A DNA stretch of 64,000 nucleotides from a virus (lineage: Duplodnaviria; Caudoviricetes), in IMG/VR virus record IMGVR_UViG_3300028048_000060, positions 90,737 to 154,736 of that record. One strand, 5' to 3'. The number at the start of each line of letters is the position of its first letter. Positions within the stretch are counted from its first letter, which is position 1. The notes under the pieces are model-generated. The model saw only the letters and a program-made list of their open reading frames with translations. It did not search any database and had not been told where the DNA came from. Both the position numbers and the translations under genes were made by a program. Shown in pieces: positions 1 through 64,000 of this stretch.

Positions 1-84
1 TCAAAGAGTTCAGAACTTGAGGAATTAAAGGAAATGTCTAAAGAGCAAATATGGTTAAAAGATTTAGAGGAGATAAAGTTGTAA
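1..84 (+). CDS. 3' end of probable type II topoisomerase subunit (T4 gp52-like), partial
   Basis: Frame 1 reads ...ELEELKEMSKEQIWLKDLEEIKL*, resembling the W/YxxDL tail of gp52/topo II. Only 27 aa are visible. Confidence 0.5.
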   Translation, partial: SKSSELEELKEMSKEQIWLKDLEEIKL

Positions 85-85
85 G

Positions 86-286
86 ATGTTAGGATTTAGT
101 ATCTATGTTCTAAGATGGATTGTGAGTGGGATTGTAATGATTCCTATTATGCAGTTCTTTGAACCTTATTTGTCTCTTTGGGCTAACCTCTTAGTAACTC
201 AGATTATAGGTTCGTTTATATTCTTCTTTATAGACAAAACAATATTTAAGCATATCAACGCTATGACACCTTCATCTGATTCTTAG
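86..286 (+). CDS. small membrane protein (two TM helices, GtrA-like)
   Basis: 66-aa hydrophobic ORF with GGAG RBS upstream. Confidence 0.6.
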   Translation: MLGFSIYVLRWIVSGIVMIPIMQFFEPYLSLWANLLVTQIIGSFIFFFIDKTIFKHINAMTPSSDS

Positions 287-305
287 TCAAAAGAGTCTTA
301 GAAAT

Positions 306-332
306 AAAAAGGGAATTTTAAAATTCCCTTTT
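306..332. terminator. bidirectional intrinsic terminator
   Basis: aaaaagggaattt-ta-aaattccctttt hairpin between convergent genes. Confidence 0.7.
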
Positions 333-342
333 CTTATAATAG

Positions 343-945
343 CTAATAATCTATAAAGTCTTTAGTCTTTATAACAGACTCAGATATTGTCGATTCAAAT
401 TCCATGTGTCTAACTAGACTAGGTCTGACTACAAGGAATGTATCCTTCTCGAATATTCTAGCCATTATGTAGGCGTGTCTATTTTCCTTTGCATAAGCAT
501 AATATGCTTTAAACAACTGTTTGGAGTCTAAAATCTTTTGAAGTATCTTAGATGGAAGATAAACACACTGATTAAAGGCATAATTAGAACCCCTTTCCTC
601 AAAAACCCTTAAATTATCCTCAGAATACAGTTCTGGTCCCTTAGTGTCAAAATTATAATGGAAATTTATAATTCTATCAGGATTCTTTTCTATGACCTTT
701 CTGATATTCTCTAAAAAATGCTCACTGAGTTCAATGTCGTCTTCCAACATTAAAATATCTTCATTTTTATATAAAGAACATAAAGAAATTAAATTCTCAG
801 ACGTTTTGTTAGACCCAACAAAGGTACAGACTTCTAAGTCTATCCCTGAATCCTGAATGGCTTTGTTTAGCTTAGTTTTCAGGGACTTGACATTTTTCTG
901 CCTTTCCTTAGGAGCATCCTTAAACGTAAAAATAACTATCTTCAT
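343..945 (-). CDS. glycosyltransferase-like protein (GT-A fold)
   Basis: ILMLEDD motif and C-terminal PSLVRH...STI motif typical of GT25/GT2-like phage enzymes. Confidence 0.6.
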   Translation of the reverse strand: MKIVIFTFKDAPKERQKNVKSLKTKLNKAIQDSGIDLEVCTFVGSNKTSENLISLCSLYKNEDILMLEDDIELSEHFLENIRKVIEKNPDRIINFHYNFDTKGPELYSEDNLRVFEERGSNYAFNQCVYLPSKILQKILDSKQLFKAYYAYAKENRHAYIMARIFEKDTFLVVRPSLVRHMEFESTISESVIKTKDFIDY

Positions 946-947
946 CT

Positions 948-2267
948 TTATTCAGAGACTGTAAATGTTACTGATTCGTTTAAAGAATACTTAGAAATTA
1001 CCTGAAGTTCGAATGAACAGTTAGAACCAAAATCATTACTGTATCCAACCCAGTTATTAGAAACACTTTGAGGATACTGACTTGTACTAATATCCTGATT
1101 ATCCAGGTAAGCAGTTATCTCAAAGTAGTTAGTGTTTGATCCGATAGAACAGTCGCTTCCGAATGAAAGTTGAGGATATCCACCTGTTATCTGTGCACCA
1201 AATGACTCAATCTGTTCTTCGCTTTGGGACTGTCTTGCCTGATTTATAGCGCCTATAATTGTAGAATCAGAAATAGTTATGTTTCCAAAAGACTTTCCTA
1301 AGCCAAATTTAATTGTTCCACTAGGATAAGAACCTCCTCTAGTATATGGAACTGCTAGGTTAACAGCTACCAGGAATGCTTTGTCAAACTCGTCATAACC
1401 CTTTGTAGAGGTTACATCAGTTACTACAATTCCTTCAGGAACAGGAGTGTCTTCATAGTGACCGTAATACTCGGAAGAAACCCTAATAATGTCCTTAACA
1501 TCCTGAGCAGTGATTCCTAAAACAGAGTCAGCAGTACACTCATTGTAGTCATTTAATGAAGACTCTGCAACTGCTCCAACTTTGAAGTGAATTTCGAAGT
1601 AAACAGGAACTCTAGTAACAGTTCTTGTAGTAGGTGTTGAACCACCTGATGGAAGAGTCAACTGCTTAGTTGTTTGGTCACTAAAGGTCAGTTCCAGTTT
1701 GTTTGTGTCTACGATAGCACCATCTACAACTGAAGTTGGAACTGTAGGAATCGGAATAGACACATTCTTAGTTGTGTTGTCGCTTAAAGTCAGTTCTAGG
1801 TTATTAGTATTAGATGAAAAAGAAGCATCAACAACAGAAACTGGAACTTCAGGCCAAGGTAAACTAACTGTCTGTGACTGTCCATCTAAGTATGTTACTT
1901 CTAAGTCATCATTATTATCTAAAGACACTGAAGAAACAACTCTTGAACTCAAGTCGGTCTTAAATCTGTCTAAGTTGCCTACATTAACATCTTTGGTTAA
2001 GTCAGGTTGAGTCTGAGAGTCTCCAAATAATCCATCTATGTCATCGTTAGTTGCGAACTGTGTTCCAATATCAACAGTTACATTCTGAGTACCATTAAAG
2101 GTAGCTACTGTTTGAGCATTTTTAGTTAAAGTTAAAGTCTTCCTGTCTAAGAGACCATTTAGGAGCACAAAGTTATCATTTAACTCTCCGCCCCAGTTAT
2201 TGTCTCCATCAGGAACAACCCAAACTCCATTTGAGAGTTGAGTCTTTTCTGTGACTGTGTTTGCCAT
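948..2267 (-). CDS. virion fibre/adhesin-like structural protein
   Basis: N-terminal WGGELNDNFVLLN anchor-like motif; three repeats of the pattern VVD..LELTxSDxTTK; DDIDGLF motif shared with neighbouring fibre genes. Confidence 0.6.
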   Translation of the reverse strand: MANTVTEKTQLSNGVWVVPDGDNNWGGELNDNFVLLNGLLDRKTLTLTKNAQTVATFNGTQNVTVDIGTQFATNDDIDGLFGDSQTQPDLTKDVNVGNLDRFKTDLSSRVVSSVSLDNNDDLEVTYLDGQSQTVSLPWPEVPVSVVDASFSSNTNNLELTLSDNTTKNVSIPIPTVPTSVVDGAIVDTNKLELTFSDQTTKQLTLPSGGSTPTTRTVTRVPVYFEIHFKVGAVAESSLNDYNECTADSVLGITAQDVKDIIRVSSEYYGHYEDTPVPEGIVVTDVTSTKGYDEFDKAFLVAVNLAVPYTRGGSYPSGTIKFGLGKSFGNITISDSTIIGAINQARQSQSEEQIESFGAQITGGYPQLSFGSDCSIGSNTNYFEITAYLDNQDISTSQYPQSVSNNWVGYSNDFGSNCSFELQVISKYSLNESVTFTVSE

Positions 2268-2379
2268 ATTATTCTCCTTTTTGTTAAACTGAGACTCTAT
2301 TTATAGCTATTTATAATTAGCCTTCAAAAAATTATGGTTTTTGAGTTTAACCCAAATATTTTAGTCTTTTGACATTCAA

Positions 2380-2387
2380 TATAAATA
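2380..2387 (+). promoter_or_regulatory. T4-type late promoter TATAAATA
   Basis: Exact gp55 consensus about 33 nt before the fibre gene; a gp55 homologue is in the window. Confidence 0.6.
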
Positions 2388-2419
2388 CATTAAATCAAAC
2401 TTTTCAAAGGGAATTTATT

Positions 2420-3256
2420 ATGGCTGTTAAATATCTCGATAATGCTGGAACACAGTATCTTGTAAACAAAATAAAAGCAATAGATGGTAAAATACCAACA
2501 GAATCTCAAATAACTACAATGATTACTAGTGCTTTGAATACTTACAAAGAAGGGATTGTAACTATTGTAGAGTCTTTACCTCAGACTGGTGAAGAAGGTA
2601 AGTTATACCTGGTGATCGACCCTTCAGATTCAGATGTTTATATTATCTACACATGGGAAGATAATGCTTTTAGGCGTATGGGCTCTAAGACATTTACACT
2701 TACTGTAGACAGTGCTCTGAGTGATACATCTACTAATCCTGTTCAGAATAAAGTAGTTAAGAGTGCCTTAGATGGAAAAGCAAACGCATCTCATACTCAT
2801 GGAAGTATTACTAATGATGGAAAGTTAGGAACAGCATCTAGAGTAGTAATAACAGGGACTGATAAGAAGATTGGAATTTCTACAGTCACAACAACTGAAT
2901 TAGGATACTTAAGTGGTGTTTCAAGTGCTATTCAAACTCAGTTGGATGGCAAATCAGCTACTGGACATACTCATACCGCTGGAGATGTAGCAGGATTAGC
3001 AACTGTAGCAACAACAGGGTCTTATAACGACTTATCAGACAAACCTTCTATCAACAATGCTACTTTAACCATTCAAAAGAATGGGACAACTGTTAAGACA
3101 TTCACAGCTAATGCTAGTTCAAATGTTACTTGTAATATAACAGTTCCAACTAAGACATCTGATATTACAAATGATAGTAACTTTGTTCCATCATCTGATT
3201 TAATAGCATTAACGGATGCTGAAATTGATGCTATGTTTACAGGTTCAGGTTCTTAA
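2420..3256 (+). CDS. tail/head fibre-like protein (start moved to ATG 2420)
   Basis: AAGGGA RBS; VDSALSDTSTNPVQNKVV, HTH repeats and LATVATTGSYNDL fibre motifs. Confidence 0.7.
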   Translation: MAVKYLDNAGTQYLVNKIKAIDGKIPTESQITTMITSALNTYKEGIVTIVESLPQTGEEGKLYLVIDPSDSDVYIIYTWEDNAFRRMGSKTFTLTVDSALSDTSTNPVQNKVVKSALDGKANASHTHGSITNDGKLGTASRVVITGTDKKIGISTVTTTELGYLSGVSSAIQTQLDGKSATGHTHTAGDVAGLATVATTGSYNDLSDKPSINNATLTIQKNGTTVKTFTANASSNVTCNITVPTKTSDITNDSNFVPSSDLIALTDAEIDAMFTGSGS

Positions 3257-3270
3257 TATCGGAGGTAAAA

Positions 3271-4902
3271 ATGGCCTTTAGATATTTAGATAAAGACGGT
3301 GCACTAAGTTTTTGGACGAATATAAAGAACTACATATTGTCTAAAATTCCTACAAAGACTAGTGAGTTGACTAATGATAGTGGATTCTTAACTCAGCATC
3401 CGTCTATTACACTTAGTTCAAATACTACATCTACAGCATCTCCTGCTCATGGCGGTACATTTACTTGTATTGACTCTGTTACACAAGACACTAATGGTCA
3501 TATAACAAAAGTTAATACCAAGACAGTTACATTACCAAGTGATAATAACACAGATACATTGATGACTCAGAACGTAAGTACTACTAACAGTACATATCCA
3601 ATATTGTTATGTCCTACCGCTAATGCAACATCTAATCAGGGTGCTAAAACTGGTATATTTGCTAAGAGTGTTAAAATCAACCCTAGCACCAATGTAGTTA
3701 GTGCTTCTGGATTCAGTGGTAATCTAACGGGTAATGTTACAGGTAATTGTAGTGGTTCATCTGGATCTTGTACGGGTAATGCATCTAGTGCTACTGAATT
3801 CTCAGCAACAACCACAGTAGCATTAACTGGTGATGCAACAGGTACTTCTGCTGGTAGTAAGAAAGGTTGGTCAGTACCAGTTACATTAGCTAACTCTGGA
3901 GTAACAGCAGGAACATATGGTCCAAGTGCAGATGTTACTGGAAATAATAATGCAACAATTTTAGTTCCTGAGATAACAGTAGATGCTAAAGGTCGTGTTA
4001 CTAGTGTTACTAACAGAACATACACTTCAGTGAATACTGACACAAACACTGATACTAAAGTAACTCAAACTGTTACCAATGCAAACAGTAATTATCCGAT
4101 AATTCTTTCCGCTACAGCAGACAAAACAGCAACCTCTACAGAGGCAGCGAGATTCACCACAGCACTGTACGCAAATGCAAGATACGGATACTTGTACCAG
4201 AAGAATACCTATGCCAGTGCTTGTAAAATCGGAACTGCTCCAACTTCTGATCAGGTTGTTGCGAGAATTTATCAAAAAGATTATGATGGAAATGATGCTT
4301 TCGCTCTGACTACTCAGATAAACAAAACAACAGGTCATGTAAGGACTTCTTGGAGAGTTTACAACAAGTTAACAAGCGGAGCGTTAGACCCTAGTGCAAC
4401 TGCTACTTCAACATATGTTACTCTTACCATGGGAACAACAGGGAAGAGTATTTCTACTGATGCTTTATGGGATTCTAACCTTACTCCTCTGGCAAACAAC
4501 TCTAAAACACTTGGAACGTCAAGTTTACAGTGGAAAGGGGCATATGCTGTAAACTTCTACGAAAATGGAACTGCTCTGAGTGATAAGTATCTAACAGTTA
4601 GTGCGATATCAGGTGGTGCTAGTACCTCAGCAGGTAATATTACCCCTGTCAAAGGAACTATTATTTCAGGATTTGCCGAATCAGACTCAGTAACTTACTC
4701 AACTAGTTTTGGAGGAGTCTTAACAAGTCCATCTCACCTGTACTATGCAACCTGTGTTTACAATACATCAAACTCAACAATGCAGTACTCCAAGGGACCG
4801 TCTGTTGGAGGAACAGGTACTTGGAAACTTATGGGTGGTGGTGTGTCACAACCAGGTATTAACTCAAAGCTACTGTTTGGTCTTTGGATTAAGATAGTGT
4901 AA
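3271..4902 (+). CDS. tail fibre protein
   Basis: Thr/Ser/Gly-rich; GNLTGNVTGN and VDAKGRVT fibre repeats; a chaperone-like gene lies just downstream. Confidence 0.75.
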   Translation: MAFRYLDKDGALSFWTNIKNYILSKIPTKTSELTNDSGFLTQHPSITLSSNTTSTASPAHGGTFTCIDSVTQDTNGHITKVNTKTVTLPSDNNTDTLMTQNVSTTNSTYPILLCPTANATSNQGAKTGIFAKSVKINPSTNVVSASGFSGNLTGNVTGNCSGSSGSCTGNASSATEFSATTTVALTGDATGTSAGSKKGWSVPVTLANSGVTAGTYGPSADVTGNNNATILVPEITVDAKGRVTSVTNRTYTSVNTDTNTDTKVTQTVTNANSNYPIILSATADKTATSTEAARFTTALYANARYGYLYQKNTYASACKIGTAPTSDQVVARIYQKDYDGNDAFALTTQINKTTGHVRTSWRVYNKLTSGALDPSATATSTYVTLTMGTTGKSISTDALWDSNLTPLANNSKTLGTSSLQWKGAYAVNFYENGTALSDKYLTVSAISGGASTSAGNITPVKGTIISGFAESDSVTYSTSFGGVLTSPSHLYYATCVYNTSNSTMQYSKGPSVGGTGTWKLMGGGVSQPGINSKLLFGLWIKIV

Positions 4903-4919
4903 TAATAAGGATAATAAAA

Positions 4920-5210
4920 ATGACTTTAGAACAAACAATTCCTTTAATGATATCTAAAGATTTCAAAGAAAGAGGAATAGCTGAGTATTTTCAGATTAAG
5001 ATAAGAACACAGCAAAACAGAGAATTTATAAGAAAATGGAAAGCGAATGAATTACCATTTAATCCTTGTAACCCGTTAGAACAATCAGAGATGCAGTTAA
5101 AAGCTATGGAGTTATATGAATATACTCTAAAGGAAAGACTAAAGACTGTCTTAGGTATAAAGACAGATGAAGAATTTAAACAAGTTGAAGCATTATTCGC
5201 TAATGAGTAA
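4920..5210 (+). CDS. conserved phage protein (crAss001_48-like family)
   Basis: M.SKDFKER..AEYFQ.KIR...Q..AM..Y...L..R pattern recalled for this family. Confidence 0.55.
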   Translation: MTLEQTIPLMISKDFKERGIAEYFQIKIRTQQNREFIRKWKANELPFNPCNPLEQSEMQLKAMELYEYTLKERLKTVLGIKTDEEFKQVEALFANE

Positions 5211-5224
5211 AGTAAGGAGATGAA

Positions 5225-5851
5225 ATGGACGATATAGAAAACTTAGAACAAGATGGAATGCTTGAAAATTCAGAAGATACTGAAGAAACAATCCAAATAA
5301 GAAATCCAAGATGGAATGACTTAGAACACACAAGTTTTGACTGTGAGTTAAACCACCCTGAATATGGATGGATTCCATTTACTGTTAAAGGAAATGATAC
5401 AAGTTACTATTGTTCTGAAATTTGGAAAAACAGAGATACTTTTGAAATTCAAGAGTATGTTCCTGTTCAAGAAGACTTAGATGCTCTTAAAGAACAAAAA
5501 CATCAAGAACTAAGAACTGAAAGGGACAAACTTAGACAGATAGAGTTTGCTGTGTATAACGATGCTAATTATCAGATTAGACAAGAAGACCAAGACAACA
5601 TGAACACATTCTTAACTAATGCCATTGGGATGTTATCAGGAATAATGCCAAGAGAAAACTTCAGTATTATGGATGCTGATAATATTCTTAGAACTCTAAG
5701 TCCTGAACAAATAATTGAATTGGGACTAGAAATGAAAGCTAAGGTTAAAGAAATTTATGCTAGGTACTGGTATGCTAGAGATGTTTTGCTGAAAAATGCA
5801 CAAACAAAAGAACAAATTTCAAAAATAACTATTCTTAGAACATTAAGCTAA
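5225..5851 (+). CDS. tail fibre assembly/chaperone protein (DUF4376-like)
   Basis: HPEYGWIPFT motif and LKEQKHQELRTERD...DADN helical domain; follows the fibre gene. Confidence 0.7.
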   Translation: MDDIENLEQDGMLENSEDTEETIQIRNPRWNDLEHTSFDCELNHPEYGWIPFTVKGNDTSYYCSEIWKNRDTFEIQEYVPVQEDLDALKEQKHQELRTERDKLRQIEFAVYNDANYQIRQEDQDNMNTFLTNAIGMLSGIMPRENFSIMDADNILRTLSPEQIIELGLEMKAKVKEIYARYWYARDVLLKNAQTKEQISKITILRTLS

Positions 5852-5889
5852 TTAAATTAGCTTAAAGAACAACCTAAAGGGGATTTAAA

Positions 5890-6486
5890 ATGCCAAATCA
5901 ACTTAAATTTTTGGATTTTACAGGTACTCAGTACCTTGTAAACAAAATTAAAGCAATAGATGCTAAGATTCCTACTTCACAGGAAATCAACACAATGATT
6001 TCATCTGCGTTGGAAACCTTTGAACAGGGTCTTGTAACTATTGTTGCTTCCTTAGATAGTGTAACTACTCCTGAAGAAGGAAAGTTATACTTAGTTCCAG
6101 ATACTAATGAGTCTTCAGGAGATGTCTATACTGTATGGGCATGGGAAAAGGTCTCAGGAACCTATAAGTGGGTTCAGATGGGTGCTTGTACATTTACCCT
6201 TGTAGTAGACAGTGCTTTGAGTGATACATCTACTAATCCAGTTCAGAATAAAGTAGTTACTGCCGCACTGAATCTTAAAGCAAATGCTTCAGATGTACAT
6301 GATGCTACCTTAACAATTCAGAAAAATGGAGTAAATGTTCAGACATTTAGTGCTAATGCTAGCTCCAATGCAACTTGTAATATAACAGTTCCTACATCTT
6401 TAACCGAACTAACAGACGACTACTTAACTTCTATCACCAATAATGAAATTGATGGAATGTTTAGTTCTTCAGGAAGTGGGTCATAA
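5890..6486 (+). CDS. fibre-like protein, paralogue of 2420..3256
   Basis: Shares GTQYLVNKIKAID, EEGKLYLV, VDSALSDTSTNPVQNKVV and ATLTIQKNG..CNITVPT. Confidence 0.7.
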   Translation: MPNQLKFLDFTGTQYLVNKIKAIDAKIPTSQEINTMISSALETFEQGLVTIVASLDSVTTPEEGKLYLVPDTNESSGDVYTVWAWEKVSGTYKWVQMGACTFTLVVDSALSDTSTNPVQNKVVTAALNLKANASDVHDATLTIQKNGVNVQTFSANASSNATCNITVPTSLTELTDDYLTSITNNEIDGMFSSSGSGS

Positions 6487-6517
6487 CAGTATACAGGATG
6501 TATACTAACATTCTAAT

Positions 6518-6550
6518 ATCCTGTTCTCTTGGAGAACAGGATTTTTTTTT
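6518..6550 (+). terminator. intrinsic terminator
   Basis: atcctgttctc-ttg-gagaacaggat followed by a T run. Confidence 0.8.
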
Positions 6551-6680
6551 AGATGTCTTAAACAGTGTTTGAGTCTTCTTTAAAGTTTAAATCTTGTTTA
6601 TTATATAAAGACACATAAAAATTTCTTTTAATTTCCTAAAAAATTCTTTATAATAAATTAAATCATAATAGGAGAAAGAA

Positions 6681-7013
6681 ATGGCAGTTTTACAACAAAT
6701 TCAAATGAAATCAACTGAGTTCCAACCTTTAGCAGATTATATTCTTATCAAACCTGATGAAGTCGAAACAGACGAGTATACTCAGGGTGGGATTATCATC
6801 CAACACAAGAAATCTATCACCAACAGACCTACAGCAGGAGTTATCTTAGCAAAGGGAAAGGACTGTTCTGAAGTGGAAGTGGGTGACTATGTCGTGTTTC
6901 CTGACACAGATGGAATTGACGTTAAGTTCTTAGACTCAGACCCTAACAAAGAACACGCTGAGTTTATGCTTCTAAGATACAAGTCTGTGATAGGAAGAAC
7001 AAAGAGAAACTAA
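6681..7013 (+). CDS. groES: co-chaperonin GroES / T4 gp31-like
   Basis: FQPLADYILIKP, TQGGIII, GVILAKG and VEVGDYV motifs. Confidence 0.85.
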   Translation: MAVLQQIQMKSTEFQPLADYILIKPDEVETDEYTQGGIIIQHKKSITNRPTAGVILAKGKDCSEVEVGDYVVFPDTDGIDVKFLDSDPNKEHAEFMLLRYKSVIGRTKRN

Positions 7014-7095
7014 CAGTTTCTTCACTGAAACATCAGAACATCTTAAATTGTTTAAATGCTCTTTTATAGAGCATTTTTTATTATAAGGATTTAAA

Positions 7096-7326
7096 ATGAT
7101 TACATTAGGACAACTTTTACCATCCTTAGACCCTGTGTCTAAGATTATCATTACCAACGAAGAAGGTTATCCAGTTCCTTTAACTAAGGAAGACACTGTT
7201 ACAACCTTTAGTCCTCGTTGCTTTGATGAAATAGACACATCTTATATTATTCCACTCTTAGACTCTAAGGTTAAGACTATATCACATCATTCTGAGTTTC
7301 TAGAGATTATTCTAAAAAAATTTTAG
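7096..7326 (+). CDS. hypothetical protein
   Basis: ORF with AAGGA RBS. Confidence 0.5.
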   Translation: MITLGQLLPSLDPVSKIIITNEEGYPVPLTKEDTVTTFSPRCFDEIDTSYIIPLLDSKVKTISHHSEFLEIILKKF

Positions 7327-7344
7327 TTTAAGACAAATTTTTGC

Positions 7345-7373
7345 TTGATATTTAACTCAAAATACATTATAAT
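7345..7373 (+). promoter_or_regulatory. sigma70-type early promoter
   Basis: TTGATA-17-TATAAT; the spacer and leader are conserved at 19151, 27957 and 42070. Confidence 0.8.
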
Positions 7374-7409
7374 AATAAACATAAAGAGAAAAGAAGAAGG
7401 AAAAAAGAT

Positions 7410-8042
7410 ATGGAAATGTCAAGCATCATTAAAATCTTAGAAAAGACCTTTGATAAGATTAACTCAGAACTCTACAACAACGAACTCAAGAAGCCAATCA
7501 TTACAGTTCAGACGGGACGTAGAACAGTCTTAGGTTGGTGTTCAGCATCTGAGAGATGGATTAACGAAAAGAAAAAGGTCTACGAAATCAATATCGTAGC
7601 AGAAAATCTCAACCGAACCAAGGAAGGTATTATTGAAACATTACTCCACGAAGTAGTCCACCTCTATAACTCACAGCATGGAGTAGATGACTGTAACTCT
7701 CAGCAGTATCACAACAAGCACTTTAAGGAAGTTGCAGAAGCACATGGCTTAACCGTACAGAAAATGCGAAACAGAGGCTTTGCTTATACTACTTTAAATG
7801 AAGTAGGAAAGAAGTTTGCTGATTCTTTAGATTTCAACTTTGATGCAGTTAGAATGAGTTGTGAACCCATTGAGACTACTGGAACTGAGAATGGCAAAGA
7901 CCCTCTTCCAAAAGCAAAGAAGACTTATGACAAACCAGTCACTTACGAATGTCCTTGTTGTGGAAGACGAGTAAGATTCCACAATTACAAACTTAACATT
8001 ATTTGTGGAGACTGTGGCGAAAAGTTCGTTCCAATCAACTAA
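7410..8042 (+). CDS. SprT-like zinc metalloprotease
   Basis: TLLHEVVH (HExxH), YHNKHFK and C-terminal CPCC..CGDC zinc ribbon. Confidence 0.8.
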   Translation: MEMSSIIKILEKTFDKINSELYNNELKKPIITVQTGRRTVLGWCSASERWINEKKKVYEINIVAENLNRTKEGIIETLLHEVVHLYNSQHGVDDCNSQQYHNKHFKEVAEAHGLTVQKMRNRGFAYTTLNEVGKKFADSLDFNFDAVRMSCEPIETTGTENGKDPLPKAKKTYDKPVTYECPCCGRRVRFHNYKLNIICGDCGEKFVPIN

Positions 8043-8115
8043 GAAGACCGGGGACAAAAGAGACTTAAAAGAAATCTAAGTCTCTTATATAGAAACATAG
8101 AAAGAGAGAAAAGAT

Positions 8116-8388
8116 ATGAAAACTAAAAATTTTGATTTTGATGAATTTATTGGCTTAGTCTTTGAGAAGTGCCTCTGGGTTATTGGTGGATATGAAAACA
8201 CAATGTCTGACTCAGAAGAAGGTTCTCCTGAATATGTCTATGCTGAAAACATCATTAAGGACTTGGATGCTATTTTAGATGAAGCGTTTGATGAACTTGA
8301 GTTCGACCTTAAGGCAAAGATTGAAACAGGAGTAAGAGACTTAGTAAGTCCTAAGGTCATTTTTAAATTACACGAAGAAGGATACTAA
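8116..8388 (+). CDS. hypothetical acidic protein
   Basis: ORF with purine-rich leader. Confidence 0.55.
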   Translation: MKTKNFDFDEFIGLVFEKCLWVIGGYENTMSDSEEGSPEYVYAENIIKDLDAILDEAFDELEFDLKAKIETGVRDLVSPKVIFKLHEEGY

Positions 8389-8389
8389 A

Positions 8390-8692
8390 ATGGGAGAAGT
8401 AAATTATTATCTTTTAGAGAAGATGAAGAACGAACTAGGGCTTAATGAGTCTAAGACTAAGGTTAAGACCCTTGGATACAAAACAGTATTAAAGAAAGTA
8501 GACCCTTCTAAATTAAAACCTATAAGTGTCTCCAGTATAGACTCAGATGCTGAGGCTAAGAGTTGTAAAAAACTCCCTGAAAGAGGAAGGGAAAAGATTA
8601 TCTACCTTCAGGGAGTAGAAAGTTATATCTTTAGACAAGGAACTTGGTTTAAGTTAAATTCTAAAGACAATAAGTTTTATCCTGTTGTTTAA
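8390..8692 (+). CDS. hypothetical protein (LNES motif, possible internal head protein)
   Basis: Coupled to the upstream ORF; LNE-S motif. Confidence 0.5.
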   Translation: MGEVNYYLLEKMKNELGLNESKTKVKTLGYKTVLKKVDPSKLKPISVSSIDSDAEAKSCKKLPERGREKIIYLQGVESYIFRQGTWFKLNSKDNKFYPVV

Positions 8693-9102
8693 AGTGAATC
8701 AACTTCTGCTTTAATCATTTTTTCTAACAGGATTTCAGACTTTTCAGGGACTTCGACTATAACCTTTGGTTTACGACCTCTTCTTTTCCTAGGAGTTTCA
8801 GACTCTGATGTCTCTGAGTCAGGAACAGTTATTTCTGAGACTTCTACTTCATTTGGTTTAGTCAAAGGTTTGTCCTTGTGGAGTTCTTTGGCGACCTTCT
8901 CAGCTACTTGGGTCGCACATTCCTTTCCAAACTGAATATCTGACTTATAAGGAGCAACTAATCTCAGTTCAATCCATCTCTTAGAAACAGGTTCTCCAAT
9001 GACTTGTCCTTTTGAGAGCATTATGTCTCTTAACCAAAAGTCTTGGAGTACTATATATTTGTGACAATTACAACAGTCACAGTTACATTTTAAGTTTTTC
9101 AT
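8689..9102 (-). CDS. hypothetical protein with Cys-rich N-terminus and RRGRKPK motif
   Basis: CNCDCCNCH start; AAGGA RBS. Confidence 0.55.
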   Translation of the reverse strand: MKNLKCNCDCCNCHKYIVLQDFWLRDIMLSKGQVIGEPVSKRWIELRLVAPYKSDIQFGKECATQVAEKVAKELHKDKPLTKPNEVEVSEITVPDSETSESETPRKRRGRKPKVIVEVPEKSEILLEKMIKAEVDSL

Positions 9103-9150
9103 TTTTATGTCCTTTATATTAAATACATATATTTATTTGGAATAATAAAG

Positions 9151-9372
9151 ATGCCTAAGGAAATATTTACTTTAGAAGAGTACATAGAACACTTACAGTG
9201 CTTCTGTAATCTCTATGAACTTAATGATGATATGGCAGAAGAAGTCGAAATATATAAACTGTTAATATCTTGGCTAAAAGAATTAAAACGTTATAGAAAC
9301 TCTAAGGGGAAATATGTTAGACAAAGCAATTTTACACAAGAAGGAACACAGGAAACAGTATACTGGGTGTAA
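9151..9372 (+). CDS. hypothetical protein
   Basis: WLKELKRYR motif common in small phage proteins. Confidence 0.5.
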   Translation: MPKEIFTLEEYIEHLQCFCNLYELNDDMAEEVEIYKLLISWLKELKRYRNSKGKYVRQSNFTQEGTQETVYWV

Positions 9373-9505
9373 AGCAATCGACAAATCCTGTAGAAATCAT
9401 GGCGATTGTCCTTGGTGTCAGGGAAACAGACATTATAGTAGCCTTAAACGTTTAGAAAAGACTGAATTTGACCTTAGATTAGCAAAGTTTGAAGTTGAAA
9501 TATAA
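9314..9505 (+). CDS. small basic Cys/His conserved phage protein
   Basis: KAIDKSCRNHGDCPWC motif; AAGGG RBS. Confidence 0.6.
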   Translation: MLDKAILHKKEHRKQYTGCKAIDKSCRNHGDCPWCQGNRHYSSLKRLEKTEFDLRLAKFEVEI

Positions 9506-9554
9506 ATAGAGACAAAATTGAACATCCATTTATTTTCCAACAGGAGAGATCACT

Positions 9555-9737
9555 TTGTTAGATATAGTAGCAAAGCACTCATTCATAATAGGCATATACT
9601 GGATAGCATTTTCTATCGCTGTCTTTGGATTTGTGCTTTGTGAAGATGAGAAAAAAATCAGATTTGACATCTATGGCTTTGTTTTAATGGTTCTCGGTGT
9701 CTTGTCTGTAGTTCTTTTTATTTTGATACTAATATAA
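9555..9737 (+). CDS. small membrane protein
   Basis: Two hydrophobic segments; AGGAG RBS before TTG. Confidence 0.5.
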   Translation: MLDIVAKHSFIIGIYWIAFSIAVFGFVLCEDEKKIRFDIYGFVLMVLGVLSVVLFILILI

Positions 9738-9746
9738 AGGTGTTAT

Positions 9747-10076
9747 ATGAAACTGATAGAAAAAATTATCTTAGATGATATAGTAAAAGAGATAGAAAAC
9801 CTCAAGGACGATTTCTTTATTGTAGATAGGAAACTCCAGTATAGAGTTACAGGGAGAACTGTTAGAGTAGATAAAGGAAATATCCTTATTGATGTAGACA
9901 TGAAATGCAGAATGGGAGACGAATGCTTTTATCTCATTATATACAACCCAACAAACCCTGATCTTCTCGAAGGGAGCCAACTCTATGCAAGTCATTTCCA
10001 CCACAAGGACCTCGAGTATGATGCTTATGATATGGCGAAAAAACTAGAGAAATATCTCAAGGGAAAATTTAATTAA
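9747..10076 (+). CDS. hypothetical protein
   Basis: ORF with AAGG RBS. Confidence 0.5.
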   Translation: MKLIEKIILDDIVKEIENLKDDFFIVDRKLQYRVTGRTVRVDKGNILIDVDMKCRMGDECFYLIIYNPTNPDLLEGSQLYASHFHHKDLEYDAYDMAKKLEKYLKGKFN

Positions 10077-10167
10077 ACATAAAAAATGTTAAATGAATGA
10101 TAAAAAGGGGCACTAAAAAGTGCTTTTTAAAATTTTCTTTATGTCTATATATAAAACAAGATTTAAA

Positions 10168-10938
10168 TTACCACCCAAATGGGTCTTGTTCACTATTATC
10201 AACAATAGGTCTCAGAACTCCATCATCTTTGTCTTCTTTTATATTCTTATCTACATCCACAGTCACATCTCTAACCTCAGACTCTATGTCTTGGTCTGTC
10301 TTTGTGTTCAAAATAGACTCAAAGTAGTTATCCAAGACTTTGAAGTTTTCATCTGAAATTTCTATGTTCTCTTCAATCTTCTCAGGACTGTCTGCTAAAC
10401 TGACAGAGTCAGATACTTCGACTTCTAAGGTATTGACTAAGTCTTTGTCTTGGATATCATCATGGAGTTTAAACTGATAAGAGTTCAGTGTTAGTTTAAT
10501 AACAGACTTAAGGTCAGAATATGCCCAAAGATTGTTGACTCCAGGAACTTTGAAGTCAACATCTGTTATCTCCATTACTTGGTTACTTGGGAATACTATC
10601 AACGCACTGTATAATGCTTCTAAGTTAATTCCTAATTTAGCTAGACTCTTAGAACTAATAAAGACTTCATTGCTATAAAGATAATTAAGACCAAACTCTG
10701 TAAACTGATACTCTTGTCTTTCAATGTCGCTTTGGTCAGCAGGCAAGACATCAATATCAAAGATGTTTTGTCCATTAGTCTTTATATTAGACCAGTCTCC
10801 AAACACAGTAAAGTCTATATTTTGTTTAAAGGTAATAATCAGTTTACACTGAACACCATAAAGCCCTATTGCTTCAGCAATAATGTTATTATGGAGACTG
10901 TATTCATTTTTGTGAGTAAAGTTCAGATTAAATCCCAT
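10168..10938 (-). CDS. gp14: neck protein (T4 gp14-like)
   Basis: EAIGLYG, D..FGD, F.EFGL, LIVFP..MEITDV and C-terminal DPFG motifs. Confidence 0.8.
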   Translation of the reverse strand: MGFNLNFTHKNEYSLHNNIIAEAIGLYGVQCKLIITFKQNIDFTVFGDWSNIKTNGQNIFDIDVLPADQSDIERQEYQFTEFGLNYLYSNEVFISSKSLAKLGINLEALYSALIVFPSNQVMEITDVDFKVPGVNNLWAYSDLKSVIKLTLNSYQFKLHDDIQDKDLVNTLEVEVSDSVSLADSPEKIEENIEISDENFKVLDNYFESILNTKTDQDIESEVRDVTVDVDKNIKEDKDDGVLRPIVDNSEQDPFGW

Positions 10939-10940
10939 AA

Positions 10941-12767
10941 TTACTCCTTAAACTGATTTAAGTAGTCTTCTAATTCCTGTTCCTTAGAGTAGTCCTTAGA
11001 GATATCAAAACCACCTACGTCTCTGACGGACCCTACGTTTCCTGGATTTTGCTGTCCTTGTTCCTGAGACTGAGACTGAGACTGTTCAGGGTTTTCGTTT
11101 TCTTCAGTATTCTCTCTGTCATTCTCTTTTCCTTCTTCATCTCCATAGGTGTCCTCAGGCCAAGGATTTTCATCAAAGTCTTCAGGGTCAGTAAAGACCT
11201 TAGGCGCTAAGTCCTGGATAGTCATTGGATTTCCTTCAGCATCGGTCATTCCAGCTAAACCTGCTTCAGTTCCTAACTCAATATCAGCTAACTGATAGAA
11301 GATATCAAACTTACCTGACTTCTTCTCTTCTTCGATGTCGTTTAAGTAATCATTTACCTGGTTTTCAGTTAGACCAAAGGTCCTCTTCATCAGTTCCTTA
11401 AATGGCATCACTGTTCCACCTATCTCCTTGATAGAATCCCATGCTTCAATCTTGTCATTTAAAAGTTGAATTTTCATCTTCTCTATAAAGAGATTTTCAT
11501 TTGTAAAGTCTATATTGATAGAGTTGTTATATGTGTCCCACTCATCCTCTTTCATTATTCCAGTACTTATTACTTCTCTCTTTAGTAAGTCTTTAAACAA
11601 CTGAGAATAAACCTTTCTCAGTCTCGAAATAAAGCACATAAACTGGAGGTCTTCCTGGGTTGTCTCAGTAGCATCAATAGCAAAGGCATGGTCAGCATCT
11701 TCATCAATGTTTAAGTGGGACATTGGAATGTGTAAGGAACGATAAAGTTTTCTGTTTAGATATAAGATATCAGTGATTTCACCTAAGTTCTGTGTTTCAT
11801 CTAAGGTATCTACCTGAACACCTTTGTCACCACCTCTGTTACTAAACCAGTAGTCTTCAACTAAAGATGTGATGTGCTGTTGGTTAGAAATTTCTCCAGT
11901 TTCGTTATTATAAAACTTCTTATACTTAAATCTTCCCTGGACTTCCTTCATGTATGCTTCTGCTCTCTGAGGAGGAAGTTTACCAACGTCCACATTAAAG
12001 ACTCTTCGTGCTACACTTCGAGAAAATCTTAAAGGAATAAGTAAGTCTTCTAAGGACCTTAACATGTTAGCTAACTTTAGACTGTATTCTAAGTAACTAA
12101 GGCACAACCAGTTGTCTTCATAGAGACCAAAGTCCATTCTTACAATTTCTTCAGGGCTATAAGTTTCATTCTCCATTTGATTAAAGTAGATACAGTTTGG
12201 AGAGTTTTCTACATACTTGTAGACTTTGTCCTGGAAGTCAAAGTACAGACCACAAGGTTCGATTTGTCTTAGTTTCTGAATTCCTTTCTTAGTTGATTTG
12301 TCATACTGACAGTGTATAATCAACTGTCCGTCAATGTACGCTTTCTTCACAACTTCAAACAGGTTCTTGTCAAAATTACCTAAGTCGATTATCTTGTCAA
12401 AGGCCTTTTGAAGAGCATTTACAAGTGCTTCATTGTCAATTTCGACATTTAGCTTTAGAGGAAATCCTTCGTAAGCAAAAATTATCTCATTTGTTATAAT
12501 ATCAATAGCATTAGAAACTTCAGGTTGCATTGCGCATGCCCTGTAGTTTTTGATTTTAATCATCTGTCTTTGAACTAACTCTTCCTGTGTCATCTCTGAG
12601 AAAGGAGCCAACAGGTTTTCCTCTTGATAGTCAAAGAAGTCTGTAAGTCTTAGAGAACCATTTTCATCTGAAAGGTTGTTTAAGACATTTTTTGGATTAA
12701 CTGTAGAAGACATTTTCTTAGACTTATGAGGTCTAAAAAACGCCTTCACTTTTTCTGTCAAAAGCAT
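10941..12767 (-). CDS. gp20: portal vertex protein (T4 gp20-like)
   Basis: RSVARRVFNVDVGKLP, EDYWF..RGG.KG..VDTL and LYRSLHIP motifs. Confidence 0.95.
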   Translation of the reverse strand: MLLTEKVKAFFRPHKSKKMSSTVNPKNVLNNLSDENGSLRLTDFFDYQEENLLAPFSEMTQEELVQRQMIKIKNYRACAMQPEVSNAIDIITNEIIFAYEGFPLKLNVEIDNEALVNALQKAFDKIIDLGNFDKNLFEVVKKAYIDGQLIIHCQYDKSTKKGIQKLRQIEPCGLYFDFQDKVYKYVENSPNCIYFNQMENETYSPEEIVRMDFGLYEDNWLCLSYLEYSLKLANMLRSLEDLLIPLRFSRSVARRVFNVDVGKLPPQRAEAYMKEVQGRFKYKKFYNNETGEISNQQHITSLVEDYWFSNRGGDKGVQVDTLDETQNLGEITDILYLNRKLYRSLHIPMSHLNIDEDADHAFAIDATETTQEDLQFMCFISRLRKVYSQLFKDLLKREVISTGIMKEDEWDTYNNSINIDFTNENLFIEKMKIQLLNDKIEAWDSIKEIGGTVMPFKELMKRTFGLTENQVNDYLNDIEEEKKSGKFDIFYQLADIELGTEAGLAGMTDAEGNPMTIQDLAPKVFTDPEDFDENPWPEDTYGDEEGKENDRENTEENENPEQSQSQSQEQGQQNPGNVGSVRDVGGFDISKDYSKEQELEDYLNQFKE

Positions 12768-12792
12768 ATAAATCTCCTAGTTGATTTTAAAC

Positions 12793-12833
12793 TATTTATA
12801 TTTTTATTAAAAAGTTAAAGTCAAATATAAATA
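12793..12833. promoter_or_regulatory. divergent pair of late promoters (TATAAATA)
   Basis: tatttata 12793-12800 (- strand, portal) and tataaata 12826-12833 (+ strand, sheath). Confidence 0.75.
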
Positions 12834-12852
12834 TACAAAAAAGGAGATTTTT

Positions 12853-15023
12853 ATGGCTGAAATGATGTCTCCTGGTGTCTATGTTACTGAGATAGATGCC
12901 AGTGAAATTGTCCCATCTGTATCTTCTTCTACAACTGTCTTTGGTGGAGATTTTACCAAAGGACCTGTAGAGAAATACACTGAGATTACTTCTGTAGATG
13001 ACTTAGTCGAATTCTACGGACTTCCAACAAACGATAACTATAATGACTGGTATCAGTGTTATAACTTCCTTCAGTATGGAAACAGACTCTTAGTTTCAAG
13101 AGCATGTAACCTGAATGGCTATCCTATTTTTACTAATTCTAAGTTTAAAGGGATTAGTTCACAAGAAGGATATGGAACTGTAGACTATGGTATCTTTGGT
13201 TATGGTGATGGAGTAGATGACCAAAAGGTTCTTATTGATTCCAATCCAGGTTTAGTCCCTGGCGATGTTATCTGCTTTGCTCAAGGAACAAATGACCCTG
13301 CGTCAGTTATCGATGAGTCAAAGACAGAGAGATACCTAATTGTTAGAATTGAAACAGTGTCAGATACTCAAGGTCACGACATTGTAGCAATGAAATTAGA
13401 CAGAGACTTAGAACTCCCACCTGAAGCATTAAAGACTTTAGAACCGACTCAGTCTAATATCATAGACTTCTATAATGAACACCCAAGAGTAGTTAAACTC
13501 TTAGAACATCATAATGGAAGTTGTGAAGCATTAGAATATGGCAATCATACCTTAGTAGGTGAGAACCAGAACAAACCTCCATATCTGACTTGGAAGAAGA
13601 GTTCTATTAGATTCATGAAATACGAGTCAGGTGCTTCAACAGGAACCTATGAAACTAACATTGTCAACTACAGTGTTCCAGTGTTTATTCCAAATGGTCT
13701 AAAAGGAACCAATGTAGTATCTCAGGATACTGTTAGTCCTTCTGAGGGTCAGGGTGATAACTTCTTTAGAATCACTCAGAGGTCTACTCTAAATGAAGAT
13801 ATGGGTGTCTTATTTAAGACTAATATAAAAGTTTTAAATCCTGATGATTTTGACTACAAGGATACTTCAGGGTCTATTGCTTTTAGTACATCTAAGTCAA
13901 AGTTGAAGTTTATGACAAGAACTCCAGGAATAGCAAGTTCTTATTATAAGATAGCAATTTGTGTCCCAAGTGACTTTGCTTCTAATGACAAAGCGCATAC
14001 TGGAAATCACTGCACAAGATATGTTGTTCCAGGAATCCCAGTAGACAACCTGTTTGAGTATGCTCCAAAGACTAACTCAGCACAGATAGCAGTTGTTATC
14101 TATGACGAGGTTTCTAAGGAAGTCAAGGAAAGATATATTTGTTCCTTAGACCCTGAAGAAAAAGACTCATACAACAACAGTATGTTTATTGAAAAGGTCA
14201 TTAACAGAACATCAAATATTGTTTATGTTAAGTGTAACAATGCAACCACTGAAGACTCAAAGAAGACAATCTATCCATGGGTAAGTGACAATGGAATTGG
14301 AGAATGGAATCAGAGTGATACTCCTGAGGTAGTTCCTAATGTAGAGTCTTATTGCTTAGTAGCAGACTCAGAAGGAAATTACTTTGGTGTTACTCTAAGT
14401 CCACTGGACGCAAGTGATTCTCCTATTCAAAAGGATGACTTACTCAGTGCTTATGAAGTTTTTGAGAACAAAGACTTAATAGATGTAGATATTATTATTT
14501 CTAATGAGTTGGATAATGGTATCAGTGCTAAGAACTTAGCTGAGGCAAGACAGGACTGTATAGCTTATCTTGGAATTCCTTATGAGTATGTTGAGAATGA
14601 AAACTTGGGTATCCTAACAGTGTCTAAGAGAAGTGCTGAAGCAACTTCAAATATAGTTAGATTCAGAAACACTATCAACTATAACACAGACAGGGTTTCC
14701 TTAGTAGCTAACTATAAGTATCAGTACGACAGATACAATGACACTTATCGTTGGATTAACTTTGCAGGAGATGTAGCAGGTCTTAGAGCAAGGACATCTC
14801 AGGACTTAGAACCTTGGTATGCGAGCGCAGGTCTTAACAGAGGTCAGTTAAAGAATGTAACTAAGTTAGCTTACAATCCTAACCAGACCCAGAGAAATAC
14901 ACTGTACACTAATGGAATTAATCCAATCGTTGACTTCCCAGGACAAGGAATTGTTCTTTGGGGACAGAAGACAATGTTAGATAAGAGTTCTTCTTTTGAC
15001 CGCGTTAATGTAAGATGTCTGTT
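12853..15023 (+). CDS. gp18: tail sheath protein gp18, exon 1
   Basis: SPGVYVTEID, FLQYGN.L.VSR, PWYASAGLNRG, LYTNGINP and GQKT..FDRVNVR.LF motifs; spliced product 826 aa. Confidence 0.95.
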
Positions 15024-15139
15024 TTTAAAAAATTCTAATGACGATTCATTCGCATTAGTAGCTTAACATTAGCGCGAAGAGGTGGGTAAATACCAAAAAG
15101 GGAACCACCTAAAATAAAATACCAAAAAGGGAAAATAAA

Positions 15140-16279
15140 ATGAATACAGAAGAACTTAAGAAGGAAATTCTTAATAATCTTTCAAAGAACAAATATGTTA
15201 AACCAAAATTTAGAATCGAAAATAATTTAACACCTAAGCAATGTTTTGATATACTGTATCCTGAGAAAATAAAGAAGTGTCAATATTGTGGGAAAGAATC
15301 AGAGTTTAAAAGTTTTTCTTTAGGATATAAAGATATTTGTGATTCAAAAGAATGTAAGCATAAGCATAGAATAGAAACTGTGACTAAGACCAATCTCGAA
15401 AAATATGGTGTTGAAAATGTCTCTCAATTAGAATCTATAAAGAAAAAGAAAACTGAAACTGTTTTTAAGCACTATGGTGTTTATGACTATCTCAATTCTG
15501 AACAGAATAAGCACAATATGTATGACGAAAACGGAGTTCAAAAAGCACAATCAAAAGAAGCAAAAGAAAAGAGAAAGAAAACTCTCTTAGAACGATATGG
15601 AACAACTGATATTTTTAAAATAAACAATGGTCGAGAAAGATCAAATTCAAAAGAAGGAAGAGAAAAGGCAAAACAGACTCTTTTAAAAAATCACGGAGTC
15701 ACCAGTACATGGAAACTTCAAAAGACAAAAGACACTATCAAGAAAACTAATCTCGAAAAATATGGCGAAACAAGTTACTCTAAAACAGATGAATTTAAGG
15801 AAAAACTTAAAAATCATAATATTGAAAAATATGGCGTTGAGAACTATTTTAATTCCGATGATTATAAGATAAAATCAAAAGAGGCAAGTCTCGAGAAGTA
15901 TAACTCTGAATACTACCTTAGTTCAGAGTTAAGAAAACAGCGAGAGATAGAGAGTGGTCATTGGATTTCTGATGAAGACCGAACTGAATACGAATTATAT
16001 CGCTTAAATGTTTGGAGGATTACGAATAAACAAGACCTAGAATCACTTGAAGACTTTGATAAACGTGGAAGAATAGACCTTAACTCTGATGCTTATCATA
16101 TAGATCATAAGTTTAGTATAAGAGAAGGATTTGAAGAGAATATTCCACCTGAGATTATCGGTTCCCTAAAGAATCTCGAAATGATTCCAGGAAGAAAGAA
16201 TTGCTCTAAGAACTCTAAGTGCTCAATTACAAAGGAAGAATTACTGAATGACCCAGGTAAAATGCAAAACAACAAATGA
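15140..16279 (+). CDS. intron-encoded HNH homing endonuclease with KYG repeats
   Basis: CxxC..C..C zinc finger, multiple TxLEKYG repeats and C-terminal HIDH...NL...NCSKN. Confidence 0.85.
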   Translation: MNTEELKKEILNNLSKNKYVKPKFRIENNLTPKQCFDILYPEKIKKCQYCGKESEFKSFSLGYKDICDSKECKHKHRIETVTKTNLEKYGVENVSQLESIKKKKTETVFKHYGVYDYLNSEQNKHNMYDENGVQKAQSKEAKEKRKKTLLERYGTTDIFKINNGRERSNSKEGREKAKQTLLKNHGVTSTWKLQKTKDTIKKTNLEKYGETSYSKTDEFKEKLKNHNIEKYGVENYFNSDDYKIKSKEASLEKYNSEYYLSSELRKQREIESGHWISDEDRTEYELYRLNVWRITNKQDLESLEDFDKRGRIDLNSDAYHIDHKFSIREGFEENIPPEIIGSLKNLEMIPGRKNCSKNSKCSITKEELLNDPGKMQNNK

Positions 16280-16475
16280 AGTATTCTCTGTTAAAGTATC
16301 TATTAACACAGAATATCAAGAAATAGTGAATTTTTATACTAAAGAACACTCTCTATGTAAACTGATAAATGTTTTGTTAGATGAATGTAATACAAATAAA
16401 CCCTTTAAATTTAAGATAAAGAAACGTCTTGAAGCAATCGACAAAGAATTAAAGAAATCTAAAGAAGAAATATAA
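16248..16475 (+). CDS. small hypothetical ORF inside the intron
   Basis: 75 aa overlapping the HNH end; AAGGA RBS. Confidence 0.4.
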   Translation: MTQVKCKTTNEVFSVKVSINTEYQEIVNFYTKEHSLCKLINVLLDECNTNKPFKFKIKKRLEAIDKELKKSKEEI

Positions 16476-16833
16476 ATATATTTGAGTTTATGAAGAGAAT
16501 GTGAGAGCGATTTCAAAGTGTGTTGGACAGACTTTAAAATCATATTGAATTGCTGGAACTGCCTTAGAGCCTTTATACTACAATAGACACGAAAGTAGTC
16601 TATGACAGTTGAAAAAGTTAAAGGATTGGCAAATCAGCACCTAAGTACCTAAATCTGAGAAGACATGGTAAAAGGTCAGAGACTATCCTAATGAACGTTG
16701 TGAAACGTACTAAATGGAGTACAGCCAAGTGGCTGGAAGTGGTATGCTAAGAAGATATAGTCCGACCTAATGTGAAAGCATTAGCTGGGTTTAATCCCGT
16801 GTTAAGATTAACGACCTTAACAGAACACAAAAG

Positions 16834-17143
16834 CAACACTATTGAAAGAGCATTAGCTAAGATGTCTAAGTATCAGGTGATGGAATTCAATGATACCTTT
16901 ACTAGAAATAGAATTATTGCTATTATGAAACCATATTTAGCATCTGTTCAGGCAGGAAGAGGTATTCAGGATTTCCATATCATTTGTGATACATCTAACA
17001 ACACTCCTGATGTAATTTCAAGAAATCAGTTAGTTGTGGATATCTACATAAAGCCAACGTATGTATCAGAGATGATTCATCTTAACTTTATAAATGCTGG
17101 TACAAACGATTTTAGCTCAGTTATAAGCACTAATAACAGCTAA
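16834..17143 (+). CDS. gp18: tail sheath protein gp18, exon 2
   Basis: EFNDTFTR, GRGIQDF.IICD.SNNTPDVI.RN and DIYIKP are gp18 C-terminal motifs. Confidence 0.93.
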
Positions 17144-17199
17144 AATTCATTGAAACTCATTTAAAGACCTCTTATAATTAAAGTAAGAGGTCTTTTATT

Positions 17200-19026
17200 A
17201 TGTTTCAAAAATTTAATCCATCAAAATTTATAGAAGAAAATTTAAAAAGTCATACATTTGAAGAAGTTTTAGATTTATTGTATAAGAAAGCTAAAAATTC
17301 ATTTCTCAAATTTATCAAAGAATCTTACTCTGATTTTAAAGACAACTATGATGAAATCCTTACTAAGCTAAATTCATCAGACTTAGAATATGTGTCTTTA
17401 TATATTAGAGGAAGACTTAACAAATGTCCTGTTTGTGGAAAGTATTTTGAAGGAAAACATAATAAATGCTGTTCCAAAGAATGCAGTATGAAATTCAATT
17501 ATAGTCTTGAAAGATTTTCTAAGATTATAGACAAAACTAATAATTTTGAAGAGTCCCTCAGAGAACTTCATAGAGAAGAAGGTCCTAACAAGTTTTCTGC
17601 TGATATGAACAGCATCTATCCTTATTTTAAACAACAGTTCGATGAACTTTTAAAGAAGATTGGGTCTGATGATTTAAGATTTATAAACCTTTATATACAA
17701 GACAAACTATCAAAGTGTAAGGTCTGTGGAAAGGTGACTGTTAAACCGAGAATATTTTGTTGTTCTAAGTGTTATGGTCAAGGTTTTGACTATGGTGAGA
17801 TTAACAAAAATAAAGATTACACTAAAATAGGACGGAGTATCTCAGACACATTATTAAACAGAACAGAAAAAGAAAAGAAAGAACACTTAGAAAAGATAAG
17901 AAAGACAAAACTTGAAAGATATGGAAAAGAAGATTTTACTAATCCTGAAAAGGCAAAGGAAACATGCTTAAAAAGATATGGATATTCAAGTTATTGCAAA
18001 ACTTCAGAGTTTAAAGAACGTCTCACTAAGAGTGCTATTTCTAAGTATAAGCATGCTGAAAATTTCAACAAAGAATACATAGAAGCTAATTTTATAGAAG
18101 ATGGATTTTTAAAAATCCATGAGTGTTCTGAGTATTTTGGTGTCCATGTATGTGTTATCTACAAAAGGATAAAGAATCTTGGAATTGAATTTAAATTCAG
18201 AACAGGAAGTTCTGATGCTGAAAATTCTCTCTTTAGTTGGATTCCTGTAGAGAATAAAATCCATAATAGTAGAGATATTATCCCACCAAAAGAACTTGAT
18301 ATATTCATTCCTGATTATAATCTCGCCATAGAATATAATGGAAACTATTGGCACTCACTCTATGAACCTAACTATCATAAAGAAAAGACTTTAATGTGTA
18401 TAGAAAAAGGAATAAAACTCTTTCAGATATTTGAGACAGATAATATGGAAATTTGGAAGTCTATGATTCTTAACTCATTAGGAAAGAGTACTAAAATTTA
18501 TGCTAGGAACTGTGAGATTAGACAAGTTTCTTCAAAAGAAGCATCGTTGTTCTTAGATGAAAATCATATACAAGGAAAGTGTGGCTCTAATATAAGATTA
18601 GGATTATTTTATAATGATAACTTAGTTCAAATTATGACATTTGGGAAACCAAGATTTAACAAAAAGTATGACTATGAACTTCTAAGACTTTGTTCACTAA
18701 GAGGATACTGTGTAGTTGGAGGAGCATCAAAATTATTTAAGTTCTTCAGAGAAAACTATAAGGGTTCGGTTATCTCATATTGTAACCTGAGATACTCATA
18801 TGGAAGCATCTATAAAACTCTTGGATTTACCCAGTTGTCTATAAATGAACCAAGTTATTTTTACTCTAAGAATTTTGAAGTACTCTCAAGATATCAGTGT
18901 CAAAAACACAAACTAAAGAATATTCTTGAGAATTTCGATAAAAATCTGACTGAATCTGAGAATATGATTAATAATGGCTATCTTAAAGTGTTTGATTCAG
19001 GAAGCATTACATTTGTAATGGAATGA
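17200..19026 (+). CDS. free-standing Hef-like homing endonuclease (PD-(D/E)xK) with Zn-finger/YG repeats and C-terminal GNAT-like domain
   Basis: ELDIFIPDYNLAIEYNG.YWH, CPVC..CCS..C, LERYG repeats and ELLRLC..GGASKLF..ISY. Confidence 0.8.
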   Translation: MFQKFNPSKFIEENLKSHTFEEVLDLLYKKAKNSFLKFIKESYSDFKDNYDEILTKLNSSDLEYVSLYIRGRLNKCPVCGKYFEGKHNKCCSKECSMKFNYSLERFSKIIDKTNNFEESLRELHREEGPNKFSADMNSIYPYFKQQFDELLKKIGSDDLRFINLYIQDKLSKCKVCGKVTVKPRIFCCSKCYGQGFDYGEINKNKDYTKIGRSISDTLLNRTEKEKKEHLEKIRKTKLERYGKEDFTNPEKAKETCLKRYGYSSYCKTSEFKERLTKSAISKYKHAENFNKEYIEANFIEDGFLKIHECSEYFGVHVCVIYKRIKNLGIEFKFRTGSSDAENSLFSWIPVENKIHNSRDIIPPKELDIFIPDYNLAIEYNGNYWHSLYEPNYHKEKTLMCIEKGIKLFQIFETDNMEIWKSMILNSLGKSTKIYARNCEIRQVSSKEASLFLDENHIQGKCGSNIRLGLFYNDNLVQIMTFGKPRFNKKYDYELLRLCSLRGYCVVGGASKLFKFFRENYKGSVISYCNLRYSYGSIYKTLGFTQLSINEPSYFYSKNFEVLSRYQCQKHKLKNILENFDKNLTESENMINNGYLKVFDSGSITFVME

Positions 19027-19111
19027 CTTTAGTTCTGTTATAACAACAAATAACAACTAAAATCAATAATCATTGAAATATTAAAGACCTCTTAATAAGA
19101 GGTCTTTTATT
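19022..19111 (+). repeat. displaced second copy of the gp18 3' end plus terminator (copy of about 17105..17199)
   Basis: Encodes NDFSSVITTNNN* versus NDFSSVISTNNS*; both copies are followed by an aaagacctctta...taagaggtctttt hairpin. Confidence 0.85.
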
Positions 19112-19150
19112 TTGTCTTAAAAAAATTTTAATTAAAGTCAAAAAAAATTC

Positions 19151-19179
19151 TTGAGTTTAACTCAAAATTATATTATAAT
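19151..19179 (+). promoter_or_regulatory. sigma70-type early promoter
   Basis: TTGAGT-17-TATAAT, same family as 7345. Confidence 0.8.
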
Positions 19180-19204
19180 AATAGCATAAAAAGGGAGAAA
19201 GGAT

Positions 19205-19573
19205 ATGAGAAATGAAATCTTAGAAGCAATCAAAGAAATAGCTAAGGCAAATGACGTAGAAGTCACATACGTCTCAGTAAGAGTCGAAGACTTAGAAATT
19301 GAAATCAATTTCAACCTTGAAAAGGGTGTAGCACGTTATTGCTTTGAGTCTTATGGCGAAGCATGGAACACTGATGTAGAAGATGACTTAGTTGTTATCC
19401 AGGTAATGGACGACAAAGTCGTAGACGAAGAGCTTTGGTGCGAGGGTTGGGAAGGATATTCCTCACAATTACAAGGATGGGAAGATGACCAAAAGGTTCT
19501 CACTGAAGTATCTAATAAGATAAAAGAGAAAATTTCTGCTATCTTAAAAGCAAACGGATTTAAGTTTAAGTAG
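19205..19573 (+). CDS. early hypothetical acidic protein
   Basis: Directly after the early promoter; GGAG RBS. Confidence 0.65.
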   Translation: MRNEILEAIKEIAKANDVEVTYVSVRVEDLEIEINFNLEKGVARYCFESYGEAWNTDVEDDLVVIQVMDDKVVDEELWCEGWEGYSSQLQGWEDDQKVLTEVSNKIKEKISAILKANGFKFK

Positions 19574-19621
19574 TTTTGAGGAGATAGGAGTCCTAGGACT
19601 CCTATTTAAGAGGAAAGAGAA

Positions 19622-19930
19622 ATGGAACTAACTGAACTAATAAAATTCTTTGACTATTACTTCGAGACATTTAAGCTAGTCTCACTCTTAGGATGTTGCT
19701 TTTGTTTCTATGGACTTTGGATTTCGATAGTCCTATTAGTCCATGGAGCATGGTTTGGAAAGGTCTTAGCATTAGTTGGAATTATTGTTTGTCTTGGAAT
19801 TCCAGTAATGGACTTTGTGCTTCTTGATGAAATAAAAGCATACAGAGCAAGTAAGACTTGTATCTTTGTTAATCATTATCGTCCAAGTATAGAGATAGAG
19901 CCTGAGGAAACTCTTCCATCAACAATTTAG
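19622..19930 (+). CDS. membrane protein
   Basis: Two TM segments. Confidence 0.55.
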   Translation: MELTELIKFFDYYFETFKLVSLLGCCFCFYGLWISIVLLVHGAWFGKVLALVGIIVCLGIPVMDFVLLDEIKAYRASKTCIFVNHYRPSIEIEPEETLPSTI

Positions 19931-19942
19931 AGGAGAACTGAA

Positions 19943-20221
19943 ATGAATCTTAATCAGAGATTTTTATGGCTAATAGAAGACTCAGAAGAACTCATTAACT
20001 ACAAAATTAGAGTCCAAGGAACTGGAAATATGAGTCCTACTAAGTTTGATTTTATTAACTATCGCGCTCTTACTAGTGCGTATCTGAATGATGAAAAATT
20101 TAAGATACTCAAAGACAGAAAGATTCTGAGATTTACAGTTTATCCTGACAGGAACCTCATTGAAGTCATAGTAGATGATGAAATAGAATTTAAACCTCTT
20201 TATATAAAAGACTTAATCTAA
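19943..20221 (+). CDS. hypothetical protein
   Basis: AGGAG RBS. Confidence 0.55.
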   Translation: MNLNQRFLWLIEDSEELINYKIRVQGTGNMSPTKFDFINYRALTSAYLNDEKFKILKDRKILRFTVYPDRNLIEVIVDDEIEFKPLYIKDLI

Positions 20222-20283
20222 AACTTAAAAGGAGTCTTTAAAGACTCCTTTCATTCGAGTCATAAATGACTCCTTTATCATAT

Positions 20284-21507
20284 TTAAATAAATCCTTTGC
20301 TCTTTAGATAACTTCTAAATCCACTTGGCTTGCTCTCAGTTATTCTGTATTCGTCATAATATGGATTAATTAAATCCTTAGACAAGTCACTAAGACCTAG
20401 ACTATCAATAAAGAACTTATATCCTGAAATTTTGACTTTGTAGTCTAATTCAGGGTCGTACCTTTCTAACTTCTGAGCCTTCGGTTTCAGTTCCCAAAGC
20501 ATACTAACGTACTTTTGGTTTATAGTCTCCCAATTTTCCTTAGGAACATAAGTCTTTATAAGTTCTACTAATCCAGTAAAAGACCAAAACTTCTTAGAGT
20601 CAGACTCTAAACACTCAGCATCAGATGGGTTTATACTTAGTTTTAATATCTCAGCTACATCTGTAACGTAATCACTGTCTTTTACAGGAATCTCTTTAAA
20701 GACCTGTTTACCATTATCAAAGACTGGATTTCCTTCAGGGTCTTGTAGAGGTTCAAATGCGACTCTAAGACCTTTACCTACTGAGAACTTCATCATTCCT
20801 GGATTAACTAAGTTCTTTGATTTAGAGATAGTGTAGTTGTCATATGTGGACTTAGTAGTACAGATTACAATATCGTCTCTTACTGAGATTCCATAAACTA
20901 ATGCTCTTAGAAGATACTTATGATGAACCGCTTTAATTCCTGCCTTTGTATCTTCGAAACTGGAACTATGACTGAACTTAGCCCACTCAGAAGGTAATCC
21001 AGTCTCACTGAATGGTAAGAACTCCAAGTCTATCTGCATTGGGACTTTAAGACCATCAAAGTCAGCTACAAACACACAGATTATTTGATTTTCAATTGGA
21101 GAAAATTTAGTCCTGTTGCACCCCATATATGTCACTCCAGGAATTACTTCCTTAGAGTCAATAGATTCTAGGTAATCCCAGATGTTCTTTCTCTGAAAAT
21201 CAGGAACTACTACGTCTATATCTCCCGCGACCTCTTTGTATTTGACTATTTCTTCATCAGGAATGTTTGGGTCCATGATGAAGGATGAACTCCCATTAAA
21301 AGTAAATCCTGTTTCGATTTGGGTCTCATCTGTCCAAAGAAGAGTCTTAAATTTCTTTTTAAAGTCGTTGTTTATTTTCTTTAGTAAGTCAGTGACGACT
21401 TTTCGAAACCTGCTCCTCCCTATCTTTTTTAGAGGGATTTTTTGTGCTTTGGTCTTTATTCCTTTTTTAGACGTAACAGTCTCATCTCCGCCTTCAAATA
21501 ATTTCAT
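20284..21507 (-). CDS. Pol-beta/PolX-superfamily nucleotidyltransferase-like protein, paralogue 1
   Basis: FNGSS...GDIDVV...QIDLEF acidic triad; N-terminal MKLFE-GG; clearly paralogous to 35289 and 36485. Confidence 0.7.
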   Translation of the reverse strand: MKLFEGGDETVTSKKGIKTKAQKIPLKKIGRSRFRKVVTDLLKKINNDFKKKFKTLLWTDETQIETGFTFNGSSSFIMDPNIPDEEIVKYKEVAGDIDVVVPDFQRKNIWDYLESIDSKEVIPGVTYMGCNRTKFSPIENQIICVFVADFDGLKVPMQIDLEFLPFSETGLPSEWAKFSHSSSFEDTKAGIKAVHHKYLLRALVYGISVRDDIVICTTKSTYDNYTISKSKNLVNPGMMKFSVGKGLRVAFEPLQDPEGNPVFDNGKQVFKEIPVKDSDYVTDVAEILKLSINPSDAECLESDSKKFWSFTGLVELIKTYVPKENWETINQKYVSMLWELKPKAQKLERYDPELDYKVKISGYKFFIDSLGLSDLSKDLINPYYDEYRITESKPSGFRSYLKSKGFI

Positions 21508-21595
21508 TTTATGACCTCTTATATAAAAACTGATATTAAAAAAGAGTCTTTGAAGACTCTTTTATATTATTTAGATGTTCTAAAAGATTAAAATC

Positions 21596-21883
21596 CTAAA
21601 ATCTTGGGCCTCTTAGTCCTTCAGGGAAGTGAAGAATGTACTTAGTAGACCTAACTAAGGTCTCATCATACTCGTCATTCTTTCCTAACTGGAATAAAGT
21701 GTAAGGTTCAATTTCAAACTGATGGAGTTTTCCATTGTGATAGGTTCTGAACTTTTGACCTGATTTATTAGCCCAAAGAATCTCACCTTCCTTTTGGAAC
21801 TCTTTGTTTAACTTCTGAAGGTCCTTGATAACTGGATATAAGTCAAACTCAGTATCTGCCTCGTTAAGATATTTGAATTTCAT
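21596..21883 (-). CDS. probable internal head protein
   Basis: MKFKYLNE-A resembles a T4 capsid-targeting/protease site; late promoter at 21910-21917 (-). Confidence 0.55.
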   Translation of the reverse strand: MKFKYLNEADTEFDLYPVIKDLQKLNKEFQKEGEILWANKSGQKFRTYHNGKLHQFEIEPYTLFQLGKNDEYDETLVRSTKYILHFPEGLRGPRF

Positions 21884-21966
21884 AGTATTCTCCTTTTCAA
21901 CTATATGTCTATTTATATTCTATAAATATTTTAATAACAGAGCTTTAATGCTTTAAGGAGTTTTAA

Positions 21967-22356
21967 ATGATTTTTAAACGATTCAGAGACATTTTACAGT
22001 TCATTGAGACAAATGAAAATTTAGATACGTCTTTAAAAGAAACTAAGAATTATATCAAAGAAAACTTAGAAAAAGGATTTACATTTAAAGAACTTCAGTT
22101 CGAACAGGAACTGAATTATGGAATAGATATCTTTGGAACAGTAAGACCTATTTTGGGTGAGATGGTTGATACTAAGACTCAAAGAAAAGACTCTTTAGGA
22201 AGAACAGTGTGCAATCATATCGTGACATTCTTAGTAAAGCACAATGATGATGGGAGTTTCCTGAGTCCTGAGGGAGTTATCTTTACTATAGACATAACTC
22301 CAAAGACTAAGACTGAGTATCAGAGAGTCAAAGTAACTGAGATTTTAAAATTATAA
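21967..22356 (+). CDS. hypothetical late protein
   Basis: TATAAATA at 21921-21928; AAGGAG RBS. Confidence 0.6.
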   Translation: MIFKRFRDILQFIETNENLDTSLKETKNYIKENLEKGFTFKELQFEQELNYGIDIFGTVRPILGEMVDTKTQRKDSLGRTVCNHIVTFLVKHNDDGSFLSPEGVIFTIDITPKTKTEYQRVKVTEILKL

Positions 22357-22366
22357 GGAGACATAA

Positions 22367-22822
22367 ATGCTCAGAGTAGATTATAAACTTATATATGATA
22401 TCTTAGATGAAAAGAAACAGAGTCTTCTTAAGTTTGGAAATATCTATCCTTTTGGTTCAAAACTTCCTGAGGATAACGTAAAGAACATGGTTAAGGACAT
22501 AGATGATTTCTTAGGAAACATCAAGTTAATGGTGAACACTGGAGATGTCTACGTAGAAATTAATAACATGGCTGACCTTCCAAAGAACAAAACAAATGGA
22601 GAGGTTTCTATAAAAGAACTTAATCTCTTAGATGTCAGTTCAGGAACAGGAATGTGTTATTTCTCAGTTGTCGCCATCCAGTGTGTAAAGACTGCTTGTG
22701 TGGACATCTTTAACAGAAATGTCTTTAAACAGGGTGATAATCTGTTCTATGTTACGTCTGAGGATGCTTCTCAGAATAAAAAAGGAGTTATTACAATCAA
22801 CAAGACTGTGTTCAGAAGGTGA
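22367..22822 (+). CDS. hypothetical protein
   Basis: AAGGAG RBS; the stop codon overlaps the tnpB right end. Confidence 0.6.
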   Translation: MLRVDYKLIYDILDEKKQSLLKFGNIYPFGSKLPEDNVKNMVKDIDDFLGNIKLMVNTGDVYVEINNMADLPKNKTNGEVSIKELNLLDVSSGTGMCYFSVVAIQCVKTACVDIFNRNVFKQGDNLFYVTSEDASQNKKGVITINKTVFRR

Positions 22823-22834
22823 ACTACATCTGCC

Positions 22835-24073
22835 CTAAAGGGAAGATGCTTCATGTTTCGTTGATTGATTGGATCTCTGAATTGCTTCAGAGATCTGTTT
22901 TTCAATCTCCACATGCTTAAATTTGGTGCGTCCCACACCTATATTATTCTTATAGAAAAATATCATATTCTTAGATGCATGAATATCTCTATCTTCTGTT
23001 ATACTACATTCACAAGAGAATGTTCTATCTGATAGAGATAAGTCGTGATATTTTCCACAATTTCTACACAGTTTAGTTGTTGGAAGATAAGCATTTAAAC
23101 AAATTGCATTTGGATTTCTCATCAATTTTGCTTTGACTCTTCCAAGAATACTATGTTGTATAGTCTTACCAAAAGTTCCAGACCATGCATGTAGTTGTTC
23201 ATCTTGGAAAACACAAATTTGATTATCTGTTAAATCACGAACAATCTTATTTGCTAAATCTTCCTTACGATTACACATTTTCTCATATTCTTTCTGGATC
23301 TTTAGACGAGTTTTGTACCTGTTGTTAGAGTTTTTCTTTTGTTTCTGCATCTTTCTTTGCAGTTTCTTTAGTCTCTCAGTTTCTCCAACAAGAACACTAA
23401 TCTTTTGACCTTCAGAAGTGGTGATATGTGTAGAAATTCCTAAATCAATACCAATGACCTTTTCAGGTTTTGTGTATTCTTCTTTTTTATTAAAAGTTGT
23501 TATCTTTAAATAATAACCTGAAGATGTATGTACTAAATTTGCATTTGCGCACTCTACATCTTTATCATAAATGAACTGTTCTAATCCTTGTACCTTTACA
23601 GTTCCAACATTAACTATCCTAACTTTGTTATGGTCTACAATTTTATGTGTACTGCCGTACTGTACTAACGGAAGAGATTTAAGGTCTGAAATATATCCTA
23701 TTCTTCCAACCTTCTTACCTTTCTTCTTTAAAGTGGATAATGTCTTAATATTGGAAATAAAATTTTTATATAGTCCTAATTTTTGTTGTGAACTTAGATA
23801 GTTAAAATCAGAAATAACTTCATTATGTTCTTTGTCAAAATGTTTAACACTTTTAATCTTTAAATCAACGTCTTTAATATCATTAGTTTCGGTGAAATTT
23901 ACAATGTGATTCCAGAACCACTTTCCTTCAACAAACATCATCTTTAATGATTCTTTCTGTTTCTTAGAAAGTTTGTTAGTCTGAATTTTAAGAGAATAGA
24001 CCTTGCACTCCTGAGATTTTCTCTTCTCACGAGTTTCCAATAAACTTTGTCTTATTTGTTCGTTCTTGGTCAT
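22835..24073 (-). CDS. tnpB: TnpB RNA-guided nuclease (IS200/IS605/IS607 family)
   Basis: VIGIDLG, VFQDE, TTKLCRNC..CEC and DRDIHASKN; right-end hairpin gaagcatcttccctttagggcagatgtagttcac ending at 22819. Confidence 0.9.
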   Translation of the reverse strand: MTKNEQIRQSLLETREKRKSQECKVYSLKIQTNKLSKKQKESLKMMFVEGKWFWNHIVNFTETNDIKDVDLKIKSVKHFDKEHNEVISDFNYLSSQQKLGLYKNFISNIKTLSTLKKKGKKVGRIGYISDLKSLPLVQYGSTHKIVDHNKVRIVNVGTVKVQGLEQFIYDKDVECANANLVHTSSGYYLKITTFNKKEEYTKPEKVIGIDLGISTHITTSEGQKISVLVGETERLKKLQRKMQKQKKNSNNRYKTRLKIQKEYEKMCNRKEDLANKIVRDLTDNQICVFQDEQLHAWSGTFGKTIQHSILGRVKAKLMRNPNAICLNAYLPTTKLCRNCGKYHDLSLSDRTFSCECSITEDRDIHASKNMIFFYKNNIGVGRTKFKHVEIEKQISEAIQRSNQSTKHEASSL

Positions 24074-24199
24074 TTGGTCTACTCTTTTTTAATTTATTTA
24101 TATTTTGGGTGAACTACATCATATCATTTTCAGTAATAAATACAAAAAAGATATGTTCCATTAGGTTCATATATGAATAGTTGTTAATGGAGTAGATGA

Positions 24200-24445
24200 A
24201 TGGACTATCAGAAGTACCAAAGCGCAAAGAACAATATCCTTGACTACATAAATGACAGGGATAAGTTCAACAGGGTCTACTATCTGATAAATGAAAACAT
24301 AGATGCTTTAGACACTGTTGTTAATACTGTTTACAAAGATTTTGACATGATGGATAAAAGAGTAGTCTTAGAGTTCCTGGAACATCTGAAAAAGATAATG
24401 GAACTCAGAGACGTAGAGGACAAGGGAACAAAGAATGGAAAATAG
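24200..24445 (+). CDS. hypothetical protein
   Basis: GGAG RBS. Confidence 0.5.
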   Translation: MDYQKYQSAKNNILDYINDRDKFNRVYYLINENIDALDTVVNTVYKDFDMMDKRVVLEFLEHLKKIMELRDVEDKGTKNGK

Positions 24446-24644
24446 TATCTTTAAGATAATAAAGCACAAAGATAAAACCTTAGAAGACTCTGTTTGGGAT
24501 TTAAGCAATGACACTGGCATCTTAAAGTGTGTTTTTCCTGGAAACTCAAAGGAACAGTTTGGTTTGGGTTTTGAAGTCTTAGACCCAAAGAAGACTGAAA
24601 TCTTAGAAGGAATTATCGAGAAAGAGACCTTTCAGTTAGTTTAG
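24435..24644 (+). CDS. hypothetical protein
   Basis: Overlaps the upstream ORF. Confidence 0.45.
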   Translation: MENSIFKIIKHKDKTLEDSVWDLSNDTGILKCVFPGNSKEQFGLGFEVLDPKKTEILEGIIEKETFQLV

Positions 24645-24708
24645 GCACTTGATTTGATTTAATTTTAAGTTTCTTATATAATAAATATCATTAAAACTTT
24701 AGAGAACG

Positions 24709-24933
24709 TTGAGAATGAAAATTAGTAGTTTAATTAGAAAATTAGAAAAGATTAAAAACCAAAAAGGCGACATTGAAGTCTGTGTTTTGGAGAATGATTT
24801 TGAGTTCGGAAAACTTAAAAATGTCCAAACAGGATATTCTGACAAAAAGTATACGTGCGTATATGATTATGATAGAATAAAAGACACAGAAAGCGATGAC
24901 ACTGAAGTCCAAGTTGTTTGTTTGTCATTATAA
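24709..24933 (+). CDS. hypothetical protein
   Basis: MKISSLI..LE......GD.EV pattern common in small phage proteins. Confidence 0.5.
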   Translation: MRMKISSLIRKLEKIKNQKGDIEVCVLENDFEFGKLKNVQTGYSDKKYTCVYDYDRIKDTESDDTEVQVVCLSL

Positions 24934-24952
24934 GATATAAGAAGGAGAAAAA

Positions 24953-25102
24953 ATGAAACTTTTAGTTAAAGATGGAAAAGTTGGAAAGGGACTGACCTTT
25001 CAGAGATTAAGACGTGTAACAGGATATCTCTCAGGAGACTACAAGACTCGTTTTAATGACGGTAAAATTGCAGAAGTAGAAGCAAGAGTAAAACACTGTT
25101 AG
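24953..25102 (+). CDS. stand-alone NrdD-type glycyl-radical domain peptide (49 aa; not in the ORF track)
   Basis: AAGGAG RBS; MKLLVKDGKVGKGLTFQRLRRVTGYLSGDYKTRFNDGKIAEVEARVKHC matches the NrdD C-terminal RRxxGY...FNxGKxxE...RVKH motif. Confidence 0.8.
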   Translation: MKLLVKDGKVGKGLTFQRLRRVTGYLSGDYKTRFNDGKIAEVEARVKHC

Positions 25103-25148
25103 GTGTTAAGCAAACACTGTTAGAAGTGTTTAAATAAGAGGACCTGAA

Positions 25149-25796
25149 ATGCTTATAACCATAGACCCATACTACAATGTTGAGTTTTACAACAAGTGTA
25201 TTCAGGCCCTTATCAACAATAAAATTCCAGTAAAACAGTTTATAAGTCCTATATCTAAGAAATGGTATTTGGATGTTCCTGTTTTACCTATAATGCTCAA
25301 TTATGACTTAGTTCCTGAGAATGAGAAAAGATTTCTTTTGTCTAAGACAATAGCAGTCCAACCACAGGAACAGTATCTTTTATACAGACGTACTGGTGAT
25401 ACTAATGTCCTTAATCCTGTAATGGTCAAAGCAGACTACATGAAACAGGACACACAGTATGCTCTGTTCTTTAATCTCAAAAACAGACAGGATGGAAATA
25501 ATCTAAGTAAAGTCTTTAAGACTAAGATATACTACTTAGGAAAATACTACTATAACAAATACAGACTGTGTGTTTGTTTTGATGAAGGAATAAAGACTTT
25601 AATTAGTGCTTCAGACATTGTCTATGAAAAGACTCCAAGTACAACCTGGATGAAAGCAGAACAGGACATAAATCAAAAGGTCTTTCTTCTAAGAGATTAT
25701 CTTGTCAAATTTACTCAGACACCATACTTTGATGGTTCTAAGTTTGTTTGTCCAAATTACTATGGTGAACTTCAAAAGAGATTCTTTAGTTTTTAG
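25149..25796 (+). CDS. hypothetical protein
   Basis: 215-aa ORF with GAGGA RBS. Confidence 0.6.
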   Translation: MLITIDPYYNVEFYNKCIQALINNKIPVKQFISPISKKWYLDVPVLPIMLNYDLVPENEKRFLLSKTIAVQPQEQYLLYRRTGDTNVLNPVMVKADYMKQDTQYALFFNLKNRQDGNNLSKVFKTKIYYLGKYYYNKYRLCVCFDEGIKTLISASDIVYEKTPSTTWMKAEQDINQKVFLLRDYLVKFTQTPYFDGSKFVCPNYYGELQKRFFSF

Positions 25797-25898
25797 TTTT
25801 TAATTCATTTAAAACTCTTTTAAAAAAATGTGTTTTATTATATAATAGGGCATATGTGACCTACATCTTCCCTAAAGGATAGATGCTTCCATTTACAA

Positions 25899-27224
25899 TC
25901 AAATATTTGATTGTAGTTCAGACATCTGAGACTTGTGCGTAGCACAAAAATCCAGATGTTTGAAGGTTTTATACTCCGAGAGGTCCTTCCCAAGAGTTTG
26001 ATGCGATTTGTTGTAAACAACAGTCTCACCAAAATTTAATAAGTTCAAGGCAGAGTTATAATCTCTATCAATGATATTACCGCATCCACACTCAAGTGTA
26101 CGTTTGGTAACATCTTTCATTTCTGAATGAATTTTTCCACATTTACAACAAATTTGAGAACTTGGGTAATATTTGTCTGCAAGGACAAAATGACACCCAA
26201 ATTTCTCAGAATTTTCTTCTAACTTTTTAAGGAAATAATTCCATTGTAACAAACTTACTGACTTGCCATGATTACCGCCTTTGGTGGAAGTTTTGGCATC
26301 TAAGTAAGATGTATGCCTAGACATTTCTTTGAGGTCCAAATTCTCAACAACTATCAATTCATTGTGTAAACACAATTCTCTTGATAACTTGTTGAGATAG
26401 TCCTTCTGAATGTTATGAATTGTTTCGTAGAGTTTGTTACGTTTCATCGTGATACGATGGACTTTAACAGAGGTACGAAACTTTTTCTTAGATTTGGTTC
26501 TCATCTTTGAAATAGTTTCATTTAAGGAATTAATCTTCTTTTGAAGTGATTCCATCTTAGACCTCTTTGTTGAGAACTTTGGTGCCTTCGCACCAAAACT
26601 ATCAACGAACAGGTCTTTCAAGGAAAAATCTAAACCAATATGACCATTATCTACACGTTCTTCGTAAACCTTGTCGACTTCGACAAGTAATGAGACTTTG
26701 TAGACCCCAGTTTTAGTTCTTCTGATAGTTCCATACTTAATCTTAGAACTATCTTTTAGAAAAATAGGTTCAATATATTTATTTAAAAATCTAACCTTTC
26801 CAATCTTCGGTATCTTTACGTATGACTTTGACGCATCGTCAGGATTATACGAAATATTCGTGATTGAGGAAGGATAAGAGTCATTATGATCTTTCTTACA
26901 TTTGAAACGTCTTAGTCCTACGGGCTGGCCTTTCAATCTCTTATTTCTATTGATTTTATTAGTTTGAACGAAGTTCAATCTTATAGCAGAACATGCCCAA
27001 CTTTCCATATCTTTCAGGAATTCGTGTTTCTCACGTAATTCTGGAAATGATGGATAATTTGGCATTCTATCTTCTTTAATACAATTCAAATATTCTTCAA
27101 TAAGTTTATTCTTAAACCATCTTGATATGTCTAAAGATTTTGATAATTTAATTTTGTCAGAAGATGTCGGGTTTAGTGTTAACACTAGACCTCGATATGT
27201 TCTTTCTGAAATTATTTTATCCAT
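25899..27224 (-). CDS. tnpB: TnpB RNA-guided nuclease (family copy A)
   Basis: HIGLDF, IVVENL, YPSSQICCKC..CGC and DRDYNSALN; right-end hairpin ending GGTCAC at 25856. Confidence 0.92.
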   Translation of the reverse strand: MDKIISERTYRGLVLTLNPTSSDKIKLSKSLDISRWFKNKLIEEYLNCIKEDRMPNYPSFPELREKHEFLKDMESWACSAIRLNFVQTNKINRNKRLKGQPVGLRRFKCKKDHNDSYPSSITNISYNPDDASKSYVKIPKIGKVRFLNKYIEPIFLKDSSKIKYGTIRRTKTGVYKVSLLVEVDKVYEERVDNGHIGLDFSLKDLFVDSFGAKAPKFSTKRSKMESLQKKINSLNETISKMRTKSKKKFRTSVKVHRITMKRNKLYETIHNIQKDYLNKLSRELCLHNELIVVENLDLKEMSRHTSYLDAKTSTKGGNHGKSVSLLQWNYFLKKLEENSEKFGCHFVLADKYYPSSQICCKCGKIHSEMKDVTKRTLECGCGNIIDRDYNSALNLLNFGETVVYNKSHQTLGKDLSEYKTFKHLDFCATHKSQMSELQSNI

Positions 27225-27412
27225 CTTTAGAATACCTCTTAGTACGTTTTCTCTAAATTTATTTATATTTTAAAAATCAGGAAGTTACGTTTATAAACGA
27301 GATTTTCCTTTGCTTTTTAATAAATTTTTAATATAATTAAAAGAAAGTACAACGTCTGAATATGCTTGCCTTAGGCAAGCATATTTAGAAATATTTGACT
27401 AAGGAGACTTAA

Positions 27413-27889
27413 ATGGATAGAATTACAAAAGTAACATCTTCATCTGATTCTAAGGAAACTTACTTTATTACTGGGCTTCCTGACTTTGTGGCCACTTTGT
27501 CTAAAGAAGACCTTTGGAGTAAGGAACGTTATATCGTAGAAATAACAGAATTCACTACTCAGGCATACGAAGTGTTTGATACTTATGATGAAGCTAAGAA
27601 GTTCTTAGACGAGTTCTTAGAAAAGAGAATTAAGACTGCTGAGGAACACTGTGACTTTGAAGAACCATCATATACAGTCAAAATTAAAGATGTTGGACTT
27701 TCGAGGGATTGGGAAGAATCACTTTATCCACCTTTACCACCATTACCACCTTTACCACAGTGTTGTGAAGACCCTATCCTGGAGCACCACAGAGAATCAG
27801 GATTTCCAACAGAAGAACCCTTTCTTTCAGATAGTGAAAAGTTAGATAAAATTATAAGTCTTTTAGAAGAAATTAAGAATAAATTATAA
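27413..27889 (+). CDS. hypothetical protein with PPL repeats
   Basis: AAGGAG RBS; YPPLPPLPPLPQCC. Confidence 0.6.
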   Translation: MDRITKVTSSSDSKETYFITGLPDFVATLSKEDLWSKERYIVEITEFTTQAYEVFDTYDEAKKFLDEFLEKRIKTAEEHCDFEEPSYTVKIKDVGLSRDWEESLYPPLPPLPPLPQCCEDPILEHHRESGFPTEEPFLSDSEKLDKIISLLEEIKNKL

Positions 27890-27956
27890 GATTTATATAC
27901 TTCTAAAGGGTCTCCAAAAAGACCCTTTATTTTTTGTCTTAAACTAAAATTTTTGC

Positions 27957-27985
27957 TTGATCTTAAACTCAAAATACATTATAAT
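27957..27985 (+). promoter_or_regulatory. sigma70-type early promoter
   Basis: TTGATC-17-TATAAT, same family as 7345. Confidence 0.8.
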
Positions 27986-28011
27986 AAACATAAAGAGAAA
28001 GGAGTAAGGAA

Positions 28012-28401
28012 ATGGAATATAAAAACTGTGATATAGATTTTTACACTCTCACTGTAGGTGAACTATTGAATTTAGACAATAAGGAAGAACAGCTTATTGT
28101 CAATGGATTTATTTTCTTTCCAAATACTTATATAAGAGAGTTAAAAACTGCTGAATTGCAGTTGTTATTTGATGAAGATACATTTGAAGATGTCATTGAG
28201 AAATACCCTTATCATAAACATAAGGAGGTTAGGTACGATGTTCAGCAAAGACTTAATCAATATGCAAGGAATGGTAGCTGTGTAATGTATATAAACAAAG
28301 CATATGTTATACTCATTACTCGTGATAGTGTACATCATATTGAAAGAGCCAATTTTGATAGTGCTGTTAGAACACTTACAGGAAGTGAAATAATAGTATA
28401 A
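28012..28401 (+). CDS. early hypothetical protein
   Basis: After the early promoter; AAGGA RBS. Confidence 0.6.
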   Translation: MEYKNCDIDFYTLTVGELLNLDNKEEQLIVNGFIFFPNTYIRELKTAELQLLFDEDTFEDVIEKYPYHKHKEVRYDVQQRLNQYARNGSCVMYINKAYVILITRDSVHHIERANFDSAVRTLTGSEIIV

Positions 28402-28456
28402 CACTGGAATTCTTTCTTTTGATTTTGAAGATGGAATACTTATAAGGAGAAAAGAT

Positions 28457-28807
28457 ATGGAAATGAAACTTACTGATTTTTTAGAAATGCTTGAGTACAG
28501 TGAATATATCGTCTTAGAAGATAAAAATGGAAAATTTCTCTTAGAGTTCTTTAGCAATGACTTCTTCTCAGAAGAACTGAGATATTCAGATGAATTAGCT
28601 ATAAAAGGGTTTGTTATTACATCATTTTCAATCGAAATAAGCTACTATGGTTCTTATCATGGACCTCTTATTAAGTGTATAGTTGACTTAGAAAAGTCAG
28701 AAAAACCAAAACTGAATGATACTGTTAATAAAGAAGAGTTTTCAAAGATGCTTAGAAATATCTATGGTGACGAACTCTATGACGAAATTTCAAAGGCAAT
28801 GGAATAA
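28457..28807 (+). CDS. early hypothetical protein
   Basis: AAGGAGAAAAGATATG leader shared with other early genes. Confidence 0.6.
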   Translation: MEMKLTDFLEMLEYSEYIVLEDKNGKFLLEFFSNDFFSEELRYSDELAIKGFVITSFSIEISYYGSYHGPLIKCIVDLEKSEKPKLNDTVNKEEFSKMLRNIYGDELYDEISKAME

Positions 28808-28842
28808 ATCCTTGTTATATATAGAATAAAAAGGAATTAAAA

Positions 28843-29286
28843 ATGAAACTTAAAATACAAGGAATTATCAAACAGAGTTCAGTTGATGGTGAGGGAATTA
28901 GATATGTTATATTCTGCCAGGGATGCCCTCACCATTGTAAAGGATGTCATAATCCTGAAACTTGGAATCCTGACAAAGGATACTTTATTGAAACAGATGA
29001 TATCTTAGAAGAAATCAAGTATGACCCTTTGTTAGATGGAGTTACTTTTAGCGGAGGCGAACCCTTCCTTCAGCAAAAACCTTTAATCGACTTAGCTAAG
29101 AAGATAAAGAATTTGGGTTTAGATATTTGGTGCTATACTGGATATGAGTATGAGGAGGTCAAAGACTCTCCTCTTATAAAATCAGGGCTTATAGATGTCT
29201 TAGTAGACGGAAAGTACATCCAGGAACTAAGAACTCTTGGAGGATTTAAAGGTTCTTCTAATCAAAGAATTATTAGACTTAACTAA
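28843..29286 (+). CDS. nrdG: anaerobic ribonucleotide reductase activating enzyme
   Basis: VDGEGIR, GCPHHCKGCHNP (CxxxCxxC), GVTFSGGEP, DVLVDG and GSSNQR. Confidence 0.95.
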   Translation: MKLKIQGIIKQSSVDGEGIRYVIFCQGCPHHCKGCHNPETWNPDKGYFIETDDILEEIKYDPLLDGVTFSGGEPFLQQKPLIDLAKKIKNLGLDIWCYTGYEYEEVKDSPLIKSGLIDVLVDGKYIQELRTLGGFKGSSNQRIIRLN

Positions 29287-29519
29287 TCTGTTGAAGACTC
29301 ATTTAAGTATCTAAGGAATCTAACTAAAAACATATTCTCAACTAAGATGTTGATGAACTCGTCGTCAATTTCACTAACAGGGATGGTTCCTTTTAGACTG
29401 TCTATATAGGACCATCCTTGCCATCTTGGGAAGTCTCTTCTCTTTATCCCTTTAAAGTTACAATAAAACTTTTGGTCCTTCTCAAACCATTTTTCTAAAA
29501 AATCTGTAAATCCTTCCAT
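29283..29519 (-). CDS. hypothetical protein
   Basis: Downstream of 29533 in the same orientation; C-terminal YLNES. Confidence 0.45.
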   Translation of the reverse strand: MEGFTDFLEKWFEKDQKFYCNFKGIKRRDFPRWQGWSYIDSLKGTIPVSEIDDEFINILVENMFLVRFLRYLNESSTD

Positions 29520-29532
29520 TAAGGTATTTCCT

Positions 29533-29901
29533 TTATTTAAGTCTTTGCGTGTTAATCATACAAAGTTCTAAGACTCTCTTAATTGCATCTATGTCTCTTA
29601 TAATAGAAGTCATCTCAGATGAACTTCTTCCATCTATTGTTGACATTCTGTTCTCCAGTTGATTTAGTCTTAACTGAAGATTATTCAAAGAGTCTTCAAT
29701 GTCGTTGCTAGAGTCTGAGATAGAGTCTAAGGTTCTTTTAATGGAATCTATCGACTCTAAGTTCTGCTCCTGAGACTTTTGAGTTAACTCTGTAAACTGT
29801 TCGTACTTTTTATATAGGTAAACGCAAGCAATCCCCAGAAATATTATAATTACTGGAGATGTGAAACCTGATGTTAAGGCAAATTCTATTAACTGGTCCA
29901 T
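29533..29901 (-). CDS. single-TM coiled-coil membrane protein (possible lysis protein)
   Basis: N-terminal TM helix followed by a heptad coiled coil. Confidence 0.5.
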   Translation of the reverse strand: MDQLIEFALTSGFTSPVIIIFLGIACVYLYKKYEQFTELTQKSQEQNLESIDSIKRTLDSISDSSNDIEDSLNNLQLRLNQLENRMSTIDGRSSSEMTSIIRDIDAIKRVLELCMINTQRLK

Positions 29902-30012
29902 TTTTATTATTCTTCTTACCTTAAAAAATCATATTTATTTATGTTAGGGAAATTTAAATAATTAGTGTTTTATATAAATAATATAAACAAAATAAAACAA
30001 GGAGAAACTTAA

Positions 30013-30405
30013 ATGAAATTTAAATCATTAAATGAGTCTGTTGAAGCAGAACTTCCAAAGAGTTTAGAGAATTTTATCTCTAAGAGAAATGGAAAGGTTA
30101 GAGAGTTTAGTGTAAAGAAATACATCTCTAAGAATGGAAACGAAGATAGACTTGTTTACATTGATATTTATTTTGGAAATGACATCTCTCTTTTCTCTGA
30201 TTTTGAACCATTATCAGACAAGGATAATATCAAGTTAGAACTTAGAAATTCTGGGTGGGGAAGTGCTGGAAGTTTCACAGACCCTAAGAGAATTAAAGAA
30301 GTCTTAGATAATGTCCAGGAAAAGGTAGATACTGCGAGAAATGCTCTTGAAGTATTCCAAGAACTCAAAGAATACAAATTCGAAGACTTAATGATAGTTA
30401 AGTGA
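30013..30405 (+). CDS. probable internal head protein
   Basis: MKFKSLNE-S N-terminus; TATAAATA upstream; AAGGAG RBS. Confidence 0.55.
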   Translation: MKFKSLNESVEAELPKSLENFISKRNGKVREFSVKKYISKNGNEDRLVYIDIYFGNDISLFSDFEPLSDKDNIKLELRNSGWGSAGSFTDPKRIKEVLDNVQEKVDTARNALEVFQELKEYKFEDLMIVK

Positions 30406-30520
30406 TTAGACGTTTATAATTTCTAAAAGACTTAAAATCCTGAGTATAAGTCTCTTCTTAGGAAGTTCTTTAGCCTGCTGTGGTTACTCAGTTTACTAAT
30501 TGCCGAAAGGGATTAAAAAT

Positions 30521-31138
30521 ATGACATTATGGTATACTAAAAATTACTCACCAACTCCACACTTTCCATTTGAGTCTTTTCTAAGAAATCCTGATAAGAT
30601 TCTCTTTGACCCAATGACTCAGGAAACACCATCAAAGTATCCTTTAACTAACATTGGTTATGCTAATAACACTTTAATCTTTGAAGTTGCCTTAGCGGGA
30701 TTTAAAAAGGAAAACATTAAAGTCAGTTATGTAGGAAATGTAATCACTGTTAATGCTAAGTGGAATAAAGACTCAGAAGAGTCTCAAACTTGTCCACAGT
30801 GTGAAGCAAATGGATGTGATGGGTGTTGTAAGTGTGAGTGTGACTGCTGTAAAAAAGAAATAAAGTACATTATGAAGAACATCTCTACCAAAGATGCTTG
30901 TAGAAAGTTTACTCTTCCTGACAAGTACTTAGGTGGAAGTCTTAAATGGAAGTTTGTTGATGGTCTGCTAACTATCGCTGTGTACGTTAACGATGTTGAT
31001 TACTCAGTTGAACCTTCAGGAGACGACGAAGAATTGATTCCTGACTGTGGTTGCGGATGTAGCCAGGGTTGTTTATGTCATTCTGAAACAGAAGAACAGT
31101 CTGACACACAGGAACCAACTGAACCTCAGAATCCATAA
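30521..31138 (+). CDS. small heat-shock protein (Hsp20) with Cys-rich insertions
   Basis: KYPLTNI..FEVALAGFKKENIKV...RKFTLP...FVDGLLTI alpha-crystallin motifs; ATG 30521 preferred over TTG 30500. Confidence 0.85.
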   Translation: MTLWYTKNYSPTPHFPFESFLRNPDKILFDPMTQETPSKYPLTNIGYANNTLIFEVALAGFKKENIKVSYVGNVITVNAKWNKDSEESQTCPQCEANGCDGCCKCECDCCKKEIKYIMKNISTKDACRKFTLPDKYLGGSLKWKFVDGLLTIAVYVNDVDYSVEPSGDDEELIPDCGCGCSQGCLCHSETEEQSDTQEPTEPQNP

Positions 31139-31240
31139 AAGACTTTATTTTTTAAGTGATTTGCATTAAAATATAAGCTAGATATAACCATCTAGCTTAT
31201 TTTTAAAATATAAATATATGTATAGTTAAAAGGAATCTAA

Positions 31241-32554
31241 ATGAAACAAAAGAATCAATCTAATAAATCCATCAGAGGTTTAGTTCTTGAACTAAGACCT
31301 GATGATAGTCAGAAAATTCTTTTGTCTGAACATTTAGATGGTTGTAGATTCATATATAATCAATATGTTGAAGAGTATTTAACTTCTATCAAAGAGGATA
31401 GACTCCCTAATTATAAAGATTATAAAGACTTACGTGCAGAGCACGAATTCCTTAAAGATTTATATTCATGGACTCTTCAACAAGTTAAGTTTCAATTCAT
31501 TCAAACTAATAGAATCAATAGATCTAAAAGATCAAATGGTCAGTCCATAGGATTAATTAAATTTAGATCTAAAAAGTCTCACAGTGATTATTTTTATACC
31601 AATAATGTAAAATTATCATATAATTGTGACTGTAAGTCAGAATCATATGTAAACATTCCAAAAATAGGTAAGATTAAATTTTTACGTAATGGTATTAAAT
31701 CTAAGTTATTAGAAGGTAAAATTAAGTCAGCAGTAGTTAGAAGAACCAAAACTGGAGTTTACAAGATTTCGTTACTTGTTGAGGTCAACAAAGTTTACGA
31801 AAATCGTGTAGATAATGGTCATGTAGGTTTAGATTTTTCCCTAAAAGACTTATTTGTCGATAGTTTTGGTGCGAAGGCACCAGAGTTCTTAACAAAGAGG
31901 TCTAAGATGGAATTATTTCAGAATAAGATTAATTCCTTAAATGAAACTATTTCAAAGATGAGAACCAAATCTGAGAAAAAGTCTCGTACCTCTGTTAAAG
32001 TTCATCGTTTAACGATGAAACGTAACAAACTCTTCGAAAGAATTCATAACATTCAGAAGGACTATATCAACAAGTTATCAAGAGATTTGTGTAAACACAA
32101 TGAATTGATAGTTGTCGAAAATTTAGACCTCAAAGAAATGTCTAGGCATACATCTTACTTAGATGCCAAAACTTCCACCAAGGGTGGAAATCATGGAAAG
32201 TCAGTAAGTTTGTTACAATGGAGTTATTTCCTTAAAAAGTTAGAAGAAAATGCTGAGAAATTTGGGTGTCATCTTGTCCTTGCGGACAAATATTACCCAA
32301 GTTCTCAAATTTGTTCTAAGTGTGGAAAGATTCATAGTGAAATGAAGGATGTTACCAAACGTACACTTGAGTGTGAATGTGGTAATATCATTGATAGAGA
32401 TTATAACTCTGCAATTAATATTTTAAAATTCGGTGAGTCTGTTGTTTACAACAAATCTTACCAAACTCTTGGGAAGGAACTCTCGGAGTATAAATCTTTT
32501 AAGTGTTTAGATTTTTCAAAATCAAAAACATTTAAACTACAGTCAGATCTCTGA
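31241..32554 (+). CDS. tnpB: TnpB RNA-guided nuclease (family copy B)
   Basis: HVGLDF, IVVENL, CSKC..CEC and DRDYNSAIN; right-end hairpin gctattgacctttagatcaatagc then agttcat ending at 32597. Confidence 0.92.
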   Translation: MKQKNQSNKSIRGLVLELRPDDSQKILLSEHLDGCRFIYNQYVEEYLTSIKEDRLPNYKDYKDLRAEHEFLKDLYSWTLQQVKFQFIQTNRINRSKRSNGQSIGLIKFRSKKSHSDYFYTNNVKLSYNCDCKSESYVNIPKIGKIKFLRNGIKSKLLEGKIKSAVVRRTKTGVYKISLLVEVNKVYENRVDNGHVGLDFSLKDLFVDSFGAKAPEFLTKRSKMELFQNKINSLNETISKMRTKSEKKSRTSVKVHRLTMKRNKLFERIHNIQKDYINKLSRDLCKHNELIVVENLDLKEMSRHTSYLDAKTSTKGGNHGKSVSLLQWSYFLKKLEENAEKFGCHLVLADKYYPSSQICSKCGKIHSEMKDVTKRTLECECGNIIDRDYNSAINILKFGESVVYNKSYQTLGKELSEYKSFKCLDFSKSKTFKLQSDL

Positions 32555-32583
32555 TTGTAAATAGAAGCTATTGACCTTTAGAT

Positions 32584-32730
32584 CAATAGCAGTTCATGCT
32601 TTATTTTACTTCTGACCAACACTTTGGTCATACTAACATTATTAAGTACACTAAAGGCCAATAACAGTTCATGCTTTATTTTACTTCTGACCAACACTTT
32701 GGTCATACTAACATTATTAAGTACACTAAA
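32584..32730 (+). repeat. 72-bp direct duplication (period 75) of the tnpB right-end tip plus the first 20 codons of the phosphoesterase
   Basis: 32584-32655 versus 32659-32730, one mismatch. Confidence 0.9.
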
Positions 32731-33243
32731 CGACCATTTGAGTATAGTCAAACAGGAATGATAGACTGTGCAAGGTTTATGTACGATTCTTATCAGCAGA
32801 TAGTCAAAGAAGATGATGTAGTAGTATTCTTAGGTGACTTAGCATTGATTAGAAGTTGTGACAAAGACATTTTCTCTGATATGTTTAGGAGTTTAAAGGG
32901 AACTAAACTTTTTCTTTGGGGAAATCACGACTCATTTTCTGAATCATATTATAAGAAATCAGGATTTAAAGACATAAGAGACTATCACATTGTAGGTCAG
33001 CACTTTATATGTCATTATCCTTGCGTGAGTTCAGGAACTCCTAAGGAAAGACTTTGTAAGAATGCCTTTGACCAGTCAGAGTGTTCCGAGATTTGGCATG
33101 GCCATATCCATGAAAAACACAGTCCTACATTTGATGGGATTAAAAGACACAATATGTGCGTAGACTATGCTCCAAATGCTTTTAAACCTGTTTTAATAAC
33201 AGATCCTGTTCTTCAAGAATATTTTTATCAGTTTAAGGATTAA
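32671..33243 (+). CDS. calcineurin-like metallophosphoesterase
   Basis: SDQHFGH, LGD, GNHD, CHYP and HGHIH motifs. Confidence 0.9.
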   Translation: MLYFTSDQHFGHTNIIKYTKRPFEYSQTGMIDCARFMYDSYQQIVKEDDVVVFLGDLALIRSCDKDIFSDMFRSLKGTKLFLWGNHDSFSESYYKKSGFKDIRDYHIVGQHFICHYPCVSSGTPKERLCKNAFDQSECSEIWHGHIHEKHSPTFDGIKRHNMCVDYAPNAFKPVLITDPVLQEYFYQFKD

Positions 33244-33335
33244 GGATAAGAAAAGGAGTCTTTAAAGACCATAAAAAAGGAGTCTCTAAAGACTCCTTTT
33301 AAATTAATCTCTATTTTATATAAAGACTTTGAAAA

Positions 33336-35288
33336 TTAATTTTGGAAGATTTTAAAACACTTCTTAGATGGTCCAGATGAACTAAATTGTAAAATTGATT
33401 TAAAACACTTAAATCCATCAAACTTCCAGGAATCGCCTAAACTTTCTCTTAGAAGTAACTCTATATTATCTGTGAGAACATTTTGTTCTAAGATAAACTC
33501 TTCGTTAATTAGATTAGCTAGTTTCAGTTCTAAGCTTCTTGGAATCTTAACTGTTTTGTTTCCTTCACTAAGACTGAAATCCTGTTCTTTTGCTTTTCTT
33601 CTTAGAATGTCAGAACCCAGTGGAAGAGTTACTGGAGCGATGTTAGCTGAAGTTGTTCCTAAGGCACAGTCTCCACAGTCTCCGCCTCCACATCCTTCTC
33701 CATCTTCTTCTAAGTAATCAACAAACAGTTTGCCTTGGCTAAGACCTTCTCCTAGACTAATTTCATCATAAGTTGCTAAAATCTCAGGATACAAACTATG
33801 AATCTCCTTAGGAGTGTTCTTTTCAAAAAATTCTTTATCTCTTATATTAGAAATGACTTTTGTTGCACTTATAGCATCTGAGTCTCTTGGATACTCTCTA
33901 ACATCTAATCCTAAGACCTTTTCTACTTGTTTTACATAGTCAAAGTATCTGTCACTTCCACAGAACACTGTGTTGATGTTAAATGGAGACTTAGACAACA
34001 TTCCTAAGATGTTTCCTGAATTGTGTTCAATGATTTCAATCTTATTCTTAAATGTTTTCTCTAACATCTTGTATCTAAGGTCTCTTGTTGCTTTAGTATC
34101 CTTAGATGAAACTAAGCAAACTAGGACTTTGTCGTACTCTTTTAATGCTTTGTTGATAACATTACAGTGTCCATTTGTAAGAACTCTAAACTTTCCTAAG
34201 ATTAAACACCCATTATTTCCCTTTAATGCCTTTAAGATTAAAATTTTAGCATTATGATGGATATCATCTTTTATCTGTAACTCGTTCTTCTTAGAATGAG
34301 ATATGTTAAAGTCTGTTTTCTCTAATAACTCAGATAGTTTTTTAAGTCTTAGATTAATTGGACCTCTTGTAATCTTAGAAGCAATTTCCTTAGATGCTTT
34401 TATTACTTCCTTCCAGTATAGGTCTTCATCTTCAGGATTTTCTTCCATGAACTTTTGTTTGATTAGTCTTCGAGCATTTTGGTCTAACTGATATTCTTGC
34501 TGAACTTTGATTATCTTGTCATCGTACTTGATAACAACTCCTTCTTCTTTTCCACCATAAACGCTTTCTACTTCTAACAGTGTCTTGGTGATTGCTTTCC
34601 AAAGAACTTCAGGGTCTTCTGAATTAAAATCTTCTATGTTCTTATTATAAACATCTCTTAGAGAATTACTTAAAATTCCATTTTTAAAGTCTTTGAGATA
34701 ACCTTTAAACAGTTTGTTTGGAACATCTACTTGAAGGAGTTTAGCATACTCGTCTCTGTTCTCAGTCTCCATAGTCTTAGAGTTAGTCTTTAGAGTTCCA
34801 AATTTAATTTCATTTTCATTATAAGAGCACTGGCTATATCCAATCAGAACTAAGTGATGTGGATTAGTATAGTTAGAACTTAAAGTTGGTTTTCTCTGAA
34901 GAAATTCAATAGCAAACTCAGTGTTAATAGGAAGTCCTGTCTTTCCTAGATTACTAAAATGGTCTAAGACTAACTTATACTGAGAGATGCCTATAGACTT
35001 CTGAATGATTTGCTTAGAGTCCTGGAAGGAAAATTCCTCACTGTACATTATTTGGTTCTTATAGGCAATAATCCAGTCATTTAAGTCTCCATTGTCGTTT
35101 ATATGGAGAACAGTCAGCTTAGTTCCATCTGTTTTGTGTTCTATCTCTACTTCAGTGTTCAAAAGACTCTCAATATCTGACTTAGTCTTTATTACCTTAG
35201 AAGCACTAAGAATAGAGATATCTAGCTGGTCTTTAGACTCAAAGACCATATTTGGGTCTTTGCTTTCGAACAGTTGTTTTAGTCTCAC
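33336..35288 (-). CDS. ATP-dependent ligase-like domain fused to HIGH-family (cytidylyltransferase-like) nucleotidyltransferase
   Basis: Ligase motifs EHKTDG (I), IEF (III), EEGVVIK (IV) and IKV (V), then GKFRVLTNGH, GSDR and ISAT; GTG start; several (L/F)xE-S/G sites. Confidence 0.75.
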   Translation of the reverse strand: MRLKQLFESKDPNMVFESKDQLDISILSASKVIKTKSDIESLLNTEVEIEHKTDGTKLTVLHINDNGDLNDWIIAYKNQIMYSEEFSFQDSKQIIQKSIGISQYKLVLDHFSNLGKTGLPINTEFAIEFLQRKPTLSSNYTNPHHLVLIGYSQCSYNENEIKFGTLKTNSKTMETENRDEYAKLLQVDVPNKLFKGYLKDFKNGILSNSLRDVYNKNIEDFNSEDPEVLWKAITKTLLEVESVYGGKEEGVVIKYDDKIIKVQQEYQLDQNARRLIKQKFMEENPEDEDLYWKEVIKASKEIASKITRGPINLRLKKLSELLEKTDFNISHSKKNELQIKDDIHHNAKILILKALKGNNGCLILGKFRVLTNGHCNVINKALKEYDKVLVCLVSSKDTKATRDLRYKMLEKTFKNKIEIIEHNSGNILGMLSKSPFNINTVFCGSDRYFDYVKQVEKVLGLDVREYPRDSDAISATKVISNIRDKEFFEKNTPKEIHSLYPEILATYDEISLGEGLSQGKLFVDYLEEDGEGCGGGDCGDCALGTTSANIAPVTLPLGSDILRRKAKEQDFSLSEGNKTVKIPRSLELKLANLINEEFILEQNVLTDNIELLLRESLGDSWKFDGFKCFKSILQFSSSGPSKKCFKIFQN

Positions 35289-36482
35289 TTAGAAATCCTC
35301 CTGGATATAATTCTTCTTTGCTATATAGACTCTAAATGAATTTAATGACTCAGACAGGTTACACTTTCCATTAAGACCAAATGTTCCATAGTAATCAGAT
35401 AGCATTGGTTCGTGAAGGTCTTCTAAGCCAAAGAAATTGATAAAGTACTCATATCCTTTGAGTTTAACATCAAAATCCAATTCAGGATTGTTTCTTTCTA
35501 ATTCCTGTGTTCTTTCAGGATAAGACTCCCAAAGTAAGTCTAAGTATCTTCTGTGAACTCTGTCTATAAGTTCTTTAGGAGTATACTTTTGAATTAACTC
35601 ACAAAGACCAACAAATGACCAAAGTTTCTCTAACTCATCGTTTTCAGGGAGTCGGTCAAAGCACTCAACAAACACCTTAGTTAAGTCTTTTTCACCATTA
35701 AACTGGAATCTCTGTAACTGTTTGTATGTATTTTGCTCCTTTGACTGTGTTAAGACTTCTAACTGAGTACAGATTCCTAAGTTAACATCAAATATCTTTA
35801 AACGAGCAACCTTAGGTAACTGAGTATCACCTAACATAACAATTCCTAGAGGGTCTTCGTTCTTAGTTCCTACTAGTGCTCTTAGAAGATACTTGTGATG
35901 GACTGCTTTAATTCCTACCTTAGCATCTTTAAGATTACTTGAGTGTCCAAATCTTGCCCATTGAGATGGCTTTCCATCTATAAAATCTGTAAATTCAAAG
36001 TCTACTTGAGTATAGATTCTGAGTTCACCAATGCCATTTATTTTAAACAAGATATCAAACACACAGTTTATCTGAGACATAGTTGGCTTAAACTCAGGTT
36101 TATTACACCCTAAGTATTTTACATCAGGACTCAGTTCTTTTCCTTCTAAGTCTCTTAGAAAGTTATATAGTTCTAACTTCAGTTCTTTAGGAACAACAAT
36201 GTCTATATCACCAACAAATGGCTTAACCTCCTCAATTTCCTTTGAGTCATAGTTAGGACACATTATGTAAGATGTACTTCCATTAAAGAGATTTCCTGAG
36301 GTTATCTGTTCAGGTTCCCAAAGACGTTTCTTTGTTACTTTTTCAAATAACTGATTGAAATCAGTTACGAACTTGTTGACTTCCTGGACGAAATATGTTC
36401 GTCCAATTGTTTGTAGTGGGACCTTTTCAGCAAAGAACTGTTCCTTTGTGTTGTGGTCCATAACAATAGCATTTCCACCCAT
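35289..36482 (-). CDS. Pol-beta/PolX-superfamily nucleotidyltransferase-like protein, paralogue 2
   Basis: MGGN, FNGST...GDIDIV...QVDFEF and GIKAVHHKYLLRAL. Confidence 0.7.
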   Translation of the reverse strand: MGGNAIVMDHNTKEQFFAEKVPLQTIGRTYFVQEVNKFVTDFNQLFEKVTKKRLWEPEQITSGNLFNGSTSYIMCPNYDSKEIEEVKPFVGDIDIVVPKELKLELYNFLRDLEGKELSPDVKYLGCNKPEFKPTMSQINCVFDILFKINGIGELRIYTQVDFEFTDFIDGKPSQWARFGHSSNLKDAKVGIKAVHHKYLLRALVGTKNEDPLGIVMLGDTQLPKVARLKIFDVNLGICTQLEVLTQSKEQNTYKQLQRFQFNGEKDLTKVFVECFDRLPENDELEKLWSFVGLCELIQKYTPKELIDRVHRRYLDLLWESYPERTQELERNNPELDFDVKLKGYEYFINFFGLEDLHEPMLSDYYGTFGLNGKCNLSESLNSFRVYIAKKNYIQEDF

Positions 36483-36484
36483 AA

Positions 36485-37489
36485 TTATTCCTTATAGAAA
36501 AACTTAAAATAATCTTCAAATCCTAAAATGTCTATAAACACTTTATAAGCATTGTATTTTAATTCTTTGTCTTCTTCTGGATTCTTAGATACTTTGTGAC
36601 TCACAAGCATCTCACAGAACTTAGAATGAATCTCATTAACTTTGTCCCTTGTAAAAGACTCTTTTATCAGTTCACAGACCCCAATAAAAGACCAAAACTT
36701 ATCATAATTATTTAAGTCTTTTTTATTAAACAAATACTTATAAAATCTTCTTACATTTGTGCTTGATGGATTTTTGTTCTTAATAAAAACTTGGAGACCA
36801 CAGACCTTTACAAATTCTTTCTTTGTCTTATTATATAAAGGCTTATATTTTATCTTAAAACCATCTACTACACTGAACACTGCAAACTTAGGAATTTTGT
36901 CATCTTTAACTAAATTTCCATTATAGTCAGCAATTAAGATATTCTGAGATGTAGTATATGTAGTAGCACCTATTAAGAATTTGTGAAAGACTGCTTTGAT
37001 TCCATACTGAGCATCTAAGAAACTAGAACTATGACTGAATCTAGCAAACTCAGTTGGTTCTAAGTCTTTAAATTCAACAAACTCAAAGTCTATCTGACAG
37101 TTTACTCCAACATTAAACACTGAATGAATTTGGTCTATCTTTTCATTATAGACAAAACCTTTAAACAATTTTGAGTCTAAGTTAGAAAGATACTTTATTA
37201 GTGGTTCTTTATAGACTTTGTCTATCATTACGTCTACGTCACCAATAGACTTTTTAACGCCCAAGATATCTGAGTCTGATATTTCAGGATTAAACACATA
37301 CTGAGAACTCCCATTAAAGATAATTCCAGTCTCGATGGAACTTTGTGTCCAACAGTTTAATTCTAAGTTTATTTCATCTAAGATACTTCTTACTTTAGAG
37401 CAAAAGTTAGAACGCCCAATTTTATCTAAAGGAACAGTCTGTGCTGTTGTTTTGATGTTGTCTTTAAAGACTCTGATGTTTCCGCCCAT
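36485..37489 (-). CDS. Pol-beta/PolX-superfamily nucleotidyltransferase-like protein, paralogue 3
   Basis: MGGN, FNGSS...GDVDVM...QIDFEF and GIKAVFHKFL; late promoter at 37517-37524 (-). Confidence 0.7.
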   Translation of the reverse strand: MGGNIRVFKDNIKTTAQTVPLDKIGRSNFCSKVRSILDEINLELNCWTQSSIETGIIFNGSSQYVFNPEISDSDILGVKKSIGDVDVMIDKVYKEPLIKYLSNLDSKLFKGFVYNEKIDQIHSVFNVGVNCQIDFEFVEFKDLEPTEFARFSHSSSFLDAQYGIKAVFHKFLIGATTYTTSQNILIADYNGNLVKDDKIPKFAVFSVVDGFKIKYKPLYNKTKKEFVKVCGLQVFIKNKNPSSTNVRRFYKYLFNKKDLNNYDKFWSFIGVCELIKESFTRDKVNEIHSKFCEMLVSHKVSKNPEEDKELKYNAYKVFIDILGFEDYFKFFYKE

Positions 37490-37627
37490 TTTTAAATACC
37501 TTTAAACTTTTATGTCTATTTATAGAAGCATATTAAAATAGGGTCTTTAAGGACATATAATGGTATTGATTCTTTTACAAATAAATTATATAATATTTTT
37601 AAATAAAAAAATCAAGGAGATTTAATA

Positions 37628-38947
37628 ATGGCTAAGAAAACTTCTGAGAAAAATATCAAGGGTTTAGTATTAATACTAAATCCCGTTCAGTCTCAGAAAA
37701 TTCTTCTTGATAAACATTTAAACAATACAAGATTCATCTATAACAAATATGTAGAAGAATACTTATCATGCTTAAAGGAAAATAGAATTCCAGATTATAA
37801 GGATTATCAGGATCTATGTGAGGAAAACGAATTCCTGAAAGGTCCTTATTCTTGGTCACTTCAACAAGTTAAATTTCAATTCATAAAAACAAATAAAATT
37901 AATAGAGCAAAGAGAGGAAAAGGACAGTCAGTGGGAATTGTTCATTTTCGGTCTAAAAAGGCTCATAAAGATTATTTTTATACTAATAATGTAAAACTTT
38001 CGTTCGACCATGATGATAAGTCAAAATCATACGTAAAATTGCCAATTATTGGTAAGATTCAAATTTTAAATAAGAATATAAAAGATGAATTATTAAAAGG
38101 TAAAATTAAGTCAGCAGTAGTTAGAAGAACCAAAACTGGAGTTTACAAGATTTCGTTACTTGTCGAGGTCGACAAGGTTTACGAAGAACGTGTAGATAAC
38201 AGTCATGTTGGTCTTGATTTTTCGCTAAGAGATTTCTTTGTTGATAGTTTTGGTGCGAAGACACCAGAGTTCTCAACAAAGAGGTCTAAGATGGAATCAC
38301 TTCAAAAGAAGATAGATTCCTTAAATGAAACTATTTCAAAGATGAGAACCAAATCTAAGAAAAAGTCTCGTACCTCTGTTAAAGTTCATCGTTTAACGAT
38401 GAAACGTAACAAACTCTTCGAAAGAATTCATAACATTCAGAAGGACTATATCAACAAGTTATCAAGAGATTTGTGTAAACACAATGAATTGATAGTTGTC
38501 GAAAATTTAGACCTCAAAGAAATGTCTAGGCATACATCTTACTTAGATGCCAAAACTTCCACCAAGGGTGGAAATCATGGAAAGTCAGTAAGTTTGTTAC
38601 AATGGAGTTATTTCCTTAAAAAGTTAGAAGAAAATGCTGAGAAATTTGGGTGTCATCTTGTCCTTGCGGACAAATATTACCCAAGTTCTCAAATTTGTTG
38701 TAAATGTGGAAAAATTCATTCAGAAATGAAAGATGTTACCAAACGTACACTACAGTGTGAATGTGGTAACAATTTAGATAGAGATCATAATTCAGCAATT
38801 AATATTTTAAAATTCGGTGAGTCTGTTGTCTACAACAAATCTTACCAAACTCTTGGGAAGGAACTCTCGGAGTATAAAACCTTCAAACATCTGGATTTTT
38901 GTGCTACGCACAAGTCTCAGATGTCTGAACTAGAATCAAATATTTGA
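37628..38947 (+). CDS. tnpB: TnpB RNA-guided nuclease (family copy C)
   Basis: HVGLDF, IVVENL and DRDHNSAIN; right-end hairpin then aagttcat ending at 38990; promoter TTGATT-17-TATAAT at 37566-37594. Confidence 0.92.
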   Translation: MAKKTSEKNIKGLVLILNPVQSQKILLDKHLNNTRFIYNKYVEEYLSCLKENRIPDYKDYQDLCEENEFLKGPYSWSLQQVKFQFIKTNKINRAKRGKGQSVGIVHFRSKKAHKDYFYTNNVKLSFDHDDKSKSYVKLPIIGKIQILNKNIKDELLKGKIKSAVVRRTKTGVYKISLLVEVDKVYEERVDNSHVGLDFSLRDFFVDSFGAKTPEFSTKRSKMESLQKKIDSLNETISKMRTKSKKKSRTSVKVHRLTMKRNKLFERIHNIQKDYINKLSRDLCKHNELIVVENLDLKEMSRHTSYLDAKTSTKGGNHGKSVSLLQWSYFLKKLEENAEKFGCHLVLADKYYPSSQICCKCGKIHSEMKDVTKRTLQCECGNNLDRDHNSAINILKFGESVVYNKSYQTLGKELSEYKTFKHLDFCATHKSQMSELESNI

Positions 38948-39059
38948 TTCTAAATGGGACCAGATTTTCTAAAGAATATCTGAAGTTCATATTGATATCT
39001 AACTTAAATTATTATAAAATAAAATCAAAGAACTTATTTAGAAGGAATTAGGAACTAAA

Positions 39060-40418
39060 ATGTTTGAATCTATTATTTTGAAGAGTCTCTTAGGAGATGG
39101 TGAATTTTTTAACAAAACCATTGGAATTTTAAAATCAGATTATTTTAAGTCATTTGGAGACCAACAGGTTTTTAAGCTAATCAAAGAATATTACTCTAAG
39201 TACCATCAAAAACCACAGAATGTATCTTTAGTAGCAATGGTTAAAGATGTTCCAAATGAAGAAACTAGAAAGTCTATTATAGAATCATTAAAGAAAGTTT
39301 CAGAAACAGAACTTAATACTAATACTCAGTTTATGTGTGACGAGACCATCAAGTTCATTAAAAGTGCTATCTTCTATAAAGGATTAGAAGTTGGAAGTGA
39401 TGGTTTGATGAACAAAGACGAGTCTAAGATGAAGAAAGCACAGTCTATTATGGAAGAAATGAACAAGGTTCAAATAGACTCTGACTTAGGTTTAGACTTT
39501 GACGATTTAGACAAACAGATAGAATACTACTCTAAGAGAGAATTTGGAATCAAAACTCAGCATAAGTCTTTAAACAAAAGATTAGGAGCAGGATTCCTTC
39601 CAGGAACTTTAAATGTGATTTTAGCCGCACAGGGTGTAGGTAAGTCTCTTTTGATGTGTGACTTAATCTCAGGAATGCTCTTAGATAATAAAAACATCCT
39701 GTTAGTATCCTTAGAAATGTCTCAGAATGAGATGTTAAAGAGAATTCAGTCTAATGTCTTTAATATAGATGTTAATTCATTTAGAGACCTTTCTAAGACT
39801 CCAGGTGAACTTCAGGGATTAGAGAGACCTTTTACAACTAAAGAACAGGTCATTCAGGAATATGACAAAGTCAAGGCATCTGGAAAGTGTGGTAAACTGT
39901 TCATTAAAGAGTATCCTGCTGGGTCAATGGGAGCATCAATTCTTCAGGACTTAGTAGATAAATTCTATACTGAAAAGAATATAAAGTTTGATATAATCTT
40001 TATAGACTATCTTGGAATTATGAAATCTGACCTTTTAAGTCCTAATTCAGGTTTGTATAGCTATGTTAAAAGCATAGGTGAAGAAGTAAGAGCATTTGCT
40101 GTGAGAAACTCTGTTCCAGTGGTTACATGTTCTCAACTGAATAGGTGTTTTTCAGTCTTTACCAATGTTATAACAGACAAAGGAATTAAACAAGTTAAAG
40201 ATTTAAAGATCGGCGATAAGTTATTGACAACAAATGGAAACCATAATACAATAAAGAATATAACAGAACCTGAAGTTAAGAGAGCGTTTAAAATCAGGAC
40301 AAAATCAGGAAAGGAGATTATTGTCTCAGAGGATCACAGAATTCCAACTGAAAAAGGTCTGATGTCAATTAGGGTGGGATTAAAGAAAGGAGCTAAGGTT
40401 CACATAAATGAAAAATAA
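39060..40418 (+). CDS. gp41: replicative helicase gp41 N-extein (362 aa) plus N-terminal split-intein half (from Cys at 40146)
   Basis: AAQGVGKS, SLEM, IKEYP, IDYLGI and SQLNR, then intein block A CFSVFT and block B SEDHRIPT; stop at 40418. Confidence 0.92.
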   Translation: MFESIILKSLLGDGEFFNKTIGILKSDYFKSFGDQQVFKLIKEYYSKYHQKPQNVSLVAMVKDVPNEETRKSIIESLKKVSETELNTNTQFMCDETIKFIKSAIFYKGLEVGSDGLMNKDESKMKKAQSIMEEMNKVQIDSDLGLDFDDLDKQIEYYSKREFGIKTQHKSLNKRLGAGFLPGTLNVILAAQGVGKSLLMCDLISGMLLDNKNILLVSLEMSQNEMLKRIQSNVFNIDVNSFRDLSKTPGELQGLERPFTTKEQVIQEYDKVKASGKCGKLFIKEYPAGSMGASILQDLVDKFYTEKNIKFDIIFIDYLGIMKSDLLSPNSGLYSYVKSIGEEVRAFAVRNSVPVVTCSQLNRCFSVFTNVITDKGIKQVKDLKIGDKLLTTNGNHNTIKNITEPEVKRAFKIRTKSGKEIIVSEDHRIPTEKGLMSIRVGLKKGAKVHINEK

Positions 40419-42042
40419 TTTTGTTTATCTTATTTGGAATAAAATAACTCATAAAAAGTATATTGGAGTAAAGTCTTCAGATTTAGAACCGTATGATGTA
40501 ATTGGTAAGAAGTATTTTTCATCTTCAAGAGATAAAGATTTTATAAACGAACAGAAGGAACATCCTGAAAGATTTAAATATAGAGTTTTAAAAAATTTTA
40601 AAAGTAGAAAAGAAGCTATAGAATTAGAGTGTCTTCTACATAAAAAATATGATGTAGCTTGTAATGAAGAATTCTATAATAAAGCACGTCAAACATCAGT
40701 AGGTTTTGACACAGGAGGTGTAGAATATTCAGATGAAAGAAAGCGACAGATTTCAAAATTTGTGAGAGAAAATCTTATCAAACATCCCGAAATCAGAGAC
40801 AAAATTTCAAAGAAATCAAAGGAATGGTGGGACGCACATCCTGAAGCGAAAGAAAGACTAATAAAATTTAATTCGGAAAGAATCCATACGGAAGAGGAAA
40901 AGGAAAAATCAAGATTATCACGTATTGACCCAAAAACAGGGAAAAGCAAATATTCAGGTAAAAATGCATATTTTTATGGAAAGAAACATTCTGAAGAATA
41001 CAAAAATAAAATGTCTGAGTTAATGACTGGAAGAACATTATCTGAAGAAACTAAGAGAAAGCTTTCTGAGAGTCATAAGGGAAAGACACATACAGAGGAG
41101 ACAAAGAGAAAACTCTCCAAGATTGGAAAAGGTAAAGCCAAACCTGAAGGATTTTCAGAGAAAATTTCACAGGCATTGAAGGGAAGAATTATCTCTGAAA
41201 ATGCTAAACAAAAATTATCAGAAAAGGCAAAACAACGAATAAAAGACCATCAGTGTGAGTTTTGTGGAAAGTTCTTTACTAAGCAGGCATATAACCAACA
41301 TCACGGAGAAAAATGTATTTTAAATCCTGAAAGAATCAAAAAAGACAGTCCTTTAAAAGGAAGGAAACGACCAAAAGACTGTTTTTGCGAAGTTTGCCAA
41401 AAATGGTTAGATAAAGGAAATTTTATGAGACATCATAATGGGAAGTGTGATAAGATGAAGATTTTAGACTTTAATGATTACTTGGGTGTTCTTAAATCTC
41501 AGGAACTCTCAGAAACTTTAGACTTTAATGATGAAATAGAGAGCATCGAAGAAGTTGAACCAGTTGAAATGGTTGATATTTCCTTGGATGGAAATAATGT
41601 GTTTTATGCTAACGACATCCTAATTCATAACTGTGCCATCAACAAAACAGATGGAGTTGATAACAGTGCAGTTTCTGATTCATACGGTACAAATGCCACT
41701 GCTGACATGATGTTAATGATTTTACAAAATGAGCAGATGAAAACAAACTCAGAGGTAATCATTAAGATTACTAAGAACAGATACACTGGGATGACAGATT
41801 CTTTTATGATGAACATAGATTATCCAAAAATGAGATTTAAGGAAATTTTACAGAATGAAGGGCAACCTGAGAATGCTCTAACACAGTTTGCTACTACTCA
41901 GCAAAAAGCAGATGCTGAAAGAGAAATTAAAAGTGCTATTATAGAAGATAATAAAGCAAATAATCAAATTGCTAAGGAACATGACAAAAAAGTATCACAG
42001 GGATTATCCTCAGATGAACTAAATGCTCTTTTAGGGTTATAA
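40408..42042 (+). CDS. GIY-YIG/NUMOD3 homing endonuclease in frame with C-terminal intein half (ends HN at 41631) and gp41 C-extein (Cys+1 at 41632)
   Basis: FVY..YIG, YFSSS, FYN and HSEETKRKLS repeats; VDISLDGNNVFYANDILIHN|C; SDSYGT..TAD...KNRY. Confidence 0.9.
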   Translation: MKNNFVYLIWNKITHKKYIGVKSSDLEPYDVIGKKYFSSSRDKDFINEQKEHPERFKYRVLKNFKSRKEAIELECLLHKKYDVACNEEFYNKARQTSVGFDTGGVEYSDERKRQISKFVRENLIKHPEIRDKISKKSKEWWDAHPEAKERLIKFNSERIHTEEEKEKSRLSRIDPKTGKSKYSGKNAYFYGKKHSEEYKNKMSELMTGRTLSEETKRKLSESHKGKTHTEETKRKLSKIGKGKAKPEGFSEKISQALKGRIISENAKQKLSEKAKQRIKDHQCEFCGKFFTKQAYNQHHGEKCILNPERIKKDSPLKGRKRPKDCFCEVCQKWLDKGNFMRHHNGKCDKMKILDFNDYLGVLKSQELSETLDFNDEIESIEEVEPVEMVDISLDGNNVFYANDILIHNCAINKTDGVDNSAVSDSYGTNATADMMLMILQNEQMKTNSEVIIKITKNRYTGMTDSFMMNIDYPKMRFKEILQNEGQPENALTQFATTQQKADAEREIKSAIIEDNKANNQIAKEHDKKVSQGLSSDELNALLGL

Positions 42043-42069
42043 AAATTTGACTTTAACTAAAATTTTTAC

Positions 42070-42098
42070 TTGATTTTCTTTTTAAAATACATTATAAT
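42070..42098 (+). promoter_or_regulatory. sigma70-type early promoter
   Basis: TTGATT-17-TATAAT with the conserved aataaacataaagaga leader. Confidence 0.8.
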
Positions 42099-42134
42099 AA
42101 TAAACATAAAGAGATAGATTTAAGGAGAAAAGAT

Positions 42135-42350
42135 ATGAACGCTAAAGAAATGAGAAAGGTTATCGAAGAAAAGTTAATCAACACCCAGAGAGCATTTAGA
42201 GAACAACTTAAACTTCATGGTGATGATGACCTTACAATGCACGTCGCATATGCTTCTTGCGCTCTTAGTGAACTCTACGAAGACCTCTTTGGCAGAGAAG
42301 AATTTGACAAGTTGATGGAAAAGCACTTTCCTGAAATCTTTAAAGACTAA
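42135..42350 (+). CDS. early hypothetical protein
   Basis: AAGGAGAAAAGATATG leader. Confidence 0.65.
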   Translation: MNAKEMRKVIEEKLINTQRAFREQLKLHGDDDLTMHVAYASCALSELYEDLFGREEFDKLMEKHFPEIFKD

Positions 42351-42402
42351 TATCAAACACTAAGGAGACTTTAAGTCTCCTTTATTCAACAAGGACTTAA
42401 AT

Positions 42403-42675
42403 ATGAAACTTAAAAACACGATAGTATTCTACACAGATGGAAATAACCGTCATGGTTATTTCTCATTTGATGCTAAGGATGAAACTCATGCTCTTAAAAT
42501 AGCCGCCGATATTACAGGTTATGAGTATGACATGGAAGAATATGACAGTGAGAAAGACGCAATTATAGACGCTTTGTCGCAGGAAGATGGCGATGCTATT
42601 ATCCTAACTGTTATCTATAAGAACAATGTAATCTATGAATCAGAACAGTGTGAGGCATATTATAATGTTAAGTAG
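42403..42675 (+). CDS. hypothetical acidic protein
   Basis: AAGGA RBS. Confidence 0.55.
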   Translation: MKLKNTIVFYTDGNNRHGYFSFDAKDETHALKIAADITGYEYDMEEYDSEKDAIIDALSQEDGDAIILTVIYKNNVIYESEQCEAYYNVK

Positions 42676-43483
42676 AGTCTCAGAAGTTTTTTATAGCTTA
42701 CAAGGTGAAGGAAGACGAGTCGGTCATCCTTCAGTGTTTGTAAGATTCTTTGGATGTAATTTTAGATGTCCTGGGTTTGGTCTTCCTTTAGGGCAGGAGT
42801 CAACTGAACCTGATGAAATTGCTAAGAACAAAGACAAATACCATAGTTATAGTGAACTTCCATTAGCTAAAACAGGGTGTGACAGTTATCCAAGTTGGCA
42901 CCCATCCTTTAAGGAATTTAGTCCTGAAGTGGATGAAGACCAGTTAGTAATGACTATCTTAGATACCTTAAATGGTGTTAAGACTGAGAACGTAGACTTA
43001 GTCTTTACTGGAGGAGAACCTTTACTTCCAAGAACACAGAAGTTTATTGTTTCTCTGTTTCAGAAGCACTCAGATAAACTAAAATTTAACTTAGTGTCCT
43101 TTGAAACTAATGGGTCACAGTCTCCATCTAAAGAACTTATAGATGAAATTCAAAAGACAAACAAACTGTTGTTTAGTATTAGTCCTAAGTTAAGATGTTC
43201 AGGAGTTCCAAGAGACAAAGCAATAAAGCTTTCTGTTCTAGAAGAACTTTCAAAGAATGACAGTTATTTAAAATTTGTTGTTTCTAATATAGAAGACTTA
43301 GATGAAATCAATAATATCATTAAAGATGTAGATATCAAAGAAGTCTATATTATGCCTGAGGGAGGAATTGAGGACAGATATAATTCTAATCTTAGAAAGA
43401 CTGCTTTAATTGCTTTAGCAAAGGGATTTATTCTGAGCCCAAGACTTCATGTGACAATCTTTGGAAATACTTGGGGGACTTAA
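42665..43483 (+). CDS. queE: 7-carboxy-7-deazaguanine synthase-like radical SAM enzyme (start probably 42665)
   Basis: SEVFYSLQGEG, FVRFFGCNFRC...CDS, FTGGEPL, ETNG, SISPK, LKFVV and SPRLH. Confidence 0.85.
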   Translation: MLSRVSEVFYSLQGEGRRVGHPSVFVRFFGCNFRCPGFGLPLGQESTEPDEIAKNKDKYHSYSELPLAKTGCDSYPSWHPSFKEFSPEVDEDQLVMTILDTLNGVKTENVDLVFTGGEPLLPRTQKFIVSLFQKHSDKLKFNLVSFETNGSQSPSKELIDEIQKTNKLLFSISPKLRCSGVPRDKAIKLSVLEELSKNDSYLKFVVSNIEDLDEINNIIKDVDIKEVYIMPEGGIEDRYNSNLRKTALIALAKGFILSPRLHVTIFGNTWGT

Positions 43484-43484
43484 T

Positions 43485-43928
43485 ATGAAAATAAATACAT
43501 TGATGGATGATTTAAGAATCTTAAATGTCAGAGAAGTAAACGTGTTTCTGTTTGGCGGAAAGATTTATAGTGGAGAGCCTGCAACCCTTCCTGATAAGTT
43601 TAACTTAGATGTTACCTCTGTTACAAAGCATCCAAGACAGAACATTGTAGATGTAGTCTTAGACTATGACCTTAGAGAAGATACAAAGACACCCCAAGAG
43701 TCTAAGGAAACTGAGGTAAAAGAAGAGACCAAAATGTCTAACCTCGAAAAATTAAAGAGTTTCTTAGCAGTTAAAATTGATGACATTGATGACTGTAGAG
43801 AAACTCTAGAAGTTTTTGGATGCTTAGATAGTAGTCCAAATATAAAGTCTAAAGTCACAGACTATCTGAATGGTAAACAGGATGGATTCTTAGAAGCGTT
43901 GGAATTTTTAGTGTCCCTAGATACATAA
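43485..43928 (+). CDS. hypothetical protein
   Basis: ATG 43485 after a GGGGA RBS. Confidence 0.55.
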   Translation: MKINTLMDDLRILNVREVNVFLFGGKIYSGEPATLPDKFNLDVTSVTKHPRQNIVDVVLDYDLREDTKTPQESKETEVKEETKMSNLEKLKSFLAVKIDDIDDCRETLEVFGCLDSSPNIKSKVTDYLNGKQDGFLEALEFLVSLDT

Positions 43929-43937
43929 GGAGTTTAA

Positions 43938-44882
43938 ATGAAGTTTTCTCTCATCTTAGAGTCAGGAATCTCTTTAGGAAAAATGGTATATCCCAAGTTT
44001 GGGAATATTGTCATCTTAGCAGGTGGTTCAGGAAGTGGTAAAGGGTTTGTCAAAGACAAACTTCTTTTGATGGATGGGAAGACTTTTGATATTGACAGTT
44101 TAAAGGGTCTTATTGTTCAGTCAGATGTCTTTAACGAGTCATTTTGGGAATATCTGAGAACTGAGTATGTTTCAAAGAATGATGACTTAGACAACAGAGC
44201 AAAATATATCTTAAAGAATAAGATTAAACCTTCTGAACTAGACTTAAAAGACCCTTTAGATACCAGTATACTCCATTTCTTTACATTTAAAAAAGACTAT
44301 GATAATAGACTAAAGAAGAATTTCTTTTTAAATGCTTTAGACACTTCGAGAAAACCAAATGTTATTTTTGACATTACTCTAAGAGACAAAGGCATTTTAG
44401 ACTTAATCTATGACTATGCTTTGTTAGGACAGTATAATCCTGAAAATATCCACTTAGTTTGGGTTTTGAATGATGTCGAGGTAGCTAAAATTCAAAATAA
44501 CCAAAGAGACAGAAGAGTCCAAGAAGAAATCCTTGTGAGTACTCACAGAGGTGTCTCTCTTACAATGAAAGAAATAATTAGAGACTTTGAGAATACAAAG
44601 ACATCTAAAGGAACTAAAATTTCTGATATAATCAAAGGTGATATTTGGATTATTCCAAACAGAACTGATGATTCTATTATAGACAATAATGTTTTTATCG
44701 CGTTTAATAGTTTTAAGTTAAAAGAATCAGGAAAGAGCATAAAGACAATCAAAGAAGTTCAGGATGAAAGAGTTATCATTATGAACAGAGACGATTTCAA
44801 GGAAACTCTAAGAACTAAGTTTTTAGGCTCTGACCTTCAGAAAAAAATAGATGACTATGTCCCGAAAGATGCCCAGTGGTAA
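43938..44882 (+). CDS. P-loop kinase (zeta-toxin/PNK-like), probable internal head protein
   Basis: LAGGSGSGKG, VIFDIT and lid NNQRDRRV; N-terminal MKFSLILE-S. Confidence 0.7.
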   Translation: MKFSLILESGISLGKMVYPKFGNIVILAGGSGSGKGFVKDKLLLMDGKTFDIDSLKGLIVQSDVFNESFWEYLRTEYVSKNDDLDNRAKYILKNKIKPSELDLKDPLDTSILHFFTFKKDYDNRLKKNFFLNALDTSRKPNVIFDITLRDKGILDLIYDYALLGQYNPENIHLVWVLNDVEVAKIQNNQRDRRVQEEILVSTHRGVSLTMKEIIRDFENTKTSKGTKISDIIKGDIWIIPNRTDDSIIDNNVFIAFNSFKLKESGKSIKTIKEVQDERVIIMNRDDFKETLRTKFLGSDLQKKIDDYVPKDAQW

Positions 44883-44894
44883 TAGGAGACAAAT

Positions 44895-45113
44895 ATGAAA
44901 ACGACTGTTAGTGAACTACATAAAAAGTTTCCAGATGCTAAGTTTTTGTTTTGGACAGGCGACTATTTTTGGTCTAAGACCTTTTCTGAAAATGAAGTCT
45001 TAGACCATCCAATATATAACTGTGAGTTTGAATTTGAACCTGGACCTTGGTTAGAACGTTATAATGAAATTTGGATTGAAACCGAGAGACTTATCTGTAA
45101 AATGCATTTTTAG
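44895..45113 (+). CDS. hypothetical protein
   Basis: AGGAG RBS. Confidence 0.5.
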   Translation: MKTTVSELHKKFPDAKFLFWTGDYFWSKTFSENEVLDHPIYNCEFEFEPGPWLERYNEIWIETERLICKMHF

Positions 45114-45192
45114 TGTTTAAAAGAGAACATCTTAGATGTTCTCTTTATTAATTTTCTATGTCTTTATATAAGAAACATGATTTTAAATGTTT

Positions 45193-46548
45193 CTAAACAT
45201 ATTTCAATATGTTGTAAACAATATTATTCTTTTTGCACTTCAAAAGACTCTTTCTTGGGTCATTAAGATTGTTCAGCGCTTCCTCAGAAATAGCAATATA
45301 TCCTAAGTATCCATCTACTTTACATTCTATGTAGTTTTCCATTAAAGAGTTAGACGAGTAGACTCTTATTTCCTGGTAGATATCATTTACAGTGTCATAG
45401 ACATGGATAACTCTATTATCTCCTTGAAGAGGAATTTCAACTAAGTCTGTTATTCCTGTCTCTAATTCTGTTATCAAGCATCTGTAAGTTTCATCTCCTT
45501 GAGGTTGGACTACTATACTGTTCTCAGTTCCAATTATGGTTTCTTCGTTATCCTTAGTCCAAGAATAAGAGTAAAGTTCTTTAACATCATCCTGAACTGC
45601 TTTTAATCTATAAATCCCTGAGTCTATCTGTTCAGATGTATAGGTTGAAACTATAGCTTCCTTCTCAGATGTTCCGTCTAAGTCACTCACACTAACCTTA
45701 AACCACTTAGAACCTGAAACTTCTGTTTGTATTATAGAATCATAAAGATAAAGTTTCCTATATCTTGAACCATTATATGCTTTAGAACTCCATGAAAATG
45801 AAACACTACTTCCATCAGGGTCATAAGAACCACTAGCATCTAAAGTTACTTTGGTTCCATCTTTAACTGAGAGGTGATTTCTGACCAAAGAAGGCACAGG
45901 TTTAGAGTCAGTTCCAAAGTAAAATCCTTCTTTAGCTACAGTATTATCAATAAAATACAAAAACAGATAAGAGTCGAAGACTCCAATATCCACTGGAAGT
46001 TCCTGGTCAACTAAGACTTCGTTTGTTAAAGAATTTTTAGCTAAACACTTAAATTTCCATTTGGGGATAGATGTATCATAAACAATAGCCATTTCAAAGG
46101 AAATATAAGATGTACTTTGAAAGCTATATTCTATATTATCAATAATTAGTTTATTATTATATAAAGCAATGCTTTTTAATTCTTCTAAGGACATTCCACA
46201 AATTAAAGTATTTGAGTTATCAGGAACATAGCACTCAGACCTAAAGACTAATCCTCCTTTGTTAGCCACATCAAAATGAGGATTAGACTGTGTGAAGTCA
46301 TTCAAAGTCAAAACTGAGTTTCCATTGGCTGCCCAGTTTCTTGCTAATGCTTGTTTCTTAGTTAAGATAACATTATTATTTTGGTCTATAATGTTTCCTG
46401 TTGTGTAGTCAAATCTGAGTTCTAAGACTTCTTTTACATAGACTATAATATCAGTAAAGTCAGTCATTCCACTCTGAGTTGTTATCTTTAACCTGTAAGT
46501 AGTAGTCTCAGGTGGACTTACTATTATCTTTGGTTCGTTTGAAATCAT
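45193..46548 (-). CDS. virion protein with PKD/Ig-like modules
   Basis: VTLDASGSYDPDG..FSW and V.P..TTTYRL motifs. Confidence 0.7.
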   Translation of the reverse strand: MISNEPKIIVSPPETTTYRLKITTQSGMTDFTDIIVYVKEVLELRFDYTTGNIIDQNNNVILTKKQALARNWAANGNSVLTLNDFTQSNPHFDVANKGGLVFRSECYVPDNSNTLICGMSLEELKSIALYNNKLIIDNIEYSFQSTSYISFEMAIVYDTSIPKWKFKCLAKNSLTNEVLVDQELPVDIGVFDSYLFLYFIDNTVAKEGFYFGTDSKPVPSLVRNHLSVKDGTKVTLDASGSYDPDGSSVSFSWSSKAYNGSRYRKLYLYDSIIQTEVSGSKWFKVSVSDLDGTSEKEAIVSTYTSEQIDSGIYRLKAVQDDVKELYSYSWTKDNEETIIGTENSIVVQPQGDETYRCLITELETGITDLVEIPLQGDNRVIHVYDTVNDIYQEIRVYSSNSLMENYIECKVDGYLGYIAISEEALNNLNDPRKSLLKCKKNNIVYNILKYV

Positions 46549-47432
46549 ACCTCATCCCACTCATAGCTATTAACTTGGTCTTCAATAGCAAAACTGTTAG
46601 TTCCATCTAACTCAATTGAAGTTCCTTTGTCTATAATAACAGAATTAACAGAAATAATAGCACTTACATCTGCATAGAGATACTTGTCTACTGAGTCTTG
46701 GAAACGTCCTGCTGAACAGGTTAGGGTCAGAGTATGTCTTTGCTTATCAGATAAGACTAAGGTCAAAGTTTCCTCTGTTGTCTCTAAGTCGGTTCCATCT
46801 AAGGTCCACTTCCTGTCATAACCAAAAGTATTTCTTCCCTCAGATGTGTCTGTGATATAGAAAGTATTTCCGTTTTGAACTACACTGAAGTCTACAAGGA
46901 CACACTCAGCATAACCTTGAGCGCCATCTGCTACTATAGAAATAGACTTAGAATTAGAAAGTTCTTCATCTGAAGCAGTTAATGTGATATTGTGGACCCC
47001 TGTGTTTTGGAACTGATATCTCACATTTTTTGAAGTAAACAAAATATCGTCTGATATCTTCCAGTGGAAATCCAGTTCGTCACCATCCTGGTCATATGAA
47101 GTATTGGTAAGGAACAAGTCTCCATTTATAATTTCCGCCTCAAAGTCTGCTACTGGAGTATGGTTTATCTTACCTTGGATAAACCCTACAGTCATATCAT
47201 TAACATTTCCTTTCTTTAGAACTGTTCTTTGTTCTTGTAGAGGAATATTAACAATCTGAGTGTCTTGTTTTTGATGAGATATAGACTGATTTAGGTTGTT
47301 CTTAAAGTTATCCAGGGGATGGTCTGTGTAGGTTGATAAGTAAGGCTGAAACTCAAACACATCACAACCAATCGATGGATTTATTAGTTTTTCATTAAGG
47401 TAGACAACCATTCTTCCACTGGATGATAACAT
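46545..47432 (-). CDS. virion protein with PKD domains
   Basis: NHTPVADF..TNTSYDQDGD..FHW..GVHNITLT. Confidence 0.75.
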   Translation of the reverse strand: MLSSSGRMVVYLNEKLINPSIGCDVFEFQPYLSTYTDHPLDNFKNNLNQSISHQKQDTQIVNIPLQEQRTVLKKGNVNDMTVGFIQGKINHTPVADFEAEIINGDLFLTNTSYDQDGDELDFHWKISDDILFTSKNVRYQFQNTGVHNITLTASDEELSNSKSISIVADGAQGYAECVLVDFSVVQNGNTFYITDTSEGRNTFGYDRKWTLDGTDLETTEETLTLVLSDKQRHTLTLTCSAGRFQDSVDKYLYADVSAIISVNSVIIDKGTSIELDGTNSFAIEDQVNSYEWDEV

Positions 47433-47441
47433 TTTTCTTCC

Positions 47442-49229
47442 TTAGATATCTAAATCAATTGTTTCTACATTAGAAGCATCATAATCTGAGTTATCAATAG
47501 CAAATCCTTCAGGACCTGACGCATCTAACTCTGCTCCAATTTGACAATCACTAAGAACAGACTGTCCTGTCGCGCTTTGAGCAGGGTCTCCTTCTGTAAA
47601 CCAAAACATTTCCGACAAAGGCGGATTTGATGAATATGAGTTTTGGTTTGTTCGCAAATTGACTCTAACAAATTGAAGCTTTGTCACTGGATGTGTCCAG
47701 TAAAGAGCACTTTCGAATGCCTGAGTTGTAAAATTCACATATCCCTGAATGCTTCTCCTCTTACAAGGATACGCTTTCCAGGTCAAGGAAATATCATCCT
47801 GTGTTGGATTTAAAACCTTTTCAGGAACAGTATAGAACATGTTGTACCATTTAATGTGTCTTGGCCCAATTCTATACATATACTTTTTAAACTGTCTCTG
47901 AATAGGAACTATAAGTGATGTTCCCGTTTGAGAACTACAAGACTTATCATATAAGAACTCATAAGAACCAAAGATATTGTCACAGACCAAACATCCATAT
48001 ATTGTGTGTTCTATGTTGTTTACAGTCTGTTTCATCCAAGGAACTACGCACCAACAAGTTCCAAAAATTTTAAGAGGGTGATGTCTGTATGCTAGGTCAC
48101 AGTCTGTATAGCTGATGTCATACTTTCCTGATGAACTGTTTTGAGGGTATGGGAAAGGAATATAGTTTCCAGTGGTATGGTGAAGCCACAGGTCAGGAGT
48201 AGTATCAGGAGCATCAAATCTAGGATTAAATGTTGAAGAAACATTTTCTGATGTTGACATATTAATAGGATTAATAAAATATTGTTCATCACCATAAATG
48301 TCATTCATCTTAAAACTTGGACCATCTTCGTCAAATCTTGACAAAAATGATTTTACACCATAAGAGTCTGTATATACTTTAAATGACTGATTAAGATATC
48401 CATATGATGAAAATGTAAGTGCATTTGTAGACTCGTATACTGTTGAAGAGCAGATTAAAGGAAGTCCTGGGATCTTCACAAATCCAACTGTCTGATAAAA
48501 TCTGTTATTAGGAACTGTTAAACGACCAAACATTTTGTCTGTTTTAAAGACAAAATAGAACTCTTCCTGAAGGTCTGTATCAGTAAAATAGAACATCTCA
48601 ACAGATACTTCTTCGACATTGTCATCGATTCTTATTTCACCATTGAATTTAAAATACCTGTCAGTATAGTAATTTGAAGTGTTAGATGCATACTGCCATC
48701 TGGTAGTAGTAAAGTCTTTTTTGAGGAGACCTAGGCCAGAAAAGAAACCATCTGTGTCGTATCGGTCTCCTGAGTCTACGTAGCCTGAAGGGTCCTGAGT
48801 ACATAGTTTTGTGATTTCAGTTCCTGATGTGTTATATCCCTGAAGAACACCGCCACCATACCCTTTGTTCTCAATTCGCCAGAAACGGGTAGATGGATTT
48901 TCAAAAGGATAAATAGAAATCACTCTTGAGTTATGTAGAGGTTTACTTATAGAAAAATGAAACTCTCCATTAGGGTCATTCTGAGAAAAAGTGCTTCCGC
49001 TACCACTGTAGAGATACTCAAAGGTTGGAGGAGTCCAGTAGTTCAAAGATGGAGAATTGTTTTGTGAACTGAAGTCTTTATAAAGACAATAATTACATCC
49101 ATGAGACTTAGAAGTATCTAAAGTCCATCCATTTAAGACCATAAAGTCTTTTATTTTTTCTCTTATAGTATTATTAAGAACTGAAGCATCATCATTTATG
49201 TTCTTTGTGACTATTACTTTTTTATACAT
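47442..49229 (-). CDS. probable virion/tail-associated protein
   Basis: 595 aa, aromatic/Ser-rich, F...NGWT N-terminal pattern; lies in the structural operon. Confidence 0.55.
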   Translation of the reverse strand: MYKKVIVTKNINDDASVLNNTIREKIKDFMVLNGWTLDTSKSHGCNYCLYKDFSSQNNSPSLNYWTPPTFEYLYSGSGSTFSQNDPNGEFHFSISKPLHNSRVISIYPFENPSTRFWRIENKGYGGGVLQGYNTSGTEITKLCTQDPSGYVDSGDRYDTDGFFSGLGLLKKDFTTTRWQYASNTSNYYTDRYFKFNGEIRIDDNVEEVSVEMFYFTDTDLQEEFYFVFKTDKMFGRLTVPNNRFYQTVGFVKIPGLPLICSSTVYESTNALTFSSYGYLNQSFKVYTDSYGVKSFLSRFDEDGPSFKMNDIYGDEQYFINPINMSTSENVSSTFNPRFDAPDTTPDLWLHHTTGNYIPFPYPQNSSSGKYDISYTDCDLAYRHHPLKIFGTCWCVVPWMKQTVNNIEHTIYGCLVCDNIFGSYEFLYDKSCSSQTGTSLIVPIQRQFKKYMYRIGPRHIKWYNMFYTVPEKVLNPTQDDISLTWKAYPCKRRSIQGYVNFTTQAFESALYWTHPVTKLQFVRVNLRTNQNSYSSNPPLSEMFWFTEGDPAQSATGQSVLSDCQIGAELDASGPEGFAIDNSDYDASNVETIDLDI

Positions 49230-49245
49230 TTTAAAATCCTATATC

Positions 49246-50346
49246 CTATTTCATTTCTATAACAATATAGTTCTGTGGACCAATTCTATTTAAGTCATTA
49301 GCCACAACAAATGCTCTTCCGCCTGACTGGATGATAGCATCTACATACCCTTTAACACTAGCAGGAGAAGAGTCCTGAATGTCAACATCTGTTCCTCCTA
49401 CCTGGATAACGAACTTAGTGTAGATGTTAAATCCTGATATCTTATAGACACCATTTAACTTTCCTGGAAGTATCATCTTAGGGATAATATAAGGAGTGTG
49501 ACACGAACTATTGCTTTGTCCTGATGCCATTACATACAATTCTCCTAAGCCATAGTCACCTGTAGATGGATAGTTTGGCCATCCTGGACAGTAACAACCC
49601 CATGCAATAAAGTCAAATGAAGGACTGTAGAAACTTTGGTCAGTCCAGGAGTGTGCATTTTGACGTCCATAATTTAAATCATCAGTTACATCTCCATTAT
49701 AGTATCTCAGGTATTCTGATGTGTTTTCTGTTTCCTTCATATAGTAAGGGTAATAGCCTCCTGAAGCAGGTGGAATATTGTTAAAAAATCCATCAGTGTG
49801 ATACTGAGTTGAACTAATAACACAGAAAGGATAATTTGCCTTAGATTCAAACTGGTCTATAAAACCTAGGTAAAAGTTAGATGAAAACTGATTGTTTATA
49901 TATAGAAATCCATATAAATGAAAATCATCAACACACGCAAAATACTCTAAGGAGTCATTTGAAGCAATGATAGTCTTAGTGTTTGAGAAGTCCTGTTGGT
50001 GGATGTCTTTGGTGTCATCAAAAGATGGAAATGTCCAAACTCCAATGTTAAAGGAGTCCTTAGAAAAGTCGCTTCCTGTTTCAAAGACAAAATACAATGT
50101 TTCTGAAGGATTACTTACAAACAACTGTCTTTGCTCTATTTCATCATTAGAAGCATAAGTAGAACTTGCTTCTATAGCTGAGTAAGGACTTTCATAATTT
50201 TCCTTATAATCTATGATATTCCAGTTTGCATCTGTGAATAACTGTTTTAAAATTCTTAGAAACTGTTTGTGGGCATTAACAGTCTTCAGACTCTCGTCTG
50301 ACATAGTCTCCTTCTGAGACTTGAAAAGTGTTCCTATACTGTACAT
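49246..50346 (-). CDS. probable virion structural protein
   Basis: L..F...NW N-terminal pattern and G.L.GVY..SG motif; operon context. Confidence 0.55.
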   Translation of the reverse strand: MYSIGTLFKSQKETMSDESLKTVNAHKQFLRILKQLFTDANWNIIDYKENYESPYSAIEASSTYASNDEIEQRQLFVSNPSETLYFVFETGSDFSKDSFNIGVWTFPSFDDTKDIHQQDFSNTKTIIASNDSLEYFACVDDFHLYGFLYINNQFSSNFYLGFIDQFESKANYPFCVISSTQYHTDGFFNNIPPASGGYYPYYMKETENTSEYLRYYNGDVTDDLNYGRQNAHSWTDQSFYSPSFDFIAWGCYCPGWPNYPSTGDYGLGELYVMASGQSNSSCHTPYIIPKMILPGKLNGVYKISGFNIYTKFVIQVGGTDVDIQDSSPASVKGYVDAIIQSGGRAFVVANDLNRIGPQNYIVIEMK

Positions 50347-50365
50347 ATTTTAATCACCTATAATA

Positions 50366-50776
50366 TCACCAAATCTCAATTCCTGAAGGTAAAAGTAAAT
50401 GACCTTCAGAAGTAAATCTTGGAATGTGCCCTGAGGTGTTTTGAACATCTGATTTTTCTACAAGTTCAAACTCCTTTGGCTCAGAACCATCATACTGTTC
50501 GTTATTAATAGTTAGGCTCTTAGAGACCTTAGTTGCTTCATTTGCTTTGTCAGAAGTTCCCTCAATAACCTGTGTAAATCTAAACTTAGATAACACAGTT
50601 GTTCTGGCCCCCTGAATGACCTGTTCCTCAGAACTGTCTTTAGAGAACTTTCTCTTTATTGTATTATTTAAGAGTTCCCAGTTATCATTAACAGGGATAT
50701 CCCAGTTTGTGCTAGATGTCCTTGGAATTTGGACTCCTTGGTCTAGTGTTTTTTCTATATCAGGTTGTCTTGACAT
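50366..50776 (-). CDS. short fibre-like structural protein
   Basis: NWDIPVNDNWELLN anchor (compare 948 ORF), A.K....TIN...YDGS and a GIEIW end. Confidence 0.55.
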   Translation of the reverse strand: MSRQPDIEKTLDQGVQIPRTSSTNWDIPVNDNWELLNNTIKRKFSKDSSEEQVIQGARTTVLSKFRFTQVIEGTSDKANEATKVSKSLTINNEQYDGSEPKEFELVEKSDVQNTSGHIPRFTSEGHLLLPSGIEIW

Positions 50777-50787
50777 TCTAAATTCCT

Positions 50788-51384
50788 CTATGGATTATTT
50801 TGCTTAGGCTTAGATGGATCACAGTTGTTTTCCTTACACTTCTCACAAGTCTCATCACAATGACACTTTGGTTTGAGTTTAGGATAAATGTTCCATTTCT
50901 TTCTGTCTTCTTCACTTAATCCGTCTTTAAGAATCTCTAACCACTCAAACTTAAAAGTCGCTGAAAATGAGTTAACCACAGTGTTGTCTGTAGATGTAAG
51001 ATTAACATCTCCTATGCTTTCTAACATACAGTTCTTAAAGAACTCAGTGAATAAAAGTTTTCCTTTGTTATTATAGACTTGGACATAAAAATCAAACTCT
51101 ATCTGTGCGTAAGTTCCATTCACTAAAGACTTAGCATCTACAATGTTCTGAAAGAATGAGTTATAGATTTCAAAGTTTTCATCTATAAGAATGTCTAAAC
51201 TTAAGTCTGAGAATGAGTGTGCACTTGGAGCAAAGTAAGCACCTAAGGCAAATGTTTTAGCATTTCCAAGTTCCAGGTTAACTCCAGGAAGACTTACAGA
51301 CTGAAGATAAAATTCCAGTCCTTTTATCTGAGGACACCCAGCAATAAAGTTTGTCTTTTGTGCAAAGTTAAGTGAAGTTTCCAT
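50788..51384 (-). CDS. gp3: tail completion/tube terminator (T4 gp3-like)
   Basis: EFYLQSVSLPGV.L, FSDL...LIDEN..IY and F.ATFKF. Confidence 0.7.
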   Translation of the reverse strand: METSLNFAQKTNFIAGCPQIKGLEFYLQSVSLPGVNLELGNAKTFALGAYFAPSAHSFSDLSLDILIDENFEIYNSFFQNIVDAKSLVNGTYAQIEFDFYVQVYNNKGKLLFTEFFKNCMLESIGDVNLTSTDNTVVNSFSATFKFEWLEILKDGLSEEDRKKWNIYPKLKPKCHCDETCEKCKENNCDPSKPKQNNP

Positions 51385-51548
51385 AGTCTAATACCAAAGT
51401 CCAATACTTTTGATTGTATTTATATTTTGAATTTAAGTCAAATTTGAAACAAAATTTTTGAGATTTTGACGAATGAACACTTGAAACCACATATATTGTT
51501 TATTATAATAAAATAATAACTGAACAATTTATTCAAAGGAGTTTAAGA

Positions 51549-52379
51549 GTGAAACATAACTACACAAATGAACTGGAATTAAAATCCATAATCATCAGAA
51601 TTCAAACAGCTAGAAAACTCAGTAAGACAGAAGGAAGTTCAAAAACTATAACAGTCAACTCTCCCAAAAACATTAGAGACAACAGAAAGATCAATAAGTA
51701 CATTAAGCTTCTATCCAGTATCTCAAAGAAACCAGAAACTGACAAGGCTAGGTTCCAGTCCTTTAAAAATAAGGTAACAGATTTTATCATCAAGAAGTCT
51801 GAGAATACTCCAGTTGACAACCTTAACTATGAACGTTTTGGGCTTATCATTATGGAGATGGTAAGACACATTTTGACTAAACCCCAGTTCAGAGGTTACA
51901 CCTACTATGATGACTTTATGTCAGATTCAGTATTCAAGATTTTGAAGTACTTAGATAACTTTGACCATACTATTATTTCTAAGAGAAGTGGTGAGCCAGT
52001 AAAGGCATTTGCTTACATCTCACAGATAATTACAAATTCCATTATCTTTATAATATCAAAGAATAAAAAAGAACAGGACTTTATTAAGCAACAACTTAGT
52101 ATCCAGTTTAATAATGATAACATTCTGGAACCTTGGGAAGTAAAGAAAAAGACTGAAGAAACTGTTGAGAAAGAAGTCTTTGTTAAGTCTAAGGGAATTA
52201 TAAAGAGGATATATGACGCCATCGAGTCTGAGAAAGAATTCTTAAAGGGTCCTAAGAACACTTTGATTATTCGATGTTCTGAGATGGATGATGTAGACAT
52301 AGATGAACTCAGTGCTATTGAAAGCATTAAGAGAGTGTATAAGAATGTTAAGTTTAATCCAAAACAGGACAAGGAGTAA
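51549..52379 (+). CDS. gp55: late-transcription sigma factor (T4 gp55-like)
   Basis: NY..E..L, KPQFRGYTY.DDF.SD...LKYLDNFD and AFAYISQI. Confidence 0.88.
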   Translation: MKHNYTNELELKSIIIRIQTARKLSKTEGSSKTITVNSPKNIRDNRKINKYIKLLSSISKKPETDKARFQSFKNKVTDFIIKKSENTPVDNLNYERFGLIIMEMVRHILTKPQFRGYTYYDDFMSDSVFKILKYLDNFDHTIISKRSGEPVKAFAYISQIITNSIIFIISKNKKEQDFIKQQLSIQFNNDNILEPWEVKKKTEETVEKEVFVKSKGIIKRIYDAIESEKEFLKGPKNTLIIRCSEMDDVDIDELSAIESIKRVYKNVKFNPKQDKE

Positions 52380-52382
52380 TAT

Positions 52383-52640
52383 ATGGAAGAAGTTGAAATG
52401 GCAGAAGTAAATCCTGTTGACCTGGAATATGCTAAACTTACAAACAGAATTTTAAAGTTTATCTTAGAGGAAAGAGAGAAAGACTCGTCTATTCCTATTG
52501 TTGACTTGATTATGTCTTTTTGCTTTAAGAACGATGTGGATCCTGTTGAAGCAGGTGATGCTATCTCACAGGATTATTATCTAAAGCAACTCATAGAGAA
52601 CAATATGAAATCAAAGGACCTATCAGAAACAGACTGGTGA
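52383..52640 (+). CDS. gp33: late-transcription coactivator (T4 gp33-like)
   Basis: Size; IVDLIMSFC.KNDVD.......IS....LK..IE pattern; adjacent to gp55. Confidence 0.7.
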   Translation: MEEVEMAEVNPVDLEYAKLTNRILKFILEEREKDSSIPIVDLIMSFCFKNDVDPVEAGDAISQDYYLKQLIENNMKSKDLSETDW

Positions 52641-52801
52641 TTTTTTAAAAGTTTGACCTATATCATATTTTTTTACTTCTCATATAAATAAATTAAAAAA
52701 GGTTGACCTGCTTCAAATTTTTTAATATAATAATAATGTAAAGAATATCTTTACGAAGTAGGTCTAAGTTGATTTTTATTTTGATATATAGGAGAAATAA
52801 A

Positions 52802-52876
52802 ATGAGAGAATTTAAGAACACTGAATACAAGCCAGTAACAAAAGAGTATCATTTTACTTACGTTTTTAGAGGTTAA
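52802..52876 (+). CDS. 24-aa small ORF upstream of endonuclease VII
   Basis: AGGAG RBS; MREFKNTEYKPVTKEYHFTYVFRG*; promoter TTGACC-17-TATAAT at 52703-52731. Confidence 0.4.
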   Translation: MREFKNTEYKPVTKEYHFTYVFRG

Positions 52877-52883
52877 TTTTGCT

Positions 52884-53411
52884 ATGGAAAACACACCTAA
52901 TCCCGAAGAGTTAGAATTAAGAGACTTAAAAACATCAGAGATAAAAGAAATAAAAGCACAAATACTAGAGTCTCAGGGATTTAGGTGTGCTATCTGTGGT
53001 AAACCTTTAACGTTAGAAGAGAGTGTCCTGGACCATCAACACAAAATGAGGAAATCAGACGAAAATGGTCCAGATGGAAATGGCTTAGTCAGAGGAGCGC
53101 TTTGCCAAGGGTGTAACTTAGCAGAAGGAAAGATAACCAATGCGTTATTCAGATTCCTTCAGATTAGAACGACAAAGGATAGGATCCTGTTCCTCCAGAA
53201 ACTGATAGAGTATTACTCTAAGGGAACCTATCCTTTTGTTCATCCAACTGAGGTCAAGAAAGAACCTCAAGTTTCAAAGAAAAACTTTAATAAGTTGAAC
53301 AAGCTATATTCTAAGGAAACAGGAAAGGTCTTGGAATACCCAAAATCAAAAAAACTCACTAAAAAACTAAAAGTCTTATTTGAAAAATACAACATAAACC
53401 CTTATAATTAA
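52884..53411 (+). CDS. gp49: recombination endonuclease VII (T4 gp49-like)
   Basis: Q.FRCAICG, LDHQH, VRGALCQGCN.AEG and HP. Confidence 0.9.
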   Translation: MENTPNPEELELRDLKTSEIKEIKAQILESQGFRCAICGKPLTLEESVLDHQHKMRKSDENGPDGNGLVRGALCQGCNLAEGKITNALFRFLQIRTTKDRILFLQKLIEYYSKGTYPFVHPTEVKKEPQVSKKNFNKLNKLYSKETGKVLEYPKSKKLTKKLKVLFEKYNINPYN

Positions 53412-53518
53412 ATGCTTTAAATGCTCTTTAAACATCAAAGAGCATTTTTTTAAAAAAATATTGTTTTTTGTGATTTTATATATAATATAATTATAGAAGA
53501 TATTAAAAAGAGACTTTT

Positions 53519-54769
53519 ATGAAAGATAAAACAAAAACTCTCCTTATAGGAGAAATACAAGTTACACCTTTTGATTCTAGTTATAATGAACTAGATAGAA
53601 TGATGTTCTTATCTAAAAATCTCTATAATACTTGTTTATATGTAGAAAGACAGATTTTCTTTCAGAAAAGAGATTCTAAAGATTCTAATCTAAAAGGGTT
53701 TATAGGTAACTTTGAACTGTCTAAACAGTTGCAAGACGCAAATAATCCCGATTATAGAGCTTTACCTGTTGCTGTTTCACAGCAAGTATGTAAACAAGTG
53801 TATCTAGCATATAAATCATTCTTTGCTTTGTATAAAAAGGGTTTAAAAGCTAGAATACCTAAGTACTTAGATAAGACCAAAGGTAGAAACAGACTTTCTT
53901 TTCCAAAGAATGCTATTTCAAGGACGATTAAAAATGGAGTTATAAAACTTACGGGTTTAAATTGTACGTTTGAACTCCCTGAGTATATAGAACCTGAATC
54001 AGTTCAACAAATAGATATAATCAGGACTCAAAACAGAACTATAAAAATTTTGATTATCTATTCTACTGATAAGATTCCTCTAAAAGAGGATAATAACAGA
54101 GTACTGGGTATTGATTTAGGTTTAAATAACTTGATGTCTGTAGTGTCTAACACTAACGACTTCAAACCTTTAATCTATGATGGAAAGTATTTAAAATCTG
54201 TAAATCAGTTTTGTAATAAACAAGTTTCTAAACTTAAATCTTTATCCAAAAACATTATAACGGAGAAAATATGTTCTATCTATAGAAATAGAATGAACAA
54301 AATAAATAGTTGTCTACATAAATATAGTTCTGATTTAATTAATCAAGCAGTTTCTAATAACTTCAATACCATTGTAATTGGTAAGAACACATCTTGGAAA
54401 CAAGAGATTAACTTAGGACGTAAAAACAATCAAAATTTTGTTTATATACCTTTTAATAATTTAATTAATAAAATTAAATACAAAGCATCTTTAAAAGGAA
54501 TAAACGTTATAGAGACTGAAGAATCATATACTTCTAAATGTTCTTTCTTCGATGATGAATTTCCATGTAAACATGACATATATCAAGGTGAAAGAATACA
54601 CAGAGGTTTATTCAAAAGTTCTAAAGGAACTATAAATGCAGATTTAAATGGTGCTTTAAACATAATAAGGAAAGTCTTTAAAGATTTCAGTTATAAAACA
54701 TCTAACTTAAATATAGACTTCTTTAAAGACATTATAAAAGTAAACCACGATTTTACTGTTTCACAGTAG
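53519..54769 (+). CDS. tnpB: TnpB, clade with rearranged RuvC-II
   Basis: SKNLYN, LGIDLG, IVIGKN.SWKQE, EESYTSKC and NADLNGALNI. Confidence 0.9.
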   Translation: MKDKTKTLLIGEIQVTPFDSSYNELDRMMFLSKNLYNTCLYVERQIFFQKRDSKDSNLKGFIGNFELSKQLQDANNPDYRALPVAVSQQVCKQVYLAYKSFFALYKKGLKARIPKYLDKTKGRNRLSFPKNAISRTIKNGVIKLTGLNCTFELPEYIEPESVQQIDIIRTQNRTIKILIIYSTDKIPLKEDNNRVLGIDLGLNNLMSVVSNTNDFKPLIYDGKYLKSVNQFCNKQVSKLKSLSKNIITEKICSIYRNRMNKINSCLHKYSSDLINQAVSNNFNTIVIGKNTSWKQEINLGRKNNQNFVYIPFNNLINKIKYKASLKGINVIETEESYTSKCSFFDDEFPCKHDIYQGERIHRGLFKSSKGTINADLNGALNIIRKVFKDFSYKTSNLNIDFFKDIIKVNHDFTVSQ

Positions 54770-54894
54770 AATTTTGGTGTAGTGGGATTGGTCGATTCCT
54801 TCAAGTTATAATTAACTTGTAAATGTAGAAAATGTAAATGTTATTTTTCTACAGTGACTTAAATTATCTTTTGTTTAATAATTAAGGAATTTTT

Positions 54895-55527
54895 ATGATT
54901 GTTTTTGAAGGGATAGACTGTTCAGGAAAGACAACTGCCATCCAGTATACAAAGAAAAAGTTAGAACAACTAGGTAAAGATGTTATCATAATGGATGACT
55001 GGACTGGAGACAAAAAGTTAAAATATGAACTCTTAGACCTCTTGGAAAAGCCAAATTCAGACACTGTTGAAGGATTAAAAGAACAGTTTGATATCGTGAT
55101 TAAAGCAAGAAAGGAAACTTTAAAGTTGTTATCTTATATAGAAGAGATTAAATCTAAGAACATAGTTATTCTTTATGACAGATACTGTATTAGTACTTTA
55201 GTATATCAGGTTTTAAAATTTCCTGAGACTCAGAGAGAAAACCTTATAAAAGAACTGAAGTCAAGTATAATTCCATTTGACTTAGTCTTAGTAGTACCAA
55301 CTGAAGAGTTCATTAGAGTCAAAAGACAAGAGTTTTTATCTAAGAGAGAAAATACAGAACAGGACTTAAAAGACCAAACATCGAACACTAAGCTATTCAA
55401 TGAAATCTATGGAACTGATGAATTTAACGAAATAAAGGATTTTATAAAATCCTTTAGAGCTATCTATAATCCAGGAGATGAAAGGTTCTTCAAGGACTTA
55501 GATAACTGGATTTCAAAACATTTTTAA
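54895..55527 (+). CDS. tmk: thymidylate (dTMP) kinase
   Basis: FEGIDCSGKTT and YDRY..ST.VYQ. Confidence 0.85.
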   Translation: MIVFEGIDCSGKTTAIQYTKKKLEQLGKDVIIMDDWTGDKKLKYELLDLLEKPNSDTVEGLKEQFDIVIKARKETLKLLSYIEEIKSKNIVILYDRYCISTLVYQVLKFPETQRENLIKELKSSIIPFDLVLVVPTEEFIRVKRQEFLSKRENTEQDLKDQTSNTKLFNEIYGTDEFNEIKDFIKSFRAIYNPGDERFFKDLDNWISKHF

Positions 55528-55655
55528 AACTTAATCTTATATAAAGATATTAAAAATTTTCATCAAAGAGGCTTTTAATGCCTCTTTTCTTTAATTCATT
55601 TTAAAACTCCAAGGCAATTATAAATAAGCATAAAGCCAATTAGGGAGCATTTTAA

Positions 55656-58600
55656 ATGAATTTCAAAGCATTTTTAAAAAATAATCTTATCTCAGAGAGT
55701 ACTTTTCTCTTTGAAGATGGTGATACTGAACAACAGAAGAAAACGTTCATTCAATCAGCATATAAAAGAGTTTATCCAAATGGAAACGAAACTGACCCTA
55801 AAAAACAGTGGAATGCAGTTCGTTCAAAGGCATACTATACGCTAACTAAGGGTTCAAGACCTGAAACAAGAAAAGCAGTTCAACAAGCAAAGGGCGCTCT
55901 TAATGCAGGAAAAACTAGATTTGATTTAGAGGATAAGAAGTTAGAAGATAGCGAGAAAGAAGCTAAAGAAACATCCCAGAAAATTTTAGACCATCTTGAA
56001 GACTGGACAGAAGAAGATTTTGCGCAATTAGAGGATTCCATTAAGAACAGTGGAAGTTCATTTGTTCTGAATGCTGTTACATCACTGGAAGACCTTAAAA
56101 ACGTTTCTGGTAATTTGGATTCTAAAGACCAAGATCTTCTGTTTGACCTTATCAAAAATCAAGAACAAGAAGAAAAAGAGACTATAGACTGGAAAGACAA
56201 GACCTTTGATGACTTAGGGTCTATTCCTCAGGAGGACTTCGATAAGATAAAAGGCAAGTTAAAGGAAACTTTAGGAGTCGATGACAGTGTTAAGTTAGAT
56301 TCCATAGACGAATTAAAGGAATACTTAAAAGATAACCAACTTAATGATGACCAAATCAAAAACCTTGACGCACTGTTAGACACTGAAGGAACACCTGGTG
56401 GAGAAGCAAAACAGGTTCCAGTACAAACTACTGGACAACAGGAACCTTTGAAACCTCAGGAAAACAAAGTTCCAGTCTCAACAACAAACCAGGAAATCTT
56501 AGATAATATACAGAAGAAACAACAGGAACAGGAACTTAATGACCATCTAAAGAAACTTGGATTAGATATCACTTCCTTAGATACAGGAGACGCTGAGGTC
56601 GTTCAAAAGATAATCGACTCAGGAGACCCTTTACTCTATGATACCTATATCGCTAAGAACTTGCCTGAGGAAAGTGAAATCGTCCAGAAGATTAAGAGAG
56701 AAGAGGAAGTTCGTCAACAGGTTCAGAGAGAAGCATTAGAACGAAGAACTGACCGCTTTGAAGAACTAAAAAAGTCAGGAAAGGTCTTAGCAGGTGTTGG
56801 TGTTATCTTTGATGTCTTAGTATCTGCTTTGTCAGGAAAAGGAAGTAACTTCTTTGAGACGATGGCTCAGAAACAGACTTTAGCTAAGGGAATTGCCGAA
56901 GGAATTACAAATCAGTTATCAGACCAGTATGAAGAAAGAATCTCAAACGAAGACTCAAATCATGCTAAAGAACTGGATGCTTTAAAGACTAACTATGACC
57001 AAAGACTGAAGGACTTAGAGTCTCAGAAAGCAGATCCTTCAAAGACTGTTGCTTATAAGAAGTTAATAGCTATGGCATCTCAAAAGTACAGTGAGTCTAT
57101 GTCTGAACTTAAAGCAATAACTCAAGAAGCAAGTCAAAGAGTTGCTGATGTTTCTTCATTAAATGTCTTTTTAACGACTGACGACTTCTCAGGTTTAGAC
57201 TCAACAGTTAAGACTCAGATGACTAAAGTTTTATCTGAGAAGTATCCAAGACAAAAGATACAGAACGAAGATGGAACTGAAGTAGAAGAAAATGATGATG
57301 CATATTTAGAAAGAATAAAGAAAGAAGCTAAGGGTGATGATATTCAAAAAATCATAGACGAAGCAAATGATGACTTATCTCAGTGCAAGGAGAAAGAAAA
57401 GGAATTAGATGATTCATTTAATAAGAGTCTAGAAGACTTAAAGCAAAATCCTGAAGTCCAAGACGAAATGAAGTTAGCTGAACAGACCTACAAGAGTCAA
57501 AAGGCTATTATACAAAGTGAGTATGATAAAGCAGTAGCAACTGAGACCACAAGATATGAAAAGACTGTTCATTGTCTTAGAAAGACCATGGATGAAAACA
57601 AACGCTTTTTTAAGAATATTAGTGTGCTAGCTATGTACTCAGATAATCCTCAGGACATTATAATTCAAGAAATGGCTTCTAGAAATAAGAAACTCCAGGA
57701 CAGAGCAAAGTTAGAAACAGGAACTGAGATTTTCAACGAAGAAAATTGTCCTTCTGACCCTAAAAAACTTAAAGAATGGTTTGAAAATGCTTCAAAGGGT
57801 TCAGAAGGTAAACCTAAGAAAGGAAAAGACAGAGACGATGATGATGATGATGACGATGATACTCCAAAGAAACTGAAGAAACCAAACGAAGGCGAAGGTG
57901 GAGATGGCGGAACTGGTGGCCAGGGAGAACCAGATCCTGATGAAACTAAGAAGAAAGAACAGAAAGCACAGACAGTTCAAACCATCAAAGACACAGTGTC
58001 TAAGATAAAAGATAAGTTTAAAGATAAAGAAAAAGCACAAAAACGTTTTAATGAATTCTTAGCATCAAAAGGTCTAGACCCCGAAAAAATTGATGATTTA
58101 GGTGAAACAGACCTCGAGGCATTCAATAATGCTTTAAATGAGTTTACGTCTCAGAAGTTCCCAGCAACTGCTGATGAATGTGAAAAGTTAGGAATTACAG
58201 ATAAAGATGGAAAACCTCTTACACAAGAGTCATTAAATGAGTTACTTAAAGATAAAGACTGGCTAAAGGAGAAAATGAGCGAGTATGGTTTCGATGATGA
58301 CGAAGGAAAAGCAATACCTAAGAAGACAGACCCTATAACAGTTAAACCTGATAACTTTGAAGATATCAAGAAGTTGGGATTAACAATCAACGGAGCAGAT
58401 GGAAACCCTTTGGACTTATCTAAATTAGACGATGACAAGTGGAAGGAACTTTTAACAGATGATTTTAAAGCTAAGTTAGAAGAACAACTTCAAAGTCCTG
58501 AGGTCTTAAAGACGTTGTCTGAGAATGTTTTTAAGAATGAAGAAGCAGAAATAAAAGAGCTAAAAGACGAAGAACAAGATAAAGACAATACTAAGTTGGG

Positions 58601-58886
58601 AGAAATGAACCTTAAAACACTTTGGACTTTATTAAACAAAGAAGGAATTTCTATCAGAGCGCTTCCTGGATATAAAACTGATATGGAACCTGAAGAAAAG
58701 GCAAAACTAATTAAAGATTACATCAGTAAACATAAAAATGTTGGAAACTGGAGTAACTTAAACGAGTCCAAGACATCTCAGAAGCGTCTAGGTTCTCTTA
58801 TAGAAGCAAACAACAGAAAGATTCAAAAGAGGTCTTTGAAGAAGTTTGCTGAATTGTTGGTTAATGATGTAAGGACCTTTGGATAA
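55656..58886 (+). CDS. large acidic coiled-coil protein, probable internal/ejected virion protein
   Basis: 1076 aa; MNFKAFL..LISE-S, LFE-D, LNE-S and LIE-A sites; one hydrophobic segment; late promoter upstream. Confidence 0.6.
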   Translation: MNFKAFLKNNLISESTFLFEDGDTEQQKKTFIQSAYKRVYPNGNETDPKKQWNAVRSKAYYTLTKGSRPETRKAVQQAKGALNAGKTRFDLEDKKLEDSEKEAKETSQKILDHLEDWTEEDFAQLEDSIKNSGSSFVLNAVTSLEDLKNVSGNLDSKDQDLLFDLIKNQEQEEKETIDWKDKTFDDLGSIPQEDFDKIKGKLKETLGVDDSVKLDSIDELKEYLKDNQLNDDQIKNLDALLDTEGTPGGEAKQVPVQTTGQQEPLKPQENKVPVSTTNQEILDNIQKKQQEQELNDHLKKLGLDITSLDTGDAEVVQKIIDSGDPLLYDTYIAKNLPEESEIVQKIKREEEVRQQVQREALERRTDRFEELKKSGKVLAGVGVIFDVLVSALSGKGSNFFETMAQKQTLAKGIAEGITNQLSDQYEERISNEDSNHAKELDALKTNYDQRLKDLESQKADPSKTVAYKKLIAMASQKYSESMSELKAITQEASQRVADVSSLNVFLTTDDFSGLDSTVKTQMTKVLSEKYPRQKIQNEDGTEVEENDDAYLERIKKEAKGDDIQKIIDEANDDLSQCKEKEKELDDSFNKSLEDLKQNPEVQDEMKLAEQTYKSQKAIIQSEYDKAVATETTRYEKTVHCLRKTMDENKRFFKNISVLAMYSDNPQDIIIQEMASRNKKLQDRAKLETGTEIFNEENCPSDPKKLKEWFENASKGSEGKPKKGKDRDDDDDDDDDTPKKLKKPNEGEGGDGGTGGQGEPDPDETKKKEQKAQTVQTIKDTVSKIKDKFKDKEKAQKRFNEFLASKGLDPEKIDDLGETDLEAFNNALNEFTSQKFPATADECEKLGITDKDGKPLTQESLNELLKDKDWLKEKMSEYGFDDDEGKAIPKKTDPITVKPDNFEDIKKLGLTINGADGNPLDLSKLDDDKWKELLTDDFKAKLEEQLQSPEVLKTLSENVFKNEEAEIKELKDEEQDKDNTKLGEMNLKTLWTLLNKEGISIRALPGYKTDMEPEEKAKLIKDYISKHKNVGNWSNLNESKTSQKRLGSLIEANNRKIQKRSLKKFAELLVNDVRTFG

Positions 58887-59836
58887 TGTTTTATCATAAC
58901 ACTATAAGGCGTTATGTGTTAGCTTTACTGGACTTTTTTAATAACTTAGAAGTCCAGTACACAGATAATGGCCAAATAATAACAAAGTCTGTTCCTATTA
59001 GATATAAAACAAGAGAAAAACTTTTAAGTCAGGATAAGTCAACTGAACAGGTCTTAACAGGAAACACAAATGTTCTTCCAAGAGCAGAACTGGAATTAAC
59101 TGACCTTAGTCCTGACACTGAAAGACAAGTATCTAAGTTTCTAAAGATAAACAGACTTAGAAATGACTTAGATGCTGAGTTCCAGTGGAATTGTCTTAGC
59201 TATACATTTAGTTTTGAAGTTAAGGTTCTGTGTAGAGGGATGAATGAGGTCTCTCAGATAGTAGAGCAGGTTTGTCCTAAGTTTAATCCCAATGTAGCTA
59301 TTGATATAAGAGACGCAGAGAATGAGACTGTTCCAACTAGAATTCCTCTTCAGTTAGGAGGTGTAAAGTTCGAAGCGCCTGAGTATGATGAAAAGTCAAA
59401 TAATATCTTTACAGTGTCCTTTGACTTAACACTGTTAGGATACTTGTTTGAACCAATAAAGAAGTACTCATTGGTAAAGGAATTCAATATCAACTTGAAT
59501 ACTCCAAGTGTTCAAAGTGTTAACCTAAAGACAAATGTAACGAACAGTATTCCTAATTTTGATTTTAAGAGGACTGAGTTCATTAGAGATGATGTCTTAG
59601 TCTTAGAAGACCTTAGTTTAGAAAGAACAGGAGATACAGTTACTGTAAAGTACAGATGTAACAGTCTTATTCCTCCTAAGATAACATTTATATCTGATAC
59701 TGTTAGGATACTGGAGCAAACAGGAGATACTGCTAAGATTGAAATTCCTCAGGAGACTGAGTCTTTTGACATTTGTGCTAAACTGGAAAAGAACTCTCAG
59801 TACTATACTGTGTTTAAAGAATTTACCTTGGACTAA
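58886..59836 (+). CDS. gp15: tail sheath stabiliser/terminator (T4 gp15-like)
   Basis: FYHNTIRRYV....FNN, VPI.Y..REK, LPR and QIVEQV.P.FNP. Confidence 0.88.
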   Translation: MFYHNTIRRYVLALLDFFNNLEVQYTDNGQIITKSVPIRYKTREKLLSQDKSTEQVLTGNTNVLPRAELELTDLSPDTERQVSKFLKINRLRNDLDAEFQWNCLSYTFSFEVKVLCRGMNEVSQIVEQVCPKFNPNVAIDIRDAENETVPTRIPLQLGGVKFEAPEYDEKSNNIFTVSFDLTLLGYLFEPIKKYSLVKEFNINLNTPSVQSVNLKTNVTNSIPNFDFKRTEFIRDDVLVLEDLSLERTGDTVTVKYRCNSLIPPKITFISDTVRILEQTGDTAKIEIPQETESFDICAKLEKNSQYYTVFKEFTLD

Positions 59837-59979
59837 TAGTCTATCTTTAGTTCTCAGTTTTGAACTGAGAACTTCTTTAATAATTTAAATTCTATGTCTT
59901 TATATAAGAACTAAGAACTTTAAACTGTTCAATCTCTAAATAAATAATAAAAGTTAAAATAATTTAAGAGATTTAAACA

Positions 59980-62900
59980 ATGAAGATTCTTTTATCCTCA
60001 GATATCCACATTGGTGACTATAAAACTTACAATCCTGAACCTAATTTCAGACTTAATCAGTTCTTAAAGCTAAAGCAATTCATAGAAGACTTAGTTACTT
60101 CTAAGAACATAGACGAATTTTGGATAGCAGGAGACCTTCTTCAGGTTGCACAGAGCACTCCTCCTGTTATGAACGTAGTTAAGACTTTTTTGAGTGATAT
60201 ATCTAAGAAATGTCCTATTAGAATGATTTTAGGAAACCATGATGTGATTGTTCGTTCTGACAAAACAGATATCTCAGAATACAACAACTACACTTTGGTG
60301 TCTTTACTCGACTTAATTCCTAATGTCTTTATATACAACAATGACTTAGTCAAAATCGGTTCTAAGACTGTTTACTTCCATTCCTGGAATCCATCTAACA
60401 CCATTCAGAACAGAAGTAAAGATGCTGACTACTTAGTGTGTCATGGAGATGTCCACTCAAGTCTGAGTCCATTTGCTCCTGAATTTATCGACACCACTGG
60501 GTACAAAAAGGTCTTTGCAGGACATATCCATATCTTTAAGGAGATAAAGAATATTGTTTCCTTAGGAGTTCCTTTAATGCACAGTTTCAGTGACAACCCT
60601 GATATAGGTGTTTGTATCTTAGACACTGAAGATGACTCAATTGAAAGGGTTTCTACTAAGGGACTGTTCTTAGAATTTAAGTATACTAAGACTGAAAGCG
60701 AACTTTTAGAAGGAAACATAACAGGAACTGAGAACCCTGTTGTCGTAAGATTAGACCCTAAAGTTCAGAACTCTGAGAAAGTAGACATCTCAAAAATCTC
60801 TATTAGCCCTGAAGAGATGTTAAAGGAATTTTCCAAGAACCTCACAAAAGACTCTTTGAAGATTCTGAACACTGTGGTGTCTAAAGTTTTTGAGAATAAC
60901 TTAGTTCCTGACCTTAGGGTTAAATTTAAGACCTTAAAAGCACAAAACTTCTTATCTATAAGAGACATAGATTTTAATTTTGACAACTTTAATGGACTCA
61001 CTGTCATCAAAGGAGATATTGGTTCAGGAAAGTCTACTTTGTTTAATCTCTTAGAGTTTATGTTATTTGGAAGACTTCCTGGATACGCAAAGAATGACTT
61101 TAGTTCAGTGTTCAAAGGAAAGTTCAAAGGAACCTTAGAGTTAGAATATAAAGGAATAAACTATGTAATTACCAGAACACTGAGTTCCTTAGAATATACC
61201 AAGAACAGTATTCCTCAGGAGTCAAACAGAAAAACAGACTTACAGAAGCAACTGGAAGAAGATTTAGTTTTTCTTAGGTTCTTTAATATAATCTACATAA
61301 AACAAACTTCAACAGGGATTTTCTCTGATATGTCAGATACTTCAAGAGTGAGTTTCCTTAGTAACTTAATAGGTCTTAATACTATCAAGAACTGGACATC
61401 TTTACTTGACAATGAAGTGGAAAACCTCAAAGATTCGTTAAAGGAAAAGGAAGAACAAAGAACAGTCTTAGACACAAAGAAACAGGTCTTAGAAGTATTC
61501 AATGAACAGAATAAAGATATCGTTTTAAGAGACAAGGAAGAAACTGAGTCTAAGATAGAAGAACTGAATAATAATATCAATAGTCTTAACTTAATCAAAG
61601 AACAGAACAACTCTAAGATAACAGACATTAAGGTTGAGTTGACTAAGCTGAGCACAGATTTTAATCTTAATTTAAGCAAGACAGAAAAATTAAATTCTAT
61701 TGTTTCTAATATAAAGACATTAAAAGAAGAAATTAAAGAAAAAGAACTTTATAAGGAACAGTTAGAACAAAATGTAAAAGATTTAGATGTTCCTGTCCTT
61801 AATGAAGAATCTCCTGAATTAGATAATCAAAAAATCCAGGAGCTGGAAACATTGATAAAATGCACACAGTCTCAGATAAACTCAAAGACTGTTTCTCTAG
61901 GATTAGCAAAGGAGAAGTTAGACTCACTTTTAAATCATCCTGAAGTCTGCCCTCAGTGTGGTCAGAAATGGTGTGTAAAAGACACAAAAATAAAGACTGT
62001 CTTAGAAGAAAAGATAAAGACTTTAGAAGACTCTATAAACTCCTTAGAGTCTGAGAAGAACATCTACTTAGTAAGTAAGCAAAATGTATACCATTCTTTT
62101 AACTCTAAGATGGAACTGTTTAAATCCCAAAAGGAAAAATACAACACTAAACTTAAGGAATACAATCAAAACTTAGAAACTATAGAAAAAATTAAAACAA
62201 TAGAGTCTTATATAGAAAATAATAAAAATAAAATCAATAATCTAAAACAAGACTTAAATGAACTTAAAGATGACTCTTCATTGAAGAAATTCCTGAAAGT
62301 CCAGGATGATATGTTTGTATTAGACCAAAAGACACAAAAGACTGAGATGTTAGAACTCATTAAAGAGGCAAATGAACTCAAGGATAAGAACAGTTCTTTA
62401 GACTCTGAGATAAAAGATATCTCACACAGTGTCCTTGAACTCACAATGGAACTTGGGAGAATAGACTCTGATAATGCGACATACTTCAAAGTTCAGGATA
62501 ATCTTAAAAATATAGAAGAATATAATAATGAATTATATAAAATAAATAAGGAATTAGATAAAACTAATAATATGATACAGGAATTGTCCAAGTTTAATTC
62601 TAAGGTCCTAAGTGACAAAGGTCTTCTGGTAGCATCTTTGTTACAAAAAGTAGCTAAGTATCTTAACACAGACGAATCTCTAAAAGTTGAGACCACACAG
62701 GAACTTCAGAATGGAAGCATAAGACCTACACTGAACATTAAGTTATTTGTAAAGGCATATAACAAGTATGTCGACTACAGTATGCTTTCAGGAGGACAAA
62801 GACTGTTAGCTGACTTAAAGTTCCTTAAGGGAATTACTCAGACCTTAGGTTCTGTAAGCATATTGTTTTTAGATGAAACATTTAAGTTCTTTAGTTCTGA

Positions 62901-63045
62901 AACTGTTATAGAAGGAATAGAGATTATAAAGTCTTTAAATGTAGATAAGTCATTCCTTATCTTACATGGAAGTGACTCAGAGTGCTTCTCAGATAAGACT
63001 ATAAGAGTAACCTTAGGAGAAAATGGTTCTAAATATGTTTATTAA
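59980..63045 (+). CDS. fused recombination nuclease gp47-gp46 (Mre11/SbcD-Rad50/SbcC)
   Basis: DIH, GD, GNHD and GHIH phosphoesterase motifs, then NFLS, GSGKS, CPQC hook, LSGGQ and FLDE in one ORF. Confidence 0.9.
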   Translation: MKILLSSDIHIGDYKTYNPEPNFRLNQFLKLKQFIEDLVTSKNIDEFWIAGDLLQVAQSTPPVMNVVKTFLSDISKKCPIRMILGNHDVIVRSDKTDISEYNNYTLVSLLDLIPNVFIYNNDLVKIGSKTVYFHSWNPSNTIQNRSKDADYLVCHGDVHSSLSPFAPEFIDTTGYKKVFAGHIHIFKEIKNIVSLGVPLMHSFSDNPDIGVCILDTEDDSIERVSTKGLFLEFKYTKTESELLEGNITGTENPVVVRLDPKVQNSEKVDISKISISPEEMLKEFSKNLTKDSLKILNTVVSKVFENNLVPDLRVKFKTLKAQNFLSIRDIDFNFDNFNGLTVIKGDIGSGKSTLFNLLEFMLFGRLPGYAKNDFSSVFKGKFKGTLELEYKGINYVITRTLSSLEYTKNSIPQESNRKTDLQKQLEEDLVFLRFFNIIYIKQTSTGIFSDMSDTSRVSFLSNLIGLNTIKNWTSLLDNEVENLKDSLKEKEEQRTVLDTKKQVLEVFNEQNKDIVLRDKEETESKIEELNNNINSLNLIKEQNNSKITDIKVELTKLSTDFNLNLSKTEKLNSIVSNIKTLKEEIKEKELYKEQLEQNVKDLDVPVLNEESPELDNQKIQELETLIKCTQSQINSKTVSLGLAKEKLDSLLNHPEVCPQCGQKWCVKDTKIKTVLEEKIKTLEDSINSLESEKNIYLVSKQNVYHSFNSKMELFKSQKEKYNTKLKEYNQNLETIEKIKTIESYIENNKNKINNLKQDLNELKDDSSLKKFLKVQDDMFVLDQKTQKTEMLELIKEANELKDKNSSLDSEIKDISHSVLELTMELGRIDSDNATYFKVQDNLKNIEEYNNELYKINKELDKTNNMIQELSKFNSKVLSDKGLLVASLLQKVAKYLNTDESLKVETTQELQNGSIRPTLNIKLFVKAYNKYVDYSMLSGGQRLLADLKFLKGITQTLGSVSILFLDETFKFFSSETVIEGIEIIKSLNVDKSFLILHGSDSECFSDKTIRVTLGENGSKYVY

Positions 63046-63051
63046 AAATAC

Positions 63052-63262
63052 TTGATTTAATAAATCAAATCCTTTATAATAATAAACATAAATGAGAGAC
63101 AAATTAAAAGTTTAAAGGTCTCAAAAAGAAAAAAATGCTTGATTTTAAAATTTAAATCATTTATAATATATTAAAAGAAAGCATTTAAAGGTTCTTTAAA
63201 AATTTAAAAAATTTAAAAAATCTCAAAAAGTTCTTGATTTTATGAATTAAATCATTTATAAT
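63052..63262 (+). promoter_or_regulatory. three tandem sigma70 promoters for the tRNA cluster
   Basis: TTGATT-17-TATAAT at 63052-63080, 63139-63167 and 63234-63262. Confidence 0.85.
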
Positions 63263-63387
63263 AATAGAGAGCTTAAAGGAGAGGACGATGGTGATGAGTC
63301 CTTAAATAATTCACCACAATGCTTTAAAATGTAGTCTTAACCTCCTTACAACCAAACAAATCAAAAGAGACTACATTTTAAAGCAAA

Positions 63388-63463
63388 GGAAAGTTAGCCA
63401 AATGGTTAAGGCACTGGATTGCAAATCCAAGATTTATAGGTTCGAATCCTATACTTTCCTCCA
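63388..63463 (+). tRNA. tRNA-Cys(GCA)
   Basis: Cloverleaf; anticodon loop TTGCAAA; GGTTCGAATCC; encoded CCA. Confidence 0.9.
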
Positions 63464-63471
63464 AGATTAAA

Positions 63472-63546
63472 GCGGGTATAGTTCAATGGTTAGAACGCTG
63501 TCCTTCCAAGTCAGATATGAGAGTTCGATTCTCTTTATCCGCTCCA
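63472..63546 (+). tRNA. tRNA-Gly(TCC)
   Basis: GCGGGTA acceptor; loop CTTCCAA; GTTCGATTC; CCA. Confidence 0.88.
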
Positions 63547-63554
63547 AGATTAAA

Positions 63555-63630
63555 TGGGATATAGCCAAGTTGGTAAGGCATCAGATTTTGATTCTGACAT
63601 GCGGTGGATCGTGCCCACCTATCCCAGCCA
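63555..63630 (+). tRNA. tRNA-Gln(TTG)
   Basis: TGGGATA/TATCCCA acceptor; loop TTTTGAT; atypical T-loop ATCGTGC; CCA. Confidence 0.85.
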
Positions 63631-63812
63631 AATAAATAAATGGAAATAAATGGAAATGAGTGGATGACTTAATGATTAGGTCTACACTCGATAGTGATGG
63701 ATGACTTCGGTCTACATCCAGGTCTGATTTGATGCGTCGAGTCAGACTTTAAACTAAGCGTGGCTAAGTCACTGTTTAAGACCTATATGGACTTAATCAA
63801 ACTTAGTTCACC

Positions 63813-63960
63813 AAAAGGACTTTAGAAACATCTTAGATGACTAAAGCAAGTTAGGATGACTTATGCAAGTTAGGATGACTAAAGCAAGTTAGGATGACTA
63901 AAGCAAGTTAGGATGACTTATGCATAGTAGCGAGTATCTAAGATGTTTCTAAAGTCTTTT
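63813..63960 (+). ncRNA. candidate structured RNA: 21-bp closing stem enclosing 4.7 copies of a 19-nt repeat
   Basis: 63818-63838 is perfectly complementary to 63936-63956; repeat GATGACT(A/T)A(A/T)GCAAGTTAG runs from 63836 to 63924. Confidence 0.6.
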
Positions 63961-63966
63961 AAAAAT

Positions 63967-64000
63967 GGGTTGTTAGCTCAATTGGTTAGTTAGCGATGAT
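63967..64000 (+). tRNA. tRNA 5' part (truncated by the window end)
   Basis: GGGTTGT-TAGCTCAATTGGTTAG acceptor strand and D-arm. Confidence 0.6.

Follow-up and report, generated by a model that had tools for sequence, protein, structure and literature searches.

A T4-like phage of the gut carries six small, selfish elements, each made up of a tnpB gene for an RNA-guided DNA nuclease, its guide RNA and a phage-style promoter of its own, with no transposase, and such elements are found in a clade of phages of this kind. On balance, comparison of their sequences suggests that these TnpB/omegaRNA elements, derived from IS200/IS605, are maintained by RNA-guided homing from one co-infecting phage to another, a type of homing that has been proposed in theory (review PMC13565253). 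Near-identical wild phages lack the elements but carry the exact guide-target sequences, which makes them a natural system for testing RNA-guided homing between viruses.

TnpB proteins, omegaRNAs and element ends

The window, a 64,000-nt stretch of a 154,736-bp phage contig, contains five intact tnpB genes: A (22835-24073, minus strand), B (25899-27224, minus), C (31241-32554, plus), D (37628-38947, plus) and E (53519-54769, plus). All five had been predicted from the sequence, and OrfB_IS605 and Cas12f1-like TNB domains (Pfam) in 5/5 ORFs bear this out; a sixth gene, F, is located outside the window (contig positions 6218-7513). The proteins belong to three lineages: family I (B, with 441 aa, C, D and F), A and E. 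Family I aligns with the TnpB of ISDra2 (E~1e-28) and keeps the D/E/D triad of the RuvC domain. TnpB-A (412 aa), aligned to an ISDra2-like TnpB, keeps the RuvC-I and RuvC-III Asp and has ‘QDE’ at the RuvC-II position, and lineage E shows the variant motifs IGKN...WKQE and EESYTS; both lineages have catalytic Asp residues as well as a candidate Glu. Family-I copies have intact ORFs, with dS of 0.39-0.89 and dN/dS of 0.19-0.41, values that mark them as old, yet under purifying selection.

The omegaRNA scaffold (about 140-180 nt) overlaps the 3' end of tnpB. For family I, an alignment of 14 copies gives a consensus fold of 40 pairs, of which 10 show compensatory changes, and a search of the contig with this scaffold (nhmmer) matches these copies only (B, 25856-26040, minus; C, 32413-32597, plus; D, 38806-38990, plus). 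The A-type scaffold region (22819-22960, minus), spanning the 3' end of tnpB-A and the right end, folds with -44.1 kcal/mol (z = -5.9), and a protein-less counterpart in a related contig (G1) is 91% identical to it over 138 nt. Many copies have the canonical IS200/IS605 geometry, with TTTAT 21 nt before the left hairpin and the right hairpin 8 nt before the end, both hairpins having a common CC-TTTA-GG top. Of the approximately 17 family-I left junctions read, most have TTTAT directly adjoining the left end on its 5' side (background 0.0034 per position); the exceptions are B and one G1 copy, and C has lost it at its filled junction. The junction between right end and guide is exact in every copy, so that the following 16 nt or so of phage DNA become the guide. 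The left junction, on the other hand, is altered in A (5' motif mutated), in B (without leader and motif), in C (motif and leader lost, besides a hairpin deletion in the window copy) and in an element of the related phage L042 (without hairpin).

This organization resembles that of ISDra2 and its omegaRNA/reRNA (Karvelis 2021, PMC8612924; Meers 2023, bioRxiv 10.1101/2023.03.14.532601) in the domain order and RuvC triad of TnpB, in the overlap of the scaffold RNA with the 3' end of tnpB and with the right end, in a guide taken from the right-end flank, in subterminal hairpins at both ends and in a 5-nt motif that precedes the target (TTGAT in ISDra2, TTTAT or TTTAC in the phage elements). The phage elements differ in that their TnpBs are about 30% identical to that of ISDra2 or less, no tnpA partner was found in the phage contigs, they reside in lytic T4-like phages, promoters of phage type, the T4 late motif among them, are found in their left ends, and several copies have lost what a transposase would need at the left end.

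Guides and insertion-free alleles

Each of the elements A to E is a presence/absence polymorphism among close relatives, and the empty-site alleles that the original prediction proposed to look for in related phages were found for 5/5 of them. Every right-end boundary that had been placed was verified against these alleles, and homology to them resumes exactly where the four predicted guides, said to be flanking phage DNA, begin. In the empty alleles of A and C, the 5' motif (TTTAC and TTTAT, respectively) is followed by a sequence that the guide matches perfectly; the match is imperfect for B and poor for D.

Element A (22819-24191, minus) extends from a left end starting TCCATTAAC, next to a degenerate 5' motif (CTAC, 24192-24195), to a right end finishing in GATGTAGTTCAC (last base 22819). 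As had been noticed, this right end overlaps the stop codon of the neighbouring gene: GTGAAC (plus strand, 22819-22824) includes TGA at 22820-22822. Positions 22824-24195 are missing in three relatives (L040, L054 and L055), whose empty site, in the orientation of the element, is CCATTCAT-TTTAC joined to CTTCTGAACACAGTC. The guide-encoding flank (22803-22818, minus; CTTCTGAACACAGTCT) matches these three alleles in 16/16 nt (32/32 in L040), with TTTAC just before the match, so that the predicted target of TnpB-A would be TTTAC+CTTCTGAACACAGTCT.

Element B (25856-27384, minus) has a right end finishing in GATGTAGGTCAC at 25856 and a left end that opens directly at the hairpin (27360-27384). It is missing in L040 and L054, where the empty site is AAATATTTCTAA joined to ATATGCT(C/T)TATTATA; the junction shows microhomology of 6-7 nt and lacks TTTAT, and the target in the empty allele has 1-2 mismatches near its motif-proximal end.

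Element C (31207-32597, plus) has a truncated left end and a right end finishing in CAGTTCAT at 32597. At least 20 contigs encode an identical neighbouring protein and lack C, with AAGGATTTTTAT joined to GCTTTATTTTACTTC at the empty site; in at least 20 contigs TTTAT is followed by a guide match of at least 16/16 nt, and the predicted target of TnpB-C is TTTAT+GCTTTATTTTACTTCT. At this site L040 also has C, there with its left end complete; in comparison, the window copy has suffered a 104-nt deletion that removed the left hairpin, and only TATAAATA (31209-31216) is left upstream of the ORF. A 75-bp tandem duplication (32584-32730, plus; two copies, 98%, Tandem Repeats Finder), composed of the terminal 14 nt of C (right end) and the first 61 nt of a phosphoesterase gene, is present in both filled alleles (window and L040) and in none of the empty ones. 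The predicted overlap of this right end with an ATG at 32596 holds in its letters, as GTTCAT (ending at 32597) plus G makes ATG, but this codon opens a mere 22-codon duplicate ORF, and the true start of the phosphoesterase gene is at 32671, downstream of the duplication. Filled alleles are a minority at this site (about 3/23 contigs), so that efficient drive is not apparent. A copy 92% identical to C occupies a different locus in phages about 70-76% identical to this one.

Element D (37524-38990, plus) has a canonical left end (AGAAGCATATT, with a weak hairpin) and a right end finishing in GAAGTTCAT at 38990, which agrees with the predicted abutment at 38991. It is missing in L040 (empty site GTCTATTTAT joined to ATTGATTTTGAATCTT), where only about 10/16 positions match the guide. 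The late promoter of the neighbouring gene (TATAAATA, 37517-37524, minus) has a complement, TATTTATA, that contains the 5' motif TTTAT of D, and the first A of the left end restores the last base of this promoter. The same geometry of promoter and motif recurs at contig position ~31800, where L042 has a D-like element; for that element our contig is the empty allele (TGTATTTAT joined to AAGTCTCC), with a 14/16 guide match.

Element E (53414-54864, plus; 1451 bp) has TTAAAT at both junctions, which leaves its boundary ambiguous by 6 nt. It is composed of a terminator-like hairpin (53419-53451), the ORF (53519-54769) and a structured 3' region (54770-54858) that folds with z = -3.5. Two relatives (L047 and L051) encode an identical endonuclease VII protein and lack E, which is present in L048 (99.93% identical to the window).

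Element-borne promoters and protein-less copies

The T4-type late promoter motif TATAAATA precedes three of the tnpB genes, A (24095-24102, minus), B (27260-27267, minus) and C, with 21, 35 and 24 nt, respectively, between motif and ATG. The motif occurs 17 times in the window (7.5 expected), and 13 of the 17, with those of portal and sheath among them, are followed by an ATG at a distance of 19-40 nt, confirming the spacing that had been predicted. D has instead the sigma70-like promoter TTGATT-17-TATAAT that had been described for one copy (the fourth, 37566-37594, plus, upstream of its ORF), and E probably also has a sigma70-like -35/-10 promoter. The genes had been thought to be placed behind phage promoters. 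This view has to be reversed, since the promoters lie within inserted DNA and are missing in the empty alleles (that of A, for example, is within the absent segment), are conserved in copies of other phages (L038, L021, L040 and L043) and are fused to protein-less scaffolds in the related contigs G1 and G2. The TATAAATA and TTGATT-17-TATAAT promoters thus belong to the elements and are not host-phage promoters that are being exploited, and the presence of built-in phage-type late promoters indicates adaptation to expression in lytic infection.

G1 and G2 contain at least six protein-less copies in which a left end and a promoter are followed by scaffold and right end; no such mini elements are present in the window. 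They are similar to PATEs (gene-less IS200/IS605 derivatives), from which they differ by a strong TTGACA-17-TATAAT or TATAAATA promoter directly before the scaffold (TATAAATA in the A-type mini element of G1), and, so placed, they would function as guide RNA genes in their own right.

Homing and alternative readings

If the elements persist by homing, the complex of nuclease and guide would recognise, during infection, the uninterrupted allele of a co-infecting relative (TTTAT or TTTAC, then the guide match) and cut it, after which recombination-dependent phage repair would copy the element into it, unless the cut genome is lost. In this way the element could persist and spread with no transposase encoded by the phage. 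A mechanism like the one proposed here has been described both as TnpB drive, for IS605 on multicopy plasmids (Mears 2025, PMC11870625), and as ‘non-restorative transposon homing’ (PMC13565253): TnpB drives the transposase-independent spread of IS605 through plasmid populations (PMC11870625), cutting insertion-free replicon copies and biasing inheritance to the element-bearing copy independently of TnpA (PMC11870625, PMC13565253). The plasmid drive was an experiment with a laboratory element, whereas here drive would operate in natural lytic-phage populations, from promoters tuned to the phage programme. The free-standing seg/mob homing endonuclease genes of T4 (intronless homing) likewise lie between conserved genes, are polymorphic in presence and absence, leave their neighbours intact and are expected to spread in co-infection via recombination-dependent repair. 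In contrast, their target is read by protein and not by an RNA guide, they discriminate self from target by sequence differences in a nearby gene instead of by site interruption (the motif being split from the target), and their nuclease fold, GIY-YIG or HNH, is unrelated to RuvC.

The homing-endonuclease-like role originally proposed is supported in part, by intact nucleases, omegaRNA, flank guides and empty alleles. Its promoters proved to be element-borne, and homing alone is insufficient as an explanation, because related elements are inserted at different places from one examined phage to another; to reach a new site in the first instance, an element would probably have needed a Y1 transposase acting in trans, or else illegitimate repair. 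Less probably, we are dealing with non-autonomous insertion sequences of the usual type (IS1341-like, with miniature derivatives), moved on single-stranded phage DNA by a Y1 TnpA that is encoded by the bacterial host or in a stretch of the phage genome beyond the contig. Their polymorphism would then reflect transposition and loss, and TnpB would do no more than restore the element after excision, its classical role, or be irrelevant to phage competition. The canonical hairpins of many copies, TTTAT at most left junctions, the scattered sites (a pattern that homing cannot create) and the retention of both ends by the mini elements, as expected of transposase substrates, argue for this explanation, as does a C-terminal tnpA remnant in a metagenome bin that also has related phage contigs. 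Campylobacter T4-like phages CP220/CPt10 (Timms 2010, PMC2853527) also carry several tnpB-only IS200/IS605 elements, ISCaje1-3, with an AT-rich target motif and related copies at different sites in related phages, and CP220 has in addition an element with tnpA and tnpB, of a kind not found in the present contig. ISCaje1-3 differ in TnpB lineage (no phage record in the isolate collection is more than ~31% identical to the present TnpBs), and guide RNAs, element-borne late promoters, empty alleles and mini elements are not described in that paper.

Against transposition in trans, the predicted lack of tnpA in the window holds for the whole contig (~68% complete), in which HMM searches for Y1 (PF01797) and serine (PF00239) transposases gave no match; none was detected in four related phage contigs (about 180 kb, HMM), and no intact tnpA is present in any listed gene context of related loci. 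Moreover, copies within the genome are old (dS 0.4-0.6), with no recent burst, all ORFs intact and dN/dS of 0.2-0.4, and several have lost left-end features required by Y1 but retain promoter, nuclease, scaffold and exact guide junction; the late promoters, too, point to adaptation to expression in lytic infection.

The elements could also have been domesticated as weapons that cut and exclude insertion-free competitors, with no need for copying in, and be kept for their benefit to the phage. Selection on old copies, the late promoters, perfect guide matches to abundant wild alleles and cassettes left immobile by eroded left ends all fit this proposal, and classical homing endonucleases can combine competitor killing with homing (review PMC13565253), from which sequence data alone do not separate it. 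We nevertheless regard it as improbable: T4-like phages repair breaks efficiently from a co-infecting template, so that copying is the expected outcome, and the elements are polymorphic instead of fixed, very close strains differing in their presence. Finally, a role as TldR-like, nuclease-dead regulators of neighbouring phage genes, suggested by guides at promoters or gene starts and by known phage-encoded TldR proteins (PMC13418256), deserves hardly any credence, given the intact RuvC triad of family I and the catalytic residues of A and E, and given that in the filled allele TTCAC or TTCAT of the right end precedes the target in place of the 5' motif, so that a cassette would not bind its own neighbour.

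tnpB genes and their products

The IMG/VR contig (154,736 bp, ~68% complete, G+C ~33%; the window is its bases 90737-154736) encodes in the window a T4-type portal, a sheath and other T4-like proteins. The five tnpB genes of the original prediction, A (22835-24073, minus strand), B (25899-27224, minus strand), C (31241-32554, plus strand), D (37628-38947, plus strand) and E (53519-54769, plus strand), were confirmed by Pfam domains, since 5/5 ORFs contain, above the Pfam cut-offs, the domain pair of OMEGA nucleases, a RuvC domain (OrfB_IS605) and a C-terminal Cas12f1-like TNB/zinc-ribbon. A sixth copy, F, is located outside the window (contig positions 6218-7513). Two other ORFs (20284-21507 and 948-2267) were considered as extra tnpB genes, and domain checks showed that neither is one.

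B, C, D and F share 71-81% amino-acid identity and form one family (family I), and A and E are each only about 21-24% identical to all other copies. The RuvC Asp-Glu-Asp triad is complete in family I when aligned to ISDra2 TnpB (8H1J/8EXA, E~1e-28). In A both Asp are present and the Glu is shifted by one residue ('QDE' at its position); E also has both Asp, and its canonical Glu is replaced (IGKN), with a possible alternative Glu in EESYTS, an IGKN...WKQE / EESYTS variant that may be a rearranged catalytic site of the kind named in the Fanzor/TnpB literature. An identity as TldR, a nuclease-dead transcription factor derived from TnpB, is very unlikely, as the RuvC catalytic residues are kept. 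Family-I reading frames are intact, with dN/dS of 0.19-0.41 and dS of 0.39-0.57 among the copies of this contig (at most 0.89 when compared with copies of other phages); the copies did not arise in a recent burst, and each was kept functional. tnpB genes are present in hundreds of phage records; in the isolate phage collection, megablast found no close relative and no TnpB protein match was more than 31% identical.

The TnpB/omegaRNA elements derive from IS200/IS605, and no transposase is encoded nearby. The predicted lack of tnpA in the window was borne out by HMM searches of the whole contig, which matched neither a Y1 transposase (PF01797) nor a serine recombinase, and PF01797 also gave no transposase in the related phage contigs searched. 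No element contains the TnpA of an autonomous IS200/IS605 element, and the only trace of tnpA is an 80-aa remnant in a metagenome bin.

Filled and empty alleles

A scan of IMG/VR and JGI metagenomes, queried with the flanking proteins, returned distant relatives only and no clean empty sites, at C and D because gene order breaks there; G2, one of two related contigs from one sample (G1 and G2), has an extra gene between the neighbours of C. Empty (insertion-free) and filled alleles came instead from a large protein collection and from exact-protein look-ups of the neighbouring genes. The insertion-free alleles expected in relatives were found for A, B, C, D and E, and the elements are insertion polymorphisms of natural phage populations. 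L040, an ENA scaffold 88-95% identical to window positions 20763-45257, is devoid of A, B, D and the helicase intein and carries C at the same site. Among other related loci, A is absent from L054 and L055, B also from L054, and E from L047, L049, L051 and L052, E being present in L048 (99.93% identical to the window). C is absent from at least 20 contigs whose phosphoesterase is identical, filled alleles being the minority at this site. F occupies the same site in L041, and conversely a site near contig position 31800 that is empty here is filled in L042 by a D-like element (90% nt identity). The look-up at the D site returned only filled alleles, all from the same strain.

Read in element orientation, the empty allele of A is CCATTCAT-TTTAC up to the insertion point and CTTCTGAACACAGTC after it; in the filled allele CTAC replaces TTTAC, and the match to the guide (the phage flank just past the right end) spans 16/16 nt in three samples, extended to 32/32 in L040, the target being TTTAC + CTTCTGAACACAGTCTTGTT. 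That of C is AAGGATTTTTAT followed by GCTTTATTTTACTTC, where the neighbour's start codon is made of the AT of the motif plus G, and the target is TTTAT + GCTTTATTTTACTTCTGACC, TTTAT being read in at least five alleles. At D (GTCTATTTAT followed by ATTGATTTTGAATCTT) the left end is canonical and the guide match is only ~10/16. The empty allele of B (AAATATTTCTAA followed by ATATGCT(C/T)TATTATA) has TCTAA instead of TTTAT, its left end starts at the hairpin with a 6-7 nt microhomology, and the guide has 1-2 mismatches, and at E (ATAATTAAAT followed by TATCTTTTG) TTAAAT is found at both junctions, so that the motif is ambiguous. The site of the L042 element, empty in this contig, is TGTATTTAT followed by AAGTCTCCTTGAG, and this element has a left end without leader and hairpin that begins with AAGT. 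The motif (TAM) directly 5' of the guide match in the uninterrupted allele is therefore TTTAC for A (3 alleles) and TTTAT for C, D and the L042 element, and is not seen at B. All four guides predicted earlier proved correct against the empty-allele junctions, and for A and C the specified guide and motif are perfect in many empty alleles. Presence or absence at one site with the recognition site intact in the empty allele, as for seg/mob genes, holds fully for A and C, whose targets are perfect, and in part for the other three elements, B, D and E.

The right-end/guide junctions are all exact, and the left junctions are altered in 4/5 of the family-I and A cases. In the filled allele of L040, AAGGAT is joined straight to the left-end-internal AAACATACG of C, and therefore both the motif and the left-end leader were lost; the window copy of C has a further 104-nt deletion, in which the hairpin, a sigma70-like promoter and a second hairpin are gone and the T4-type late-promoter motif TATAAATA is left. 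At A the flanks of filled and empty alleles share 97-99% identity, so that no conversion tract is readable. Directly right of D, the 100 nt that include the guide region (window 38991-39090) are 72% identical to L040 versus 90-98% in neighbouring segments, and this could reflect target-site escape in the empty allele or weak constraint on intergenic DNA.

Promoters, guide RNA and element ends

In the window TATAAATA occurs 17 times against 7.5 expected, 13/17 occurrences preceding an ATG by 19-40 nt, with portal and sheath among the genes concerned. As predicted, it precedes A, B and C (24095-24102, 27260-27267 and 31209-31216), and the TTGATT-17-TATAAT promoter ascribed to one tnpB is found ahead of D (37566-37594). 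The view that the tnpB genes had been placed behind phage promoters was wrong, because the promoters are absent from empty alleles and the left-end module recurs in copies of other phages: the DNA missing from empty alleles includes the TATAAATA motifs of both A and B as well as D's sigma70-like promoter, and a left-end module ...TTTTAAAATATAAATA is common to B, C, L038, L021, L040 and L043, and to F with one mismatch. The elements, which include these promoters, have taken up the late-promoter motif of the phage.

The family-I omegaRNA scaffold, a structured RNA across the 3' end of tnpB and the right end of the element, consists of the last ~180 nt, from CGGTGAG within the ORF to ...AG(G/T)TCA(C/T), with its 5' edge set by protein-less copies, its 3' edge by empty alleles and the guide directly after it. 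The consensus fold of 14 family-I copies, from this and related contigs, is multi-stem with 40 pairs, 10 of them with compensatory changes, and pairs the 3' TCAC with the 5' GGTG. Folds of the 3' regions of A and E also far exceed shuffled controls (z = -5.9 and -3.5, respectively). Rfam contains no known RNA family matching at the elements and detected three tRNAs only.

Subterminal left and right hairpins are present in D, F, A and B (in B the hairpin only) and in most copies of relatives, and are missing from the window copy of C and from the L042 element. TTTAT, with a background frequency of 0.0034 per position, adjoins the left end in 8/9 copies of G1 and G2 and also in F, L038, L021 and L043. 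The module of nuclease, guide and promoter is conserved, and the transposase-type left end decays. The sequence upstream of the hairpin of B and a hairpin upstream of C (31177-31196) were rejected as parts of left ends, since both are also in empty alleles; a 13-nt match between the flank of a solo right end in G1 and the antisense scaffold core, considered as a nested insertion supporting TTTAT, was discarded as too short and in a copy truncated at its 5' end.

The right ends, TTCAC or TTCAT, resemble the displaced motif, TTTAC or TTTAT, and because of this imitation an element can lie on a stop codon, on a start codon or in a late promoter and leave its neighbour intact. At the A site the stop codon of the neighbour changes from TAA (in GTAAA) to TGA (in GTGAAC), and the left end provides GGAG ahead of the next gene; the right end of C recreates an ATG; and at the D and L042 sites the motif lies within TATTTATA, the complement of the neighbour's late promoter, which is restored by the first A of the left end. 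Filled alleles of C, and these only, carry a 75-bp tandem duplication (window 32584-32730) of 14 nt of the C right end and 61 nt of the phosphoesterase gene, the first copy forming a short ORF of 22 codons, whose end lies 8 nt ahead of the true start codon at 32671. This duplication may be a by-product of repair or a compensation for a lost ribosome-binding site.

Copies in relatives and the mode of spread

Many family-I copies are found, at other sites, in G1, G2 and a metagenome bin ('MAG: Bacilli bacterium isolate fecal_MAG_453'), and several contig ends break within copies. Across the entire 1.7-Mb bin, HMMs matched TnpB domains 16 times, and its seven retrieved contigs, L021-L027, encode homologues of this phage's proteins together with family-I tnpBs; this part of the bin is related T4-like phage DNA, and its binning might hint at the host or only reflect similar base composition. 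At least six copies in G1 and G2 are protein-less mini elements (among them G1 32450-32689, 55546-55787 and ~31290-31441; G2 21475-21698 and 45491-45702), with the left hairpin and a consensus TTGACA-17-TATAAT promoter fused straight to scaffold and right end, and one A-type protein-less copy has TATAAATA ahead of the A scaffold. The mini element at G1 ~58600-58727 is at the same site in a contig from another sample (L037). These mini elements resemble independent genes for guide RNAs, and TnpB might be supplied to them in trans. This contig has no protein-less solo copies; a 61-nt fragment outside the window (contig 40521-40580), 85% identical to the A-type scaffold, is probably what is left of a further A-type element.

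Cas12 descends from TnpB, and why TnpB is so common remains a matter of debate. Laboratory work has demonstrated restorative homing that follows excision by the transposase, as well as a gene drive in plasmids; for co-infecting phages, homing is so far a proposal. In the phages studied here, the nuclease would cut empty alleles during co-infection, and the element would then be copied in by recombination-dependent repair, or the cut genome would be lost. This mechanism matches both the TnpB drive that works in plasmids independently of TnpA (PMC11870625) and a proposal of 'non-restorative homing' in phages (PMC13565253). That TnpB acts in homing is established for bacteria (PMC8612924; bioRxiv 10.1101/2023.03.14.532601), and TnpB-only insertion sequences of T4-like phages, ISCaje1-3, were reported in 2010 (PMC2853527); our literature search found no paper on TnpB homing in lytic phages, on element-borne late promoters or on natural pairs of filled and empty alleles.

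The original observation is confirmed, and its homing interpretation is partly supported, by the empty alleles with perfect motif and guide at A and C and by the lack of a transposase nearby. Evidence against a life cycle of homing alone comes from the different sites of related elements in each phage, from a copy 92% identical to C at another locus of phages only ~70-76% identical to this one, from the canonical hairpins kept by many copies and by mini elements, and from the minority of filled alleles at C; movement by a transposase acting in trans is therefore the main rival. At that other locus, 8 contigs from at least four samples encode one identical TnpB protein. The first insertions, at least, were probably the work of such a transposase. 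A bolder reading, which we consider rather unlikely, is that the transposase has been fully left behind: the elements would be RNA-guided homing genes of lytic phages, with their own late promoter switched on while many genome copies recombine, new sites would be reached, also without a transposase, when a TnpB break is repaired from an element copy by annealing at a short microhomology on the left, and protein-less copies would be non-autonomous riders on the same nuclease. Such repair would explain the invariably exact right-end/guide junctions and the three left junctions at microhomologies of 4-7 nt (C, GGAT; B, ATATGC; L042 element, AAGT).

The defined filled and empty alleles, taken from real phage populations, offer a natural test bed for RNA-guided homing between viruses, with exact guide, target and motif sequences available for A and C at least. 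Copies whose left ends are defective, being immobile to a transposase, are useful in testing homing, and the element-borne late promoters predict the timing of expression. The compact, phage-adapted TnpB/omegaRNA pairs, whose motifs are known, may also have practical interest as small programmable nucleases.

Other variable segments were observed in these phages. The E site is between the genes for endonuclease VII and thymidylate kinase, and two loci without E (L049 1069-1130 and L052 647-736) hold other short inserts there, with GTGTTCT...AGAACAC hairpins and the same TTAA junction; the position between the two genes is apparently a hot spot. The DnaB-like helicase gene (window 39060-42042) is interrupted by a ~1.5-kb insert (40145-41637) that contains a Hint (intein) domain together with an ORF for a NUMOD3 endonuclease and is absent from L040 (an uninterrupted 498-aa helicase), from G1 and from the metagenome bin. 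Window positions 28004-28444 (0.44 kb) correspond in L040 (4413-7091) to ~2.7 kb that encode six small proteins and a Band_7 protein, the two phages being otherwise ~90% identical, and 1.84 kb immediately downstream of F (contig 7895-9732) are absent from L041 (92-94% identical). A second, unrelated family of dispersed repeats, ~100-300 nt long, is present in G1 (15279-15461, 29009-29339, 34551-34742, 35267-35482, 48629-48938, 49413-49562 and 72819-73063) and G2 (1228-1653, 48691-49154 and 66538-67110).

Follow-up and report, generated by a model that had tools for sequence, protein, structure and literature searches.

TnpA-less TnpB elements of a rumen T4-like phage pair locus-specific 5' halves with a nuclease half shared through gene conversion

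The phage and its tnpB elements

The 64,000-nt stretch of DNA analysed here, referred to as the window, derives from a T4-like myovirus of the cattle gut (rumen) whose 154.7-kb record, 68% complete, encodes structural genes of T4 type (portal, sheath, gp15). In a megablast search a 15-kb query matched none of the GenBank phages, and the protein matches among them all lie below 33% identity. Three intact TnpB genes are found within the window: tnpB A (25899..27224, minus strand, 441 aa), whose N-terminal half is of class II, with SWACSA and SYPS motifs, and tnpB B (31241..32554, plus strand, 437 aa) and tnpB C (37628..38947, plus strand, 439 aa), both with N-terminal halves of class I. A fourth intact paralogue, D, lies outside the window at genome positions 6218-7513, and two further tnpB genes within it, at 22835-24073 (minus) and 53519-54769 (plus), are unrelated to A-D. 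A, B and C all contain Pfam OrfB_IS605 and Cas12f1-like_TNB domains at scores above cut-off, a phmmer comparison with ISDra2 TnpB yields E ~6e-29, and the top Foldseek matches are TnpB structures, of which ISDra2 TnpB is the best. The D/E/D triad (D197, E292 and D386 in C numbering) is invariant in 24 family members and aligns with D191/E278/D361 of ISDra2, so that its retention in all three genes, remarked on in a first-pass annotation, is confirmed by alignment; the four zinc-finger cysteines are likewise invariant in the TnpB copies. Judged by domains, triad and zinc finger, each of A-D is predicted to be an intact, nuclease-competent enzyme. The Y1 transposase TnpA (PF01797) is absent from the 154.7-kb record and from the complete relative G001, in searches whose controls gave signal. 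A-D are paralogous TnpA-less elements of IS200/605 type, lacking the transposase that would make an IS200/IS605 element autonomous.

The predicted omegaRNA scaffold consists of the gene 3' end (the final ~145 nt of coding sequence) and ~42-45 nt past the stop codon, and its consensus fold (alignment A3, 15 copies) has 33 pairs, 10 of them with compensatory changes. Alignment and fold place it at 25857..26041 (minus) in A, 32421..32596 (plus) in B and 38805..38989 (plus) in C. Homology at the element right end stops at AGTTCA, or at GGTCA in A, and the flank DNA directly after this motif is the putative guide template. A Rfam scan of 34 kb gave no match, the omegaRNA being without a Rfam family, and an nhmmer profile found no solo scaffold of the A-D family in the phage's own genome; related phages carry mini-elements in which a left end, a promoter-like stretch and an A-D-type scaffold occur without tnpB. 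A late-promoter-like motif, TATAAATA, lies upstream of tnpB A (27260..27267, minus) and again upstream of tnpB B (31209-31216). There are 17 matches to it in the window against 7.5 expected, most of them directly upstream of genes, and its presence at A and B is counted as a likeness to T-even homing endonuclease genes.

Diverged 5' halves and a mosaic 3' half

Comparison of A, B and C in 60-nt windows gives identities of 47-82% from gene nt 1 to 460 and of 80-100% from nt 520 to 1240, in agreement with the first-pass annotation, which had described near-identical RuvC halves joined to diverged N-terminal halves. Divergence along the genes is not uniform: the sliding-window and breakpoint analysis places the switch at nt ~465-520 (aa ~155-170), in the RRTKTGVYK region where it had been proposed. 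The 5' part, which in A occupies 26725..27224 (minus), is diverged and locus-specific; it corresponds to the WED/REC lobe, the TAM reader in ISDra2 TnpB, an assignment supported by the phmmer alignment and by Foldseek (TM 0.72 against the ISDra2 WED/REC lobe). The 3' part is mosaic, as had also been claimed. B and C are identical over 342 nt (31974..32315, plus, in B; 38358-38699 in C), a recent conversion tract of a length never reached when differences were shuffled (P<2e-4); A and C are identical over 83 nt and again over the last 69 nt of the gene, where the tails of B and D differ from those of A and C. In the C-half, 52 sites are informative; they are arranged in 10 runs, where shuffled data give 31.2+-3.3 (P<5e-5), and the same shuffling test found no such clustering in the N-half.

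Further lines of evidence point to exchange between loci. Values of dS are 0.18-0.46 in the C-half and 0.72-1.39 in the N-half, a 2-6-fold reduction in the 3' part. Orthologous loci in other assemblies (L058, L059, L060) are 95-100% identical in flanks and N-half, and identity falls to 83-94% over nt 480-1280; the orthologue pairs are recovered with support 100/100 in the tree of the N-half, but the tree of the C-half is star-like and unresolved. Two near-identical strains differ in tnpB B at a cluster of 9 sites, and paralogue D is matched at 8 of them; in contig L066 this D-like patch spans 92 nt and lies inside the B=C tract. Among 3090 family pairs of similar N-half divergence, the 95th percentile of C-half identity is 0.874; the copies within the phage's own genome have values of 0.86-0.92, close to this mark or beyond it. 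All four signs expected of interlocus conversion are thus present: reduced dS, clustering of incompatible sites, conflict between trees, and orthologues that have diverged further than their flanks.

Given that the C-half is more conserved across the whole family (mean identity 0.82, against 0.70 for the N-half), part of the contrast between the halves is ordinary constraint, and it could be supposed that there is no recombination at all, the C-half merely being under stronger purifying selection that includes synonymous constraint from the omegaRNA overlapping the last ~145 nt of the gene. However, this is extremely unlikely for three reasons: first, constraint cannot explain why orthologues differ more in the C-half than they do in flanks and N-half. 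Second, it leaves the runs of alternating partition and the dissolved orthologue pairs in the tree unaccounted for. Third, the most identical stretch, the B=C tract at gene nt 734-1075, falls outside the omegaRNA.

It is also conceivable that the C-halves are chimeras made by short-read assemblers threading near-identical repeats. In run X1 a contig break interrupts every copy at nt ~500, with increased depth over the C-halves, and several ENA and Logan contigs terminate inside tnpB. Such breaks in every copy prevent independent phasing of the internal C-halves in the probable source run, so that some of the finer mosaic may reflect phasing by the assembler; those parts of the C-halves for which the run contigs hold no long pieces are not to be read as absent. 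Nevertheless, artefact is a very unlikely source of the pattern as a whole. An independent ENA assembly gives A exactly (contig L069, 100% identical over the gene), C over nt 1-871 and, one patch excepted, B from nt 735 on; four other samples yield full-length copies with both flanks; the identical tracts, other than that of B and C, are at most 90 nt, below the final k = 141 of those assemblies; and the contrast between N-half and C-half is independent of phasing.

In summary, the 5' 470 nt of each gene, encoding the WED/REC lobe, is an old lineage tied to its insertion locus, and the ~850 nt that follow, encoding the last WED strands, RuvC, TNB and tail, form, together with the omegaRNA scaffold, a shared pool that has been overwritten repeatedly by ectopic gene conversion in patches of about 60-350 nt. 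The homogenisation of the catalytic half suggested at first reading is upheld, and it extends to the omegaRNA scaffold. The copies that recombine may lie in the same genome or in genomes that infect a cell together. That conversion stops near aa 155-167 would be due mainly to upstream divergence too high for homologous recombination; for copy A, an N-half fitted to a different TAM may be an additional reason.

Insertion sites, probable homing and candidate TAM classes

Empty alleles at loci A, B and C were found in other cattle-gut metagenomes, so that element-plus and element-minus alleles coexist at each, as is expected of homing elements. Element A extends from left to right end over 25857..27385 (minus), as delimited by occupied and empty alleles (L070, L071), and has an imperfect direct repeat of 9 nt at its two ends; the empty allele may be a naive site or the product of a deletion between these repeats. 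Its putative guide template, the flank 3' of the right end (25837..25856, minus), matches the empty allele at 17/20 positions, the 3 mismatches all being among the first 10. The candidate TAM, TCTA (27386..27389, minus), lies directly 5' of target and left end and is present in empty and occupied alleles alike. Element B (31206..32596, plus) has a truncated left end without the LE hairpin and is delimited by empty alleles L063-L065, L067 and L068 and by a joint in run X3; the empty allele is found in most contigs carrying the identical neighbouring gene. TTTA lies directly 5' of the left end (31202..31205, plus), and the putative guide template (32597..32616, plus), a copy of the first bases of a 190-aa gene, is identical to the empty-allele sequence directly 3' of TTTA. 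This insertion is not seamless: 10 nt of the empty allele are gone and 75 nt are duplicated in tandem (32597..32671, plus; right-end tip and gene start), with the real ATG in the second copy, at 32671. In the occupied allele both target copies lack TTTA. Element C (37523..38989, plus) is a seamless insertion by comparison with a run X5 contig in which positions 37492 and 38989 are linked by 28 nt that represent a diverged form of the left flank; its candidate TAM, TTTA, is at 37519..37522 (plus), as placed by the empty allele, its putative guide template is at 38990..39009 (plus), and the target is preceded by TTTA only in the empty allele. The motif thus lies 5' of both the left end and the empty-site target, at a seamless junction in C and at slightly rearranged ones in A and B. 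No empty site was found for locus D, since look-ups with the flank genes of C and D gave only contigs ending inside tnpB or the occupied allele, and the motif of D, probably TTTA, therefore rests on left-end homology. Among other sources, the flanks of G001 are too diverged for empty sites, the DnaB-neighbour loci from IMG/VR have unrelated upstream DNA, and a JGI metagenome scan returned mostly loci already in the comparison set.

Given the empty alleles at A, B and C elsewhere, homing is likely. RNA-guided homing would account for the maintenance and spread of the elements: in a co-infecting relative, the empty allele would be recognised by TAM and target and cut by TnpB-omegaRNA, and recombinational repair of the cut would introduce the element. 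Occupied alleles would be spared because their TAM and target are separated. Ectopic gene conversion in TnpA-less elements, combined with RNA-guided homing, is the best explanation overall and is probably correct.

The first-pass annotation had further proposed that the TAM-reading half diversifies, giving three re-targeted nucleases. The family does contain two N-half classes, which are set apart by coordinated differences in three segments that align with TAM contacts of ISDra2, class II, to which A belongs, differing at 4/7 contact-aligned positions. These residues were mapped from the phmmer alignment because the AlphaFold model is confident only for residues ~10-180 (mean pLDDT 59). The two class II insertions with readable flanks, A and P0049 at another locus, both lie behind TCTA (n=2, one left-end boundary being set by homology alone), and no further class II members were found in IMG/VR, while 17 more class II proteins are known from other contigs; class I and its mini-elements lie behind TTTA (10), ATTA (3) or CTTA (1). 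There thus appear to be two TAM classes, as far as flanking motifs and aligned residues can indicate, with A the only one of the four copies that would read another motif.

These classes, and an N-half dN/dS about twice that of the C-half, would suit active selection for diversified TAM-reading halves, each paralogue being re-targeted while conversion keeps one catalytic chassis. However, this reading is unlikely: B and C share TTTA by empty-site comparison, as D probably does, and are identical at 7/7 residues aligned to ISDra2 TAM contacts despite N-halves only 64-68% identical; N-half dN/dS stays at 0.23-0.54, and N-halves of orthologues elsewhere are 96-100% identical; and the TCTA class is represented by two insertions whose TAMs are themselves deduced from flanks. 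With dS of 0.7-1.4 among them, the N-halves are old locus-specific lineages under purifying selection and are not visibly diversifying. Of the proposed re-targeting, a difference in motif therefore stands for A but not between B and C. A tentative extension, possible though doubtful, is that the family is modular, with at least two WED/REC lobes, of TTTA and TCTA type, on one interchangeable RuvC/TNB-omegaRNA chassis with a fixed joint at aa 155-167, recombination in phage populations continually making working chimeras and selection at each locus retaining the TAM-matched lobe.

Among RNA-guided nucleases the TnpB proteins are the smallest, and the fixed TAM counts among the main restrictions on their application. 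Here, in a natural population, a nuclease and guide-scaffold module is traded freely between copies with different TAM-reading lobes, and this free exchange, with all copies intact under purifying selection, argues that, functionally, the lobes can be taken apart at a defined joint. If the modular reading is true, that joint is a ready-made, evolution-tested seam for TAM-specificity swaps in compact nucleases. Since alleles with and without the element are available together with guides and candidate TAMs, phage-to-phage RNA-guided homing is directly testable.

Comparison with known systems

The phage proteins share with ISDra2 TnpB (PDB 8H1J, 8EXA; PMC10097598) the WED-REC-RuvC-TNB order, the D/E/D triad, the CCCC zinc finger, an omegaRNA that overlaps the gene 3' end and whose guide derives from the DNA 3' of the right end, and a short motif 5' of the target. 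They differ in being only ~25% identical, in a 12-aa RuvC insert, in having no TnpA partner, in being phage-borne, in a putative TAM of TTTA or TCTA rather than TTGAT, and in the swapping of nuclease halves between paralogues. That swapping recalls concerted evolution with islands that escape interlocus gene conversion (PMC3728101, PMC3966223), where a homogenised segment likewise adjoins a persistently diverged one and where mosaic tracts and conflicting segment trees also occur; here, however, the escaping island is an entire functional lobe, and no description of such a pattern for TnpB was found in the literature searched.

Restorative homing driven by TnpB has been described (PMC10055086), as has a TnpA-independent 'transposon non-restorative homing' of plasmids and co-infecting phages (review PMC13565253). 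The latter resembles the present case in presence/absence polymorphism and in a guide that would be aimed at the empty allele, whereas homing is here predicted from population data and in a lytic-type phage. In behaviour, the TnpA-less TnpB/omegaRNA units resemble the free-standing homing endonucleases of T-even phages, Seg and Mob (PMC13565253), which are also single genes between conserved phage genes and vary in presence among relatives. Seg and Mob nevertheless read their target by protein, whereas phage TnpB would read it by RNA and TAM, and, unlike them, several TnpB paralogues of the phage share one exchangeable nuclease module.

The tnpB copies and their two halves

The 154.7-kb IMG/VR virus record, of which the window is bases 90737-154736, encodes a portal, tail sheath and gp15 of T4 type, indicating that the phage is a T4-like myovirus, and its DNA was found again in many cattle-gut metagenomes. 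Three tnpB ORFs lie in the window, A (25899-27224, minus strand), B (31241-32554, plus strand) and C (37628-38947, plus strand), each with the Pfam OrfB_IS605 and Cas12f1-like TNB domains, as the first-pass annotation had described; a fourth paralogue, D, lies outside it at genome positions 6218-7513. The RuvC triad, which aligns with D191/E278/D361 of ISDra2, and the zinc-finger cysteines are invariant, so that the catalytic D/E/D is indeed kept in all three. Two further tnpB genes in the window have only the fold in common with A-D or with each other: one of 412 aa (22835-24073, minus strand), no kin of A-D, and one of 416 aa (53519-54769, plus strand), from a third lineage unrelated to the others. 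Searches of the 154.7-kb record and of a complete relative of 158 kb gave no Y1 transposase. Three clustered tRNA genes (Cys-GCA, Gly-TCC and Gln-TTG) lie at 63388-63630.

Near-identical 3' halves and diverged N-terminal halves were borne out: in 60-nt windows, identity among A, B and C is 80-100% over nt 520-1240 of the gene and 47-82% over nt 1-460, and homology tails off approximately 45 nt past the stop codon. The genes are also mosaic, as had been proposed, in that B equals C over 342 nt without a mismatch, A and C have in common a tract of 83 nt and, at the 3' end of the gene, its final 69 nt, and B and D share a tail unlike that of A and C. The break falls at aa ~155-167, the last WED strands, and, given the domain limits of PMC10097598, the diverged part (the N-half) is thus the WED/REC lobe, with RuvC, TNB and tail making up the conserved part (the C-half). 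Where the structural model is confident, at the N-terminus, it matches the WED/REC-only chain 8EX9 with a TM of 0.72.

The proposal that recombination or gene conversion homogenises the catalytic half is strongly supported, as five independent lines agree. First, dS drops from 0.72-1.39 in codons 1-160 to 0.18-0.46 in codons 161-425; the C-halves thus have a much more recent common ancestry and are not just under tighter protein constraint. Second, the 52 parsimony-informative sites in the C-half of A-D form just 10 runs of alternating partitions (31.2±3.3 when shuffled, P<5e-5), and the same test found no such clustering in the N-half of A-D. Third, the orthologues found in other assemblies at the loci of A (L059), B (L060) and D (L058) are 95-100% identical to the phage in flanks and N-half, and just 83-94% over nt 480-1280, a valley that constraint cannot make and that replacement from paralogues can. 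Fourth, the maximum-likelihood tree of the N-half recovers every orthologue pair at 100/100 on long branches, whereas the C-halves of those sequences give an unresolved star, the only separation being from copies in a phage group that is more distantly related. Fifth, an ENA contig from an almost identical strain (L066; 4 differences across 3.5 kb of flank) departs from B in a cluster of 9 sites at nt 876-967, 8 of which have the state of paralogue D; this patch looks like a fresh conversion tract. In the 412-aa tnpB, comparison of near-identical strains gave 10 clustered differences at 23090-23198, for which the phage's own genome holds no donor.

An assembly artefact is an unlikely source of the mosaic as a whole, although some of its fine detail could be assembler phasing: in metagenome run X1 (~150x), Logan contigs end ~500 nt into every copy and restart at the omegaRNA end, so this run does not confirm the internal phasing. 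However, an independent ENA assembly reproduced A exactly and matched the first 871 nt of C and, except for the L066 patch, the part of B from nt 735 on, and four other samples yield full-length copies with both flanks. Furthermore, the half-versus-half contrast and the orthologue valley are independent of fine phasing.

The contrast between halves is family-wide, in a family of at least 289 metagenome proteins (E<=1e-40): A, B, C and D each have an N-half twin at 96-100% whose C-half is just ~90% identical. Given the family-wide mean identity of 0.82 in the C-half vs 0.70 in the N-half, ordinary constraint adds to the contrast as well. Lobe-wise concerted evolution of TnpB was not found described in the literature searched.

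TAM specificity

The first-pass annotation held that the TAM-reading halves are diversifying into a natural set of re-targeted nucleases. From readable flanks only, by way of empty sites or left-end homology, the inferred 5' motif is TTTA for B, C, D and seven related units, ATTA for three further related units and CTTA for one. The TAM contacts of ISDra2, Y52, S56, K76, F77, Q80, T123 and N124 (PMC10097598), fall in a phmmer alignment at Y57, Y60, S75, W76, Q79, Y118 and T119 of C; B is identical to C at 7/7 of these positions and D differs at one. The N-half class of A is a minority (20 of 123 sequences) that differs jointly in all three contact segments, and element A has TCTA directly 5', as has P0049, a protein of the same class at another locus and its only other member with a readable flank. 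A single common chassis may carry two TAM specificities, of which the second rests on two sites and a ~25%-identity alignment. Diversification of the N-half was not upheld: its dN/dS of 0.23-0.54 indicates purifying selection, and B, C and D, which have TTTA in common, have diverged in a way that has no link to the TAM. The re-targeted set shrinks to one candidate difference, A versus the rest.

OmegaRNA scaffold, mini-elements and promoter motif

The omegaRNA scaffold spans ~185 nt, from ~145 nt before the stop codon to AGTTCA (GGTCA in A), and the consensus fold of 15 aligned copies has 33 pairs, 10 of them with compensatory changes. The mosaic of the gene tails was seen again; in the scaffold it amounts to one stem that exists in alternative versions, long in A and C and shorter in B and D. 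Related phages (G001-G003) carry mini-elements (L032, L033, L034 with two copies, L035, L036, L037 and L040) in which the left-end hairpin and a promoter-like stretch are directly joined to the scaffold without tnpB, which marks the scaffold out as a module in its own right. The guide of every mini-element is its own flank, and these elements may be spare guides acting in trans or decay products.

Upstream of A and of B is the motif TATAAATA, which is T4's known late-promoter consensus; the window has more matches to it than expected (17 vs 7.5), mostly directly 5' of genes. The 412-aa tnpB has its own copy at 24095-24102. At 37517-37524, the TTTA of C and the next two bases are the reverse complement of the motif, which here lies upstream of a divergent 334-aa gene and is kept in both C alleles.

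Empty sites and proposed homing

Contigs with identical neighbouring genes but no element provide empty alleles of all three insertion sites: locus B is empty in most contigs carrying the identical neighbour gene and in run X3, locus A in L070 and L071, and locus C in one contig of run X5. The 412-aa tnpB is also missing from L070 and L071, and its presence is thus polymorphic too. In contigs of X3 and X5, 11-34 other letters stand in place of a 431-nt segment at 28013-28445 that holds a 129-aa ORF (28012-28401), which is another indel polymorphism.

Element C is a seamless insertion, in the order TTTA, element, target. The empty B allele has TTTA and then the target, which overlaps the start codon of a 190-aa gene; relative to it, the occupied allele has lost 10 nt of the site and its left end is truncated. 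A 75-nt tandem duplication at B (32597-32671) comprises the right-end tip and the first 60 nt of this 190-aa phosphoesterase gene, and puts AAAGG 13 nt 5' of the true ATG, the original ribosome-binding site having been removed by the insertion. An imperfect direct repeat of 9 nt flanks element A (27377-27385 and 25848-25856), and its left copy is identical to the empty allele and doubles as the 5' arm of the 11-bp left-end hairpin of A. Adjoining element C, at 39060-42042, a DnaB-like helicase ORF with a terminal Hint (intein) domain and an overlapping NUMOD3-motif ORF suggest an intein or homing-endonuclease region. The empty and occupied alleles fit a putative TnpA-independent homing of the kind outlined in PMC13565253.

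Follow-up and report, generated by a model that had tools for sequence, protein, structure and literature searches.

A late-type phage operon joining Pol-beta-like nucleotidyltransferases to a ligase/HIGH fusion: a candidate head-packaged nucleic-acid repair module

The window analyzed here, a stretch of 64,000 nucleotides from a T4-like phage of the ruminant gut, contains an operon of three minus-strand genes, separated by gaps of 2 and 0 nt, that encodes two nucleotidyltransferase (NTase) paralogues and a ligase/HIGH fusion protein (Table 1). A T4-type late-promoter-like box, TATAAATA, lies 27 nt upstream of the first ATG. These ORFs are exactly those first described in an earlier, sequence-only reading, and the box, the motifs and a distant third NTase paralogue were likewise all confirmed. 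The box occurs 17 times in the window where 7.45 copies were expected, a count reached in 0 of 100 shuffles, and copies precede the genes for portal, sheath, tube and TnpB. Contigs from the RNA libraries of four studies span the operon and its gene junctions. A terminator-like hairpin, read directly from the sequence and absent from the consensus-scan list, lies between the operon and a convergent phosphoesterase gene. A separate, canonical DNA ligase is encoded elsewhere in the genome.

Table 1. Features of the operon and associated loci, in window coordinates; a slash marks the end of a leader.
Feature	Position	Strand	Details
NTase paralogue 1, P0004	20284..21507	-	407 aa; leader MKLFE/GG
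95-aa ORF with TATAAATA (21910-21917)	21596..21917	-	leader MKFKYLNE/A; upstream of P0004, co-oriented
Metallophos phosphoesterase	32671..33243	+	190 aa; convergent with operon; phrog_547, PF00149, PDB 1xm7 E 3e-11
Terminator-like hairpin	33273..33296	-	GGAGTC-TTTAGA-GACTCC, then T6
Ligase/HIGH fusion, P0001	33336..35288	-	650 aa; GTG start
Fusion C-terminal extension, through stop codon	33336..33755	-	disordered linker rich in Asp, Gly and Cys (aa 512-568), followed by a small alpha/beta domain (aa 570-650), from pLDDT
HIGH-type nucleotidylyltransferase domain, NMNAT/PPAT fold	33756..34220	-	aa 357-511; TNGH, GSDR, ISAT
Ligase helical linker or C-domain	34221..34466	-	aa 275-356; helices 285-354; Trl1 alignments reach residue 338
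Ligase-type covalent nucleotidyltransferase domain	34467..35234	-	aa 19-274; K52-T-D-G, E85, E248-E-G-V-V-x-K254, K261
Fusion-protein leader	35238..35288	-	17 aa, ending VFE/S
NTase paralogue 2, P0002	35289..36482	-	397 aa
NTase paralogue 3, P0003	36485..37489	-	334 aa
TATAAATA, T4-type late-promoter-like box	37517..37524	-	upstream of operon
P-loop protein, candidate kinase	43938..44882	+	314 aa; leader MKFSLILE/S; Walker A GGSGSGKG

The three NTase paralogues are 30-37% identical in pairwise comparisons (E 1e-45 to 1e-77), and P0002 and P0003 match phrog_19290 (E 8e-48 and 6e-34, respectively). P0004 is the copy nearest to the single NTase of other phages. P0002 and P0003 begin M-GGN; P0002 has the C-terminal tail LSE/S..FRVYI, and P0003, the shortest copy, is without the C-terminal ESF tail. 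Both encode NGS, GD(I/V)D, Q(I/V)DFEF, F(G/S)HSS, HK(Y/F)L and F(D/S)V..G, and the NTase motif residues were invariant or nearly so in 47 diverse homologues, with the GS, DxD and D/E residues invariant in all 47, P0002 and P0003 among them. An AF2 model of P0004 (pLDDT 91.9) gave Foldseek matches in which the top solved structures were, all but one, Pol lambda or Pol mu. VIA alignment of the model to PolX extended over palm and thumb (165-195 residues, Z 7.5-8.2), including 165 residues of the 176-residue ASFV PolX chain, whereas NTases other than PolX aligned via the palm only (about 100-125 residues); the nearest named viral models were giant-virus family X polymerases. The likeness to PolX is modest, with Z about 8 and rmsd about 4 A. 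Judged by predicted structure, the paralogues are Pol-beta-superfamily nucleotidyltransferases whose closest solved folds are family X polymerases. The earlier description of them as PolX-like stands for the fold, and strict family X membership is less certain, as Pfam, NCBIfam and PDB sequence-profile searches with the paralogues yielded no PolX match.

The fusion protein had been read from its motifs as a ligase joined to a HIGH-type domain, and both assignments were upheld. KTDG, EGVVIK, TNGH, GSDR and ISAT are all present in P0001 and are invariant or nearly so in 30 diverse homologues. The ligase domain had no match in Pfam or PDB sequence profiles; structure comparison identified it as a ligase fold of the RNA-ligase type (Foldseek E 3e-5), with alignments to NgrRnl 5cot (Z 11.9, 186 aligned), T4 Rnl2 1s68 (Z 11.2, 187 aligned of 233) and REL1 (Z 10.3). 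The HIGH domain matched PF01467 at 24.2 bits (cut-off 21) and, weakly, phrog_3462, which is annotated as NMNAT, and it aligned with NMNAT 1f9a (Z 15.9, 147 aligned of 164) and PPAT 4nah (Z 15.6). As modeled, P0001 joins a ligase domain of the Rnl2/Rnl5 type to one with the NMNAT/PPAT fold, and the two folds on which the sequence-only reading hung, Pol-beta and ligase, are both present in predicted structures. The C-terminal extension is found only in close relatives, most homologues stopping near residue 510, and the leader has a 9-aa duplication relative to P0125, a homologue that is 96% identical.

All genuine N-terminal leaders in both protein families end in (L/I/V/M/F)-x-Glu, the T4 prohead-protease cleavage motif. 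Among NTase representatives clustered at 50% identity, 45 of 45 genuine leaders, ranging in length from 4 to 450 aa, end in [LIVMF]xE directly before GGN, and another 74 representatives begin M-GGN; from these sequences, mature NTases would all begin Gly-Gly-Asn. In the fusion family, the hxE end lies at most 2 residues from the conserved core. The gp21 protease cleaves after L/I-x-E, and T4 Alt is cleaved at both termini (PMC9026906); a gp21-type prohead protease, Peptidase_S77, is encoded in this genome. Virions of Campylobacter phage IBB_35, analyzed by one-dimensional gel mass spectrometry, which can pick up contaminants, contained the product of gene 1-56, an NTase homologue with the leader ...ILE/GGN (17% coverage), and those of genes 2-25 and 2-24, between which the fusion homologue is split, with low coverage (2.9%) of the large fragment. 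Virion delivery, earlier a conjecture, gains support from these data and from the leaders. The operon's own P0002 and P0003 are without a leader, and their packaging would be an extrapolation from the behavior of the family. Overall, the operon enzymes seem to travel inside the head and to enter the host together with the DNA.

Related phages bore out the association of the two families, which had been proposed beforehand as a check, with NTase and fusion genes adjoining in most. In the phage database, Campylobacter Firehammervirus and Vibrio Va1-like phages carry both, and an NTase accompanies the fusion in every fusion-bearing record or on another contig of the same phage. The genes adjoin in metagenomic T4-like contigs; of the IMG/VR loci, 29 extended far enough downstream to be scored, and in 20 of these the fusion was no more than 3 kb from the NTase (on the same strand in 19). 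Two separate cluster representatives, P0270 (892 aa) and P0245 (1180 aa), both with 42-44% identity to P0001, have NTase, ligase and HIGH in one ORF. In Campylobacter phages, about 65 kb separates NTase from fusion. The convergent phosphoesterase, a candidate for healing 3' ends that was suggested earlier as a partner, proved to be a conserved neighbor of the module in other phages: homologues often sit immediately upstream of the NTase, and 14 of 33 loci have one upstream on the same strand at a distance below 3 kb. Five loci have an AAA_33 kinase between the NTase and the fusion; it resembles bacterial Pnkp, its best NCBIfam match being the bacterial Pnkp kinase region. This Pnk-like kinase was not found in the window's genome fragment, and the P-loop protein at 43938, once put forward for end-healing, gained no support as a module member, having only the P-loop in common with it.

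We propose that the operon, the distant paralogue and the phosphoesterase form a capsid-delivered heal, fill and seal repair module for DNA or RNA, a reading to which we give an even chance. The enzymes would be made late, enter the prohead, be trimmed by the gp21-type protease and be ejected with the DNA into the next host, and because they would arrive ready-made, repair would be independent of phage gene expression. Regeneration of 3'-OH and 5'-phosphate ends would fall to the Metallophos enzyme and, in relatives, the Pnk-like kinase; the PolX-like enzymes, as their folds and gene linkage suggest, might extend or fill from 3'-OH ends; and the Rnl2/Rnl5-like domain would seal the break via Lys52-AMP. 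The NTases would need a free Gly-Gly-Asn N-terminus, possibly positioned near the nucleotide site. Candidate substrates are nicks, gaps or ends in the incoming phage DNA, or RNA of host or phage origin, cleaved tRNA for example. The NMNAT/PPAT-fold domain may contribute an accessory, ATP-dependent step in which a phosphate acceptor is adenylylated, but the scheme leaves the HIGH domain without an explained role, which is a point against it.

The packaging evidence would fit equally well with injected host-takeover effectors resembling T4 Alt. In that case the Pol-beta-fold enzymes would attach AMP or UMP to host proteins, the ligase/HIGH protein would adenylylate another host target, and nucleic-acid repair would play no part. 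Pol-beta NTases have been listed among the protein-modifying domains of injected polyvalent proteins (Iyer et al., 2017; PMC5512222), and among the structural relatives one carries a fused ParB/Srx domain, which is typical of such proteins. We consider effectors unlikely, as the longest and most consistent structural matches are to polymerases, thumb included, and the partners to which the NTase is tightly linked or fused, namely a ligase with its full set of motifs, a Metallophos enzyme and a Pnk-like kinase, make up with it the parts list of break repair. The HIGH domain carries TxGH, G(S)D and IS(A)T motifs, and its closest likeness is to NMN adenylyltransferases and PPAT; this, like the phrog_3462 match, might suggest anti-defense metabolism or signaling. 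Upon entry, NAD+ or some other dinucleotide would then be synthesized by the NMNAT-fold domain, and the NTases would produce or imitate oligonucleotide signals, which would counteract defenses that deplete NAD or rely on cyclic nucleotides. In keeping with this, cGAS-like and OAS folds tie with PolX on Z over the palm, but those matches extend over ~120 residues compared to 165-195 for PolX, no Nampt or Nudix partner occurs in the conserved neighborhood, and the invariant ligase domain would be unaccounted for, making such a function quite improbable.

Firehammervirus DNA is hypermodified, CP220 and IBB_35 have both genes near radical-SAM/QueE genes, and a QueE-like gene lies 5 kb away in the window, observations consistent with enzymes that add or join terminal nucleotides of the phage's own genome, or modify its DNA in some link with the 7-deazaguanine pathway, rather than repair damage. 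However, 7-deazaguanine genes were not seen nearby in most metagenomic module loci, and head packaging would be pointless for enzymes of replication time; we regard genome chemistry of this kind as very improbable. A mainly structural or assembly role, with enzymology secondary, has a precedent in T4 RNA ligase 1 (gp63), which also acts in tail-fiber attachment; the homologues are present in IBB_35 virions, and the module adjoins tail-fiber or gp15 genes in Va1 and in loci L008, L010 and L011. That role seems barely plausible given that the catalytic residues of all three folds are invariant over hundreds of diverged clusters and that leaders with this type of cleavage site suggest a location inside the head rather than in the tail.

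Like family X polymerases (ASFV Pol X and the Pol lambda, mu and TdT cores), the paralogues have a Pol-beta-type palm with GS, DxD and a third carboxylate, in a palm-plus-thumb arrangement common to both (165-195 residues, Z 6.9-8.2); as in ASFV Pol X, an 8-kDa lyase domain is not evident, and a segment after the palm may resemble the PolX motif before the thumb. They differ in matching no PolX sequence profile, in a GS-DxD spacing of 23 residues, in an extra C-terminal helical domain (about aa 284-407) and in an apparently obligatory mature Gly-Gly-Asn N-terminus, produced by Met removal or cleavage after hxE. The P0001 ligase domain is alike in NTase fold to the nick-sealing RNA ligases T4 Rnl2, NgrRnl (Rnl5; Naegleria) and trypanosome REL1 (Z 10.3-11.9, about 185 aligned), with KxDG, EG..K and the motif V lysine invariant and no OB domain, but P0001 adds a C-terminal NMNAT/PPAT-fold domain and a prohead-protease leader. 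The fold match to NMNAT and PPAT spans nearly the whole HIGH domain, in which TNGH is PPAT-like and GxD and ISxT are NMNAT/NadD-like, although scores are far below equivalog cut-offs. We know of no characterized fusion of a HIGH-type nucleotidylyltransferase with a ligase.

The module would have the same activity set as heal-and-seal RNA repair systems (T4 Pnkp with Rnl1; bacterial Pnkp, which unites kinase, metallophosphoesterase and ligase-like adenylyltransferase, with Hen1), its genes for a P-loop kinase (in relatives), a Metallophos phosphoesterase and a ligase-type adenylyltransferase lying side by side. In contrast to those systems, each of its activities has a polypeptide of its own, a putative "fill" step is added in the form of one to three PolX-like NTases, no Hen1 was seen, and the proteins are apparently packaged in the capsid rather than expressed early. 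Short N-terminal leaders are shared with the gp21-processed T4 internal head proteins IPI-III and Alt, which have a capsid targeting sequence; the leaders are often 8-10 residues long, positions 4 and 7 being aromatic or hydrophobic, position 8 L/I/M and position 10 Glu, with the cut expected after L/I-x-E, and module proteins may also have a C-terminal cleavage site, as Alt does. Many module members are without a leader, however, and the cargo is nucleic-acid enzymes, not an ADP-ribosyltransferase or nuclease inhibitor. ASFV and giant viruses package Pol X and ligase repair enzymes in the virion. The concept proposed here is the same, a PolX-type polymerase and a ligase carried in the particle to mend the genome on entry, but those eukaryotic viruses use a DNA ligase and an AP endonuclease, whereas the phage module has an RNA-ligase-type enzyme with phosphoesterase and kinase partners.

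The 154.7-kb IMG/VR virus record, of which the window is the final 64 kb, is a genome fragment with a completeness of 68% from a T4-like phage that occurs in metagenomes of bovine and other ruminant gut. Among its genes are those for a portal, a tail sheath, a tail tube and a gp41 helicase in two parts, together with a QueE-like gene. The operon on its minus strand encodes two nucleotidyltransferase (NTase) paralogues, P0003 and P0002, and a ligase/HIGH-domain fusion protein, P0001, separated by gaps of 2 and 0 nt, exactly the three-gene arrangement that the sequence-only reading had described. A third NTase, P0004, lies outside the operon. The three NTases are 30-37% identical to one another, all belong to phrog_19290, a family with no function attached to it, and are the only NTase copies in the whole record. 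The window has 17 copies of the box TATAAATA, where 7.45 are expected. Copies stand 5' of the operon and of the genes for portal, sheath, tube and TnpB, placed as a T4-type late promoter would be.

RNA-library contigs from four ruminant metatranscriptome studies span the operon and bridge its gene junctions, which is weak evidence for expression, DNA carry-over being possible, and depth differences among these contigs offer no basis for ranking expression. Position 37492, at which contigs from three studies end, was considered as a transcript start and dropped, as loose ends and strain divergence were present. The operon had no megablast match in 50,697 phage records, a set that may lack near relatives. 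Coordinates of the operon and of other genes in the window are collected in the table.

Features of the operon and of other genes, with positions in the window (the arrow marks a predicted cleavage point)
Feature	Position	Strand	Details
P0003, NTase	36485-37489	-	334 aa
P0002, NTase	35289-36482	-	397 aa
P0001, ligase/HIGH fusion	33336-35288	-	650 aa, GTG start
P0001, leader	35238-35288	-	9-residue tandem duplication, SKDPNMVFE
P0001, C-terminal 140 residues	33339-33755	-	disordered Asp/Gly/Cys-rich stretch GEGCGGGDCGDC and small alpha/beta domain, fold unassigned
P0004, NTase	20284-21507		distant paralogue of P0002 and P0003
TATAAATA box	37517-37524	- (coding strand)	27 nt 5' of the operon's first ATG
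GC-rich hairpin, then T6	33273-33296		separates operon from convergent phosphoesterase gene
Metallophos phosphoesterase gene	32671-33243	+	convergent with operon
Solo TnpB (OrfB_IS605 / Cas12f1-like TNB)	22835-24073	-	
Solo TnpB (OrfB_IS605 / Cas12f1-like TNB)	25899-27224	-	
Solo TnpB (OrfB_IS605 / Cas12f1-like TNB)	31241-32554	+	operon-flanking
Solo TnpB (OrfB_IS605 / Cas12f1-like TNB)	37628-38947	+	operon-flanking
ORF similar in size to TnpB	948-2267	-	
DnaB/gp41-like helicase	39060-42042	+	split, two overlapping ORFs (PHROG matches)
QueE-like radical-SAM gene	42635-43483	+	phrog_2076, E 1e-47
Three clustered tRNA genes	63388-63630	+	Cys-GCA, Gly-UCC, Gln-UUG
608-aa protein	17200-19026	+	homing/HNH endonuclease PHROG matches
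ORF with leader	21596-21883	-	MKFKYLNE↓A
ORF with leader	21967-22356	+	MIFKRFRDILQFIE↓T
ORF with leader	43938-44882	+	MKFSLILE↓S

The window holds at least four solo TnpB genes, most of them with TATAAATA 20-40 nt upstream. In the split helicase the second ORF has a homing-endonuclease region ahead of the C-terminal part of the helicase, and the 608-aa protein also has a weak match to a Mom-like DNA modification family. The QueE-like gene implies a putative 7-deazaguanine pathway like that of Campylobacter Firehammervirus phages, which share the module.

The NTases had no match in Pfam, NCBIfam or PDB sequence and profile searches. Pfam returned nothing for 47 members of the family even at E 10, a search of the genome for the PolX thumb (PF14791) gave no match, and the family profile retrieved no polymerase from PDB sequences. 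An AlphaFold model of P0004, built from 47 diverse homologues (pLDDT 91.9), had Pol lambda and Pol mu, with one exception, as its best solved Foldseek matches (E about 5e-3, probability 1.0), and an independent all-against-all structural search retrieved Pol beta (Z 7.5) and ASFV Pol X (Z 6.9), with 165-187 residues aligned across palm and thumb, the ASFV Pol X alignment covering 165 residues on a 176-residue chain. Proteins of the cGAS-like, OAS and TUTase groups reached similar Z scores over only about 100-125 palm residues. When Foldseek's top 1000 chains were re-aligned to the model, the best 50 were all family X polymerases (Z 7.5-8.2, a middling range for the structural-alignment tool used; 165-195 residues aligned; rmsd 3.3-4.7), and the named viral models nearest to P0004, after uncharacterised phage proteins, were giant-virus family X polymerases.

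G72-S73, D96-x-D98 and D160/E162 are invariant in 47 NTase sequences, P0002 and P0003 included, and the family has the features by which the Pol-beta superfamily is recognised, namely a helix-turn G[SG], DxD/DxE and a third carboxylate. The NTase palm aligned to many superfamily members at Z 5-8, and in a related Atlas cluster PF01909 was found on 33% of members. Only about 60 residues precede the palm; some alignments extend into the fingers of Pol lambda and Pol mu, and no helix-hairpin-helix fingers were recognised in the NTases. ASFV Pol X likewise lacks the 8-kDa dRP-lyase domain and helix-hairpin-helix fingers. We conclude that P0002, P0003 and P0004 are predicted active Pol-beta-superfamily nucleotidyltransferases, the nearest known architecture being the minimal PolX core. 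Strict family X membership is not established, because Z scores of about 8 are middling and no PolX profile matched; the sequence-only reading had called these proteins PolX-like, and the Pol-beta fold and motifs stood while PolX sequence profiles gave no match. We know of no earlier polymerase-X-like family in tailed phages. One structural match to the NTases, BFVD A0A6J5TD12, is a 1096-aa uncultured-phage protein whose annotation is ParB/Sulfiredoxin, and injected "polyvalent" proteins typically have this domain.

The structure model of P0001 (pLDDT 79) has four parts. Residues 19-274 are modelled as a ligase nucleotidyltransferase domain similar to Naegleria RNA ligase NgrRnl (Z 11.9), T4 Rnl2 (Z 11.2, 187 residues aligned on a 233-residue chain), REL1 (Z 10.3) and Trl1 (Z 9.8, with alignments continuing to residue 338), and one DNA ligase scored nearly the same as the RNA ligases (Z 10.2). 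Ligase motifs I (KxDG), III, IV (EGxxxK) and V (K) are all present in order; in 30 sequences K52, D54, G55, E85, E248-E249-G250-V251-V252 and K261 are invariant or nearly so, and K254 is at least 90% conserved. The model has a helical region after this domain instead of an OB fold. RNA ligases lack the OB domain of DNA ligases and capping enzymes. The domain thus modelled resembles nick-sealing RNA ligases and may act on RNA or DNA, and since an ordinary DNA ligase is encoded elsewhere in the genome, it would be an additional, specialised ligase.

Searches of Pfam, NCBIfam and PDB profiles recognised no ligase family in P0001 and matched the HIGH domain alone (PF01467, score above cut-off). 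This domain, residues 357-511, aligned to NMN adenylyltransferase (Z 15.9, 147 residues on a 164-residue chain) and PPAT (Z 15.6), and its T371-N-G-H374, GSDR and I473-S-A-T476 motifs are conserved across 30 homologues, in keeping with the (H/T)xGH and ISxT motifs of the Rossmann-like HIGH-type fold. The ligase motifs and the HIGH-type domain named in the sequence-only reading were upheld by fold and motifs. Residues 512-650 form a disordered linker and a small domain found in close relatives only. Prediction of a complex between P0001 (residues 17-511) and P0004 scored 0.00, which carries weight neither way.

NTase and fusion genes are linked in other phages too. The fusion family is present in 21 of 50,697 phage records, 15 from Campylobacter Firehammervirus phages and 6 from Vibrio Va1-like phages, and the NTase family in records of those same phages and of two Xanthomonas phages. 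In Va1 a distance of 1.3 kb separates the NTase and fusion genes, which share a strand, and in three long metagenomic T4-like contigs the fusion gene comes directly after the NTase gene or one gene further. An IMG/VR survey located the NTase at 35 loci, 29 of them with at least 3.5 kb downstream; the fusion gene was within 3 kb of the NTase in 20 of the 29 (19 on the same strand), and the co-occurrence that the sequence-only reading had made a point of its proposal was thus found. In a profile search of 1.84 billion representatives, 2 of 712 NTase clusters (50% identity), P0270 (892 aa) and P0245 (1180 aa), had NTase, ligase and HIGH domains in one ORF.

At 14 of 33 loci the 3 kb upstream of the NTase contain a same-strand homologue of the Metallophos gene, often at a distance of 60-100 nt, and the window likewise has Metallophos linked to ligase. 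Five loci from related phages (L020, L026, L027, L032 and L033) have an AAA_33 kinase of ~175 aa between NTase and fusion, and another, L009, has two AAA_33 genes immediately 3' of the fusion (14160-15514). For the kinases at the five loci the best NCBIfam match falls in the kinase part of bacterial polynucleotide kinase-phosphatase, and each of them has an N-terminal leader, for example MRFIQYLIE↓S, that ends in the (L/I/V/M/F)-x-Glu prohead-protease motif (hxE). No Pnk-like kinase was found in the 68% complete genome fragment studied here. The product of the gene at 43938, earlier suggested as an end-healing partner, was dropped as a demonstrated member of the module, the profile of the relatives' kinases matching its P-loop only (E 0.16). 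Genes of 378 and 454 aa between NTase and fusion at some loci belong to no Pfam family, nor are they paralogues of the NTase, and a PHROG "Hsp20" neighbour recurs at 4 loci. The window shows a rearrangement of the ancestral order Hsp20, Metallophos, NTase, fusion: P0004 is the orthologue-like NTase copy, 12 kb from the operon, with two diverged duplicates in its former place, and the operon, flanked by TnpB genes, has been inverted relative to Metallophos.

Many of the NTases have leaders ahead of their predicted mature Gly-Gly-Asn (GGN) start. Among representatives clustered at 50% identity, 74 begin M-GGN and 51 have extra residues before GGN; 45 of these 51 extensions (4 to 450 residues long) end in [LIVMF]-x-Glu directly before GGN, as in MKLFE↓GG of P0004, and the other six end in Met, an over-called start codon. 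The possibility that this Glu is part of the fold was rejected because the 74 start without it. Leaders in the fusion family are 4-46 residues long and end in hxE no more than two residues from the conserved S/T-x-D-x-LDISIL start, the junction in P0001 being ...VFE↓SKDQLDISIL. The tandem duplication in the P0001 leader creates a second (L/V)FE↓SKD site and is absent from P0125, a 96%-identical homologue. At the other end of the protein, a conserved C-terminal hxE↓SF(R/K)xY(L/I) was found in 93 of 123 NTases.

In T4, gp21 cleaves head proteins after L/I-x-E, residues 4 and 7 of a 10-residue capsid targeting sequence serve targeting and residues 8 and 10 processing, and Alt is trimmed at both ends (PMC9026906). 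Ten-residue leaders in these families, such as MKSFKQFLLE and MSTFKQFLAE, fit this targeting pattern. We take them to be similar to the leader of T4 IPIII. The genome encodes a gp21-family protease (PF03420, E 1.9e-23, above cut-off; G000:40745-41170), and judged by sequence all 45 of the 45 NTase leaders and essentially all fusion leaders are candidate gp21-type propeptides. P0002 and P0003 are leaderless and may or may not be packaged themselves. Across the family the predicted mature Gly-Gly-Asn N-terminus would be a strict requirement that is reached by two different routes. In virions of another phage, Campylobacter phage IBB_35, ESI-MS/MS detected homologues of these proteins: the NTase homologue, gene 1-56, at 17% coverage, and pieces of the fusion homologue, genes 2-25 and 2-24, at 2.9% and 23.7% (PMC3322345). 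The gene 1-56 product starts MKLSELMFILE↓GGN. The combined evidence from leaders, protease and virion proteomics points to capsid delivery, in which case repair would be independent of new protein synthesis. The hxE leaders followed by a small residue on three other ORFs of the window (table) suggest that the phage may have a larger set of capsid-targeted proteins.

A polymerase-like end-extender, a sealing ligase, a phosphoesterase and, in relatives, a kinase, their activities inferred and their genes linked and sometimes fused, point to a break-repair pathway, in which broken nucleic acid would be healed, filled and sealed. We consider it unlikely, though worth stating, that the kit is a pre-packaged, translation-free tRNA repair system that restores a missing nucleotide. 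On this account the host would cut tRNAs and translation would be disabled; the injected phosphoesterase and kinase would heal the ends, a PolX-like terminal transferase would re-add the excised nucleotide, perhaps with different nucleotide preferences among the paralogues, and the Rnl-type ligase would close the break in the anticodon loop, a phage answer to anticodon nucleases that excise the wobble nucleotide, such as RloC. RloC, first named from Campylobacter jejuni restriction loci, excises the wobble nucleotide, and the lesion is predicted to defeat T4-style heal-and-seal repair (PMC2610378). An enzyme that adds nucleotides would make good this shortfall. Rival readings are that the proteins nucleotidylate other proteins, act in NAD or signal metabolism, modify the genome or have a structural role. 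Measured against NMNAT and PPAT proper, the HIGH domain fell short at the equivalog level, with 22 bits against a cut-off of 103 for TIGR01510 and 18 bits against 181 for TIGR01527, and a CoaE match of one kinase (E 0.004, P-loop only) was rejected as a sign of CoA chemistry.

If injection and break repair are combined in this way, the widespread module would be a new class of injected cargo, comprising PolX-like enzymes, a ligase-adenylyltransferase fusion, a phosphoesterase and a kinase, all with head-targeting leaders, and would offer a specific explanation, open to testing, for the survival of some phages when nucleases attack ahead of early gene expression or in the course of it. The need for a mature Gly-Gly-Asn N-terminus would be an unusual and directly testable enzymological feature, and cultivable carriers (Campylobacter Firehammervirus, Vibrio phage Va1 and relatives) make such experiments feasible. 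The module families have no annotation past "hypothetical", and no characterised phage system of this composition was found in the literature. We class the module with injected phage proteins and heal-and-seal repair modules, and not as categorically new. Phage-injected proteins include T4 Alt and the internal proteins, P1 Dar, and the N4 and phiKZ RNA polymerases, and phage break-repair enzymes are known as products made after infection. The proposed scheme of healing, filling and sealing would be comparable to T4 Pnkp with Rnl, to bacterial Pnkp with Hen1, and to mammalian PNKP, Pol beta and ligase III.

Follow-up and report, generated by a model that had tools for sequence, protein, structure and literature searches.

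Here, we describe an element in the early tRNA operon of a rumen phage. It is probably transcribed into a structured RNA, a member of an uncatalogued family that is confined to these phages, and has been remodeled by amplification and deletion. The element lies near the end of the window, i.e., the whole stretch of DNA analyzed here, which comprises the last 64 kb of a virus contig of 154,736 bp (G+C content, 33.5%). We suggest that a group of T4-like rumen phages keeps an ncRNA gene between tRNA-Gln and tRNA-Lys in this operon and that the constant part of the RNA is a 22-26-bp helix joining its two ends, with an irregular rod of ~115-140 nt on top in most relatives. In the lineage of the window, the rod was deleted, and 19 nt from its 5' base, present once in the relative L023, were amplified to five units, each junction between which can fold into a hairpin of 4-5 bp that has AGGAU as its loop. 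The RNA would be co-transcribed with the tRNAs from three early promoters and released by the RNase P cut at the 5' end of tRNA-Lys together with nucleases acting on the 5' side of the RNA, and its long perfect duplex would be a likely target of RNase III. The amplified hairpins would most plausibly offer an RNA-binding protein several sites for docking, or act as its decoy, with CsrA as one candidate protein. A docking or decoy function of these hairpins for any protein is a tentative proposal that is more likely wrong than right; the complete statement, i.e., a rearranged copy of an ncRNA gene with co-transcription, processing, and multi-site docking or decoy function, seems to us evenly poised between right and wrong.

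The phage is a distant T4-like myovirus of the rumen. Its T4-like markers include a fused Mre11-Rad50 nuclease as well as a sheath completion protein of the gp15 type, which share only 36-47% identity with the proteins of the nearest cultured phages. The contig is linear (IMG/VR class) and ~68% complete as estimated by CheckV, and the locus is present in 15 DNA sequencing runs, the labels of which name bovine, sheep, rumen, or gut metagenomes. The closest cultured relatives of two of the phage proteins belong to Vibrio, Cobetia, and Yersinia phages, the hosts of which are Gammaproteobacteria; this is a weak hint as to the host, and a scan of genome contigs for the host returned a sole match, archaeal and distant. 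The tRNA synteny of the window is absent from the cultured phages with which it was compared. The operon has the following features.

63052-80, 63139-67, and 63234-62, + strand: three tandem early-type promoters, TTGATT-17-TATAAT, with identical hexamers, upstream of the tRNA operon
63320-63385, + strand: leader hairpin with a perfect 18-19-bp stem (z = -4.9), its 3' end 2 nt short of tRNA-Cys
63388-63630, + strand: tRNA-Cys(GCA), tRNA-Gly(UCC), and tRNA-Gln(UUG) (ARAGORN; 59-68 bits with the Rfam tRNA model)
63658-63689 and 63696-63718, + strand: twin hairpins HP1 and HP2, from the alignment of relatives
63721-63748, + strand: HP3, a 12-bp hairpin with a UGCG loop, from the alignment
63753-63807, + strand: HP4, a closing stem around two small hairpins (three-way junction), with 100% of cells paired in six sequences
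63967-64000, + strand: 5' part of tRNA-Lys(UUU), ending at the contig end, by comparison with the intact gene in relatives

Judged from their sequences, the three tandem promoters are strong and early-type and would drive the tRNA operon. They belong to a repeated unit of ~90 bp that is also retained in the relatives L002 and L004, and AATAAACATAAATG lies directly 3' of TATAAT. No terminator-like site was found within 62500-64000. The stem of the leader hairpin is perfect in relatives as well, with compensatory changes at three positions (L018, L021, and L023). Its loop contains ACCUCCUUA, which we take to be the 16S rRNA 3'-end sequence (anti-Shine-Dalgarno); the motif is mostly retained in relatives, and upstream of the hairpin, within 63288-63385, a mini-ORF of 5 codons (63288-63305) is accompanied by AAGGAGAGG, a strong Shine-Dalgarno sequence.

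The spacer between the tRNAs varies in several respects. Directly 3' of tRNA-Gln, the 10-nt tandem repeat AAATAAATGG is present in 2.4 copies (63634-63657), and 14 or 20 nt of this stretch are missing in contigs from the RNA libraries of two studies. L004 (13660-13790), L014, and L021 have an extra module of ~110 nt between tRNA-Gln and HP1, with long-range CUCCC...GGGAG pairing; the window has none. In L002 (13735-14250), HP3 is interrupted by a 128-aa ORF together with a 5' fragment resembling tRNA-Lys, and the 3' half of HP3 is duplicated, representing another rearrangement in the same spacer. The tRNA-Lys gene is intact in L004 (14125-14203) and L002 (14573-14649). In L001, an assembly identical to the window across the region, a 240-aa DUF559-like (endonuclease-like) ORF that reads through the 3' half of the tRNA interrupts the gene behind its first 34 nt, precisely where the window contig ends (L001, 7767-8540 and 8975-9013). 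The insert is flanked by an 11-nt direct repeat, TAAGATTAAAA, and leaves too little space for a group I ribozyme core; the 3' end of the tRNA is found once more 450 nt beyond.

The element itself occupies the interval between HP4 and tRNA-Lys.

63814-63838, + strand: 5' arm of the terminal helix, conserved in 8/8 variants
63833-63924, + strand: array of five 19-nt units in the phase UUAGGAUGACUAAAGCAAG, with the spacer variants AAA/UAU
63848-62, 63868-80, 63887-99, and 63905-19, + strand: junction hairpins, with GGA at 63854-56, 63873-75, 63892-94, and 63911-13
63923-63931, + strand: CAUAGUAGC, a remnant of the 3' end of the relatives' core (deletion joint), where L004, L002, and L023 read ...UUAUCCAUAGUAGC...
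63936-63960, + strand: 3' arm of the terminal helix, complementary to the 5' arm

A previous reading of the window, made from the sequence only, had recognized a 21-bp stem, and the arms 63818-63838 and 63936-63956 are indeed perfectly complementary. An inverted-repeat search extended them to 63814-63838/63936-63960 (25 nt, 96%, one G.U) and ranked this stem first among the inverted repeats of the 64-kb window. The 19-nt period of the enclosed repeat stands as previously described, and its copy number is to be revised from 4.7 to 4.4 (Tandem Repeats Finder, 93% matches, 63836-63918). In the phase UUAGGAUGACUAAAGCAAG, unit one lacks one G, and the last unit is cut at the deletion joint. The four AGUU-AGGAU-GACU junction hairpins proposed earlier can be formed, with loops at 63853-57, 63872-76, 63891-95, and 63910-14. 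Folding of 63810-63962 as RNA gave -56.1 kcal/mol (z = -8.6 versus shuffles). The placement of the element between tRNAs, downstream of three promoters, was likewise correctly described; the tRNAs are tRNA-Gln and the broken tRNA-Lys, and the promoters are early-type. No ORF of at least 40 aa overlaps the element, and the period of 19 is not divisible by 3. The window sequence is also present in the ENA assembly L001 and the JGI contig L009, and a diverged copy in L014; because these copies are independent, the element is not an assembly artefact.

Related contigs with the same layout were reached via homologues of the neighboring nuclease gene, and L009 and L014 were added by a metagenome scan with the stem arm. 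Eight of the 10 loci returned by the scan with an 18-nt arm were chance matches and were discarded; one unrelated contig (L016, 926-1309) has seven 61-bp tandem repeats that contain the 18-mer of the arm by chance. Altogether, eight distinct variants of the element are present in related rumen or gut phages, i.e., the window and seven others, all on the + strand between tRNA-Gln and tRNA-Lys, and the terminal helix is common to all of them, directly before tRNA-Lys. The helix encloses an interior of 97 to ~200 nt that differs among the variants.

L004, L018/19/20, L021, and L023: one GGAUGAC, then a core of ~115-140 nt
L022: GGAUGAC absent, then the core
L002/L003: 3.8 units and the core
Window/L001/L009 and L014: five units, with the core reduced to CAUAGUAGC

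Based on RNAalifold with five variants, the core folds into an irregular rod with 59 pairs, and compensatory changes are present at six of them. In L023, UUAGGAUGACUAAAGCAAG occurs once and is immediately followed by the core, and we take this arrangement as the single-copy state of the unit. Comparison with these relatives indicates that the window element is a derived form that arose by amplification of the unit and deletion of the core. The sequence-only reading had pointed to copy-number variation and covariation in related phages as informative, and both were found: the copy number runs from 1 (L023) through ~4 (L002) to five (window and L014), and one compensatory double change is present. 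The array of L014 has a 38-nt super-period, and the window array is without 38-nt periodicity.

In Rfam 15 scans of the window end, L001, L002, and L004, only tRNAs scored above threshold, and neither ROOL nor GOLLD was reported for the element; weak miRNA and snoRNA matches in these scans were hairpin-shaped and probably due to chance and were set aside. Blastn against 50,697 phage records, including T4, gave tRNA matches only, or none. IMG/VR scans with the repeat, an arm of the stem, or a block of the core returned nothing related; the 72 matches to a 17-mer and the single core-block match were unrelated sequences. As far as can be judged from these comparisons of sequence, this is an uncatalogued RNA element, known only from this phage group, that is amplified and core-deleted in the window lineage.

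Several observations favor that the element acts as + strand RNA. In the adjacent hairpins HP1 to HP4, the 44 drawn pairs are standard in 264/264 cells across six sequences, compared with 23-40% paired in slid controls; the structure was drawn from the same sequences, and the figure of 100% is therefore biased upward. Two of these pairs are compensatory and six vary by wobble-compatible changes only, and because G.U pairs correspond to A.C mismatches on the other strand, such changes make sense only as + strand RNA. HP1 and HP2 share a design consisting of an outer stem, an internal loop with 5' RAY and 3' UA, a 3-bp stem, and a UUCG-type loop; in HP1 of the window, an 11-nt loop replaces UUCG. 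In HP2, two pairs are altered on both sides (A-U/G-C and A-U/U-A/G-C), and in HP3 there is one-sided variation in four pairs, all of which remain G.U or Watson-Crick, with further C-G changes in L002. Of five substitutions seen in the terminal helix, four yield G.U or A-U and one (in L002) yields C.A, a pattern that is compatible with pairing and not significant. The comparisons establish the anatomy of the element, the conservation of the helix, the copy series, the deletion, the covariation in the neighboring hairpins, and one compensatory double change in the junction hairpins. The array is covered by contigs from the RNA libraries of four studies, which documents its presence in these libraries rather than its transcription, DNA carry-over being possible. 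The higher depth of RNA-library contigs over the tRNAs and the array than over the neighboring gene was left unused because such depth cannot rank expression, and bins without coverage were likewise given no weight. Two motif assignments were also rejected. GGAUGAC does not qualify as a K-turn or box C, as covariation there backs a plain 3-bp Watson-Crick stem, and TGCTTTA, a MotA-box look-alike on the minus strand of each unit, has the wrong spacing to any -10-like hexamer.

The arrangement of terminal inverted repeats around tandem repeats could instead point to an element that acts as DNA, i.e., an origin or a partition site with iterons, a MITE-like mobile element bounded by terminal inverted repeats of 21 bp, or the scar of homing-endonuclease repair. 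The endonuclease-like ORF that the window lineage carries as an insertion 40 bp downstream and the perfect palindromes at the apex of the relatives' core would fit such an element. However, MITEs occur in many dispersed copies, whereas a single copy and no second one was found in the 154.7-kb contig; the position in the tRNA operon is fixed in all relatives, a target-site duplication was not seen at the arms, and G.U-type and compensatory changes suit + strand RNA. We therefore consider an element acting at the DNA level very unlikely.

A stronger alternative accepts that the locus acts as RNA and assigns a role to its helix only: the duplex would serve RNase III in cutting the tRNA precursor into segments, similarly to the leader stem, and the array would be functionless slippage. 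Nothing but the helix is shared by 8/8 variants. An RNase III helix is an uninterrupted duplex spanning some two helical turns, and that of the window has 21 bp without a mismatch, or 25 bp when one G.U is included. The interior tolerates deletion, amplification, and the insertion of a 22-nt palindrome, as reflected in its range of lengths, and the leader stem, as a second long duplex of the operon, is kept perfect by compensatory changes. RNase III participates in T4 tRNA maturation (PMC4810235). Moreover, the adjacent tRNA-Lys is broken in the window lineage; core loss and tRNA-Lys disruption in the same lineage suggest that this part of the operon may be decaying, in which case the repeats could be neutral slippage. 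By contrast, the relatives' core has conserved blocks and its six covarying pairs, arguing that the interior is not neutral in general. Within the array, the double change in L014 preserves the junction hairpins, and the AGGAU loop and GUUAGGAUGAC are invariant in 11/11 junction copies from three arrays. On balance, we regard a processing stem with a neutral interior as possible and the less probable account of the element. In the structured RNA reading that we prefer, the helix would still resemble known RNase III helices, such as the stems of rRNA operons, the sites in T7 early mRNA, and the T4 tRNA precursor, in that an uninterrupted duplex of at least 20 bp lies in a polycistronic precursor of stable RNAs, with a second such stem in the operon leader. 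It differs from them in that the enclosed RNA is neither rRNA nor tRNA, and cleavage of the element is only predicted.

The proposed function of the array depends on the junction hairpins. The stem of AGUU[AGGAU]GACU reaches 5 bp in UAU-type units, and the same bases can engage in two competing pairings, UUAG[GAUGA]CUAA and, within a unit, GACU[AAAGCA]AGUU. Compared with the window, L014 has, within one and the same junction hairpin, an A-to-G change in the 5' strand and a U-to-C change in the 3' strand; this double change is present twice after the 38-nt duplication, and the compensatory support for the junction hairpins accordingly derives from a single event that was later duplicated. As a result, GGUU...GACC alternates with AGUU...GACU in L014, the four junction hairpins stay Watson-Crick, and both rival pairings break. 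For two random substitutions in a double unit, the chance of this outcome is 0.5%, or 0.9% if only transitions are considered, and it rises about threefold if an outcome of this type is counted in whichever of the three registers it occurs. On the other hand, ViennaRNA predicts a rod of unit-with-unit pairing at -56.1 kcal/mol versus -39.7 kcal/mol for four local hairpins, a gap of 16 kcal/mol, and the pair probability of the local hairpins in the predicted ensemble is 0.01-0.12 in the window and 0.27-0.60 in L014. The junction hairpins are thus plausible, with some evolutionary support, and they are not the predicted ground state.

The sequence-only reading suggested that the element may be a decoy RNA, possibly a sponge for CsrA/RsmA. 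Two parts of this suggestion stand: the element belongs to the tRNA transcription unit and acts at the RNA level, and the compensatory change in L014 speaks for its hairpins. The suggestion also depended on conserved repeats, and here it is not supported, as the GGA repeats are a recent amplification and five of the eight variants have 0-1 GGAUGAC. Similarly, the GGA motifs noted upstream of the element are present in the window and are not conserved in relatives, in which these positions read GAAUGAC or GGACGUC (GAA in most) and lie within stems or internal loops.

CsrA is common in Gammaproteobacteria, the group infected by the phages that encode the nearest cultured relatives of the two proteins mentioned above. 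A phage-encoded sponge with four GGA-loop hairpins that titrates host CsrA early in infection would agree with the GGA motifs within 5-nt loops of 4-5-bp hairpins, with the strong early promoters of the operon, and with the covariation of the hairpins in L014. CsrA selects the SELEX consensus RUACARGGAUGU with invariant ACA, its ligand hairpins are mostly ≤4 bp, and the CsrA dimer bridges sites 10-63 nt apart (PMC7652899); the AGGAUG of the loops corresponds to the RGGAUG core of this consensus, and the 19-nt spacing falls inside the bridging range (PMC7652899). However, the invariant ACA is missing, there are only four GGA loops, and the hairpins are minor in the predicted ensemble. The match to the CsrB model (RF00018) is weak, with 16.2 bits (E = 0.08) against a gathering score of 71, and no other Csr/Rsm family was reported. 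Most relatives have 0-1 GGAUGAC, and the upstream GGAs are unconserved. Csr/Rsm RNAs are not known to carry a 25-bp terminal duplex or to lack their own terminator, and the element differs from them in both respects. No gene for CsrA, L7Ae, Ro/TROVE, RNase III, or a dsRBD protein that might hint at a partner was found in the phage contig, which covers an estimated 68% of the genome. Considering these points, we judge a CsrA/RsmA sponge to be unlikely. With CsrB, RsmY, and RsmZ, the element would share, provided that its putative junction hairpins form, repeated short GGA-loop hairpins, and it has a spacing suited to a dimer and a variable number of repeats; it differs from them in its score below the Rfam threshold, its four sites, the lack of its own terminator, relatives without conserved GGA, and an array inside a 25-bp duplex in a tRNA operon.

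The repeats also bring to mind a ToxI-like mimic of a type III antitoxin that neutralizes the toxin of a host abortive-infection system, an idea raised in passing before. The element is a tandem RNA repeat of a phage with copy numbers that differ between relatives, and the 38-nt super-period of L014 would be in line with such a mimic. Known type III antitoxin repeats are 34-45 nt long and lie next to a ToxN-type toxin gene; by contrast, the unit here is 19 nt, no toxin gene is adjacent (tRNA-Lys and the DUF559-like ORF lie downstream), the array is inside a long helix, and no terminator follows it. Hence, we consider an antitoxin mimic almost certainly wrong.

Among known phage RNAs, the structured RNA that we propose is best compared with T4 RNA C and RNA D (species 1 and 2), two small RNAs of unknown role from the T4 tRNA region (PMC3014915, PMC9697503). 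Like the element, rnaC and rnaD are small ncRNAs in a tRNA cluster on the tRNA strand (PMC3014915, PMC9697503; T4 annotation). They are released from tRNA transcripts, whereas release of the window element is only predicted. They have no sequence similarity to the element (blastn, 50,697 phage records), and the folds differ; rnaC has a tRNA-like T-arm at its 3' side and neither a long terminal duplex nor a tandem repeat. In addition, rnaC and rnaD are classed as late RNAs (PMC9697503), while the operon in the window has early-type promoters. ROOL and GOLLD, the former first seen in rumen metagenomes, are structured RNAs of phages and prophages that often lie beside tRNA islands (PMC12286853), and they resemble the element in being structured phage RNAs near tRNAs with unknown function (PMC12286853). 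However, they are 500-800 nt or longer, ornate, and multimeric, whereas the element is 150-250 nt and rod-like.

Small RNAs of phage tRNA clusters have been without a function since T4 species 1 and 2 were described. The variants described here form a natural graded series (core only, core with four units, and five units without the core) that lends itself directly to tests of binding and fitness. Should a host regulator bind to the amplified hairpins, the locus would show how a phage can build a protein sponge by slippage in only a few steps; otherwise, it would still represent an uncatalogued RNA family with two long duplexes maintained by covariation, which probably guide the processing of the tRNA precursor. 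We speculate further that the element could be a chassis RNA in which a constant terminal duplex carries interchangeable payloads, the payload in the window being a multivalent GGA-hairpin decoy that titrates a GGA-binding regulator, e.g., CsrA, early in infection. While we regard this as improbable, it would, if true, be to our knowledge the first phage-encoded Csr-type sponge, and its stages with 1, 4, and 5 copies would still be present in nature.

Finally, each lineage has its own perfect DNA palindrome at the apex of the core rod (approximate coordinates).

L004, 14030-14045: GACCGGTC
L018, 7855-7870: GCATGC
L022, 7835-7850: GTCGAC
L023, 7935-7975 (approximate): 22 nt, spacer-less

These apex palindromes could be a site of kissing-loop dimerization or a product of template switching.
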